NCBI RefSeq assembly: GCF_028641065.1
Contig: NC_073407.1
Coordinates: forward strand, 18,476,001-18,540,000
Direction of reading: 5' to 3'
DNA: 64,000 nt
Origin: Leucoraja erinacea
Lineage: Eukaryota
Position numbers and translations under genes: made by a program. A model generated the notes under the pieces. That model worked only from the letters and a program-made list of their open reading frames with translations. It was not told the origin of the DNA and did no database searches. Below, piece by piece: positions 1-64,000 of the stretch (its first letter is position 1; every line of letters starts with the position of its first letter).

Positions 1-857
1 TTGTTGATTTCAGAAGAGCTCAAGATAGATAATTGAGGAAAAACATTTGTGAAGCTCCAGGGAAAGAATTGGAGAATGGAAATGAGTTTTTTCATACCAA
101 TATCCAACACGGGCCTGCTGGGTTACAAGAACCCTCTATATTGCTGCAGTGATTCTATAAATTTCAAAACATGATGGCTAAAAAAATACTCTAACAATAA
201 TTAGTTAAACTTTTAAAAACTGATCAGCAAAGTTCACTTATTACTAAAGATCTACTGTGAAAATACCTGAATTTAACCTTGCAGTTTAATATGGAGATAA
301 TACATTTTTAATATTAATCAAGTCTGGAGTTTGTAATAAAGAAATTTCCTTGAGGAGCCAACTCCTGGATGAATAATTAGAATTTAGCCTTTCCATTAAA
401 ACTTACAAGCCAGTAATGTGGCCATTTCCAAATGAACACGGAAACATTATCAGCTTAGTGACCGATGCTGTAATGTAAAACATCTGCAGTGTGATAAAAT
501 ATTAGTTTTGTTCTATCCAGGTCCCCTCTTTCAATGGTATAGCTTTTTATCCATTTATGAAAGGAAAACAAATACAATTTGGGGGGGGGGGGGAAGTTGT
601 GAATTTTTTTAAACATTTACAATTTTGAACTATCAAATTTTTAGATATTGCACATTGACCCTCATTTAAGAAATTATATTGTGACTTTATTGAACAATTT
701 ACAGATTCGTTTCTTAAAAGTGATGCAATTTCTCCACTTACCCATCAGCATATAGGAGAATAACATGATCGTGTACGAAATGTACGATAGTCGCTATCAA
801 TTCCTGGAAGGAATTCAGGAGAAACATCAAGGAATGCCCCGAAAGTGGGAATCATTA

Positions 858-1505
858 CCACAAGAAGATAGTCAAGAGTGTTCAATTATCATATGTACTG
901 ACAACGAAACAATGAAATTCTTATTTGCCACAGTAGCTTGCCACTGAGTGCAATAGCATATAGATAAATATATTATAATCAATAATATCTTAATAAATTA
1001 ATAACTGTTATACTAGATAACCATATCATGCAAAACTGAAGTCCGGAATGCAACGAAAGAGTCCATGGAAGATCATAGGTAGACACAAAATGCTGGAGTA
1101 ACTCAGCAGATGAGGCAGCATCTATGGAGAGAAGGAATTGGCGATGTTTTGTGCACTACAGACATGGAAGATCATCATTGCTGGGGTTGATGTTGTAGAG
1201 TTTTCAGGAGCCGGATGATTGCTGTGAATAGACTGCCATTGAACCTGGTGGTCCTAGTTTTCAACCTCTTGTACTTTCTCCCCGATGGTGGTAGTGGAAT
1301 GAAAATGTGGTCAGGGTGATGTGTAGCTTTGATGATATTGGCTTCCTATTAGAAGCAGCGCCTCCTATAGATCCCTTCGATTGTGGGGAGGTCAGTAGTT
1401 GTGACTGATCGAGTAGTGTCTCTGTAGTCTCATTCATTTCTGGGCATTAGTTGAATCTAGCAGTGATATAACCAATCAGTCTGCTCGCTACCATATACCT
1501 AGATG
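858..1505 (-). mobile_element. Old Rex1/Babar-like LINE 3' fragment, interrupted by a mini-PLE insertion
   Basis: Reverse complement resembles the RT C-terminus and 3' UTR of the Rex1 copies at 28035 and 61682; heavily diverged. Confidence 0.55.
1077..1162 (-). mobile_element. Mini Penelope-like (PLE) terminal-repeat insertion
   Basis: gacacaaaatgctggagtaactcagc...ggcgatgtttt matches the PLE terminus; 13-bp TSD catggaagatcat at 1064-1076 and 1163-1175. Confidence 0.8.
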
Positions 1506-1654
1506 AGATGAACAGCATAATATTTTTATGAGGAATACAGATGAATGCCTTAAGGAGAAATGGTTAGCAAATGATGGCAAAGTAGAAAATGATGGCAAAC
1601 ACTGCCAAGGACTAAATATAATAAAAAGGGGACTGCAGTTGTTTGTTTATAGCA

Positions 1655-2218
1655 AAGATAGATCCAAAGTGCTGGAGTAACTCAGTGGGTCAGGCAGCAT
1701 CTCTGAAGAAAATGCAGTTTGATGTTTCAGGTTGAGACCCTTCTTCTGATCGATTGTAGGGGAGGGGGACTGGAAACAATAAAAGGCCAGGACAAATCAG
1801 GGCCAGCAACAAATGACCTCAGGCAGGGTGCTTCCCTAATAGGTCAATTATTCACTAAGGACAGTGTGATCCCAAGAAAGAGACATCATTACAAAGAGAG
1901 GGGAGTGTCTGTATAATTGACCTGAAATCGGAGAATTCAACATTCACACCTGGGCTGTAAGCCAATTTGCATGTGGCCTTCCTCTGTGTAAAGGAGGAAT
2001 CCCTGGACAGAAAGGACAGTATATGAATAGGAAGGGGAGTTAAAATGGTTAGCAACCGGGAGATCCAGTAGGCCTTGGCGGACTTAGCGTAGGTGTTCAG
2101 CGAAATGGTTGCCCAGTTTATGCTTGGTCTCACTGAGGTAAAGGAGCCCTCATTGGGAACACTGGATACAGTAGATGAGATGAGAGGACGTGCATGTGAA
2201 CCTCTGTCTCACCTGGAA
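1655..2218 (-). mobile_element. Penelope-like element 3' part: decayed GIY-YIG endonuclease plus terminal repeat
   Basis: Reverse complement reads FQVRQRFTCTSSHLIYCIQCSQ*GLLYLSETKHKLGNHFAEHLR, homologous to ORF 44577-44903; terminal repeat at about 1655-1750. Confidence 0.85.
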
Positions 2219-3335
2219 TACATTTAATACTGCCTGGAAATACATTTAATATAATAGAACTGCCATGGACATAGAGCTATGATTGACTATTTTAACATTG
2301 TCAAAGTAAACTTTAAAGATACTAAAGTAAAATTGTAATAAATCTGAATAAGATTGACACCACTGTCATCATTCTGCTTATTGGCAGGTACCTGTGTGGA
2401 GGCAAGTTTTCATTGTGAAACAACCGGTGGAAATCTCGATAAGCAATTTAATTCCCAAAGCTCTTTGGCCAAAATCCAATTATTCATCTGGCAAAAACTT
2501 AACATAGAATTCATTGGCACCTCAATCATAATCCCATTAAAGATGTGTTTGGAATCTTGAGGCAATTCTTCACATGATGAATTGATTTTTCCTTGCATAT
2601 TTCTGATAAGCCTGTAAAGAAATGTATGATTGTGAAGTGGATTATGACCTAAAGAAATGCAAGGGAAAAAGAAAATGAATGTTAAAATGGGGGGAGTGGG
2701 GGAGAGGGTTAGGAAATGGTGGGAGACTAGCTTTGGTGAGGATGAAACTAACGTTTACCAATAAAAGCACCATCTGTTTACCTTTAACTGGAACCATTGA
2801 CAACACTCGTTTCCTCAAATGCAAGGATAAGAATGGCATTCACCGTGTAAAGCAATTATGCGATGTGATTCCAGTTGAGTGAGTCAGGAAATTAACCCAT
2901 GAGTGTATTTTTGCCATTAATTATCATTGTAATTTTACTTGCCCCCCTCACACATGCACTTCCTGACTCTTTGGCTCCCAGTTTCAGAATGCTTAAATCT
3001 GTTTTTAGATCCCCAATGCTCTCTTTATCCCTATCTATGTTATCCCTTACATATTCCTGATGTCTATGTTCCTTTAATATTGGTATTTTGAGCATCCTTG
3101 ATTTTAATCACATTATTGTGCTTACCATTGCCAAAGCTTTAAGATCTGAAATTCTCTTCCTAAATCACTCCACCCCACCTCTCTTTCTTTCTTTTTTAAG
3201 CCACCACTTAGCATCTGATTCTTTGATCTGGCTTTATTGTCATTTGCAGAGCAATGAGGGCAAATGACAAAAAAGCCAGGCTTGTCCTGGTGTGAAATTT
3301 AGCTGTATAGCGTAGACACAAATTATATAATGTAA

Positions 3336-3844
3336 CTAGACCAAGTGCAGACCCGTTGGGTCTGTTCCCCCAACGTGCGGTTGTGGGGGGCGGAGGCGGC
3401 ATGCAGCGTCACACACTAACTATCCCCCCCCCCCCCCCCCCCGCACTCACGCTAATTACCCCCCTTGATATTATATGAATATTATAAATTTGCTCCTTTT
3501 ACTCCATAACCACCCTATCTACTGACGCATAGCCCCCAACTTGCAGTCACATCTAGAGGGGGGGGGGGGGGTAGAGAGTGAGGGCAGATGGAGAAGGGGC
3601 AGAGACAGAGAGTCCCTTTCCCTGCCTCCAGCGGGGGCAGCAGAGAGAATGGGGAATTTTGTAAAAACATTAATATCTCTGTCATATTTCATCGACAGGA
3701 AAAATCCTCGAAACACATACGGCGGAGGGGGGCTCTGAGCAAGGTGGCCAAAAATGACGGCCGTAGGTGGCGGCGTTCTCTCGGAAATCACAGCACAGAT
3801 GGCCAAAACCGGTCAAGAACAAGACTTTTAGTAATATAGATAGA
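3336..3844 (-). mobile_element. Non-autonomous Helitron with both ends
   Basis: On the minus strand it starts A|TC (3845|3844) and ends CTAG|T (3339-3336|3335); subterminal hairpin cagaccc-gtt-gggtctg at 3348-3364; no TSD. Confidence 0.85.
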
Positions 3845-4845
3845 TTATAGGGTTATTGTTGAGATATAATGATTTATACCTGAGAGTTGCTCTAAGATAA
3901 TTATACCAGAAAATTTCACATCAGGTTTTTAGCTTTTTATCTTCTGGTTGTATTTATATGATATTCAACTATATTTCTAGAAAAGCATTTATGTTTAAAT
4001 GTCTCCTTACTGTACAAACTGAAAGCCAACAAGCTGTGATTTAGTGAAGAGAAAATATGGAAAACAGATATTAAATTACCTCAGGCAATAATTAAGTTTC
4101 TGTTGGTAATAGTTATAGATATAATTGTTATATATTAATATAAGGGATAATTTAAAACATCTGATTTTCACCCAGAGCCCTTAATCTCAGAAAATTAAAA
4201 TTCTGGCAGATGGAGACGACTGTCCTTCCAGCCTTCAGGGTTCTTCACACTTAACTGACATCTGGATTCAATCTAAAGAAATGTCCAGCACAAAACCGAC
4301 CCAATTTACTTCTCTCTATCCTTTTTTGTGACTGAAACATGCTCATAATTGGAGAAGAAGCCCATCGTCTTTGAGTGCATTAAACAATATGAAGATCTAA
4401 AGCTTCTAACTTTCTAACTGGCACAGGAAACTATACGTTTCTGGAAGTGCATTGAAACACAGATCCAATTCATCTGATACTGTTAATACTGGCTGGTATT
4501 TCTTGCCTCCCATCTAACCAACAGGATTAAGTGATCTTCTTTAATCTAAATCGAGTTCAGCCAGTAGACGCTGTAATTGCACTCATTCTTCTTTGCATTC
4601 ATTTGTCAGCACATGTGGTTGCTTGCAAATTCAAAGACCAGATTGCAAATGGATCTTCCAAAAAGAAATGGAATAGAACGAGACTGAAGACATTTTTCCA
4701 ACAACAAAAAGAAGAAAATTTAGCAATGGCTTATAGCGTCTGTGTTGCCCTCTCTGAGAGTTAATGCATTAATAAATTCTATTACATTTGTAATACTCCA
4801 AGGAAAACTATTCATGGTGAGCAAGCAATGTATAATAAGCATGGA

Positions 4846-4924
4846 TAGTCGCAAAAAGCTGGAGTAACTCAGGCAGCATCTCTAGAGAAAAGGAATGGGT
4901 GACGTTTCGGGTCGAGACCCTTCT
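4846..4924 (-). mobile_element. Mini-PLE insertion ending inside the hammerhead-like core
   Basis: Reverse complement begins agaagggtctcgacccgaaacgtcaccc; 7-bp TSD gcatgga at 4839-4845 and 4925-4931. Confidence 0.8.
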
Positions 4925-5384
4925 GCATGGAATCAATCAAGCCCTATCATTAAGAAATAATGATTTCATTTAATATTTTCATCTCAGTGCTCCACACAAG
5001 ATAGATTGATGGCCACTGTAGGTCCATACACTTTTGAGCTACTTTGATTTTTTTCCCCACACCAATTCATAGTCTTCTGACTGAAATATATTTTTCTGAT
5101 ATTTTCCCCTCATCACATTTCATGTTACTTGAAGGGGTAAACACATGCTTTCTTTCTCATGTAGGTCTTGTGGTGGCCAGAAGGATACAGCAAGAATGGC
5201 TTGGAATTATCTGCTTTTGTTTGAATGCTCTTACTTTCAGGTGAAGTGTCTGTTACTTTCAGGCGAAGTATCTGCTAATTTTCAGAGATAGACAGAAGGG
5301 TCACCTGAGCCACATCTTGACCACATTCTCATTTCACTCCTGCCTCCGGGAAGAAGGTATAGGAGTCTGAAAACTATAACACTA

Positions 5385-6606
5385 TTCATTGTGATCATGG
5401 CTGATCGTCCCCTATCAATAACCCGTGCCTGCCTTTTCCCCATATCCCTTGACTCCACTAGCCCCCAGAGCTCTATCTAACTCTCTCTTAAATCCATCCA
5501 GTGATTTGGCCTCCACTGCCCTCTGTGGCAGGGAATTCCATAAATTCACAACTCTCTGGGTGAAAAAAGTGTTTTCTCACCTCAGTCTTAAATGACCTCC
5601 CCTTTATTCTAAGACTGTGGCCCCTGGTTCTGGACTCGCCCAACATAGGGAACATTTTTCCTGCATCTAGCTTGTCCAGTCCTTTTATAATTTTACATGT
5701 TTTTAAACAATTCCCCCTCATCCTTCTAAACTCCAGTGAATACAAGCCTAGTCTTTTCAATCTTTCCTCATATGAGTCCCGCCATCCCAGGGATCAATCT
5801 CGTGAACCTACGCTGCACTGCCTCAATCACAAGGATGTCCTTCCTCAAATTAGGAGACCAAAACTGTACACAATACTCCAGATGTGGTCTCATCAGAGCC
5901 CTATACAACTGCAGAAGAACCTCTTTACTCCAATACTGAAATCCTCTTGTTATGAAGGCCAATATTCCATTAGCTTTCTTCACTGCCTGCTGTACCTGTA
6001 AGCCAACTTTCAGTGACCGGTGTACAAGGACACCCAGGTCTCGCTGCACCTTCCCCTTACCTAACCTAGCCGCATTGAGATAATAATCTGCCCCCTTGTT
6101 TTTGCCGCCAAAGTGGATAACCTCACATTTATCTATATTATACTGCACCTGCCACGCATCTGCCCACTCACTCAACCTGTCCAGGTCACCCTGCAACCTC
6201 CTAACATCCTCGTCACAGTTCACACTGCCACCCAGCTTTGTGTCATCTGCAAACTTGCTAGTGTTGCTCCTAATTCCCTCTTCCAAATCATTAATATATA
6301 TGGTAAACAGCCTTGCGGCACTCCACTCGCCACTGCCTGCCATTCTGAAAAGGACTCGTTCACTACTCTGCTTCTGGTCTGCCAACCAATTTTCTATCCA
6401 TGTCAACACCCTACCCCCAATATCATGTGCTCTAATTTTAGTCACCATTCTCCTGTGCGGGACCTTATCAAAGGCTTTCTGAAAGTCTAGATACACTACA
6501 TCCACTGGCACCCCTTCATCCATTTTACTTGTCACATCCTCAAAAAATTCCAGAAGATTAGTCAAGCATGATTTCCCTTTCATAAATCCATGTTGACTTG
6601 GACTAG
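5385..6606 (-). mobile_element. CR1-clade LINE, 5'-truncated (RT C-terminal half and 3' end)
   Basis: ORF 5768-6634 has QHGFMKGKSCLTNLLEFF, YLDFQKAFDKVPH, FADD and RPHLEYCVQFWSP; ORF 5488-5760 has TRGHSLRI. Confidence 0.95.
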
Positions 6607-6639
6607 TACAATGTAATCTCATTTTCGCATTCACTTGTT

Positions 6640-6832
6640 ACATGCTAGCGGCTATTTACAGAGGCCAATTCCAACACACGCATGTTTTGGGGATATGAGA
6701 GGAAACTGGTGCCGCTGGAGGAAACCCACACAATCACAAATAGAATGTAAAAACTCCACACAACACTGGAGATCAGGATCAAACCTGGATCTCTGGTGCT
6801 GTGAGGCAGTAGCTCTACAAGCTATGCCACAG
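6640..6832 (-). mobile_element. tRNA-derived HE1/V-SINE-like SINE
   Basis: Reverse complement has a tRNA-like head and the tgtgtggagttt..ttct central domain shared with copies at 12868, 27378 and 31024. Confidence 0.75.
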
Positions 6833-7007
6833 TAGTACTGACTTGTATTATTTATTATTATATATTGATCTGCTGTTTTGCACTGAAGCTAAGCTGAAGC
6901 AAGTAGGAATTTAATTGTTGTCTGGTACAAATGATAATTAAACACTCTTGACTCTCTTGAGGTGAGTTTTTAATTTGGAGGCTGATCGCTACATGCAGCG
7001 GTAATGT

Positions 7008-7455
7008 GCAGGAACGAACTGCAGATGCTGATTTACACCGAAGATAGGCACAGAGTGCTGGAGTAACTCAGCGGGACAGGCAGCATCTCTGAAGAGAAGG
7101 AATTGGTGACATTTCGGGTCGAGACCCTTCAGACCGAGAGTCAGGGGAGATGTAAACTAGAGATATGGAAGAGTGAGGTGTGTGTGTGTGTGAAAAGAAC
7201 AGGTCAAAGCAGACCATGGTCGAGGAAATGTAGAATGGTTCATTGTTAGCTGAGAAGGTGACAACGCGACATACAATCAGTAAAATTAACCAGGACCGTT
7301 AAACGAGTCGGAGAACTAAGGTGGGGGAGGGACGGAGAGAGAGAGAAAGCAAGGGTTACTTGAAGTTAGATAAACCAAATTTAGATAGCTGGTTTGCAAG
7401 AAGATTAAGCGAAATATGAGGCGCTTTTCCACCAATTTGCGTTGCGACTCACACA
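7008..7455 (-). mobile_element. PLE 3' fragment (GIY-YIG C-terminus plus terminal repeat)
   Basis: CESQRKLVEKRLIFRL in ORF 7316-7675; terminus reverse complement ctgaagggtctcgacccgaaatgtc. Confidence 0.85.
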
Positions 7456-7469
7456 GACATTCTGCAGTC

Positions 7470-7690
7470 ATGTTTGCGGTCCTAGTGCTAGCGGCGGCCC
7501 ACGTGCCAGCGGCGGCCCTCGTGCCAGCGGCGCCCTCGTGCCAGCGGCGCCCTCGTGCCACCGGCGGCGCTCGAGGGCGGTGGCGGTTGGGGGAGGCGCG
7601 AGGCGAGCGCGCTGACTCTATTCCTCCATCGCCCCGAAGAGTTTGTGCCGTCTGCTGGCGCTGACATGTAGTCACCGTTCATCGGTCTTG
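7470..7690. promoter_or_regulatory. CpG-rich island with a 17-18 bp GC minisatellite (gtgccagcggcgccctc, about 5 units)
   Basis: Dense CpG in an AT-rich context; tandem units at about 7484-7575; no match to other repeats in the window; promoter role is only inferred. Confidence 0.4.
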
Positions 7691-8339
7691 ATAGAGAACA
7701 TTTAAAGCCAGTGTGATGCGAGCTGAAAAGATGACCCGGGGACTCAAACGGACTGGCAGAATGGAGCTGCCCAACTCTCTTCCTCTGTGGTCCTTGCTCA
7801 ATGTCCATGACCAAGTGCAGGCTAGATGATGCGTGGTCAAAGAGCGATGGCTCAGGCTCAGTGACTGTACCTGTAGTCAGGGCCAACATTACTGGGGCAA
7901 TTGTAATGGTGAGTCTTGCTGTTGACAGATTTTTGGCAAGAGATACTTCTCATACTCTTGCCAAGCTTTATGCATTGTGTACTTCAGTGGAAAGATCTAT
8001 AACATTGGTGGAATGGACACAAGTAGATATAATCCAAAACACCGAATTGTGCCAATAATGTGCTGACAGTTAGCTTTAAAAGCCAGTGCGATAATTAAAT
8101 TGTTATGAACTGGTTTGCTTTTGGATTTAATACCATTTACAAGTCTAACGTTATGTTATCTTGATGTTATGACTCTTGGAGAACCCTCATTTTACCTCAC
8201 TGTCTATCTCTTCCACTTTCCCCCCCATTTTTTAGGATACAGGGGAAGATAGGAGCAGGAACACATTACTCAGACCTATGAGTTTGAGATTGTAATTTAA
8301 CAAAAAAATCCACAACCTTCTCCTGTGGTATCGCTAGAC

Positions 8340-9483
8340 TGATATAGCGTGGAAACAGGCTCTTCGGCCCAACTTGCCCCCATGACCAACATGTTCCATC
8401 TACAGTAGTCCCACCTACCTGTGTTTTGCTCATACCCCTCTTAATCTACCCTATCCATATACCTATCTCATTGCTTCTTAAACGTAGTGATAGTCCCTGC
8501 CTCATTTACCTCCATCTTGTAACCTGGTGCAAAGACAATAACCTCCTCTGACAGCTCGTTCCATCCACCCAACACCCTTTGCGTGAATAAGTCACCCCTC
8601 AGATTCCTATCAAATCTTTCCCCTTCACCTTAAACCTATGTTCTCTGGTTCTCGATTTCCCCACTCTGGGCAAGAGGCTCTGTGCTTCCACCTGATCTAT
8701 TCCTCTCATGATTTTAGACACCTCTATAAGACCCCCCCCCCTCCCCATCCCCTTGGGCTGTAGGGAATAGGGTCCTAGCCTGCTCAACCTCCCTGTAGTT
8801 CTGGCCCTCAAATCCTGGCAACATCCTTGTAAATCTTCTCTGCACCCTTTCCAACTTAACAACATATTTCCTATAACATGGTGCCCAGAACTGAACGCAA
8901 TACTCTAAATGTGGCCTCACCAACTGCAACATGACCTCCCAACTATTACACTCAGTGAAGTACCAACTGTATCTGACTGATGAAGGCCAATGTGCCAAAG
9001 GTATTTTTGACCCATCTGCCTCTGACGCCACCTTCAAGGAACTGTGTGCCTGCATTCCTAGGTTATTCGACTCTGCTCTAAAACACTTCACAGAGCCATG
9101 CTATTCATTATGTAGGTCCTGTCCATGTTAGTCTTCCAAAATGCAACACCTCACATTTCTCTATATTAATTCCATTAACCATTCCCCAGCCCACCTGGCC
9201 AACCGATCAAGATCCTGCTGCAATTTTTGACAACTATTTTCACTACCATCAATACCACCCGCTTTTGTATCATCGGCAAATTTGCTAATCCTGCCATGTA
9301 CATTCTTATTCAAATCATTGATATAGATGACAAACAGTAATGGGCCCAGCACCAAACCCCGAGGCACACCACTAGTCATAGGTCTTCAGTTCGAGAAGCA
9401 ACCTCTCACCATCACGCTCTGCTTCCATCCATGAAGCCAATTCTTTATTCATTCAACGATCTCTCCATGGATCCTAAGCAATC
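8340..9483 (-). mobile_element. CR1-clade LINE, 5'-truncated and decayed
   Basis: GVPRGLVLGPLLFVIYINDL, FADD and RPHLEYCVQFW in ORFs 9161-9379 and 8714-9091. Confidence 0.93.
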
Positions 9484-9487
9484 TATA

Positions 9488-10161
9488 GGGAGGTTGCACG
9501 GCAGTCGTACTGTTGCCACGCAACGCCAACTGGCGTACACGCAGTGAACTGCAGGTAAGCACTTACCATGGCTTCCAGTGTAACGGGTCTATCTTCTGTT
9601 GCAGCATCTGGACTCCACGGTGACCGATTCCACACTCGCAGACCCTAGGACGTCTATCCCCACGGCTGGGGGTGGGGGGGAGGAGGTTGGGGGGGGCGGA
9701 GGGACCAGACTGTCCCCAACTCTGCTGCAGATGATGGGGAACTTTCCGGGTTTTCGTCCCCGTGTGTCTGCTGCCAGGAGCCACGGCACCGCTCCACCTG
9801 GCCCCATGTGTGGGTGCTGCCAACTGACAGCCCATGACAGTGCGGCCGCACAGGGGGAGGGTGGGCTGAGGGCGACCGTGGCCGGACAGCGCTGACCCTG
9901 GGGGGAGAGTGGGAGCTGTCCCGAGGAATGCGCTCCTTTGGCCACTTACACCTTGGTGCTTGGGTTCAGAGCAAAGGTACTAGAGCATTTGGATCGAAGT
10001 GCTCAGTCACCCTCCACAATTATTTACAGCGCAAAAATTTACCATTTCGGCGGTTTTTATCAGGTAAAAAAGTACGCGTTTCGTGTGCCATGTCCTCCAG
10101 ATGGATTGAGCTGCTCCGTGCGTCACGCCCTTTGACCCGATGACCTTACGTGCAACCCCCC
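9488..10161. mobile_element. Unclassified non-autonomous TIR element (MITE-like, 674 bp)
   Basis: TIRs gggaggttgcacg and cgtgcaacccccc (12 of 13 match), both flanked by tata (9484-9487, 10162-10165); GC-rich interior with no transposase. Confidence 0.75.
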
Positions 10162-10395
10162 TATAGTCGACTGAAATCTAGCTATGTTCGATTTAAAATT
10201 AACGATTGATATGTGCCTCATCTGAAAGACTTGACTCTCATTAATCCATGCCTTCAAATTGTAGACTCCTCAAACATGGGACATTGTGCCGCAGTTTCCC
10301 TTATCTGTTTCTTTCAACTGGTTTCCTGATAAGAGAAATACATTCTTTCTATTTATCCCATTAGGATTTTCATCATTTTATAAACTTTGCTTAAA

Positions 10396-10815
10396 NNNNN
10401 NNNNNNNNNNNNNNNNNNNNNNNNNNNNNNNNNNNNNNNNNNNNNNNNNNNNNNNNNNNNNNNNNNNNNNNNNNNNNNNNNNNNNNNNNNNNNNNNNNNN
10501 NNNNNNNNNNNNNNNNNNNNNNNNNNNNNNNNNNNNNNNNNNNNNNNNNNNNNNNNNNNNNNNNNNNNNNNNNNNNNNNNNNNNNNNNNNNNNNNNNNNN
10601 NNNNNNNNNNNNNNNNNNNNNNNNNNNNNNNNNNNNNNNNNNNNNNNNNNNNNNNNNNNNNNNNNNNNNNNNNNNNNNNNNNNNNNNNNNNNNNNNNNNN
10701 NNNNNNNNNNNNNNNNNNNNNNNNNNNNNNNNNNNNNNNNNNNNNNNNNNNNNNNNNNNNNNNNNNNNNNNNNNNNNNNNNNNNNNNNNNNNNNNNNNNN
10801 NNNNNNNNNNNNNNN
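10396..10815. other. Assembly gap (420 N)
   Basis: Run of N. Confidence 1.
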
Positions 10816-11571
10816 CGTTGGGTCCCAGCATCACACAGGAGGGCTGGTCACCAACGCAATATTCCACCTCTCCACCAATTCCAATATTGCTCGGCAGTGG
10901 GGGGGGGGGAGGCTCTCTGTTGCGCTAGTATGGGTGTTGCGGTCCGAAGGTACTGGTTTTGAGGGCCAGGTTAGACATTGTGGGTTGAATGGATTCTTGG
11001 GCTGGCATCCAACTGTTGCAACAATTTTAAAAGTCAAGCGAAAGCAAACAATTGGGCTGCAGCCACCTGACAACCAGAATTCATTTTGTGAACACAAACT
11101 TGTTAAAAAGGCAAGGCAAACAATTGGGCGGCAGCCACTGACAACCAAAATTCATTTTGTGAACACAAACTTGTTAAAAAGGTGAGGCAAACAATTGGGC
11201 TACTGCCACTTTACAGCCGCATCGAGGGGACTCACCGTGGAGTAGACGTGCGTTCAGTGTTATTCGTAGCTCAGAGAGTCGTGACCCTCGCTTCCTGGGT
11301 CTGGCAGAGACTGAGTGAAGCACTACACTTCCGGGTTTTATTGTCCCTACCCCTGCCGCCAGCAGAGAGAATGGGGAATTTAAAAAAAACATTAATATCT
11401 TTCTGATTTTTCATCGACGGGAAAAATCCTCTGGTGCCAGAAGGTGGACGGTGGCTCTGAGTGAGGTGGCCAAAAATGACGGCCGTTGTTGGCGGCGTTT
11501 TCTCGGAAATCGCAGCACAGTGGGCCAAAAGCGGTCAAGATCAGACTTTTAGTGATATATATATATATAGA
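10816..11571 (-). mobile_element. Non-autonomous Helitron, 3' tip hidden in the gap
   Basis: Starts with half-hairpin cgttgggtc as at 3354; 11340-11560 is homologous to 3612-3844; internal ~72-bp tandem repeat at 11040-11205. Confidence 0.8.
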
Positions 11572-11672
11572 TATCACTATATCTCTCCCTACATATCTCT
11601 ATCTCCCTCTCTCTATATATATATATATATATATCTATATACAGTATATATATATATATATCTCTCTATATC
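11555..11672. repeat. (TA)n/(TC)n compound microsatellite at the Helitron 5' end
   Basis: Seen directly. Confidence 0.9.
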
Positions 11673-12867
11673 TCTTTTCTAAATTGTAGTTTGTGACAGT
11701 TCTAACCAGTAGAATAGTGCATGGAACCTTTGCTATGGCCTCATATTTTATAGAGTATTATAGTGTAATTTCCTAGCTCTTGTAGTCTATGCTCAGTCAG
11801 TAAAGGCAAGTACCGTTCCACTTTAACCGATATAACTACATGTGCTGCCAACATATGCATTCAATCACACTTGTTAAGACTGAAATTCACTTGTCATTTT
11901 CATGCTCCACTAACTGGCCCATAGTTATCTTCTTGGAGACTTAAACTTTCCTTTTAATTGTTGACCACATTGTTGGTGTTACTGGCATCAGCAAACTGCC
12001 TAACTATGGCCTCTATATTTTAAACCAAAATGTTTACATGAACCGTTTTTTTAAAAGCACTTGGAACTGAGCCCTGTAGAACCCTTTTGCCTGCTTTCAA
12101 ACATAATCGCGTCCTGTCACTGAACCAATTTTTAATTCCATTTGCTACTTTACCTGGATCTCTAGGTTTAAAACATTCTTGGTCAATCTGCCACGTAGGA
12201 CATTGTTCAATCCCTTGCTAAAATTCATATGCACTACATTAAATGCATTACTTTTGAATCATTTCCTCATTAATTGCTCCTTCCCTTGAATCTCTAAATC
12301 AGTCTGAATCTTTCATAGACTTTCCATGACTGATGTTAATTGGACTGCATTTACTAAGTCATAATACCAATTGAGCAACTTTATTGTTCTCAGACACCTT
12401 AATTGTAGTCAAAGTGTATTGGAAAATGATAGTCAGGACCAGCACCTTATACCCCTGCTTGCTTCTTTAAAGAGCCTGCAAAACATTTAAACTGAATCTG
12501 GCAATTTATCCATTCTTGAAGGAACAAGACTGTTAACATGGCTTCTCTACATTTATCATTGTAAATATTTTATTTTTTTCCCCTGTAAAATTAATGCTCC
12601 TTCTGATTTGTATCACCAAATTCTCGTGCTCTGGCTCGAACAACAGTAAGACAGGTTACCAGTTCCAATGTAGCCACCTGATTAACTGTGAAACTGCTAA
12701 TGACATGTAGTTTGGTTCCCACTGACTAACCTTGCAAATGAAATCACAATTTGAAATTAAAGATGATAAATTCTAAAAGAAAAGCTCAACTAAATTTTAG
12801 AATGAAATCCCCCTTCCACTTGACCTCTTTACTCTTGTCTGTTTTAATCTGATTTTAGTCTGATTTT

Positions 12868-13165
12868 AGGTGACACCGCTAATAGAACTTTTGCTCCAGT
12901 GCTCCAGCTCCAGTGACAGGTGTTTGATCCTGATCTCCAGGCACGGTCTGTGGACTTTGCATGCTCTCCCTGCGACTGCATGAGTTTCCTCTGCATGGTC
13001 TGGTTGCTTCCCTCATCGCTAATACGTGCCGGTTGGTAGATTAATTGGCCACTATAAATTGCCCCTCTATGTAGGTAGAATTCTGGTGGAGTTAAAGTGA
13101 ATATGAGGCAAATAAAATGGGATTAGTGTAAATGGGTGGTTAATAATTGAGGGCCTGTTTGGTAT
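12868..13165 (+). mobile_element. HE1/V-SINE-like SINE, diverged
   Basis: gtttgatcctg B-box-like motif, tctgtggactttgcatgctctccc core, taaattgcccct. Confidence 0.7.
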
Positions 13166-13364
13166 GGTATGCCTGTCACTAAATCTTCCAAAAGTCATAT
13201 TACAGTCTGCAAGATTCAGCACTGAATTAACCGTGTTTGGGGCCAAGAATAGAGAGTCGGAGAAAAATACATTCTAAATGTTATTACGTTTTTCTGGTAA
13301 TATGTCTTAATTTCAGTCTTAGATAACCAACCTTTCCAGTTTGTGTCAGACTGGTAAGTTACAT

Positions 13365-13880
13365 GGTGTCATTGAACCATACAGCAGGAAAACAGGCCTT
13401 TTGGCTTAACTTGTGGTCTCTCTGTGCTAGTCTAGCTTACCTGCGTTTTGTCCATATTCCTCAACATTTCCTATTCATGTACCCGTCCAAGTGTCCTATA
13501 AATGCTGTATAGTACTTGCCTGAACTACTTCCTCCGGCAGCTCAATCCATATTTCCACCACCATGAAAACGTTGCCCCTTGGTTTCCGATTAAATCTTAC
13601 CCCTCTCATCTTAACCTATGTCCTCTGGTTTTGATTCCCTTATCCTGGGTAAAAGACTGTACATTCATCCTATGGATTCTACTTATGATTTTATATACTT
13701 CTATAAGATCATCCATCAGCCTCCTGCACTTCAAAGAATAAAGACCTAGCCTGCCCAACGTCTCCTTATTGCTCAGTTCCACGAGTCCTGGCAATATCTT
13801 CGTAAATTTTCTCTGCACTCTTTCCAGCTTCATGACATGACATCCTTTCCATAGCAAGGTGACCAAACTGAACACAGTAC
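13365..13880 (-). mobile_element. CR1 3' fragment
   Basis: KLERVQRKFTK...LGLYSL...DLIEVYKI...TRGHRL in ORF 13606-13875. Confidence 0.9.
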
Positions 13881-13967
13881 ATGATGAAAGGTTATCAGTC
13901 TTAACCTGCTTGACCTACTGGATGTTTATAGCATCATCTTTTATTTCACATTTAGAGTAACTGCAGG

Positions 13968-14097
13968 TTCTGAGGAAAGGTTCTGACTCAAAACATCACC
14001 TGTCAATGTTCTTCAGAGATGCGGTCTGACGTGCTGAGTTACTCCAGCACTTTGTGCCCTTTTGGTAAACTGACATTTGCAGTTCCTTGCTTCTACA
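13968..14097 (+). mobile_element. Diverged PLE terminal repeat
   Basis: ctgaggaaaggttctgactcaaaacatcacc...gctgagttactccagcac. Confidence 0.7.
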
Positions 14098-15522
14098 AAG
14101 GTTTATACCTCACTGTTCCAGCATTTTTTCATCTATTTTCTTTTTCAGTTCACATCTTCTTGAGATAGATCCATTTCATTTAATAAATCTCTAAATTGGC
14201 ATTAGTTTTGTCATTTGGTTTCTCTTTGTCTGCATGCTCCCACAGATATTCCCTTTGTACTCTCCATCCCTCTACTTTAAAAAGTGTTTTGGTTCTACAT
14301 TTTATTTGCTCTGATAAAAGGTCATCAACCTGAAACATTACCTCTGTTACTTTCTGCATGTCAAAGTTTTGTTATCCAATTTCCTGCATCATGTGTTTTG
14401 ATTTCATTTTCCGATTTACTGATTTCAGATTCTAATTCAATGAATTATCAGGCTATAATAACGTAGAAAAGTCAACCCTCTCCAGGTTTAATGTTTTTTT
14501 CAAAGGTTTTATTGTTTACACAGGCTTTACAAAAACAAGAGTTTTTGACCAGATCTTGTGTTAAAGGTTCACTGATTAATTGTACCACATGGACTATTCC
14601 ATCACTTTTGTATGGAGTAATATTATGGTCCTAAAATAATAGGTTTGGAATTCATAGTGGAACTGTTTGTTTGCAAAAATATCAGCAACGTGTGAGGTTT
14701 TTGCGTAATTCTTCTGTGTCACACAGCCACTTTCTGCATTAGCTGAATAAATGGATGGCTTATTTGTCTGCCAGAATGACAAGACTTTGGCAACTATATT
14801 CACAAACCCACAGGAATCAATAGCATGCTGAAGACCAGCAATAGCACTATTTTAAATGAAATTACCTGGTTCAAAGTCTACACTGATTTCTGTAATGTAG
14901 ATTTTGATTTTGAATTGCAGTTCTATAATCCTCTTAAAGCTAGAACTCATCATTACATTTAATGTTGTTTAAGTTTAGAACAAATAATTCCCTTGTCAAA
15001 AATTCAACCATAAAAAAATAAGGAAATGCAGAATAATTAAACACCTACCACAGAAACATCTTCACAGAAAAACATGCAAGAAATCTGATATAAATACCAA
15101 AGAACCAAGGATCTGGGGAAAATAAGGAACTGAAGCAAGTATAAGTTAAAAAATCACTTGGGATGTTGGTGAGATTGAAAATCAATACATTTCAAGGACT
15201 AAAGATCTACACTCAAGAATTTTGATTTAAGATTGAGGAAGCTCAATTTATCACCTTCTAAAATTGTAACGATTTTGGTTGGTTTATGTAGATGAAAGGT
15301 AGCTAATATGACCCCACTTTTAAAGAAAGGAAGGAGTGAAAACTGTCTTGTCTTGTATCCACATTGCTTGTCAGACTTTGTCCCACTTCCACCTCTATTC
15401 TAACATTCTCTTCCCCCCCCCCCGCTCCCCCCACTCAACCACTACAGTCTCAAGAAGGGTCTAACTCAAAATATTTCTCATCCATGTTCTCCAAATATAC
15501 TGCCTGACCTGCTGAGTTATTT

Positions 15523-15648
15523 GTTTAAGAAGGAACTGCAGATGCTGGAAAATCGAAGGTAGACATACTCCATACAAATGCTGGAGAAACTCAGCGGGTG
15601 CAGCAGCATCTATGGAGCAAAGGAAATAGGCAACGTTTTGGTCTGAAA
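15523..15648 (-). mobile_element. Mini-PLE inserted antisense into an older PLE terminal repeat (about 15380-15708)
   Basis: 14-bp TSD ctgctgagttattt at 15509-15522 and 15649-15662. Confidence 0.85.
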
Positions 15649-15719
15649 CTGCTGAGTTATTTCACCAGTTTGTTTTGTAAACTGTCATCTGCAGTTCCTT
15701 GTTGTACATGGAATAGAAT

Positions 15720-16535
15720 GATAGGAATGAACAACCTGCGTGGATTCATGAAAGGAAATCTGTATTTGATTAATTTACTAAAGTTCATTTGAGGATGCGA
15801 GGAGTAGAATAGATAAGGGGGAAACCAATGAGTGTGGTATATCTGCATCTTGAAAAGTCCCACTCAGTTCAAAGCCAATAGTATTTTTGCCTTTGAGTAC
15901 AAGAGCAAAGATGTCTCAATGCAATTATTTAGGACCTTGGCGAGATCACACTTGGAGTGTTGTGTATGAATTTGGTCATCACTACAAAATATATGTACTT
16001 CGAATGATGATTTATGAAATTTGTTCAAGATGTGGGTTTGCTGTATGCACTGTATACTAAAAATACAAATCAAAAAATAAAACTGCAGATGTGAGAAATC
16101 TGAAATAAAAACAAGAAATGAGGCCCCTGCTAAGTATTTCCAGCATTTTCTATTTATTTTATTGTCTAGAATGCAAAAAATGAGAAGAGATTTCATTGGA
16201 ATTTCTACCACTTTTACTGGCCTTACGCAAGGGAGGATGTTTCCATAGCCTTGAATTAGTGGCACAGTTTCAGAATAATGGGGAGGCAATTTAACATTGA
16301 GATGAGGAGAAATATTTTCCTGCAGAGCATGATGAATCTTTGGAATTTGCTATCCTGGAGGGCTGTGGAGGTTCAGTGATTTAGTTAATTCAAAGCAGGT
16401 TGACAGATTTCTGGATATTAAGAAAATCAAGAGATTTGTGAATATTATGGGAAAAAAACATTGAGTGGAATGCCAGCCATGATCTTGAATGGAAGGCTCA
16501 AAGGACTAAATGGCCTCGTATTTCTTACAATCTTA
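15720..16535 (+). mobile_element. Old CR1 fragments
   Basis: ggattcatgaaaggaaatc, cacttggagtgttgtg and a CR1-like 3' end; many internal deletions. Confidence 0.7.
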
Positions 16536-18379
16536 TATGGTTAGGTTATTAACCATTTAATCCAGGTTAATAAATTAAACCAGGTTAATTAAATTAAAGT
16601 ATATCACAACATACAGAGACATTATCTGTTTATTTCCTTACAGTTTGCGTACTGTGATCTGTCTGCCCAAATGCCTTAATTAATGCACCATCAGGGGCTA
16701 CAGAATGGATGGTGATGGGGTACTTTTTCAAGTGGAATAGACTGGTGATTATGAAATCGAATGATGGATTTTGTCACCTATATCATTTCCTTAATGTTAT
16801 GCTTGTTGCCTTTCCAATGTGACGGACGAAATTGCAGTACAGGGTAATATTTTCTAGCATCCACTGTATTTAATTTCCATGACACATTCTTCTATTTCTT
16901 ACTCTGTCATATATAGTTATGAACTTATGGGACCACTGAATGGTCTCCCATAAGTTATAGGTAAAGTCCCAATCTTCTAACCTACATCATTGCAGCTCTT
17001 GGAAATTTTGCTTATCTGCTCCTTTTCCGTAGCTGTGCGTGTAGATTCAGCTCTCGTGTATTTCCCATTTTCCACAACCTGTTGTACTTGTGTATGGCTT
17101 GATGGTACTCATGTATGGTATGATGTTATATTTGATACTGTCCTGTGGTGCTGCTGGCAAAATTTCACCATGGTATGGCACAGTTTGTTTCTTAGCAGAA
17201 ACTAAGAATTTAATTGTTCTGTTTCAATATATATGACAATGATAAACCAATGCCAATCATCTTGCAGGCAGTATGCAAAATGAGGAAGAATCTAATGTAA
17301 TGGATCTCTGTTTGCATTTCTGAACATGTGGATTGCAAAATGCATGTTAGTAAATTAGCAGGGATCATAGTTGGAAGATAACTTTTGCCTTTATGATATG
17401 GTTAAAATCTAACATAAGAAAATTTTGAGTGTCACAAAATATTTATCATGATTTATAGCATTTATTAAATAGATTGCCTACTACATCATGTCTAAATGCA
17501 ACCCCCCCCCCAAAAAACCCCCAGATTATTCACAATAGTATATTAATGCGAAAAAAACTAATGATTCTAAAGGATTTTCATGATTTTGTCTGAAATATTT
17601 CAATGTTAGCTCAAGTGTTTAATTTTGAATACATGTGTGCAGGCATAGTGAATAAAATGAAACTGCACTGTAAATGCTTGTATTTTCAAAAATTCCATGG
17701 AAGTGTCAACAACCTCAAAAGATATGGTGCCAATGTTTGTCAGGATGTGAAGATTAAAGACTGTAGTTAATATCTGAGGACCCATTCATTTTATTTGAGA
17801 CCACTGAGGATACGAGAACCCTCTTTACTGTTCCAATATGTCCACAAGTTGCTGCCAGCCACTCATAAAGTATTGCCATTGTTTACAGAAATTATTCTTG
17901 CTGCCATTTCAGTGATTTTGCTGGCTATCTCCCTTAAAACTGCCACAGTGTTAAATCTACCCATTTGCCTTATCATTTGCTGGAGTATTTAAGTTCTATC
18001 AATGTGGAATCTAAAGCACAGTACAGATTGTTAAATGTAGATGATTCTCTACCCTGTACGACTGTGGATAGATTCAGGTTAGCTTTTAAAGTTAAAGTTA
18101 AACTAAACTTCAGCAAAGGATATTAGGGTATCTTGTCCATAATGAGGGAAGCGTGTTCTCTTACTTAATTTGCCTTTTCTTCCAAATTCTATAGAAGACC
18201 ACTTGAGCAGTGGCGTGTGCAATGTTTTGCAGTCCCTTGAGAGCTAGAGATCTGCCATAATAGCAGTGCAACCAAGTGCTTGTGGCTGTTTGATTTACCT
18301 TCTGAGTTTTTTTGTAGATATGGGCCTCTACAGGTAAGGAAATTATTACTTCAGTATTGTCGTCCTTTGATTATCCTAG

Positions 18380-18511
18380 GAAATAGGCAACGTTTCGGGC
18401 CGAAACGTTGCCTAATTTCCTTCGCTCCATAGATGCTGCTGCACCCGCTGAGTTTCTCCAGCTTTTTTGTGTAACCTTCGATTCTCCAGCATCTGCAGTT
18501 CCTTCTTAAAC
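18380..18511 (+). mobile_element. Mini-PLE with a fold-back (inverted) 5' end
   Basis: 16-bp TSD cctttgattatcctag at 18364-18379 and 18512-18527; 20-bp-arm palindrome at 18379-18420. Confidence 0.9.
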
Positions 18512-18529
18512 CCTTTGATTATCCTAGTG

Positions 18530-18845
18530 TGCAGAATCATTTTCCTTGGGTAGGGGTATCAAGAACTAGAGGGCATACATTTAAATTGCGAGGAGAAAAA
18601 TTCAATAGGAATCCAAGGGGCAACTTCTTCACACTGAGGGTGATGGGTATATGGAATGAGCAGCCAGACAAAGTGGTTGAGGCAGATACAATAACAACAT
18701 TTAAAAGACATTTCCAGATGTATGGATAGGAAACGTTTAGAGGGATATGGGGCAGGCTTGAGCAAATGGAGCTAGCTGAGATGGGGCATCTTGGTCATTA
18801 TGCACTGGTTGGGCTGAACAGCCTGTTTTGGTGCTGTATGACTGC
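18530..18845 (+). mobile_element. CR1 3' end
   Basis: SRTRGHTFKL...FFTLRV..IWN in ORF 18529-18729. Confidence 0.85.
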
Positions 18846-20094
18846 CATCACAAATTATTTTCAGTTCTGAAATAAAGAGCTACTTTAGCACGATCACTCA
18901 CACTGGTAGCACACTCGCATTTTGTTTGCGCCTTCTCCAGTGTCTCTAGTTCCTTGTAATGGTATGGAAATTGGAACTATTCAAAGCACTGTCATGAGTG
19001 ATCTGCCCAAAGTTATACTTTAATGGAGTCTGAAGACAAGAATATGGTGAACCACTGGTTTACAAATGTTTGTAATAAACTCCTGAAGCCTCAGGTTTGG
19101 GGTGTGCCTTGTTACCATTAGAACTGTTGATATTAAGTACAATTATTCCTTCATTTTGCCAAGGGTGTGCCATTACTTAGTTTAAAAGATCCATTCACTT
19201 TCGCTGAGACCACCATGCATAGGAGCACCCTCTCTACTGCTTCCAATTTATCCACAAGGATGCTGCCAGTTGAATCTGTTGCCAGTCTCTCATAAAGTGC
19301 AATCATTGTTCAAGGAAATTATTATTGCTGTCAGCTTCAGTGAACTTTTGTTGGCTGCTTCCCTCAAAGTTGCCCACACTACACTATTAGATCTTGCAAT
19401 TTGTCTATTCATTTAGTGGAAGGCTAAAATTTATAAAAGACCACCGGTAAGCTGTGTCAAGACTAGTGCAGTATCTTATGTTTTGTACTCAATGCCACCT
19501 GGAAGATTTAGTGAATATACCACTGTTATTTTTGGAATCAGAAATATGTTTTTAGATAGGACCTCAATCAGTAATAGAATCTCAAGTAGGAGCAATAGCA
19601 TTATTGAGACGTTGAGTGGGAGAGAAAATAGGACAACAAGCAGGAAATGATGTGAAGTGGAAATGAGGTTTGAAGGGGAAATAGAAGCTTGAGCTCCAGG
19701 ATAAAAATGAAGGAGATCTTTGTTGTGAAGCATTATATGTTATGTGGTACACTAAGGCATGCCATTTTACTGTTTATATTAAAAAAGGATACCTGGCTAC
19801 ATATTTCCTTTATTGCCCAATGCCACTGGTATTGCACAAGATGTTGGTGCAAAGCTGTAACCTCTACAGTCCAAAGCCAAAGGTGTGATACTTTAACGTG
19901 TTAATCCTGAGCTGATGCCTCCTGCTTCATGCCCTTCATCTATGAAAGAATTGCAATACATTTTGAATTCAAATGTAATTTGAACTATCATTAATTTTAA
20001 TTTTAATAATTTCTATAAAACAAAGTTTTGCAAGATGGATTGTCTCTGCAACCATTTGGGTTGCCAGTTTTTTCTTTGAGTGGGTAAGCAACAC

Positions 20095-20307
20095 ACCGAC
20101 CAACATGTCCCATCTACACTAGTCCTAATTACCTGCATTTGGCCCATATCCCTCTAAACCTGTCCTATCCATGTACCTGTTTAATTGCTTCTTAAACGTT
20201 GCGATAGTCCCTGCTTCAATTACCTCCATCTTGTAACCTGGTGCCAAGACAACAACCTTTTCCTCAACGTTAGCAAGACAAAGAAGATTGTGATCGATTT
20301 CAGGAGG
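20095..20307. mobile_element. CR1 3' end (minus) fused to a Rex1 RT fragment (plus)
   Basis: 20095-20227 is CR1 tail; 20228-20307 encodes WCQDNNLFLNVSKTKKIVIDFRR. Confidence 0.75.
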
Positions 20308-23300
20308 TGAAGAGGTGAAGAGGTTATACCCCGGCATAAATCATACAGAAAGGTGGGGTTAGTGATGCTATTTCTACAATGATTGGTTCACATGCAATAA
20401 CCAATCTACAATAAGGAATGCAGCTAAATTTAGTCTGGGGTATGTATTCACTGCTCTGTGAATAGAATCATTCAATACTATTTGTAAAATTAAACTATGC
20501 TGATTGCTAGAGTCATCTTGTTCTCATATCACTGGTAAAACATTTCAGTTTTTCACAGGAGGTAGAATCTGGGAAATGTTATATCTTAACTCAGTTATGA
20601 ATGACTGACAATGAATATGCAGCTCCAGATAAAGAATTGATGTGCATTACCGGCAATCCTATTTTGTTGCTTAGTTAAGACATTAATAATAATAGGGGCA
20701 ACATGAGATTAATCTCTGTTTGCAGACTCTGTACATCAGCTCGACATGAACATTGAATCAATGAGCGTAATGGGTTACCCATCGTAAAAATAACCTTAAC
20801 TAGTTCTGTTGCATAATATTCCTAAACTAATCTATATTAAAACAGACTATTTAATTGAACAACGATCTCTAATTTCAGAATAGGCAGTAATCAAATCACC
20901 AAGAAGAGCCAAAAAACAGATCAATGAACATAAGGTCTTTGGAAAAGTAATTCCATTCCATTTTTCAGATCCCCGGTTTAATTAAGTAAGTTTGCAAGAG
21001 ACAGAATCAGTTTTAAAAGTATACCTTTTAATATATTTTGGCTTGAATATTGGAGTCCGTGGCATAACTGCAGCACAATATCTGTGGTGTGAAATTCCAT
21101 TTTCTCCATTGTTTGTTGGTCTATATTGTCAGCTGAAGGGAGTTCTTAGTACCATTAAGTCATCAAGTTGGCTGAGCACCAGTCATATTTAAGAATTCTC
21201 ACAGTTAGCAAAGCAGGACAATTAATAAAGACTGTATAAATATGATTATCGTAGAAAATGAATCATAACATGTACAATCCTTTCAACAGATTTTGTTTTA
21301 GACCATTATGTTTTGAAATATTGAGGTGAAGGAATTACAATCCAAGTTGGAGTATTTGAAGAATGTTAATAGTGGCACTAAAATCATTACAACTTCACGT
21401 ATCAATCCAATATTTTCAGCTTATTTCTCATATTCATGCTAGTTCTGGTTTCCTTTTATTTTGTTCGAGAAGGCTGCACAGCCTGTGTAGGAAGGTAGAA
21501 ACACCATTGTCAGATTTGGTATGAATCCACACGAATGTGGAATCCCAAGGTTATTTCCTTTCATGATGGTGAATATCACTTTTTTCATCTTCATTACAAC
21601 AAAACTTAAACAATGTAATTCTTTCTATTAATCATATATTTAAAACATTCTTAAAATTTGCCAGAGTCGTTGGTTTAATCTGCAACAGTTGTGCATTCTG
21701 CAGGATTGTTCTATAGGTGTGGGTGGGATTTAGAAAAAGGAAGCTGGAATCCAAACGTTTTAACACTTTTGTCTTTCATCCATGACAGATTCCATGATCA
21801 AAAGTGAACATCGTTATCCTTGAAGATTACCAGACCAGCGGGAATGATCCTGGAGCAGGTAGGACAAGATCGATAACATTTAGAAACTGACTTATTGGGG
21901 ACAAAGGTCAACTGTTCTCCAATCCTGAAGGATAAGAATCTCCATTTTAGGGACTGGTTGGTGTCTCATCTTTTGTTGTAGGGATGATGGTCTGATTACA
22001 AACCCGAGGAAAATTGGATGTCAGACCTTGGAATAGAGCTTATGTGACGTTGGGAAGCTTGGGGAGGTTGCATGGAAGTTTATTGGGAGTGCAGTAAATC
22101 TATCTGTTTTTGAGGCAAATATATCTATGAAACAAGTTGAAGGTTACATTACCATTTCATTCTATGTAATTAAAACCCTCTTGAGACATGACTGCCAATC
22201 CTTGTCAACCATCTAAAGCCTAAAAGCAGATTGGTTGAAATGGAAGCTGGGGAAAATTTAAGATTTTTCAAAAAAAAAATCTTTAATGTTCTAATTTAAT
22301 CCCAACCTATCAACTTTCAGGTTGATTTCCAGTAAAGTCCTTCTCATTGATTTGATTGTATGTCAGATTCCTTAATCATTAAAATTGGCTTCATAATTTT
22401 TAACTTTTTTTACATCATTCCACATCTTCCTATGTTTGGGTAAAATCAATTTAAAATGTTCAAATATTTATTTGTATTTTCCTTACATCAAATGGTAATG
22501 TGCTGGCTGTCGTCCATCAACTCAACAAATTTCTTAGGCATGAAGAACTAAACTGCATTCTGTACTGCCAACGTGGGTCTAGTTAAGATTTTATTTAGTT
22601 TCGTCATTGCATTTCAACTTTCATTTCTGCATTGAGATACTAGTTTTAATTTATTATAAACCCAAAAATACTGCAATCTTTTTATAATGTGCAACATTGT
22701 ACGTTCAAAAATTAAATACTCTCATTGCTTTATATCAAAGCATGTATTGGCATTTCTCAGTGAAGTCAATCCTACAAGCCATCGCAAGTCACTGCCAAAA
22801 TAAAACAGAAAATGCTGGTCATGTAGCATCTGTGGCGAGTGAAACAGAGTTTATGACCTTTCATCATAACCGGGCAGAATTAGAGGTAAAACAAGGTTAA
22901 TAGTTCAGAGAGACGAAGGACTATTCAAAATTGAAAACCTGCTAGGTAGTGGAGGGGAAGAGTCATTCAGTATGGAAACAGGCCCTTTGGCTCAACTTGC
23001 CCATGCAAACCAAGATGCTCCATCTAATCTAGTCCCATTTGCCCGTGTTTGGCCCATATTCCTCTTTGATGAAAAAGATGATGAACCCAGGTGAAAGAGG
23101 CTAGTAAAGGTATTAGCGAATAGCGCAGGAAGACATGGGAATGGGACATAGGGGGGACCTGTAATTTCAAATGTTATTAATCTTTTCCCATTTAAATTGA
23201 CTGGAACTACTTCTAATTAGTAATTGCCAAATTCAACCTCTCTGCTTCCTTCTAACAAAATGTTAATCCAACCTTTCCCCCTCCTCTTTATTTTAAATTC

Positions 23301-24024
23301 CTTCAACCTCCTAAGTAATTTATTGTACAGTACAATGTAAATCCTGACGGCCTGGAAACCCAGACTCTGCTTGAGCATTTTCCTGTGCAATTGTAATATT
23401 GAAATGACTGATAAAACAAAATGTGTTCTATAGGTTATAAAGCCGATGATTTTTCCACGTTAGTTATAGGAAATTATATATCTTTATAAAATATTGTAGC
23501 AAATTCTCAGCTTTCTACACCATTATTTCTTTATTAATAACACATAACTTTTGTGTGTCATTTCAATGTCTTCTTGGCATCCCTTCAATCTAACTGAACA
23601 TTAAAAGTTAACAAATTCCCTTAATAAAAATACTGCCTCCATTCCTGGATTCCCTCATTGCAATTCTGGCAGATAACCTTGTCAAGGGAGGCAAAAAATC
23701 AAGCCAGCATTTCTACTCTTACTCTACATGAAATTTCATTACACCAGTACACACATGATGGCTAATGATGCAGAGTTTGTCTTAGAGAAAACGTTGAATA
23801 TTGAGAGGATTGCTGTTGTATAATTGCACGTGGCACTCAAGAATTTAGAATTGTTTATTTTACTCTTTTGGATAGCACTAGAAATATTGGTATTTGTAAA
23901 TTGATTAAATGTGCACTAAAGGAATAGCTTCATCATCAAGAAAAATATATAAGATGCTCACAGTCCAGGTTTGTGCTTTATAATGAATAAAGTGCTTTTA
24001 ACTACAAATATAAATGTGGTTTGG

Positions 24025-25966
24025 TTCTGGAGCGTTAATATGGGAGTTGTGGGCTGAATGGACTGGTTTCCAGAGGGCTGGTATGGACATTGTGGGCCGA
24101 ATGGATTCTTGGGCTGGCAGCTCAGTCACTCAAGCCTGCTGTGCTGGCAGCTCACACACTCACAGCTGGTGGGCTGGCAGTTGACTCATGGCTATTCCTT
24201 GAAATTCCATTTCAAGTGGGTGCAAGGCCACCAAATTCAAGTGCAGTTTCTTACCACTTCAAGTAGCAATGTTACAACATTTTGAGATTTAAAAAATCAA
24301 GTCTGCAATTTATCCCATCAGATAAAGCATAACAATAAGTTTAATTTGACACCTAATTCACTTTCATATCTCAAGTAATAAAAAAGATATGGCCATTTTC
24401 ATACTCAGAAATTAGCATCTTGTTCCCTATTGATTTTCTATGGACATAACAAAAAAGCTGTGATCGAGGACCGTCAAAAGCCCATAACCTTCTTAAAAAT
24501 TAAGAGAACTGAATGAAATTTTCAGTTATCATAGATTGAACCATTCTGAAACAAATATAAAGTAATCTTACTTGGAGGACCTGAAATTAAAGCATATAAT
24601 TAGTCAGTTACCCAATTGTAGCTAATTTCAAACTTCAATTACTAGATCTAAACATCTATCCATTTCTTAATAAATGATTAACATTTTTAAATAGCCTAAG
24701 TGTCCAAATAATATTCACAAATAATTCACAATAAAACATGATTTTTAAATCTCATTTACATCAATTTATAGGCCAAATGGAAGGAATTTAGTGTTCAATT
24801 GCTGTAAATTAAAGTAAATTAAAATCGGCTTTCTAGTGGGTTCCTGTGAACGCGCTGGTTTAGAACGTTCACATTGCGCTGGATTTGTGCCCTCAAATGC
24901 CCAGAAAAATACTGCGGGATATAAAGAGCCCAAAATGAACTATTCGCTATAGAAAACTTTATATACAGGGTTCTTAAGAAGCCCCTTTTAATGTAAAAAT
25001 AAGGTACATACCTTTAATTGTTTGCTTTATAAAACCCTGGGGCTGCGAGAGGTCGCGGGTTGAGTGATTTTTAAACTACTATAACTATTATACAAGGCCT
25101 TAAAAACTAATAATACCTTTTGCGACGGGGTCTTTCAGCGATTTTCCGTTAATGATTTACTAGGCTGAACATTTTCGATTGCAACAGCCTAGTAAAAACC
25201 GCGTTTTAAACCCGCCCCCTCTAAACAGCGCCAAAATCGTGCACACGGGGCTGGGACAGATTCTCAATGACGATTCAGGTAGGTTTTGTAACATACCTAC
25301 TTCAAGCAGGATGCAAGGCCACTAAATTCAAGTGCAGTTTCATACTATTTCAAGCAGGGTGCAAGGCCACTAAAGACAGCGAGTCGTGACCTCTCCCTCC
25401 TCCATCTTGCAGAGACTGAGCCACGCCCTCACTTCTGGGTTTTATAGCCCCTCCCCCTCTCACCAGAAGGGGCGTGGCCTTCATAGCATGATTGACAGGC
25501 GAGAGAACCTCAACATTTTTTAAACACTAATAACTCTTTTATTTTTCATCGATGGAAAAAATCCTCGTCACCTGATGAGTGGAAGAGGACTCTGAGAAAG
25601 ATGACAGGTCAGTAAAGCCACTCACAGTTTAGTGGACATGTGTTCAGTGTTATTCACAGCTCAGAGAGACGTGACCCACTCGCTCCCCCATCTTGCAGAG
25701 ACTGACTGAGGCACTCAACATTTCCGGGTTTTATAGTCCCTCCGGAAGGGGCGTGGCCTTCAGGAGAGAGAATCTCAACATTTTTTAAACACTAATAACT
25801 CTTTTATTTTACATCGATGGGAAAAATCCTCTTGTCCTGCGCAGCGGAAGGGGACTCTGAGTAAGATGGCCAAAAATCACAGCCGTAAGTGGCAGCGTTT
25901 TTTCTAAAATCAATATACAGAACAACAGGTAGTGGTCAAGATCAGACTTTTAGTAATATAGATAGA
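24025..25966 (-). mobile_element. Non-autonomous Helitron (5' end present), interrupted by a TIR element
   Basis: Terminal ggtcaagatcagacttttagtaatatagatagat is near-identical to 3811-3845; 24040-24120 is homologous to 10930-11008; internal ~290-bp duplication (about 25380-25600 vs 25665-25870). Confidence 0.8.
24264..25299. mobile_element. Non-autonomous TIR DNA transposon (1036 bp, TAG...CTA ends)
   Basis: TIRs tagcaatgttacaaca and (reverse complement) taggtatgttacaaaa, 13 of 16 match; duplicated target cttcaag at 24257-24263 and 25300-25306. Confidence 0.8.
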
Positions 25967-27377
25967 TATATATATATAGTACGACTACACTAATCAGACA
26001 ATGTGGGGTATAAGTGAACAAAACATCTAGTAGTTTGACTTCCAAGAAATAATGAACAGCAAATGGAAAATTTAATTTTAGCCACCTGGCAAATGGGTTG
26101 TTAAAAATCCTTCTAGCATTGATGTTCAAATGGGTGTGTTCTGGCACTTAGTACACACTTAGTTGAGCAGTGACAACTTGCTCATGGTAAAGTCAGTGTA
26201 AAGTGGTAATCTGTATAGTTTAAGCAACTCATCCACTTGGCTTTGGTTGTATTTGAAATTGTTCTTTATTTTTATTATTGTTTTCCCACTGTGAAAGCAT
26301 AATTTATTGTGGAACTATGAAAAAAAAATTAGATTCCTTCAATAAATTGAATTTAGATGCAATATGTGGTGTGAAGTTTGTGATGACTGCACAAAATTCA
26401 ATTATAGCTGAAGTACAAACTCCCTTCTAATAGGTGTGCCCTTTATTGGGAAGTGAATATGCTATGTTTAAGAAGTCTTTCTGTGTTTGAAATGTGTTTG
26501 AATTTCAACAGGAAATGGAGAGCAGGGATATCAGTAGAACTTTTCAGAAATATTAATGAAGGCTCCATAATGGTTCCATTCAGGATGGGGAGATGAAAAT
26601 ACCAGCTCTTCTGGGAACTTAGTTTAGCTCTGGGCTACCAAACCCTGGCAGCTATTGCATGTGTCTGAGTTATTTCAATTTGTTTCTCTCTGGGATGCAT
26701 GAGTTGGGCACAGAATTAAAAGCATGACTACCTATGTATACTATATAATAACAGATTGCAATGTTTAGAGTGCTTTGGCCATATAAATGATTAACAACAC
26801 AACTATCTGCATTTTGTTTGTAATAATGACAATCTGTAAAAAATAATAATGAAAAATTGGCATGAGAGAGCACTTGTCAAAATATTCTTAACTGGATTTC
26901 TGAATGTGTGCATGTGAGACCTCATTCAGACAGACAAGGTCTCTTTATCCTTTGGAACTTGTTGATGAAAATCCAAAAGGAAGTGTTTATAATATTGCCA
27001 AGGTTCCAACAAACTCTGTAACACCTAACCTAGAATTTTATTGTATACTTTCTCACGCAAGTAAACTTCTAGGTTTGCTACATTTTATGCATGCTTGCCT
27101 TGTTCTCAATCGCCAGTGAGATAGAATGAATGAGAAATAAGAGAATTTATAGATTTCCTGATGCACACATGTAAATCTGTATATCATTTGAAAACCAATA
27201 TTTCAGTGTGGTTGAATTTAAGATTGTCATCAGATTTCAATTATTTAGATTTCAATTTACATGCACACATATAAAGATCATTAGATGCCACGTCTTCAAA
27301 CGGGAATCATGCCACATTGGCCGCAGTGGTGCAGAGGATCAATCTAAGTTGCTCAATCCAAGTGTGTATTGGCCATT

Positions 27378-27645
27378 GTTTAGTTTAGTTTAGAGATACG
27401 AGGCCCTTTGGCCCACCCGGTCCATGCTAAGCACACTAGTTCTATGTCCTACATACCAGGGGCAATTTACAGAAGCCAATTAACCTACAAACTTGCACAT
27501 CTTTGGAATGTGGAGCGAAACTGGAGCACCTAGAGAAAACCCATGCAGTCACAGGGAGAACGTACAAACTCCACACAGACAGCACTGATAGTCAGGATTG
27601 AACCCAAATCTCTGGCGCTGTGAGGTAGCAGCTCTGCCACTGTGT
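27378..27645 (-). mobile_element. HE1/V-SINE-like SINE with (CTAAA)n tail
   Basis: aaactccacacagac core, tRNA-like head at about 27590-27645, gtttagtttagtttag tail. Confidence 0.85.
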
Positions 27646-28034
27646 CTGGTAACTGTAGGAACTCATATGCTTCTAATGGATGTTTGATGTGCATGAGCTC
27701 ATTTGTATAATCAGTTGTGATGGCTGTCATATTGGGCATGCAATTGTCACTTGCTGCAATTTTGCAGAATGGGCAGTTCTTGATATCATTCCTTGTTCAA
27801 TAATGATTAGGCGGCAACATGTTAAGCATACATAGAGCCTCAAGCATTCGGCAGTAAATAGAACTTTCTCCCATAGATCTTCCTCTAGTAATGTTGTGGT
27901 TAAATTATGGGGAGGGGCAGCCAAAGTTCTGGATTATTTAACCAGACTTGAGTGGGATCAAGTAAATAAATAACTGTGATTTAAAAGCTAGATTCATTCA
28001 TTGTAACCATAAAACTGTTGGATTGTTATAAAAA

Positions 28035-29140
28035 TACAGCTCAGCATTCAACACCATTATACCATCAAAACTGATCACCAAACTCGGTAACCTGGGCATT
28101 GACCCCTCCCTCTGCAACTGGATACTGGACTTTCTAACCAACAGACCCCAGTCTGTGAGGTTAGACAAGCACACCTCTTCAATCCTCACCCTGAACACCG
28201 GCGTTCCACAGGGCTGTGTGCTGAGCCCCCTCCTCTACTCCCTCTTCACCTATGACTGCACACCTGTACATGGTACTAACACCATCATCAAGTATGCAGA
28301 TGATACAACGGTGATTGGCCTCATCAGCAACAACGATGAGCTGGCCTACAGGGAGGAGGTCCAGCACTTAGCAGCATGGTGCGCTGACAACAACCTGGCC
28401 CTTAACTCCAAGAAGACCAAGGAGCTCATTGTAGACTTCAGGAAGTCCAGAGGCGGCACGCACACCCCCATCCACATTAACGGGACGGAGGTGGAACGTG
28501 TTTCTAGCTTCAGGTTCCTGGGAGTCAACATCTCCGATGACCTCTCTTGGACCCACAATACCTCTACTCTGATCAAGAAGGCTCATCAGCGTCTCTTCTT
28601 CCTGAGGAGACTGAAGAAGGTCCATCTGTCTCCTCAGATCCTGGTGAACTTCTACCGCTGCACCATCGAGAGCATCCTTACCAACTGCATCACAGTATGG
28701 TATGGCAACTGCTCTGTCTCTGACCGGAAGGCATTGCAGAGGGTGGTGAAAATTGCCCAACGCATCACCGGTTCCTCGCTCCCCTCCATTGAGTCTGTCC
28801 AAAGCAAGCGCTGTCTGCGGAGGGCGCTCAGCATCGCCAAGGACTGCTCTCACCCCAACCATGGACTGTTTACCCTCCTACCATCCGGGAGGCGCTACAG
28901 GTCTCTCTGTTGCCGAACCAGCAGGTCGAGGAACAGCTTCTTTCCGGCAGCTGTCACTCTACTCAACAACGTACCTCGGTGACTGCCAATCACCACCCCC
29001 GCCCCGGACACTTATTATTATTTATTCAAATCGTTTGCTATGTCGCTCTTCCAGGGAGATGCTAAATGCATTTCATTGTCTCTGTACTGTACACTGACAA
29101 TGACAATTAAAATTGAATCTGAATCTGAATCTGAATCTGA
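28035..29140 (+). mobile_element. Young Rex1/Babar LINE, 5'-truncated, RT C-terminus intact
   Basis: ORF 28155-28982 has [41 protein letters not shown] and [10 protein letters not shown]; (TCTGAA)n tail. Confidence 0.95.
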
Positions 29141-29189
29141 AAAGCCTTACTGGTTTACTGAGATACTTTGGGGGAGGAAACTTGATTGA

Positions 29190-29330
29190 TTTATATAAGG
29201 AGGTGATGAAGATGATTGATCTAGAACAGTGGATGTTATCTACATGGACTTTCGTGAGGCATTTGACAAGGTTTCTCACGATAGGCTGGTTCAGAAGATT
29301 AAAATGCATGGGATATGGTGATTTAGTACA
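29190..29330 (+). mobile_element. CR1 RT fragment
   Basis: gtggatgttatctacatggactttcgtgaggcatttgacaaggtt encodes VDVIYMDFREAFDKV. Confidence 0.8.
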
Positions 29331-29333
29331 TAG

Positions 29334-29560
29334 TTGTGGAGGTTCACAGACTGCATTAAGGACCATCTCCAGCACGCAGGCCTAGCCTCAAAGAACTGGA
29401 AGCCTGTATCAGATACAGGACTAGCTGGCATACAACCATTAGGTAGACGGTCAGCAGTTTCACAGGTAATCACCGAAGCCGACATGTTAGTGCCAGAGAC
29501 AGGAGGAGGGCTGCAGCCTTAAATCCCCCCATGTGCACCCACTATTCCCGCATGTGTAGT
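29334..29560 (+). mobile_element. RTE-clade LINE C-terminal fragment
   Basis: RFTDCIKDHLQHAGL...NW...D resembles the RTE C-terminal KRFKD.LK..L...WE..A.DR..W motif. Confidence 0.5.
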
Positions 29561-29949
29561 TTTGTGCCCTTATCAGAAACAGTTCAAATATATTTTTGTT
29601 GGGTAAAATTTTAACTTGCTGTTGATTAGCTATCCAATGAAAACACAATTTTAATGCGTTATTGTGCCTAACTAGCCATTAATATACTGCATCCACACAA
29701 TAAAGGATCCAAGGGGAAGATTTATACAACTTACTATCCAACTTTCAAAAGTAAATTCAAGGATTTTCCTTGATACCTTCAATAGCAGATATTTCAGTGT
29801 AGCAGTATTCTTTACCTCATGATGGCATGTCCAAAAATATTTCTTGAGAGATGAAAGATTCTAAATTGGATAACTTTAGAAAATGGAGTCAGAGATTGTA
29901 AACCTTGTTATCACAGTCGGATTTTGGTTACAGCAGACTGTCTCTTTAA

Positions 29950-30768
29950 TAGAATAGAATGGAATAGAATAGAATGCATTTATTGTCATTCAAACCTAGG
30001 TTTGAACCAAATATCATTTCTACAGTTTTTTACATTACAAAATAATCCAAGACACACACTTAACACAGTTTACATAAACATCCATCACAGTGAGTCTCCA
30101 ACATCTCCTCACTGTGATGGAAGGCAAAGTCTTTATCTCTTCCCTTTGTTCCTTCTCCCGTGGTCCAGCAGTCCAACTGCAGTGTCGAGGCAAACTGGGG
30201 CTTCTATGTTAAAGCCCCCGGCGGGCGATGGTAAGTCCTGAGGCCTTTTAAGCCACGCCGGGCGATGTTAGGCCCCGGCTCCATGTCCTTAAACCCGCGA
30301 TTCCAGCGGGAGAAGTCGCCGTTGCGGAGCTCGGAAAAGCGGTCTCCCACCAGGGACCTGCGAGCTCCCAATGTTCCCGTCCACCGGGTCTGCGGCCGGT
30401 GCCGCCGAACTCCAAAGTCGGGTCGCAGCCGCACGCCACCACAGCTCTTCCCGCTCCGAAGTTGGCCAGCTCCGCGATGTCAGTTCCCCAGGTTCTGCAA
30501 CTGGAGCCCCCAGGTTAGTCCCGGCCGGAGGTCGCCGCCGGCTCCACGATGTTAGGCCCAACGACTTCCGAGACCCGACAGGGAATAGTCGGGTCCCCGC
30601 ACAGGGAAGAGATTTAAACGGTTTCCCCACAGCCCCCCCACCACCCCCCACATATACACAGCTAAAAAAATAAATGAAAACTAACTCAAGACATACATTT
30701 AACAAGACAAAAATAAAAAAAGACAGACGACTGTAGTCGAGCCGCTGCCGTTAGGCGCCGACACTCCC
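29950..30768 (-). mobile_element. Non-coding retroposon with a Rex1-type 3' end and (ATTCT)n tail
   Basis: Reverse complement ends hairpin + tgacaataaa + microsatellite; organisation matches 42163-42800. Confidence 0.7.
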
Positions 30769-31023
30769 ACCTGTGAGAGTGCCCAGGTTGTTAGTTACTA
30801 CGGCTACTGAAATTGACAAGACATTTAAATTGACAATCAATCGCATTGATCGATACTTAACTCTATTAAACAATGTAACAAACAGCCTTTAGTATTTTTA
30901 GCAGTAACAAAAATACATTTTTAGCTGTTAAAAGTACTTTGCATTGGAAAACAACGTAATTTCACGGAGTTTTGATGCAAACAATAGAAGTGAGTTATCT
31001 GAAATTATTGAATTCGACATTAA

Positions 31024-31327
31024 GGCAGCTCCCCATAGCACAGCAGGTAGTGCCACTGCTTCACAATGCTAGAGACCTGGGGTCAATCCTGAACTCAGGT
31101 GCTATCTGTGTGGAGCTTGCACATTCTCTCTGTGACAACGTGGGTTCTCACATCCCAAAGACTTGAGAAGTGGTAGATTAATTGGCTGTTGCGATAGGAG
31201 AGTGGTAGTATCTGGGGGAATTGATAACAAACTGGTGAGAAAATCTTGGATTAGATTAGTGTAAGATTAGTGTAAATATGTAGTGGATGGTCAGCATGGA
31301 CTCCGTAGGCGAAATGGCCAGTTTCCA
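31024..31327 (+). mobile_element. HE1/V-SINE-like SINE, followed by a CR1 3' end to about 31500
   Basis: tctgtgtggagcttgcacattctc core and tRNA-like head. Confidence 0.75.
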
Positions 31328-31504
31328 TAAATAGAAGTGATAGTGACATTTAAGAGGCTTTTTGACAGGCACATTGATATGCAGGGAATGGAGGGATATA
31401 AATCATGTGCAATCAGATGAAGATTAGTTTATGTTGGCATATGTTTAGTGCAGACACTGTGGGCAGATGGGCCTGTACATGTGCTATACTTTTATATGTT
31501 CCGT

Positions 31505-31830
31505 GAGTTGTGAAGACAAGATGGAAGATGAGACACTGTGCTTCAAGTTTACGGTTGGTTGGATTGGATTGGTTTTGAAGACCGTAGAGAAATGGGTGAG
31601 AGCGGATTGGAACATTAAAATGACAGACAACTGGGAGCTCAAGATTACTCTTGTAGACTGAATGGAAGTGATCTGCAAAGTGATCGCCCAACCTATATTT
31701 GACTTCTCCAGCGTGGAAGAAACTACATTGTGAGGACTGAATGCTGTACACTAGATTTTAACAAGTGCAAGTGAATCACTCCTTCACCTGGAAGGACTAT
31801 TTAAGACCCTGGATGGTGGGAAAGAACAAC
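31505..31830 (-). mobile_element. Decayed PLE GIY-YIG fragment
   Basis: GEVKYRLGDHFADH...LPVVCHFN...RKLEAQCLIFHL in ORF 31413-31751. Confidence 0.85.
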
Positions 31831-32044
31831 TTAAAAGCGAAAAAGTATTGCATCTGTCACAGTTGCATGGGCTTATACTGTGACAATGATAGTTGTGGGT
31901 GAAGGCAGAAGAACATACTGGCGAGTTGCAAAAGCTAAAGTAAATATGTATTAATCTTCCACTGATTACTTTGCCATTGAGCCATTTAGAATGACATACT
32001 ATATTGCCAATATATATTTAGATGGTCATACTCTGCATTAATTT

Positions 32045-32175
32045 CTGAAGAAATGTCTCGACCCGAAACGTCACCCATTCCTTCTCTCCAGAGATGCTGC
32101 CTGTCCCGCTGAGTTACTCCAGCTTTTTGTGTCTATCATCGGTTTAAACCAGCATCTGCCGTTCCTTCCTACACA
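32045..32175 (+). mobile_element. Mini-PLE starting exactly at the hammerhead-like core
   Basis: ctgaagaaatgtctcgacccgaaacgtcacccattcc...cagcatctgccgttccttcctacac; no TSD seen. Confidence 0.85.
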
Positions 32176-34047
32176 AGTACATTTTCTTAGGTAGAAGAAG
32201 CAATATTGCATCTTTCATATGGTTGCCTTCTTCTGAACATTTTACTGCAAGGTACTGCACTACGTAATTCTTAAATCTTTAGTCCCCTTGCAAGGCCAGA
32301 GGTCCATTTCACAACTTGCCATCAACCCCTCTACTAACGTCTGAGGTCTCCCAAGTTGATCAGAGGCTTGGCCTCAGTTCACTGTTGCTCAACTTATTAG
32401 TATAATGAGTTTGTGTTAATTTCCATAATAGAGACCATTTGCTCCCTCAGGATATCCTTCCTAGCTTGAACGAAGAAACCTATAGGACCAAAGTATTGTA
32501 CATGAAATATCAAAAGAGTTGAATGTTACTGAATAAGCTCCTATTTTTCAGACAGATTTACAACTTTTGAAGTTTTTGTACTTTGAATATTTCGACAAAC
32601 ATAATATAACTATTGATCATGTCATACCAACTGACATCTTTCACCAATAACCATTACTATTTAATTCTCAAAATGATAAAAGGAAATATAAAATGATCCA
32701 TATTCTGTATATATAATAGGTTAGAGGAACTAAGCAACATTTTTGGTTTAAAATGAATGCAAAACATAACCAAAGGGAATATTGTAGCAACAGGTTTCAT
32801 AACACCTATTCGTGTGCTGCAAAGCAGCATGCCAACTATAACTTGTTTTTCTATTCCGATTTCTCTTTTGAATCCTCTCTATAAAAGGGATGTACCCTTT
32901 GCACATAATGCACACAGCCTATCATCTAAACTTTCTTTCCATGTCATGTCATCAATTTTCAAAGTTTGATGCACTTGTAAAAACGTATTTGAAGGATTGA
33001 ACATATCTGGATACCTACTGAAAATTTGAATGGGCTTGAATTTTGTGATCCTCCAACATTTATTTATGAGAACACCATTCCAGGACTACATCCACTTTAT
33101 ACTTAGCAATCAGTTTAATTTCTATAATTGGTAAAGAACTGGACATTTGGTAAAGCTTTCATATTATCAGTTCATCATAGTGAAATACAACTATGTTGTT
33201 GAAGACTGCTGCATTAAATTCAAGTTAGAAGGCTATACATATGTATTTGTGTAATGGAATAAAAAAGGATATAAAGAAATTAAAGAACTGCATTTTATTC
33301 GCATGAGCCAGCAATTCTACCTAATTACTGAAGGCTGGGTTACAAAGGGGGATATTTACTTTACGGTATCAAAATCGTGTGAATATTTATTTTTGCAGAA
33401 ACTGACTTGTGAATCAATTTACACTGCTACTTGTTAAATGACATTTTTTTAATAAATATCTTATCTTATTTAAAATTTTATTTTTAATTACAAAGATTGA
33501 TATACAGAAAAATGTGCACGTACTTCTGAAATTGTGATTCTTGAAAGGTTGACTTGTTAATATCCTGCTCCAAGGACAGAAGGTCAGGAACAATGACAAG
33601 CAGTGTTGAGACTGTTTTCTCACTTTTTTTTAAAATTAGTGATGATTTCTGCTGGGTCCAAGTTGAACAGCTTAAATCCAAACTCAAAACGTAGCGGAAA
33701 GAATACTGTGCCAATATGTATAAGGGAGAAGGCTGAATAGAGATAGAAAGATACAGAATGAATAGCAAATGAAGAGATGGTAAAGAATCAACCAGCTTAG
33801 TCATTAAATCTATAGATAATCAACATTTAGTTATTACCTAGGGTGATCAAGTGCTGGAATATATTCAGAATTATTTGATTGCAAATCACAAATGAGCTAC
33901 TTTCACGTTCAATGAGACATTGATAATACAATGTGAGAATATTGTTTTGCATTTGGATATTGTAATTCACAAGGAAATTGATGCTAAAAACCGTGTTCAG
34001 AAAAAACATACAAATGAACCCTAATTTTAACGGGTCTCTTTATAACG

Positions 34048-34292
34048 GATTTTGGTAATAACGGACTGCCCACGCCACTCCCGGCCCGTGCCGCTTCCCC
34101 TGCTGACTGCGCCGGCTGCCTTTGCTGCCGTTGGTTCCCCTGCCCAGCTGCTCGCAGCCTCAGCCACATACTGGATGTTTAATTGGTGTTTATTGTATGT
34201 TTTGTTATTATTGATTCTGTGTATGACTGCAGGCAACATAGTTTCGTTCAGACCGTAAGGTCTGAATGACAATAAAGGATCTATCTATCTAT
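34048..34292 (+). mobile_element. Retroposon 3' fragment with Rex1-type end and (ATCT)n tail
   Basis: tttcg-ttcagacc-gtaa-ggtctgaa-tgacaataaa followed by atctatctatct. Confidence 0.6.
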
Positions 34293-35124
34293 ACACCACC
34301 CCCGGCAAAAGAAAGAGATCGAATTTGGTATGAATTAAGCATTAAAGTGACAAACAGTTGGCCACTCACATTCACCCTTGCAGATTGTACTGACTGGTCA
34401 AGGGGGCCACACAATCTGAGTTTTGTCGTATGGTTGTTGAGACAAGTATTTTATTTCAGTCTCTTTCATTGTAACTGAAAACAATGATCTCATGATTGAG
34501 AGCAGCACGTGTGCTGAACAAATTTCTCAGGTTCTACCGTATTGCATTGCTGAGGTCTGGGTAAATTGCCAAATCAGGGCTGTCAAAGTTTCTGTTATAT
34601 GTCTACTTTGCATTTGATACAAGGTGAAGTAATTCACGAAACAACTATCATCAAGGCAGTGTTGTTGCCTTAGGCATTCCAGGTTTTATTTTCATATTAG
34701 CGCATTGCATCTGATTGTCAGTGATAGCTATGTGTTCGACTGCCATTTCAAACTGCTGTCATGGACAAAGCAGAAATCCAGAGGCCAACTGCAGTTCCCA
34801 TTTTGCATATGTTAATTTCTCAATAATATTCAGTTGCAATTTGATTTTTGAGCTTGTGCGTTTGAGAGTTTGAATAGCGGTGGAGCGCCTGTGTATATAT
34901 GATTATTTTAATGGTTTATTTAAAGTGCTGTTTCATTTATGGACCATTAACAGCAGCTCTTGCAGGGAAGTGTTTATTTAACACACAAATTACATAACTG
35001 AAACCGTGGAACAGACTAAGCAAAGTGGGCTTTGGAAAAAAGCATTAAGATTGGTTGGCCTGTAGGATAGGTTTGTGCATTGGAAAGGGGCAAGGCACAG
35101 AGGAGTTTGCATCAAGTAGCCAGT

Positions 35125-36133
35125 ACTCTCCCACCTCGACAACAGAGACACTTACGTAAGAATACTGTTCATCGATTACAGCTCAGCATTCAACACCATT
35201 ATACCCTCTAAACTGATCACCAAACTCGGTAACTTGGGCATCGACCCCTCCCTCTGCAACTGGATACTGGACTTTCTAACCAACAGACCCCAGTCTGTTA
35301 GGTTAGACAAGCACACCTCTTCAACCCTCACCCAGAACACTGGCGTTCCACAGGGCTGTGTGCTGAGCCCCCTCCTCTACTCCCTCTTCACCTACGACTG
35401 CACACCTGTACATGGTACTAACACCATCATCAAGTATGCAGATGATACAACGGTGATTGGCCTCATCAGCAACAATGATGAGTCGGCCTATAGGGAGGAG
35501 GTCCAGCTCCTAGCAGCATGGTGCGCTGACAACAACCTGGCCCTTAACTCCAAGAAGACCAAGGAACTCATTGTAGACTTCAGGAAGTCTAGGGGCAGCA
35601 CGCAGACCCCCATCCACATCAACGGGACGGAGGTGGAATGTGTTTCCAGTTTCAGGTTCCTGGGGGTCAATATCTCCGATGACCTCTCTTGGACCCACAA
35701 TACCTCAACTCTGGTCAAGAAGGCTCACCAGCGTCTCTTCTTCCTGAGGAGACTGAAGAAGGTCCACCTGTCTCCTCAGATTCTGGTGAACTTCTACCGC
35801 TGCGCCATCGAGAGCATCCTTACCAACTGTATCACAGTATGGTATGGCAACTGCTCTGTCTCCAACCGGAAAGCACTGCAGAGGGTGGTGAAAATTGCCC
35901 AATGCATCACCGGTTCCTCGCTCCCCTCCATTGAGTCTGTCCAAAGCAAGCGTTGTCTGTGAAGGGCGCTCAGCATCACCAAGGACTGCTTTCACCCCAA
36001 CCATGGACTGTTTACCCTCCTACCATCCGGGAGGCGCTACAGGTTTCTCCGTTGCCGGGCCAGCAGGTCCAGGAACAGCTTCTTCTCTGCGGCTGTCACA
36101 CTACCCAACACTGTACCTCGGTGACTGCCAATC

Positions 36134-36217
<84 letters not shown>

Positions 36218-36375
36218 ACAATCCTCCCACAGGAAAAACACTATGACTGTATGCATGTTAATAGATTTATTTATTGAAATCATATTCTATGTCGCTCTCC
36301 AGGGAGATGCTAACTGCATTTCGTTGTCTCTGTACTGTACACTGACAATGACAATTAAAGTTGAATCTGAATCTG
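35125..36375 (+). mobile_element. Rex1/Babar LINE, same subfamily as 28035, with a premature stop
   Basis: ORF 35234-35962 is near-identical to 28155-28982; TGA at 35960; ~80-nt poly-C at 36135-36215; gaatct tail. Confidence 0.95.
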
Positions 36376-39300
36376 GTACATAGTGGGCATCCTAGACAGC
36401 TATATCTACTACTCTTTCATATTAGCTTATCTTTTATGTTTGTTGGTCAGCTCATGTGACGAGGCTATACCTCTCCATCCAACCATGTCCAACCTCCTTG
36501 CCCCATGCAGTGTGTTGTGGAACACACAGAGACCAGTACCATTCTAGAGATTCCAGTAGGTACATAGTGAAACATTCCACTTTTTTCAACATTTCTTTGG
36601 CTTTCTCTTTGTCATTCCAGGTGAAGACATGGCTTTAGTTCTTGCACTCCTTTTCTTCATTAGTTGCTTCAGATTGGTCAAGAGCCAGTTTTTCGGTGGG
36701 TTGATTCTGTACCTCTATAGTCAGCTCTAAATCTGCTTGAAGGTGCAGTGTCACAGGAAAGAAGAATTATGGATGCTTCCCAAGTCTGAAATGCATACTT
36801 GAATAAGCATCTTTCTGGGGTTACTGACTGTATGCAGATTAATGACAGGGATGCTTTCTGATTGTCAAAAACTCCAGCGTCATCATGGGTATGCATATTA
36901 CATCTATTACCTGCTTGACATAGTTGAGTGCAATGACTGAGAAATACCATGGATGCTTCTATCAGAACACTGGAATAACCTCAAAATCTTGAAGTTGAGA
37001 ATGTGGTCAGTTTGACAGGTACAAGCAGAGCATGTGCATAAGATTTACCTGATCATGCAGAGATGTTTATAATTGCATGCATAATTGCTCAAGGCTCTGA
37101 AGATACTGTTGTTCTGACATACAGAGGAAACTGAAACTCCACCTATACAGCCAGTGTGCAGCATATATATGTCACGAGGTCATGAACCTCTCTCTGTTTT
37201 ATAGATTTGGTTGTGAGAGCAGCAGGGTACTTTGTCAGTTCCACCTGTGGGTCTGAGCAACATCCATGTCTAAGTGAAGCAAATCAGTAGTTCTGAAGTA
37301 AAGACTTTCAATGACAAGTACACCACAAGTCCTCTAAACATTCCCTGAAGATTGTTCAATGAAAAAAACTTAATACAATTCCTCTGAAGAAAACCTTCAT
37401 CTACTCAGTAAGGATTTCACTGGCAAATCCTAGAGACAAGGGAATCTCTGTATCTGGATTATGTCCCACAGCTGCAGTTAAAGTCATTCTTATAGAGCAC
37501 TTAGCAGTTTAGCATACCAATACCTTCTCCCATGGGGTTTTCCAAATGCAGCCTAATGCTACTGGGTTAAGTCTGGAAGTTTAATGTTTTATGTGCTTCT
37601 GACTGCTGACTGGTTTTAGAAGAATGGAAATTTTGCTCAACTGTGAAATCCAGCTGTTCCCTGTGGTTAAATTCGCCTTCAGAAGAGGAGAAGGGCAATG
37701 GAATTTTGTATTTTAAAGAACCATGCATGCGCAGTAGATATGCAGTCAAGACTGTAATAAAAAGGTGTTAGGACATGTGATTAGTCTGTTTATTGGAACG
37801 TGGTGGAAGAGCAATTGATGTTCAAGTTCAGACAGGTTTTTATGGAATAACAGACCAAATAGCCTATTTTTATTCATGTTATCCATCTTGTTAAAGGAGT
37901 TTTGTTTCTTTAGTTCTACTGTCCTTCCATATCACAAGTCTGAAGGTATCTGATGGAATTCATGTATTATGCAACTAGATAATAATAATATGCTAAATCC
38001 ATGATGCGTGTCAAATTATTTGAAAATTATGTCAAAAATAATCTGTTTTTCACATTGTAATAGACTTTATATGTTGGAACCTTGGTTGAATCCAGTTTAG
38101 AAGTGGTAAAAGTACAGGTATTGGATATATTCTTCTTGTACTTGCGCATGAAATTTAGCCCTTCTTCCTTAGCATGCCCTAAAGATGTTGGGGCTAGCAA
38201 TTTTTGTAGAATTTCTTCTGATGCCCTGCTACAGCTTGGGTGGAGAATCAGTGGAAATGTAGTTTAATTATTGTTAGGAAATTTTAACTTGGATTTTAAA
38301 TTCTAATTGCATTTGCTGCTGTTAATTTGTGTATTGATATAAATAATATATTGATATAACATCTTCACTTTAACGATAAGTTAGCAAAAGAATCCAATTA
38401 CTCAAGTAAATGGAACTTTGTTCGTATATTTGTGATTGGATACAGTTAAGAACAAATATTTTCCATCCCAAATCCTGAAACGCTGCCAGATTATAATGCA
38501 ATAACCCTTGCTACTGTGGGCCTTTGCTGCTTATATTAGTGTTTCCTTTGGACAAAAATCTGACAAACTGACAAACTGAATTTCATGACCTCAGTATTTA
38601 AATTTAAAGTTAATCTGGATTTATAATTTTTATATTTCTGTTAAAGAGAAGCTGAAATGGAATCTCGATGCATATTCCATTGCTTGAAATAACCTGAAGG
38701 GTTTAAAAGTTTGGTCAAGGCCAAAAACTACTTGCAGATTTTGGTGTCAATGTGGCCACATGCAATTGGTGCTGCCAAATCATTGTAATGAGCCAGGCAT
38801 ATGACTGGAGTTTCCTGTTCTTCTGCTCATTGATGGATTAATAAATTCCCCCATCATTGGCCATGGGCTGTGGGCCGAGGAGCTTTTTTGTGCAGTTTTG
38901 TGACCCAACTCACGGAACTACATGACATTTTCACATATTGTGTAAAAATATTATATAAATCACCCCTGAATCTCGTCAAGAACAAAACTTGCACATTTTT
39001 ATTAAATTAGAGACAAATGGAAAAATTTCGGGTATTTTTAGTCCATTCAAAGCACGTTTGACATTGAGTCGGACGCCAGTTGGCCAATCACGCACTTTGT
39101 TTCAGGCTAGCTAGGCAGGGAGCACACATCATGGCTGAGAGTGCTTCTACTGATGCCTGTTTTACTGGAGATTCCGATGAAGATTCTTTGTTGTTCTGTG
39201 GAATGCATGTCGTGGAAACTTGCAGCAGGGCAATTGAATTTAGTGAGAAATGCATTAAGAAGTCTGAAGAATGTGCAGCTAAGTGGATAGAAGTAGAACA

Positions 39301-39501
39301 AAGCCTTGAAAGCAAAGTCCCTGCTGAGGTGCTGCAACACAAAGAGGACAGCCAAGTCGTGAAACCAGTTAAACTGTGTGAATCAACTGGAACTGAGAGG
39401 TAAGATCTAAAGTCTGAATTTATGAAAATTAATCTGTATGGACTTTAATTAATTTAATTGCACCCTTTTATAATGTGAAAAATGAGATTTGGAGGCTGTA
39501 C

Positions 39502-39604
39502 ATTCACTCATTCATTCATTCACTCATTCATTCACTCAAATCATTCATTCACTCATCCATTCATTCATCCATTCACTCATTCATTCATTCACTCATCCAC
39601 TCAT
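39502..39604. repeat. (CATT/CACT)n microsatellite
   Basis: Seen directly. Confidence 0.9.
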
Positions 39605-40384
39605 GAAGTTAAGGGCCTAAACTATGTGTATCCATAACAAAGTAAATTAAACATTTTCACTAATGCCAGCTTGTTGAAGTCTAATAAGTTTTCTTTAACA
39701 TCTATTCTTGGAGCTGGCTGCGATAACTTACCGGAATAAAGTGCTCCGACCACGTGGCCTATGTACTTAACATAGTGAAGCCGCGGTCTCAATAAAGAAG
39801 CGGCCGATTCGCGAACGCGGAGCCGTGGAGTGTGTTTGGATCATCTCCATGGTGGGGGGGGGGGGGGGGGGGGGGGAGGCTGTACATAGTGCCGTCCATA
39901 GCGGCCGTTTCCAGGCCTGAAAAAACGGATGAATTATTCACAGTACTTTATAGGCTTCCATTGGAGTGAAAAATGGTCAGAAATGACTGATGTTTATGTA
40001 GAAATGAATTGGTGTATGTGAACTTGAACTTGAACTAATTTATCTATGGTCGTAACAATGTTATTCTCATTAACATTAAGAAGAGGTTGAAATTTTATGA
40101 ATTGAAGTCCGTGCAGACTTAATGACTATGAGATGTTTTTTTTTGTAGCCTCTGCCTGACCTTCCACTTGAACTTGAACTAACTTATCAATGGACTTATC
40201 AAAACTTATCAAAAGACTTGGAATCTGATGAAGAATATTCAGATGAAGATCAGATGTAATGTAAACAAATAAATTGGGGAAATAAATGATTATAAAAAGT
40301 TTTATTTCACTGTTTATTTGGTCAAATTATTTAAACAATGAGTGAATTACTTATGATAATGGTGCGCTGGTGAATTTCAATTTC

Positions 40385-41130
40385 AATTTCAAGCACAGGG
40401 CAGGCTAAACAACTAATTCCATTTCATTAAGGGCTAACAAATCATTTACTGCAAGCATATTAAGGGTTAACACATCATCATTCATTGCAAGCACATTGAT
40501 GGCTAACAAATCATTTATTGCAAGCACATTAAGGGTTAACAAATCATCATTCATTGCAAGCACATTGCTGGCTAACAAATAATTTATTGCAAGCACATTA
40601 AGGGTTAACAAATTATTCATTGCAAGCACATTGCTGGCTAACAAATCATTTATTGCAAGCACATTAAGGGTTAACAAATCATCATTCATTGAAAGCACAT
40701 TGGTGGCAAACAAATCGTTTATTGCAAGCACATAAAAGGTTAACCACATAAAGCACATAACCACATCATGCACATAACCACATAAACCACATAAAGGGTA
40801 GACTCACAGTTCAGTAGACGCACAGTTCAGTAGACTCACAGTTCAGTAGACTCACAGTTCAGTAGACTCACAGTTCAGTAGACACAGTTCAGTAGACACA
40901 GTTCAGGCGACTCACAGTTCAGAAGACTCACAGCAGAATCAGAGTTGTGGCCTCTCCCTTGCAATCTTTCAGAGTGACTGACTCATGTCCAGGCATCCGG
41001 GGTTTTATAGTCCTGCCCTCCCCCCGGAAGGGGCATTCCTTCATCATGGTGATTGACAGGCGAGAGGACCAATCAGCTGAATTCTAGATTTTTTAAACAC
41101 TCATAACTTTTTTATTTTTCATCGATAGGA
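40385..41130 (-). mobile_element. Helitron-family internal fragment with minisatellites
   Basis: 40940-41128 is homologous to 25380-25560; 30-33 bp array attgcaagcacatt(aa/gct)gg(g/c)taacaaatc at 40420-40745; 14-16 bp array agactcacagttcagt at 40800-40932. Confidence 0.7.
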
Positions 41131-41704
41131 AACAAAGGAAGATTGTTTTTCTGACTGCAGGGCAAAATATCTCATGGGGTTTCCCAGGGGCTGGTACTAA
41201 GACCATTCCTCTTCTTAATATACGGATTGTTTGGCCTTTCTGTGGAGGCAAATACAACTGTCGTTTTCAAAAGAGAGCTTGATAAAGGAAATATTGCAGG
41301 GTAATGGGGTGAGGTGGGTGAGTGGGATTAGCCAGACCGCATTTTGTTTGAAATAGTATGAACATGTTGGACTCCTTCCATGCTGCCGTTGTTCTGTGAT
41401 ATTTTCCTAGAAATTCATTGTTACTAGAAAACATGCGCACACACACACAATGTATGAGGGTCCAATTCCAGAATGACTAGGTGTTGTTCGCATCTGATAT
41501 TTGTGCATGCAAATCATTATCACTACTGCAGCGTCCAACAATTCCCATCTGTGCTTTTAGGCATATTGGCGCAGAGTCATATGGTGTAATTTTTTTGGAA
41601 ATACTGGCACCAATGTACACTACATATCACCAATTAAAGTTGCGACTTCACCTCTTAAAAGATATGATCCTTGCATCCACTGATTGCTGGAAGTAATCAT
41701 GTAG

Positions 41705-41910
41705 CTTGGAGTCATGTCATTGAGCTGTACAGCATGTATACAGGCCCTTAGGCCCAAATTATCCATGCCGACCAAGTGTGTATTCTGGCCATTTACCTGC
41801 TTTTGGTCCATATCCCTCGAAATCTTTCCTATCCACATATCTGTCCAAAAATAATTTGAAAGTCGTAAAGTGTATTTACTTCTATGCCTTCCTCAAGACC
41901 TATTCCAGAT
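41705..41910 (-). mobile_element. CR1 3' end
   Basis: Same tail as 8340-8500 and 13365-13560. Confidence 0.7.
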
Positions 41911-42162
41911 ACGGATTGCCTACTATGGTTCTATCACAGAGACCATCCTCAATGATGTGCATATATCATTGATGTAATTAGGATGTTTAGTTGCAATCCT
42001 CTTCTCATATCCCATTTCCCTCCTATTGTGCAATATTTTCTGATTAACAAAATGTGTTCTCATCACCCACCCCCAACTTTCTCCATAATTCACAAATCAT
42101 TGGGCCTTCTCCCTTCAGAAAACAAGGAATTCTCACCAGTTTAAGCCTCATCACTAGTTACC

Positions 42163-42800
42163 GGGTGGCGCCAGCAATAGCTGCCTTGCCAACAGTCTGT
42201 TTGTCCCTTCTTTTGTTGTTTGTTTGTGCGTTAAATGTATGTTTTAGTGTTCTTTAGCTTGTTTTATGTGGGGGTGGGGAGAGGGGGGAGTTGGGGGAAA
42301 CTTTGTTTTATGTGGGGGGTGAGGGGAGTTGGGGAAAGCTTTTTCTAATCTCGTATTCGACGGAGATGCGATTTTCCTCCATATCGTATCATCGTCCGCA
42401 CTGCGGCCTAACATCGTGGAGTTGGCGGCCTTTGCTGGAGACCGACTTCGAGAGCTCCACTGCGGGAGCCTGCGGACTTTAACATCGTGGAGTCGGTTAG
42501 AGACCGACTTCGGGAACTCCAAGCCGCAGGAGCTTCGATCGCCCGACACGGGAGTATCGATCGCCCCAACTGTGGATGGTTCGATTACCTCAACCGCGGG
42601 AGAATAAAAGAGGAAGAAGATTAGACTTTATTGGCTTCCATCACAGTGAAGAACGTGGGGAATCTGCTGTGGTGGATGTTTATGTTAACGTTTATGCAGT
42701 TGTGTGGCTTGTTGCTTTTTTTTTAGTATGGCTGTTTGGTAATTCGAATTTCACCATACCATAATTGGTACATGTGACAATAAACTGACCTTGAAACCTC
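42163..42800 (+). mobile_element. Non-coding retroposon, same family as 29950-30768
   Basis: ggcgcc..gctgc head, GT-rich tract, aacatcgtggag repeats, tccatcacagtga hairpin, tgacaataaa end. Confidence 0.7.
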
Positions 42801-44459
42801 ATTGTTGAGCTGCAAGGGATTGCACAACTGTTCCATGACTTCAGTGAGTCGCTCTTTGCCACCATCTCACGCAGTGGCACCCTGCCTTTAGTGGAAGGTT
42901 GATGATTTGATGATAGCAAGATTTGTACTATGTATTGTCATTGGGTCAAAGTACCTTACACAAGGGCAGGGACAAGGGCTACACAGAAGTTAGCTCCTGA
43001 GTTGTAAATTGCATACATAGTCCAGAGGGCGCAAGTGATCTCATTGTTGGGACAGCAGACAGAAGATGCAAGGAGCGTCTGATCTGCATGAAGGTCTATG
43101 TAGAAAATCAAGGCACATGGAGCGTTCAGACTCCAATTTGCACTCGGTTTTGAAGAGAGTTTGGAGCCCACCCTTTCCCAAGTGGCTAGCTTCCCTATCT
43201 TCAGTTAATCTACAGACCTACTGTAACATTTTGGATTTAAAGGTTGAACTCTCAGCTTCCATTACAGCACTAACAAATGCCACCCATTATATTTTTTTGT
43301 AGAACTCCTGGCATCTGCTAAGCAAGCTCAGATGATAGTCACAGTTTGGAGGAAAATTAAACTTTTAGGTTAAAGGTTTCAGGACTCATTGTTCAAGAAT
43401 ACTGAACCTGTAAGGTTTAGCTGAAGGCTAAACTATTGGATAAGAATTTTTCTTCACTGCATGAAGTGAAACCAATCTGTGTGTACTTTGATCGTTATAT
43501 CGGTGTCATGTGGACAATAAGAGAAAATTATGAAAATTTGTCCAAAAAAGGATAGTGTAGACTTTAGGTCCTTCCCAAATCACGATTAGTGAAAGGCTGT
43601 TAAAGGAAGCCAAACTAGTTAAACCGAGAAGAAGTGGGATTATGTATGGCTGATTATTAAGAGATGCTTGATTTGCCTATGATGTTTGCATGTTGCATGG
43701 TTATAAGGTTCTCTTATAACCTCTTCATAAATTATCCTGTTAGATTAACCTCTTCATAAACCCATATTCTTTTCTCATGCCATCCATGATGTTTTAATCA
43801 GGAATTTAAATCAAATTATTTGATGAAAGCAAGATTAGGTGGAAACAAATATCCTTTTGCAAAATGTCAAGGGCAATTACAGCCTGGTGCAACAACCGTG
43901 TCCTCTGCTGATACCAACAGAAAAACATATTTTCAATGCAGCTGCTAGCGCTATAACATCTTTGGTGCAGCTGTGACAGCAGAAATGTTCTACATTGATG
44001 CCGGTAATGGTAAATATATTTCTTTATGCATTTGCCAATGACATAAATATCCTATTAAGCAATGCCAATAGTAGAATTCTAATTCTGTGTTCTTGAAGAA
44101 AAAAGTGGCACCAAAGTGACATTTTTCATCTGTATCTCCAGAACAATATGGTTGCCAAAAATAGAAACATCTTTCAGCTGTTTCTAGAAGAATGTGCCTG
44201 CCAGAAACCGAGATGGTTTTCATCTATATTTCCATATAAATATAGCTGCCAACAGTTGAAGCATCCTTCAGTGTTTTCATTCTGAAGGTTGCCGAATGCA
44301 GAGATGCCCTTTAGTATTGTTTTTAGAAGACTTAATAATACTGGCTCTATGCATCCTGTTTTTTAGCAGATGATATCTTCCAGCATTAGAGATTCTGAAT
44401 ACAATTTCTAGAATATAGCTGCCAACAGAATCTTTTAGTTCTACATCTTTTATTCTTCC

Positions 44460-44903
44460 CTTCCCTCCCGTACCACCCCCTCCCCGGGCACTTTCCGTTG
44501 CAACCGCAAGAACTGCAACACCTGTTCCTTCACCTCCCCCCTCGACTCCATTCAAGGACCCAAGCAGTCGTTCCAGGTGCGACAAAGGTTCACCTGTATC
44601 TCCTCCAACCTCATCTACTGCATCCGCTGCTCTAGATGTCAGTTGATTTACATCGGGGAGACTAAGCGGAGGTTGGGCGATCGTTTCGCCGAACACCTCC
44701 GCTCAGTCCGCAATAACCTACCTGAACTCCCGGTGGCTCAGCACTTCAACTCCCCCTCCCATTCCCAATCCGACCTCTCTGTCCTGGGTCTCCTCCATTG
44801 CCAGAGTGAGCAACACCGGAAATTGGAGGAACAGCACCTCATATTCCGCCTGGGTTGCTTGCGTCCGGATGGCATGAACGTTGAATTCTCCCAGTTTTGC
44901 TAG
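44460..44903 (+). pseudogene. PLE ORF C-terminus: Cys-rich linker plus GIY-YIG endonuclease (open frame, no start codon)
   Basis: GTFRCNRKNCNTC linker; NLIYCIRCSRCQLIYIGET.R.L..RF.EH...AQHF...G.N. Confidence 0.92.
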
Positions 44904-45016
44904 CCCTTGCTGTCTCCTCCCCTTCCTTAACCCTCGAGCTGTCTCCTCCCCTCCCCCCGCCCTCGGGCTCCTCCTCCTCCCTTTTTCCTTCCTTCTCCCC
45001 TCCACCCCCCATCAGT

Positions 45017-45044
45017 CTGAAGAAGGATTTCGGCCCGAAACGTC
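45017..45044 (+). ncRNA. Minimal type-I hammerhead-ribozyme-like motif in the PLE terminal repeat
   Basis: CUGAAGA-A-GGAUUUCGGCCC-GAAA-CG-UC; stem II imperfect in this copy and stem I weak; PLEs are known to carry minimal hammerhead motifs. Confidence 0.6.
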
Positions 45045-45369
45045 GCCTATTTCCTTCGCTCCATAGATGCTGCTGCACCCGCTGAGTTTCTCCAGCATTT
45101 TTGTGTACCTTTGATCTTCCAGCATCTGCAGTTCCTTCTTGAATCTTTTAGTTTGTTTCCTGAAAATTACAATTGTTGACAATTAGTGATTTTTTTTCTT
45201 GAAGAATGATTATGCTTCCAGAAGATGCATATTTCAGTACCTTATCTTCCACTTGAAATGGATGCCATATTTGGTCCTTCCTAACTACTCAAGACAAATC
45301 TTGTGCAAACAACAGAAGAAAGATTATAGCGAGAAACACAAAACTGTAGCTGGTGGAATCAGGAGTGAT

Positions 45370-45800
45370 AAATAAACTGCTGAAAGAACTTAGCAGGCCA
45401 AACAACATATGTGGAGGCAAAGTGATGGTAGACATTCTGGTTGAGACCCTGTATCAGGACGGAGTGTAGAAGGAAGATAGCTGGTATATAGAATTGAGAA
45501 GGAGGGGTGAGACAGGCTGGGAGGTGATGGTGCAAGCAGATTGTGGAGCAGGGTGGAGAATAATGAACAGATGGAGTCAGATTGGTGAGGGGGAGTGTTG
45601 AGTCAGAGGCTGGTAGAATGACAGATGGAAACATAGTAAAAGAGAATTAAGGGAGTTGAAATGACGTACATTGAACATTCCAGTTGCATATCATTTCAAC
45701 TCCGCTTCTCAATCATACACCAACTTGTCTGTCCTTGGCCTTTTTCACAGTCCCACTAGCAAACTGTAGAAACAGTATGTAAGTTTCTGCTTGGGGTATG
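45370..45800. mobile_element. Old PLE fragments (minus-strand terminus and plus-strand GIY-YIG remnant)
   Basis: Reverse complement ctgatacagggtctcaaccagaatgtc; ccagttgcatatcatttcaactcc encodes PVAYHFNS. Confidence 0.65.
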
Positions 45801-46067
45801 TCAAGGTGAGGTGGCCCGCCCATTTTGTGGTCCTTTCCCTCTCCTACCAGTCCACTGAGCGTCTCTCTCCTATATTCCCCCTTTTCACCTCCTTCCTCGT
45901 TATCTGGATTGATCACCCTCTCCCATCTGATTTCATCTGCCCATCACATACTTATATATCTGAGTTTCTTCTCCATTGGTTCTCCTTTCCTATCCTTTTC
46001 CCACCCACCTGATTTCCTCTGCCCATCATCTCACCCTTATCTGGTTTCATGTATCACCCAAGAATGA

Positions 46068-46400
46068 AGGACCTTCCCATCATCGACGGGATATGCAGGA
46101 AGTGTTGCCTCAAGAAGGCAGCTAATATCACTAAAGACCCACACACCCTGCCCACGCTCTCATCTCCCTGCAACCACTAAGAAGAAAGTTCAGGAGGCTG
46201 AGAACCATTATCTCAACATTCAACCATTAGGCTATTGAACCACAATGTACGACCTTAACCATAACTGTACGTCAGTCCCCAACTACTATGGACTTTGTAT
46301 AAGAGTTACACAATGTACTTTGTATAAGAGTTACACAATGTACTTTGGCTTGAAATGTTATTATCTCGTTTCCTAGTATAACAGATAATTTATTGTTTAT
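46068..46400 (+). mobile_element. Old Rex1 3' fragment
   Basis: LPIIDGICRKCCLKKAANITKDPTHPAH reading; 25-bp tandem duplication at about 46292-46345. Confidence 0.7.
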
Positions 46401-47459
46401 TGTATATTCTACTTTCCCTTGCTCCACTCATGCCTAGCTCCATCTGCCATTATTAAAAAAATTATTCTTATGTTTCCACCCGTCACCTACCAGCCTTTAC
46501 CTCACCCTTCCCTCTCACTTCTATATACTGGCTATCTTCCCTTTGCACTCTCAGCACTTATGAAAGGTCTTCACCTGAAACATCGACCATCCCAGTGTCA
46601 CTGCTGTTGCTGCCTGACCCGCTGAGTTCTCCCGGTGGTTTATTTTTTGCTTATAACGACTAACTTGACACTGCTATCTCAGTCTACTATTAGTAATTTG
46701 TAGACACAAGTGGCTACAGATGTTGGAATATTTTGCAAAAAAACTTAGGAAGAAATCAGCAAGTCAGGCAGCTTCTGTAAAGGTAAATGGACAGACTATG
46801 TTTCAGGACCTTTCTCAGACTATAATTTGCACATTAATTAACCATGTCACTACAAGGAGTTAATGTATTTACGAGAACATTTGTGAAACATTCATTATAA
46901 TGAAACTGACCATAACAATTCTTTTAGTTAACTATTTGAATATACTTAATTCTAATGTTGCTGAATATAATTTTTCAGAAGTTAGTTTTGGGACCCCAAT
47001 TCTACTTATTTTCCATCAAAATATATGCAAAAGATGGTGAGAGCATTTGTGTTGTTTTTTCCCCCCCATCTGCACTGAAGTAAAACATTTAATGCAAAAT
47101 TGCATATTATAGTTGTAACTACTCCATTAATAGTTGCCTGCAGTTGGAACATTTTTCCATTTTTTGGCTTGACTGCATATTTTAGGATTATCCTCTATTT
47201 TGGGTGCAAGTTGGGTGAACTTTAAGCTGACTGAAAATTTCTGGTTACTGGCAAATTTTCAATTTAACACACAATGAAAATGTGTTTGAGATTCCCTTCA
47301 AAGGCTGCTCTCTTGTTTATAGGAGAGTAGATAAAAAAGTGCAAAAGAGTAAATGCCAAGGACCAAGGATGGACTCCTACAGTAATACTTCCATATCGGG
47401 CAGATAGACCATGGTACATAAAGGGCCACACACCTATTGTTAAATAAGAAAGAAATCTG

Positions 47460-48730
47460 GATGTCAGCTCTGCATATTAATCTTAAATATTAAAGCCGTA
47501 ATGCCCGACCCCACCAATTTCAAAACCCGCTGTAATTTCATTTCTTGTGCACGTACTGCAATGCCCAAATAGCCCCGTATTACATTATTCACTGCTGGGA
47601 CAGCTAGCAGTGCGCAATTCTGCGGGGTTTCATAATTTTTGACAGTCTCATCCATGGTCAGTTGCTGGAGCTGGTGGGAGAGCAAGTAATTTATTATCAT
47701 TGCTAATTCATCTCCCAATGGTTCCCCTGTTAGTCTGGGAACAGCAAGGTTTTGTGCCAGACCTGGTATTTTAGGCTGTTATTGGGCTCTGGTCTTCATA
47801 TGATTCATCATCTGAATCTTGCTGCCCCATAAAATAGTCCTCCTCATGGTGGGGGCGATCTGGCATCCCTGCTTCAGGTGTTTCTAGCGCTGGCTCTCCC
47901 ATAGGCCCACGCATAGTAAACCCTTTTTCAGGTGCTCCCCGCGTGGGCTCTCCTGTAGGCCCACGCATAGGCAGTCCTCTTTCAGGTGCTGCTGGTGCTG
48001 GCTCTGCTGTAGGCCAACGTCTATACTGTCTTCCTTCAGACATTGCTGGCGCTGGCTCTCCTGTAGGCCAATGCATAAACTGCCCTTGGCCAATTCACTG
48101 CCCTTGTTCAGGCATTGCTGGCGCTGGCTCTCCTGTAGGCCAATGCTGAGCCGGACCTTTCCCAGGCATTCCCTGCACTGGCTCTCCCCTAGGCCAATGC
48201 GGGCTGTACTCTTCCTGGAGTGGGTCCTGATAAATCATTTTCCCCATCAGGAATTCTAGGTTTGCGACTCGAGTAGACATCATGTCTGCCTGAGGCGGGG
48301 TAACCTCCGGGTCTGACTCCTCAGAGTCTACTGGCCGAACAGATTTTTTCTTGGCCTTGCACCCTAAAGGTGTTGCAATGGTACTTTGAGTTATCGCTTC
48401 TGTAGTCGCTGGCTTTGCTGCCACCGACTCCTTAATCGGGCGCCCGCTACTCACAGACCCGTGTTCCTCTCAAATTTTACCTGCGGTACGCCTCCCCTTG
48501 CCTTTACGCACTTTCTCCACTCTTAAACTTGTCTGGCACACAGCACAAGTCTCCCGGCAGAAAGCAACCTGAAAGCGAAAGTGAAATCACTTACCTTCAG
48601 GCTTTTTACACTCACCGCCTGGAGGGGCTCTGCTCCTCTACAACCGGTCGCTGCTCTATGCGTCTGACGATATGACGCGTGTGCGGCTGGAAGGGGTCTT
48701 CTTCACGTAGTCAATCACGTGACTCTGTAA
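47460..48730 (-). mobile_element. DIRS1-like retrotransposon 5' fragment (left terminus plus decayed gag)
   Basis: Reverse complement of 48670-48727 matches the left end of the 55741 element (gagtcacgtga.tgactacgtgaagaag); gag-like ETPQNC.LL.VP.VN..I...L...R..E.KLQ in ORF 47464-47718. Confidence 0.85.
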
Positions 48731-49904
48731 TTTGGGTCAATCTCAAAGGTTTAGAAATCAGAAATACTCTCAACCTTAATTCTACTTATTCTCTCAAGGT
48801 TACAGCAGAAGACTTTGGTAACAAAATCCATGGGCTCTCCTGCATTTGCCTGCTCACCAATACCATCTTCATAACAGCTCAGGATTTAATCTATTTTTTT
48901 ATGACTCCAACACAGCAGCAGGACACAGTTCTATCCTGTGGCTTGTCCCACCAAAACCCAGTGCAGTAGTCAGCATACACATAGTCGGCCTGTTTGTTAA
49001 ACCATTGGATTTTTCCGGTCCAAACACACTCTATCAAAATAATTGGTGACCAAATACAATTGATTTCTTTTGGAGATGATTTATAGAATGAAAGTGGGGC
49101 ACGCATGCTATTTCAGTGCCCTTTAACTGAGGTATTTATTTGGATAATTAAAGGATAGTATAAATTAACCAGCTTTTTATTATCTGCATACTGTGTGCTA
49201 GTAATATTTGAAAATACATTAAGGCAGTCGATAAGGGCCTGTATCTCATGCCCTCACTCGACCTCTCCATTGCTTCTGATTTGCAATGCTGTTTTGACCA
49301 CATCCAACACTCTGCTGCATATTGTCCTATGCAAAATTATCCATCTGATCTTTCAGCCTAATCTCACTCATAGATGCAAAACTTTCAATGTAGGATCCTC
49401 ATACTTTTGTTTAACTCTCCTCAAGGCCTGAGCTATTTCCCATCTCTAATCTCAGATAACAGTCCAAGATCTTTTCAGTGTATTTTTCTAACATTATGCA
49501 TTTCAGTTTCTGTCTGCATTGATAACTGTCATTAGCTGCTTAAATCCACTGCCCTGGAATCACATTTCTACACCTCATTATTTTTAAGATACATCTTAAA
49601 ACCTATTTTTTTGATCAAACTAGATCACATGACTTGAAATCAGATTCCCTCTATTACAGGCATTGTATTGATATTGAGTATCAAACTGAAAAAAATAATC
49701 AGAATCAGACCTGATGCCGAGCCTGTTGGGTAAAAGTTCATTGGAGTGGGTTATGATGCCAACTGAAAATATAATTTTAAAAAGGTGTGAAATGCTAGCA
49801 CTCACATTTTTGTAATCTTGTATTACCTTAGAATCAAGAGATTTTTACTTTGTGTTGGACAAAATACATTTGTGTGTAGTTTTGCCAAGCACACTGAATA
49901 AGCA

Positions 49905-50126
49905 CAAAATGCTGCAGTAAGTCAGCCAGTCAGGCAGCATCTCTGTAGAAAACGAATAGGTGACGTTTTGGGTCGAAACCCTTCTTGATACTGGGTTCCG
50001 AGGAGTTTTGACCCAAAACATCACCTATTGCTTTTCTCGAGAGATGCCGATTGACCCGCTGAGTTACTCTAGTATTTTGTGTCTATCTTAGGTGTAAATC
50101 AGCATCTGCAGTTCCTTCTTAAATAA
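49905..50126. mobile_element. Head-to-head inverted PLE terminal-repeat pair
   Basis: About 75-bp inverted arms meeting at the hammerhead region; 10-bp TSD tgaataagca at 49895-49904 and 50127-50136. Confidence 0.85.
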
Positions 50127-50334
50127 TGAATAAGCATATGGTTTATGGGAGGTGCCATTCCAGCCACATTATTTTGGATGAAAACTTAGACCAATAGGAA
50201 TAAAAGCAACAGCTTTACAGTTAACAACTAGAATAAAGAACGGCCAGGCTTGTTGGAGGAGCAGATAAAAGTTTGCTCAGAGGTCTTAACGAGTCCACAA
50301 GATCTGTAGGCCAGGTAGCCTCTTCCTGGATCTT

Positions 50335-50660
50335 TGGCACAGATAGGGTAGACAGTTAAAACCTTTATCCCAGGGTGGAAATATCAAAAACAAAAGGACA
50401 TAACTTTAGGTGATAGATGGAAAGCTCAAAGGAGATGTGCGAGGCAAGTTTTTTTACATAGTCTGGTGGGTGCCTGGAAATGTGCTGCCGGTAGTGGTGG
50501 TGGAGGTTTGGTGACATTTTAAGAGGCTTTTAGATAGGCACATAAATGTGTAGGGTATGGAAGTGTATGGATCATTTGCAGGCAGATGAGATTAGTTTAG
50601 CTTGGCATTCTGGGCAGATTTTGTGGACCTGATCCTGTGCATTACTTTTCTATGCTCTGT
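50335..50660 (+). mobile_element. CR1 3' end
   Basis: Same tail as 31330-31500. Confidence 0.75.
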
Positions 50661-51538
50661 AAGCCCAGTTCATCCATTCTTTCATCATATGTCAGTCCCG
50701 CCTCCCCAGGAATTATCCTGGTGAACCTACGCTGCACTCCCTCAATAGCAAGGATGTCCTTCCTCAAATTAGGAGACTAAATCTGCACACAATACTCCAA
50801 GTGTGGTCTCACAAGGGTCCTGTACAACTGCTCCTAGACTCAAATCCTCTTGCTATGAAGGCCAACATGCCATTTGCATTCCTCACTGCCTGCTGTACTT
50901 TCAGTGACTTGATATACAAGGACACCCAGGTCTCATTGCACCTCCCCTTTTCCTAATCTGACACCATTCAGATAAAAATCTGCCTTCTTGTTCTTGCCAC
51001 AGAAGTGGTTAATCTCACATTCATCCACATAATACTGCACCTGCCATGCATCTGCCCACTCACCCAACCTATCCAAGTCACCCTGCAGCCTCATAGCATC
51101 CTCCTCGCAGATCACACTGCCACCTAGCTTGGTGTCATCCGCAAATTTGTAGATTTTATATTTAATTGTCTAAAACGTTAATATATATTGTAAATAACTG
51201 GGGTACCAACACTGAGCCTTGTGGCACCCCACTAGTTACCGCCTGCCATTTGAAAAGAACCCATTAATTCCTACTCTTTGCTTACTGTCTGCCAACCAGT
51301 TCTCTATCCATGTCAATACCCTACCCCCAATACCATGTGCTCTAGTTTTGCACACTAATCTCTTGTGTGGAATATTGTCAAAGGCATTTTGAAAGTCGAG
51401 ATACACCACATCCACTGGTTCTCCTTATCTATACTATTTGTTACATCCTCAAAAAATCCCAGAAGATTAGTCTAGGATGATTTCCCCTTCATAAATCCAT
51501 GCTGACTTTGACCAATCGAATCATTGCTTTCCAAATTT
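50661..51538 (-). mobile_element. CR1 RT fragment, related to 5385-6606
   Basis: RLQGDLDRLGEWADAWQ in ORF 50933-51115; colinear with about 5745-6600. Confidence 0.92.
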
Positions 51539-52543
51539 GCAAGGGTTCCATTCCTGAGAACTGTCCTTAAGCCGATTTCTCCGTTTGTCAGAACTGTCTG
51601 TTGTCCATAGCTACCCGAATCATATCACTCGACATACACTTGCTATAATTCTTTCAGTTCATTGAATTATCACCCAGACACTATCCCCCAAAAATTATTA
51701 TACTGTATCCAGCTATTAATGACTACCATGAAACATTTTATTATTCTTATTACTGGCTTGACAATGTTTTAAAATGTATTAAATAATTTGTGTAAAGTTG
51801 GATTTCTATATTTGGATTCTAATCCTTGAGATATACCAACAACCTTCAGCGAATGTATCTTTAACTCATAGTTAACTAATGCTGGCTAAAAATAGACCAT
51901 AATTTCCAACAGTTTGCTGTGAAGAACTGTGGGGCACAGTAATTAAGTTTTAAAATTGGTTACGAGCTGAAAGGAAATGCTGAAGAAGCAGGTCATGCAA
52001 ATATAAACAGGATGCAACTGGAATTTAACCATCTGTGTTCTCTGAACTCCTGTGGTGTGGCTGTGAACAACATTTACATCTCATAAGTACCAATGATGGT
52101 CCTACCAAAGCTGCGTTCAATCCTCCAAACGCACGTTAAAATGGTACATAACAGGAATAACTCCAGAGTAAAACCTGTTCACCAATTTTTCAAAATGCTG
52201 ATCAAACCAGATTATTCTCTATCAATCAAAGTTGCTGTGCTGATACAGATTCTTGTTTTTGACTGACCAGTGCTCAAACAGACAAAAAAGATAAAATTGT
52301 TATGATCATAGTGTGTGTGGGCCAGCAGAGATAGTGGTGTGGCTCCTCAATCAAATTGTTCTGATTATATTATGAGATAAGGAAGTTTTAGGGCAAAGTT
52401 TTAGGGCAAAGTTTTGAAACTTTCTAGGAGGGATGACTAGGACTGATTTCCTACACATATGGGAGTACTCTCCTCCGAATTATTAGCAGCATGAGCTATG
52501 CTAATAATCAGTGTGTTCAAAGGAGCAGGACATATGAGTAATA

Positions 52544-52558
52544 TCTATATACTTTTAA

Positions 52559-52593
<35 letters not shown>

Positions 52594-53020
52594 ATTTTTT
52601 TGGCCTTTGATTCGTTACTCCGCCAAAACCAGACGTTATCATGCCGAGATTTTTACCATTTCGCTAGCCATTTCACTTTTACATTTGCTCATCCACTCCT
52701 CATTAAATGTAGTAATTTTTCTGTCCATATTTTTAATAAAATCCTTCCCCCCTTCCCCCCACCTCCCCACTCACTCATTTTTTCGCCTCCTGCTGGCCAA
52801 TGACCATAACGGCTGTTGCTGTCCGCTCCAAAAACGCCAACATTTTTCCCATTTCGCTGGCGACCGACATTTCTCCCATTTCGCTAGCGATTTTACTTCC
52901 TCCACTACCCCCCCTGGCCCGACTGTCACGCTGGCCGAAGCCAAAGATCGCCTGCTCCCCCGCTGCTTTTTGCCATCCTCGCTGGCTTGCAGTGTCCGAA
53001 AATCCCGCTCGTCAACGGCC
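52544..53020 (+). mobile_element. Probable Helitron 5' fragment with (GT)n
   Basis: A|TCTATATACT start followed by a GT microsatellite; no 3' hairpin or CTAG seen. Confidence 0.45.
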
Positions 53021-53024
53021 TGTC

Positions 53025-53135
53025 AACCATTGGTCACCCATTCACACTAGTTCTATGTTATCACACATTTGTATCCAATCCCTACACATTAGGGGCAATT
53101 TTACAGAGGCCTATTAACCTGCAAGTCTTTGGTAT
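53025..53135 (-). mobile_element. SINE 3' fragment
   Basis: cactagttctatg...ggggcaatt..cagaggcc.attaacct as at 27432-27500. Confidence 0.75.
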
Positions 53136-53383
53136 GTACTAAAACTGTAAGAAAGCAACATGATAGGAATGAGGTTAAGATAGGCAATAAAAAATCATAC
53201 ATTACAGGAGCAGAATTAGGCCATTCTGTGCATCAAGTCATAAGTTCATAAGTGATAGGAGCAGAATTTGGCCATTTGGCCCATCAAATCTATTTTGCCA
53301 TTCAATCATGGCTGATCTATTTCACCTTGAACCTATATCCTCTGGTCCTTGATTTACCACCCTCTGGCTAAAGTCCTTCTGCA

Positions 53384-55290
53384 GAACACCTCAAGGGAGC
53401 ATAATAAGTCCTTTACTATTTTTAGTAATGATAAATGATGTATATGAAGAAATTGTAAATGAAATGGGAGTTTCACTGTTTGCGGATGATGGGGCAATCT
53501 GGAAAAGGGGGAAAAATGTGAAGTTTATTGTGCAGAAACTACAGAGGGCTATAATAAAGGTACAAGAGTGGTCATATAAATGGGGATTCAAATTTTCTGT
53601 GGAAAAGACAAATTGGTAGAGGTAAAACTAAAATTATATAACAGGAATTGGAGAGAGTAAAATACTATAAATTTTTAGGTTTATGGTTTGATGATAGGAT
53701 TACATCGATGGTTCATATTCAGAAAGTAGTGGACAAATGTAAGAAGATACTTAATGTAATGAGGTGTTTAGTTGGATGTGATTGGGGGGCAGATAGAACA
53801 GCTTTGAAGGCTATATACACTGGGTTAATTAGATCTGTGTTAGATTATGGTTGTGTGGTGTATGGGTCCGCATCAAGTACTTCTCTTAAGAAAATAGACA
53901 ACATTCAATATCGGGCATTGAGAATATGTACAGGTGCAATAAAAACAACTCCAACAGCAGCATTACAGGTTGAAATGGGGGAGATGCCTCTAGAGATGAG
54001 AAGGATACAGCTTTCATTGAATTACTGGATTAACCTACAGGGCCACAGTCAAGAACACCCAGCACAAGTTACTGTCAAACCATGCTGGGAAAAGGAGAGA
54101 AGGGAAACAAAACGTTTTGGATGGACAGTGACCCAGAGAGCTTTACAAATCAGCATAGCACAATTAAATGTGGTTCCAACGGTTCCATTACCTTCAATTC
54201 CACCTTGGATACTTCCAGATGCAACAGTAGACTTTACAATATTAGAACAGGAAAACAGGGATAAACAACATATGTATAATTCAGTCATCATACAGGAATA
54301 CATTGACAGATACTACAGTTTTGTCCAAATTTATACAGATGCATCAAAAGATTCAGTAGATAAAGTAGGAGTAGCATTTATTGTACCAGAATTTCACATC
54401 AAAGTAGGGAAGAGGATCAATAATGAAGTCTCAGTATACACAGGTGAAATGATTGCAATATTGTTAGCGGTACAGTGGGTCGAGGATATTAGGCCTTTAG
54501 GAACAGTTATGTGTTCAGATTCAAGTTTAGCAATAAAGAGTTTACAGCACAGCCATTCAGATAGTAGATCAGACATTTTGATTGAAATACAACAAACACT
54601 ATTCAGAATTCAAATGATGGGGCTTACAGTCATATTTTTATGGGTACCAGCACACATTGGCATTAGAGGAAACAAAATGGCAGATAAGATAGCAAAAGAG
54701 GTAACAAAAAGAAGTAAGATTGATTTAAGTATTAACATAGGTAAAACTGAAATCAAAGACATTATTAAGAAAAGGATGGCAAAAGCAGTGGGAGGAAGAG
54801 CGGAAAGGACGGTGGTTCTACAGAGTCCAGAGGAAAGTGGGAGAAATGAGATGTGCAGGAAAAAACAGAAAAGAGGAGACAGTAATTTTAAGAATTAGAT
54901 TTGGACATTCTGGTCTGAACAGTACACTTTTTATAATAGGCAAGCATAATACAGGCAGATGTGAATACTGTGGGCAAGAAGAGACAATAGAGCAAGTCAT
55001 TGTACATTGTGAGAGGTATGAGGAGGAGAGAGGACGGATGAGTGAGCAGTTCAGAAAAGAAAGAGTACAATTTGATTTGATAGATATTTTGCAAGGGAGT
55101 TCATATAAGTGCTATCAAATCCTGTTGCTTTTTCTTAGGGTAACCAATTTGTTCAGAAGGATAGCTTATTAGTATATGTAATGGTGTTGTTTGATCCACA
55201 CTCCATGCCAGTTGGTGGCGGTAATGCACCAAAAAAGTTGTTTGCCAACCGCCAAAAAACACTACATAGAAGAAGAAGAAGGAGAAGAAG
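53384..55290 (+). mobile_element. I/Nimb-clade LINE, 5'-truncated: RT C-terminus, RNase H, Zn knuckle, (GAA)n tail
   Basis: TPQGSIISPLLF, LFADD, IRSVLDYG; RNase H YTDAS..E..SDS..WVPAHIGIRGN.MAD; RFGH and CEYC..ET..VI.HC; three frameshifted ORFs. Confidence 0.92.
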
Positions 55291-55589
55291 GTGGTAAGAG
55301 CAGGTTTTGGGACGCTAGAACCAACTATTGAGGCTGCCTGAGGTGTCGTGGCCCTAACTCAACAAAACACCAATTAAGGGAGGTGCCCACGATAACTCCA
55401 ATGATGTACTTGCACATACAGGGTAACTTTTTTTTAAAGAAAATTAATATGTCGGTAACTGTTTTGTTTTTTTGTTTTGTTTTTTGCATATGGAGTCATT
55501 TATTGTAAGTTGGTGTATTTAGTTAATACTTTGGTTTTGGGCTTAGTTTTCTTAGTTGAGTGCTTAGCCTGGAGTTATAGCGCAAGGAA

Positions 55590-55740
55590 ACATAGAAAAT
55601 AGGTGCAGGAGGAGGCCATTTGGCCCTTTGAGCCAGCCACTGCCATTCATTGTGAGCATAGCTGATCATCCATAATCAGTAACCTGTGCCTGCCTTCTCC
55701 CCATACCCCTTGATTCTGCTAGCCCCAAGAACTCTATCTA
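55590..55740 (-). mobile_element. CR1 3' end, left half (continues at 60042-60130), split by the DIRS element
   Basis: Joined halves align to the CR1 at 5390-5570. Confidence 0.9.
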
Positions 55741-56899
55741 ATTTTACTTCGGAGTCACGTGAGTGACTACGTGAAGAAGCCCGCGTACGACGCATGCGTG
55801 TCATATCGCTACACGCATTCGAACTCGTCATCGCTGGAGGAAGGACGTTCCTCCAAATCGGCAGGACTTGAACCTGCAACAGGTAAGGGAACTTCGTTTT
55901 CTTTACTTACCCTTTTTTTATCTAGAAGGCTGATGAAGCTGGCTGGGGAGAGTCTGCAGAATTGCAGGCAGCCAGCACCGGCCGGGGGCCGTTAATTTCT
56001 TTTGAACAGGAACGGACCCGACTTTAGAGCCAGGACAACGGTCGCTGGAGCAGTTTCCTGACAACTCCGTAACAGCCCCACTAGTCGGTGAGTGCATGAC
56101 TAATTTATGGGTCTGAGGGGCTGGAAGGTGCGGAACTGACGGGGGTTCCGCAGGTCTAAAAATAGCGGGGAGCGGTCAGTGCCCGAAAGCACTGAGTACG
56201 CGTTGGGACCGCTGGAACGCGCTGGAATAGAGGGGGGGGGGGGGGAAACAGGCAACAGACTGAATTCCCGTTATGGGAATAGCTGTGCCAAACTTACCCC
56301 ACCCCCCGAATTTCTCCAGTTTTTTGTTTTTTACTACACCTGTCCACAGCTGGGATATATAGGACCAGCAGCTGGCTGGGGAGAGTCTGCAGATTGCAGG
56401 CAGCCAGCAGAGGCTGGGGGCCGTTAATTTGTTTTAAAGCAGGCTCCGGGATATGGAGGATAGCCACAGTGGGCAAAAAATATAAGTCCCACAGCAGTTT
56501 CCCATAAGGGCTGCATGAAATGTCAGACGCCTCTGAGGAGGGTATTGAAGATCTGACTGGGCCAGGATGGCTGCCAGTGTTAATAAAGACATCACTGCGA
56601 AAGTGATGTGGCGAAACAGCCTCCGGGATAATACTTACCGATACCGGAGTGAGGATGAGCAGCTGCAAGATATAGCGCAGCCAGCAGCGGCCACTTTTGT
56701 GGAGCTGGGGAACCGGTATGAGTGGCTGCAGCAGGTTCGGCCGTCAGTGACATGGTGAATATTTGGCCCGGGACGACCACTGTGGGAGATGCGAAAGCTT
56801 CTACTTCAGCATCTACCCAAACCTCAACCTCAAGGCCCTCCACAACCACGAGTGAAACCAAGAAAATAACTCAGTTACCACCGATAACCATGGAGGTAG

Positions 56900-57560
56900 G
56901 TGAATCTGGGGCTCCAGAATTAATAGGGAGCACGGAAGTTGGAGGGACATTGCAACTTCATTTGGAAGCATGGTGTAATATAACTATGGACAGATATATT
57001 CTTAGAAGTATTAAGGGATATCTGATAGAGTTTCTACACAAACAAAATCTTCCAGTACAATATACACTGGACAGAATATACATGCTTACTAAATGGGAAC
57101 AAGCTAAAGCCCACATAGAACTACAAAGATTATTCACTAAAGGGGTAATTGAACAAACCAAACCTGAACAACAGGAATTTGTCTCAAACATATTTATTAG
57201 AAATAAGAAAGATGGGGGTCGCCGTATTATTATTGATTTATCAACACTTCACAATGTTGTGCAATATGTTCATTTTAAAATGGATATTTTTAGCACTGCT
57301 AAAGAGTTAGTTTCAGCAGGCTACTTTATGGCAAGTATTGATCTTAAAGATGCTTACTATACAATACCCATCAGAGGTAAAATTCTTAAACCAGCTTTGG
57401 CATTGCTGCAACAACAAAATCATAGAGTAATGACATAGTTGGATGAATACTTATTGTCGGTATAATTTATGAATTGGCATGTCAGGCAGTGGTTGCCACA
57501 AAACAATTGTTTGAACAGCTGGGATTCATTATCCATCCAATTAAGTCAAAATTGACACTA
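56900..57560 (+). pseudogene. DIRS reverse transcriptase, internally deleted
   Basis: KGVIE...FVSNIF...KKDGG.R.IIDL..L...HFKMD...SIDLKDAYY.IPI in ORF 56722-57438; YxDD region corrupted. Confidence 0.92.
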
Positions 57561-57715
57561 TTAACACATTTAATATGTTAATGACTTTACTAATAGGAAA
57601 AGCCACAGAGTTACAAAAGGATTAGAGCACTCAAAGTTAATTGAGGCCATTTTTTTTTGATGGCCAATGGAGCTAACAATTTAAGACATAAAAGAATTAC
57701 AATGGTGGGAACACA

Positions 57716-58130
57716 ATGTTAAGTATGGCTCCAAACCAAATAGTTATTGACAACCCGTCTGTGCTATTACAAACAGATGCCAGTGCAATTGGTTGGGGTA
57801 CAACTGATACCATCTCGAGCTCTGGGGGGAGATGGAATATACAAGAAGCTAACCTACTTAACACTAAGGGTATAAAGTACTTAGAAATGTTAAGTGCATT
57901 TTATGGGTTAAAATCTTATTGCTCAGGAATGAAATAGCAGCATGTTAGATTGCAGATAGATAATACCTCGGTGGTGGCATATATAAGTCATATGGGTGGA
58001 AATATATCAACATCTTGTGATGAATTGGCAAACTCAATTTGGCAATGGTGTGTCCAAAGGACTATTTGGTTATGGGCTACGTATCTACCAGGGATACTAA
58101 TTTAGTGGCAGACACCAGGTCACAAAAATT
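57716..58130 (+). pseudogene. DIRS RNase H
   Basis: LLQTDASAIGWG, I.YLEM, following frame LQIDNTSVVAYI..MGG, and N.VAD..S; has stops and frameshifts. Confidence 0.88.
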
Positions 58131-58520
58131 TATTGAAAGTACTGAATGGATGTTGGATAGAACGGTATTTGCTGAAATCACAGTAAAGTATGGAAGGCCG
58201 GGTATTAGATTTGCATCCAGGTTTAAATCACCAGTTACCGAGGTATGTATCATTGGAACCAGATCCTGGGGCAGAAGCTACAGATGCATTTTCACTGCAC
58301 TGGGGGAAATGGTTCATTTATGCATTTCCTCCTTTTTTCTGCCTAATCAATCGGGTACTAAGGGAATTCAACAGGAATCAGCATCTGGGATTTTCTTAGT
58401 ACCTGATTGGCTTACCCAACCATGGGTTTTCCGTGGTACAGGACATGGTGCTGGAACCATGTATAACTTTAAGACATAGTCCTAAGTTACTGGTGCATCC
58501 AGTAACTCAGGATAGCTATC
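58131..58520 (+). pseudogene. DIRS DNA N6-adenine methyltransferase-like domain
   Basis: EWMLD..VF, FAS, NHQLPRYVS..PDP.A.A.DAFSL.W....YAFPPF and LVPDW..QPW across frameshifts. Confidence 0.8.
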
Positions 58521-58559
58521 CATGCCATAGAAAATATTGAATTATTGGGTTCTAGACTC

Positions 58560-59532
58560 TGAAAAGACTCGCTACGGTACATGGGGCTATCAAAAAGAAC
58601 TGTGGACATGATCACAGCAGCACAAAGAAGGTCTACACAAATACAGTATTTAGGTCATATTAAAAAATGGACTAATTACTGCCATAATAACTATCTGGAC
58701 CACAGAAATAAGGATGTTCCGGCGGTGCTAGAGTTTTCTCACCAGCCTGCACTATGAAGGACTTAGTTACAGCACTGTGAATAGTGCCAGAAGTGCATTG
58801 TCAAGTTATTGGTGGCAAGGAACAGAAAGACAGTCTGTGGGATCACATCCTCTGGTAGTTAAACTTTTAAGAGGCAATTTTAACACCAAGCCACCCAAAA
58901 CAATATATAACAAATCTGGGAGGTAAGTGTGGTCCTGACTATGCTAAGGAATTGGTCGCCGGGCTACAGCATTAAATCTGGATAAACTAACTAAGAAATG
59001 GTAATGCTGATGGCGATAGTCACAGCATAAGGGTCCAGTTATTGCAAAAAAGTAAGACTGGATGGCTTCACTATGGCGGCAGGAAGTTTGGTTTTTGTGA
59101 TCCAGGACCGTGTTATTAAACATAATAGACCAGGATCAGCGGGGCAGGTCATAGAATTTATGGCCTACCCGGAGGACAAACGCCTCTGTATAGTGAAGCA
59201 CGTTTTGTTATACAGTGAAAGGACAAAGGCTATCAGAGGCAAGGAAATGGCGTTTAATCAGCTATAAGAAACCGTACCGTAGAGTGTAAATTCAGACCAT
59301 TTCGCGGTGGCTGAAATATGGGTTAAGATAGGCGGGAGTGGACACTAACATATTTAAATCTCACTCCACCAGGGCTGCAGCTACATCCGCAGCAAAACGC
59401 CTTGATGTATCCATGGACCAAATCCTCAGGATTGCAGGATGGTTGTCGGAGAAAACGTTTTTTCAGAAATGTTATAACAAACCAGTTAGCAGTATGGGAA
59501 CGTTTTCGGGGAACATTTTAAGTTCTGTATGA
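58560..59532 (+). pseudogene. DIRS tyrosine recombinase
   Basis: GLSKRTV.MI..A.R.ST..QY N-terminus; KH.RPG; LC.V; HSTRAAATS...I...AGW...F...Y. Confidence 0.9.
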
Positions 59533-61681
59533 TAATTTATCCATGAAGAATACGGGGTTATGATTTGAATTAATTAGATATTATTTATCATTTCCATTAA
59601 ATAATTGGTATGAATGTTTTGAATATCATTAACAATTTCTCCCAAACTACCAAGGCAGTTGTGAAGCATGGACTCGTTCCACGGCATGAGGTCACAGAGC
59701 TTTGAAATCTTCACGTAGTCACTCACGTGACTCCGAAGTAAAATAGTAAGATTAAACGAGAACTTACCAGTTTGAAGTTTGATCTGTATTTTATGAGGAG
59801 GAACGTTGAGGGAATACGTGCCCTCCGCTCCCACCCTTGTATGGTCCTATCTTAAACTGGTATCTCTTTAATAATCTTACTATTTTAGATCATTATAGTG
59901 TATCTGTGACCTCACACCGCTGCTTTGAAGGATGACACGCATGCGTCGTACGCGGGCTTCTTCACGTATTCCCTCAACGTTCCTCCTCATAAAATACAGA
60001 TCAAACTTCAAACTGGTAAGTTCTCGTTTAATCTTACTATTCTCTTTTAAATTCATCCAGTGAATTGGCCTCCACTGCCTTCTGTGGCAGAGAATTCCAC
60101 AAATTCACAACTCTCTGGGTGGAAAAAGTTGTTTGTGTTTTTATTGTAACTTGTCAAAGATTCTGAGGTAGATGCATTACAGCTGACTCTTTTCAGGATT
60201 AGAGAGGGTCTGTGCATGCTGTGAACTGGAAGCTCCCACCTCTTTCTAGTGCCTTTTTCATGGGGTATTACTGCCAGACAGGGAGGAGGAATGTACAATA
60301 CACTGCTACTGCTGTCATAATGAAAAACTTTGTTTTCATCTCAGTGAATCACATTAAATTGTTTTTCAGCATATGCTTTGTATGTAGGAATTTAATACTG
60401 TGGTAGAATTGTAGGCGTTCTGTACAGTTCATGAAGCTTTTAAGTGTCCCATCCAATTTCCTGTCTTGCATTTCTACTGACTACAGTTCCTTTCTGTGTC
60501 TCAGGCAAGAATGGAGAAGGGCGTGTTTTATGCATCTTTTCTCACAAATATGGTAAGACAGGTATGAAAATGCACAGAACACGGAGTAATAGCTATGTTG
60601 AAGTGCATGATTATGTGTATTGATAGAGAACTTAAAAAGAGTGTGTGCCAGGACAGTTACATCATGTCACATGTTTGATACATACTATTGTTTAGGTAAA
60701 TATAATAAAATTATTAAACTTGTTTATTGCCATTACTGCTTTAATAGTTATATTTTCTTATTGCCATTACTGTTTTAAACAGTGTTAACACTTTCCGTTA
60801 AATAGAGGGATCTGGGCCAAGCATAGCAGGTGGGACTAGTGTAGATGGGACATATTGGTCATAGACAGGTTGGACTGAAGAGCCTGTTTCCAAGCTCTGT
60901 AACTATATGTAGCTTCTACTGGTTAATTTAACCCCCAAAAAATGAAAGTCAAATGATAATATTGCAGCATTCACAGCACAAAACTGTGCCCTCATTTACG
61001 GATCATTGTGTTCCCAAAATACATGGGTACTTTAAGCTTCAACAGGCTTTTACTGCTTGGAAAGTGTGAAATCCTGCCCCATAATGAACAAACTAAAGCT
61101 TTACTGATTTGTGAATATGCCATATTACTGATTTACAAAAAAAGTTGATCCATGACATAATCCAGTATCATTATGTATGAATTTGATTGCTTGCATAATC
61201 CTGTGCTTTGCAGTGGTTAGGAGATTTCAATTTTAGGAAGAAGATTGTAGTTGATGTAAGGGAAAATAGAGGTCATTAAGTTAATTTATGGGGCTTTGAT
61301 ATCATGTTTAATAAAGCTAAGTTTCATAATTGCTGAAAACGGTGAGTTTTAACTTTGTTTATGCATATTCATAATTATTTTTTTAAAATGCCATTGGAAG
61401 GTGGGATTTTTATTTTGTCACTCCTAACCTAGCACTCTTCATGACTCTATCTATAATTTTGTTATTTAGTACATATTCGGGTAGTACCTTGAAACTTTCC
61501 TGAGCTGTTAACTCCCTTCATCCATTGTTTATTCAGGAATCCCTGTGCCAAACCAGATTTTTTTTGTGCAGATTTTTGAGAGTAAGCTAACTCAAGTCCT
61601 TTAATAAATTAGATGTTTTTATCTTTGGTGAACTTGCATCCATGCAGTTTCATACCATGCCTTCTGAGATTTGTTTTGTGA

Positions 61682-62143
61682 AGGCCCAGACCATCACGAA
61701 AACCAAACTACCTTCCATTGATTCTAGCCTCATTTCATGTTCCCTCAGCAAGGCCGCCAGCATAATCAAGATTGAGTCTCACCCTGGACACACTCTCTCT
61801 TCTCCCTTCTCCCATCAGGCAAGAGGGACAGAAGTATGAAAACGAATACTTCCAGATTTGGGGACAGTTTTGCCCAGCTGTTATCAGGCAACGGAACCAT
61901 CCTATTACCAAATGGAGAACAATCCTGAGCTGCCATTTATTTCATTGGAGACCCTTGGATTACCTTTTATTGGACTTTACTGGACTTTATTTTGCACTAA
62001 ATGTTATTCCCTTATCCTGTATCCTGCATTTGGATGGCTTGATTGTAATCACATATCGGCCTTTCTGCTGACTGGATAACATGCAACAAAGCTTCTCCCA
62101 GTATTTTGGTACACATAACCATAAACTAAACTAACTAAAACTA
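61682..62143 (+). mobile_element. Old Rex1 3' fragment with (AAACT)n tail
   Basis: AQTIT.T.LPSID...KAASIIK..SHPGH in ORF 61642-61839. Confidence 0.8.
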
Positions 62144-62612
62144 ATGATATAATTGTAATGCTCAATTAAGTTATCCATTTTTTGTAATGATTATTAGACT
62201 GATATGCCTTTTTTAAACAAAAGAGAAAGACAGTGAGTACTTCATTTGATCCTTGTGTAATATAGCTCAGTTGTTGTGCAGAGCTGCAGATAATGGATTA
62301 CTTGTCTGACCCTGGAAAGGGATATTTTCACTACTTTCATTCTCCCTCTAGTGGATGATTCGGAGGAAGCTATGAAATAATATCTGCAAGTTGGAAATCT
62401 ACAAGGTAATTGAGAAACCTATTAGATTACAAAAAATACCATAAATATTTAATAAATACTTGGGACAGTTTCATTGGGAAAATGTAGTGGCAGGAGAATA
62501 CCCTGAGGTGTTTGAGAATGATGAATTTTAGTAAATGCAATCCTCAGTGGAAAATCTTTGCACACCATTTGTATAGAAACAAATTATTAAAAGCTAGGAG
62601 TGGCAATTTGCA

Positions 62613-63862
62613 TACCGTCTGATGATGCGGTCTCCCAGGTTCTGCACACCACTCTCTCTCATCTTGCCAGCCAGAAGGGGGGCTATGTGAGGATGCTGTT
62701 CATGGACTTCAGCTCAGCCTTCAACACGATAGTCCCCATCAGACTTGCCGAGAAGCTGCTGGAATTGGGGCTCAACACCCCCTGTGTGCCTGGGCCCTGG
62801 ACTTTCTCACCGCCAGGCCCCAGGTAGTCAAGATGGGAGGAAATGCATTGAAGTCCCTCACCCTGAGCACAGGATCCCCCCCAGGGTTGTGTCCTCAGCC
62901 CCCTACTGTACTTCCTGTACACACATGACTGTGTGGCTAGGTTCAGCTCCAACTCTATAATCAAGTTTCCTGATGACACTGTGGTGCTGGGCTCGATCTC
63001 CGATAACGAAGAGAAGGCCTACTGGGAGGAGGTGGCTGATCTGGCACTATGGTGTCAGGACATCAGTCTCCTCTTGAATATCAAAAAAACAAGGAGCTGA
63101 TCGTGGACTTTAGGAAGGCACATCATCTGTGGCCGTACACACCATTGAAGATAAATGGGGATCCTGTGGATAGGGTGAGCTGCTTTAAATACCTGGGAGT
63201 CCACATTTCCGAGGATCTGACATGGACATCACACGCTGCAGCACTGGTGAGTAAGGCAAGGCAGCGCCTTTACCACCTCAGTCAATTGAGGAAATTCGGA
63301 GTGCCTCTGAGGCTCCAGTGCTCTACTCAGCGGCTGTAGAAAGCATCTTGTCCAGAAACATCACGATTTGGTTTGGGAACTGCTCTGCCCAGGACAAGAA
63401 GGCTCTGCAGAGAGTAGTGCGTTTGGCCGAACGCACTATGGGAACTACACTCGCCTCCCTGCAGGAACTATACATCAGAAGGTGCAACCCCAGAGCCAAC
63501 AAGATCATGGGAGACCCCTTCCACCCCAGCAACGGACTGCTCCAGCTGCTACGGTCAGGCAAACTCCTCCGTTGCCATGCTATGAAAATGGAGAGGATGA
63601 GAAGGAGTTTCTTCCCAGAGGCCATTAGGACTGTAAACTCCTGTCTCACCAGGGACTAGCTTTACTGTACCATTTTAGTGTTGTATGGTGTCTTTTTAAA
63701 ATTGCTGTTTTTTTTTCCCCCCACAAATATGTAGTATGTGAATATGAGTTTCTGTTCCATTCTGTTTTGTAGTTTGTATTTTTGCACAATCCGCAAGCAT
63801 TGCCACTTTTCATTTCACTGCACATCTCGTATGTGTATGTGATGAATAAACTTGACTTGACT
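62613..63862 (+). mobile_element. Rex1/Babar LINE, different subfamily, frameshifted, (CTTGA)n tail
   Basis: [38 protein letters not shown] and WFGNC...KALQRVVR in ORFs 62600-63659. Confidence 0.93.
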
Positions 63863-64000
63863 ATGCATTGTGATTACAATGATGGAGATCAAGAACCATA
63901 CTTTCAACTAATGTGACATGAGAGAGCAACTTTGCTCCCCAACAGCAAATATATTGTGTAAAAATAATGTGGCACATAAAAGATTTCAAATCCTGACAAG

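What the first reader, a model, noticed from the sequence alone, without database searches (positions are those of the whole stretch)
1064..50136. Tiny TSD-flanked Penelope-derived insertions whose 5' ends sit in a hammerhead-like core
Seen: short insertions at 1077-1162, 4846-4924, 15523-15648, 18380-18511 and 49905-50126 each have their own 7-16 bp TSD, and 32045-32175 starts exactly at CTGAAGA. All are the same PLE terminal sequence and all begin in, or fold back at, the ~28-nt motif CUGAAGA-A-GGGUC-UC-GACCC-GAAA-CG-UH. Established: Penelope-like elements carry minimal type-I hammerhead motifs in their terminal repeats. Inference: the motif sets the boundary of a non-coding 80-130 nt mobile unit (SINE- or retrozyme-like) moved by a Neptune RT/GIY-YIG. 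The copies keep sequence upstream of the predicted GUH cut site, so they are not simple copies of a self-cleaved 3' product. The structure may act as an RT stop or switch point rather than a cutter.
Basis: partly seen in the sequence, partly recalled or inferred. Interest (0 to 1): 0.75.

Follow-up and report, generated by a model that had tools for sequence, protein, structure and literature searches.

The report
Truncated Penelope ends in skate DNA
These tiny insertions match the last 80-130 bases of a common Penelope-type jumping gene in skate-like DNA and are most likely stunted copies of it, not a separate ribozyme-driven element, although their front ends fall near its hammerhead motif more often than expected, which likely marks where copying stalls or folds back.

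Summary
Partly confirmed, mostly ordinary. Five of the six named inserts have exact 7-16 bp TSDs; 32045 has none. All six begin in or fold back at the motif. The hammerhead is real: it lies 78-140 nt behind the GIY-YIG frame in 26 of 72 distant Penelope loci, and its stem I covaries. The window holds 15 insertions: 8 end in the motif, 6 run on into the element's UTR or ORF (two with their own TSDs), 1 weak one ends downstream. Short and long copies are mixed in a tree, and most short ones lack an intact first catalytic box, so a SINE- or retrozyme-like unit is not supported. Public runs show two sharp 3' ends 29 nt apart (the known PLE tail) and two modest 5' hot spots, at the motif's front edge and at the stem II palindrome (each about 3% of partly laid contigs). 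They show no step in depth and no RNA start at the cut site. Best reading: 5'-truncated or head-to-head Neptune-type PLE insertions with some bias towards the motif. The scan reported this before in at least eight other shark or skate windows.

The parts
1077..1162 (-). short tail-less PLE terminal copy; 5' end at the GAAA box after 14 unrelated bases; TSD 1064-1076/1163-1175 (13 bp)
1624..2247 (-). long 5'-truncated PLE copy (GIY-YIG remnant, UTR, motif, tail); TSD 1615-1623/2248-2256 (9 bp)
4846..4924 (-). short tail-less copy; 5' end inside the CUGAAGA box; TSD 4839-4845/4925-4931 (7 bp)
7005..7462 (-). long copy: ORF end remnant, pyrimidine-rich UTR, motif with 3-nt deletion, tail; no clear TSD
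15449..15706 (+). old PLE terminal copy with its UTR upstream; host of the 15523 insert
15523..15648 (-). short tailed copy; 5' end in stem II; TSD 15509-15522/15649-15662 (14 bp)
16116..16158 (+). weak old fragment (E 0.041) whose 5' end lies downstream of the motif
18380..18511 (+). short tailed copy with an inverted 5' arm centred on the stem II palindrome; TSD 18364-18379/18512-18527 (16 bp)
32044..32175 (+). short tailed copy starting at (T)CTGAAGA; both boxes present, stem II mutated; no exact TSD
44441..45140 (+). long 5'-truncated copy used as reference; TSD 44428-44440/45141-45153 (13 bp)
44439..44903 (+). C-terminal PLE frame: C-x4-C-x2-C linker and GIY-YIG endonuclease (PF01541, E 8.6e-5); best relatives are skate, shark and ray proteins
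45015..45046 (+). minimal type-I hammerhead: 2-bp stem I, CUGAAGA, extra A, 4-bp stem II (one mismatch in this copy), GAAA-C-G-U-C, predicted cut 45044/45045
45111..45140 (+). optional tail of about 29 nt between the two sharp 3' ends (45110/45111 and 45140)
45342..46642 (.). old head-to-head PLE remnant: left arm on - strand (to about 45640), GIY-YIG remnant 45647-45805, right terminal copy 46560-46642; both arms run far past the motif
49905..50126 (.). head-to-head insertion: tail-less left arm on - strand, tailed right arm on + strand, both ending near the motif's front edge; TSD 49895-49904/50127-50136 (10 bp)

Best explanation
The short inserts match the 3' terminal module (pLTR end plus optional tail) of an abundant GIY-YIG Penelope-like retrotransposon and are most likely its shortest 5'-truncated or head-to-head insertion products, with copying predicted to start at two fixed internal sites and to be cut short more often than elsewhere at the hammerhead region. 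Steps: (1) shown - copies end at two fixed 3' points about 95 and 124 nt after CUGA; (2) inferred from the anole Poseidon work - these are the two internal RT start sites, primed from the cut target; (3) shown - TSDs of 7-16 bp flank short and long copies alike; (4) shown in part - 5' ends are enriched, not fixed, in the motif; (5) inferred - the enrichment arises because the motif lies in a hairpin on the RNA and holds the best short palindrome of the whole 700-nt copy, where a second cDNA primed on the other target strand can anneal; (6) inferred - ribozyme cleavage plays no part in setting these ends, and the short copies are dead on arrival.
For: Two sharp 3' ends in DNA contigs and RNA reads: X1 274+426 of 4925 partly laid contigs at 45110/45111; X24 2976 reads at 45140. 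This matches the internal starts and tail in PMC11167929 and the tail and inverted 5' copy in PMC8557442 and PMC3846280. Long copies carry the same end and 13- and 9-bp TSDs. Short and long copies interleave in the tree; 18380 is 107/113 identical to the long 45017 copy and 32045 is 107/120 identical to the long 7005 copy. The stem II palindrome is the longest perfect short-loop hairpin in 44441-45140. The 18380 junction has its loop in cDNA orientation, as annealing of two cDNAs would give. The same fold-back is the top 5' loose end in X1 that is not a subfamily break (148 contigs). De novo insertions of Chlamys PLEs, a clade that mostly lacks hammerheads, have a median length of 128 bp (PMC9977147; PMC8557442). 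Hammerhead mutants do not change cDNA size in vitro (PMC11167929).
Against: Enrichment at the motif is weakly shown. 8 of 15 gives P = 0.002-0.18 under the most favourable constant truncation rate, depending on the detection limit assumed. Edge-corrected RNA depth falls at about the same rate inside the motif (0.8-1.1% per nt) as downstream (0.8-0.9% per nt), though subfamily divergence inflates the downstream figure. The other way round, no window copy ends between 7 and about 90 nt upstream of CUGA, and a hot spot at 45015 with AT-rich flanks (X3, 119 of 4480) is not explained by a palindrome and fits an RNA 5' end better. The 18380 loop orientation rests on one base. No full-length element is in the window.
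Confidence: 0.7

Rival explanations
1. Run-off ('strong-stop') model: the element's RNA begins just before the hammerhead (Inr-like TCAGT at 45012-45016, or an end made at the CAG acceptor behind the pyrimidine tract). RT that starts at the internal sites of this first pLTR copy would run off the RNA's 5' end after 100-130 nt, giving short copies with a fixed start; long copies come from the downstream pLTR.
For: Hot spot at 45015 with AT-rich flanks in X3 (119 contigs). 32045, 46701, 13969 and the left arm of 49905 start within a few nt of CUGA, and no window copy ends 7-90 nt upstream. RT starts 111-172 nt into the ORF behind the hammerhead in PAc. PLE promoters lie in the pLTR (PMC2377424). 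An Inr-like sequence was noted in a rotifer pLTR (PMC3846280).
Against: 4 of the 6 named inserts start 5-20 nt inside the motif. No dominant RNA start in X24 or X22. In D. virilis transcription starts about 120 nt before the intron's end, which abuts the hammerhead. 0 of 27 distant motifs have AG directly upstream. Inverted arms of distant PLEs end from -657 to +25.
Confidence: 0.2
2. One reading: a separate non-coding 80-130 nt SINE- or retrozyme-like unit, bounded by the hammerhead, that is itself transcribed and re-mobilised by the Neptune protein.
For: Many short TSD-flanked copies of similar size; very high abundance (79,605 and 86,343 contigs laid); retrozymes are reported to derive from PLE pLTRs (bioRxiv 10.64898/2026.07.22.740005).
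Against: No short-copy clade; 5' ends differ from copy to copy; of the 6 named inserts only 32045 has an intact CUGANGA box; no tandem array of the module; no tRNA gene found in the window; CpG sites in the core decay as fast as those outside (4-7% against 7.5-8% in X1).
Confidence: 0.05
3. No real bias: ordinary heavy 5' truncation plus selection of the shortest recognisable copies gives the look of clustering.
For: Reader named 6 of 15 insertions; unnamed copies 2 of 9; no step in depth; Chlamys median 128 bp.
Against: Local hot spots at 45015 and 45028, one with a fold-back consensus like the 18380 copy; only one weak window copy ends downstream of the cut site although a constant rate predicts more.
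Confidence: 0.05

Closest known systems
5'-truncated and inverted-pLTR insertions of endonuclease-positive Penelope-like elements (Neptune/Nematis type; PMC8557442, PMC3846280, passages read)
   Same: C-terminal GIY-YIG, CX2-5CxxC linker, heavy 5' truncation, head-to-head inverted copy, optional tail of about 30 nt, short TSDs, palindromes at inverted junctions
   Different: Here many insertions consist of the terminal module alone, and 5' ends show some excess at the hammerhead; I found no paper that reports this excess
PAc (Poseidon of Anolis carolinensis), PMC11167929 (first half of the text read)
   Same: hammerhead followed about 100-150 nt later by two RT start sites that define the tail; both target strands extended; ribozyme not needed for cDNA
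   Different: Poseidon clade; ORF starts in stem II. Where the ORF starts in this family was not established
Minimal hammerheads of metazoan PLEs (Cervera and de la Pena 2014, PMC4209133, first half read)
   Same: CUGANGA, extra base before G10.1-C11.1, no loop 3, palindromic stem III, short stem I; mostly single motifs ascribed to truncated PLEs; opposite-strand pairs 100-700 bp apart
   Different: Stem I here is only 2-3 bp, and no window copy has both intact boxes and an intact stem II
Non-LTR retrozymes (bioRxiv 10.64898/2026.07.22.740005, part 1 and passages read)
   Same: non-coding, type-I hammerhead, PLE-derived
   Different: Retrozymes are tandem arrays with a complete ribozyme in each unit; these copies are dispersed, single or head-to-head, and mostly lack a complete ribozyme

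Membership tests
EN+ Penelope-like element | C-terminal GIY-YIG endonuclease upstream of the terminal module | tested here: met
   PF01541 at 44439-44900; further remnants at 1955-2236, 31518-31817, 45647-45805
EN+ Penelope-like element | Telomerase-like RT in the same ORF | tested here: inconclusive
   No RT part in the window copies; a longer relative carries RVT_1 before the same domain (P0021)
EN+ Penelope-like element | 5' truncation, inverted 5' copy, optional tail, TSD | tested here: met
Neptune/Nematis clades | CX2-5CxxC linker between RT and EN | tested here: met
   C-x4-C-x2-C at residues 21-29 of the 44439 frame, conserved in 12 aligned proteins; feature as given in PMC8557442
Neptune (as against Nematis) | RT phylogeny with reference elements | not tested
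   no named reference sequences at hand
Minimal type-I hammerhead | CUGANGA ... GAAA ... UH core in order | tested here: met
   2 of 15 window motif regions complete; 27 of 72 distant loci against 1 and 0 in controls; core columns invariant in 13 aligned motifs
Minimal type-I hammerhead | Stems I and II kept by compensatory change | tested here: met
   Across 13 motifs stem I, which the search did not require, is 92% paired with 14 two-sided changes, 0 of 500 shuffles; within 15 window copies alone not above shuffles
Minimal type-I hammerhead | Self-cleavage (as a dimer) | not testable with these tools
   predicted stem II probability at most 0.02 in three monomers; no RNA start at the cut site in two RNA runs
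Non-LTR retrozyme | Tandem units, each with a complete hammerhead | tested here: not met
Non-LTR retrozyme | Circular RNA intermediate | not testable with these tools
   poly(A) libraries only; no well-supported back-joint among the 15 of 114 joints shown
SINE | Own lineage with a fixed 5' head (pol III, tRNA-like) | tested here: not met
   no short-copy clade; variable 5' ends; no tRNA gene called

The most novel reading that the evidence does not exclude
The short copies are integrated 'strong-stop' cDNAs: the PLE RNA begins at the hammerhead's front edge, RT starts about 95 or 124 nt inside it on either cut strand, runs off the 5' end, and the products join at the front edge or anneal through the stem II palindrome. 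The hammerhead region would then act as the RNA's 5' leader and as a cDNA joining site, and tens of thousands of skate copies would map the PLE integration mechanism base by base.
Probability: 0.2. Interest if true: 0.55.

Novelty: new member of a known kind. Interest (0 to 1): 0.27.

Why it matters
The objects are known in kind: truncated and inverted Penelope ends with a minimal hammerhead. What is of use is their number and regularity. How PLEs finish integration, and what their hammerhead is for, are open questions (PMC8557442, PMC11167929). A genome-wide histogram of 5' junctions in a skate could tell RNA run-off from stalling and annealing at the motif, with no need for a new class of element.

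Tried and rejected
No whole genome is held for this window, so the decisive genome-wide TSD histogram could not be made; read laying covers only 13 nt upstream of CUGA, so truncation further upstream was not measured genome-wide. Exact-pattern scans for the terminal module found 0 matches in metagenome, viral and prokaryote contigs. Rfam gave no hammerhead match up to E 5. Covariation within the 15 window copies did not beat shuffles; it had to be shown on distant loci. RNAalifold of 8 copies predicts no hammerhead fold, only an 8-bp stem enclosing the tail-less end, without two-sided changes. Folding z-scores of 6 copies were not significant. The AG before the motif is not kept in distant PLEs (0 of 27), so a conserved splice acceptor was dropped as a general explanation. 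A loose-end motif from RNA run X24 was not found in the window, so no spliced first exon was identified. One search was swamped by a tandem repeat and was redone. The look-up of sequencing runs listed no RNA holder on record. The dimer paper PMC5785218 is not held; I saw it only as cited in PMC6765202. A term search of 3 supplement files of PMC11167929 gave nothing; its Fig. S2, and the closed supplements of the bioRxiv preprint, may bear on 5' ends.
Full report
Setting. The window is skate-like elasmobranch DNA. The frame at 44439-44903 holds a GIY-YIG domain, and its best longer relatives are named from Leucoraja, Rhinoraja, Rhincodon and Mobula (63-74% identity). No whole genome is held.

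Observation. Five of five claimed TSDs are exact: 13, 7, 14, 16 and 10 bp. With ends fixed to +-3 nt, 0.3% of 1488 random spans give 7 bp or more and none gives 10 or more; with +-25 nt, 17% of 396 give 7 or more. The 32045 copy starts at (T)CTGAAGA and has no exact TSD. In the coordinates of the long copy at 45017 (C3 = 45017, predicted cut 45044/45045), and read by eye, the named inserts start at 45016-17 (32045), 45021 (4846), 45028 (15523) and about 45036 (1077, after 14 unrelated bases). 18380 inverts at the stem II palindrome, and 49905 is a head-to-head pair whose arms both end near the front edge. All keep sequence upstream of the cut.

The list was selective. A profile built from 8 copies gives 24 hits; the best hit in the reversed-window control has E 0.15; 18 hits have E<=0.05 and merge into 15 insertions. 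I dropped the 6 weaker hits; two of them (14311, 22839) look by eye like copies with UTR upstream. Of the 15, 8 end in the motif (the six named, 13969 and 46701), 1 weak one ends downstream (16116), and 6 run 90-580 nt upstream (1624, 7005, 15449, 44441, 45342, 46560). These six have upstream pyrimidine fractions of 0.72-0.92, where 2.5% of background windows reach 0.7. Two of the six have their own TSDs (13 and 9 bp). 45342 and 46560 may be arms of one insertion, which would make it 8 of 14. Under the constant truncation rate most favourable to chance, 8 of 15 has P = 0.002, 0.007, 0.02, 0.09 or 0.18 for detection limits of +80 to +45. For the 9 unnamed copies alone, 2 of 9 is unremarkable.

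The hammerhead. Rfam does not find it. Among 79 distant PLE loci from metagenomes, 72 had enough DNA behind the GIY-YIG match. 27 of these carry the same minimal motif within 700 nt; 25 lie at 78-140 nt, one at 223 and one at 630 (the summary's '26 of 72' should be read as 25 at 78-140 nt and 27 in all). In the window the distance is 113 nt. Controls gave 1 (opposite strand) and 0 (shuffled). In 13 aligned motifs (12 picked as distinct from the 27, plus the window's) the core is invariant. Stem I, which my search did not require, is 92% paired with 14 two-sided changes (0 of 500 shuffles); stem II was required by the search, so one search is partly circular. This is the min-HHR of PMC4209133 (parts 1-2 of 4 read), which already ascribes single motifs to truncated PLEs. 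In the window itself stem I is 2-3 bp, covariation does not beat shuffles, only 2 of 15 motif regions have both boxes in place and both have a mismatched stem II. Three monomers fold into a different hairpin that buries the core (stem II probability at most 0.02).

Genome-wide view (45004-45183, four public runs). 79,605 and 86,343 contigs lay on the module in two DNA runs. The 3' ends are sharp: 45110/45111 (700 of 4925 partly laid contigs in X1; 626 of 4480 in X3) and 45140 (2976 reads in X24, 1609 in X22). That is the optional PLE tail (PMC8557442 passages; PMC3846280 passages), which PMC11167929 (parts 1-2 of 4 read) ties to two internal RT start sites. The 5' side is diffuse. Apart from a subfamily break at 45051, the best DNA loose ends are 45028 in X1 (148 contigs; the consensus is the reverse complement of the sequence behind the motif, as in the 18380 copy) and 45015 in X3 (119 contigs, AT-rich, low agreement, like flanks). 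Each is about 3% of partly laid contigs. In RNA runs the main upstream loose ends (45010-45012; 851, 1807 and 1500 reads) are pyrimidine-rich and resemble the UTR of the 7005 copy, that is, elements running on. One more, at 45014 in X24 (780 reads), is unexplained. No place has many RNA molecules beginning or ending, so there is no sign of a dominant cleaved 5' end. After a rough correction for edge effects, X24 depth at CUGAAGA is 0.52-0.60 of that at 45084 and falls at the same rate inside and behind the motif. Subfamily divergence confounds this.

Not a separate unit. Short and long copies interleave (4 label changes, shuffled mean 4.3; one strongly supported fork joins the long 45017 copy with the short 15523 and 18380 copies; most forks are weak). 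There is no tandem array of the module and no tRNA gene. CpG sites decay alike in and outside the core. Among 50 distant loci with a relaxed core, 11 have an inverted second copy; their 5' ends lie at -657, -351, -229, -105, -65, -52, -45, -16, -16, +2 and +25. Head-to-head layout is therefore general, and the motif does not fix the end. De novo Chlamys PLE insertions have a median of 128 bp (PMC9977147 passages), in a clade mostly without hammerheads. Retrozymes are defined as tandem units with complete ribozymes (bioRxiv 10.64898/2026.07.22.740005, part 1 of 5 and passages), and that paper notes that most PLE insertions keep a single terminal repeat.

Mechanism. Shown: fixed 3' ends, TSDs, common origin of short and long copies, 5' ends upstream of the cut. 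Inferred: the protein cuts the target, primes cDNA at the two internal sites, often on both strands (shown for PAc in vitro), and stops early. Joins are favoured at the motif because it sits in an RNA hairpin and holds the longest perfect short-loop palindrome of the 700-nt copy. The 18380 loop is in cDNA orientation, which fits annealing of two cDNAs rather than self-priming of one; this rests on a single base. The front-edge hot spot fits an RNA 5' end better, and this is kept as the main rival. In D. virilis the start lies 46 nt before a 75-nt intron whose end abuts the hammerhead (PMC2377424 passages), which argues against a start at the motif by analogy only.

Novelty. Layout, tail, TSDs and minimal hammerhead are all described. 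I found no paper on a 5'-end excess at the hammerhead or on hammerheads in elasmobranch PLEs (searches; most subscription papers are not held). The scan has noted the same thing in at least eight other shark or skate windows; those are unchecked notes, not support. Also read as passages: PMC8969392 and PMC6765202. Verdict: new member of a known kind, interest 0.27.

Noticed in passing
window 45065-45072 and 45121-45128 (and equivalents in other copies): An 8-bp inverted repeat kept in most copies folds into a stem whose loop holds the tail-less 3' end; it recalls the stem-loop in which PAc starts reverse transcription. No two-sided changes.
   Followed up: partly
window 15449-15706: A young short copy (15523-15648) inserted in opposite orientation into an older copy of the same PLE module; 13969 likewise abuts a decayed older PLE end.
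   Followed up: partly
run X22, place 45111: The loose-end consensus behind the tail-less end resembles, from recall, a single-cell library adapter; this could be an antisense RNA start or a strand-invasion artefact.
   Followed up: no
run X24, place 45014: 780 RNA reads share a loose 5' sequence joined just before CUGA, next to a CAG that follows a pyrimidine tract; possibly a host exon spliced into a PLE copy, or one highly expressed locus. Not found in the window.
   Followed up: partly
window 31518-31817 (-): Isolated decayed GIY-YIG remnant 230 nt from the 32045 copy, without its own terminal module nearby.
   Followed up: partly
window 28032-28982 and 35120-36147 (+): Two 94% identical copies of a LINE RT 3' end (RVT_1 plus ALKBH8_N match).
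   Followed up: no
window 5744-6637 (-) and 50661-51512: LINE RT fragments, 77% identical to each other; CR1-like by recall.
   Followed up: no
window 53642-54898 (+) and 56722-58479 (+): An RNase H-bearing non-LTR frame and, further on, RT/RNase H-like frames without a Pfam hit that look DIRS-like by recall.
   Followed up: no
window 40425-40933 and about 10395-10820: A 69/135-nt minisatellite followed by a 16-nt array; a 420-base assembly gap.
   Followed up: no
L021, L068-L071: A distant PLE whose 3' end runs at about +78 into a long 20-nt tandem repeat with a strand switch.
   Followed up: no
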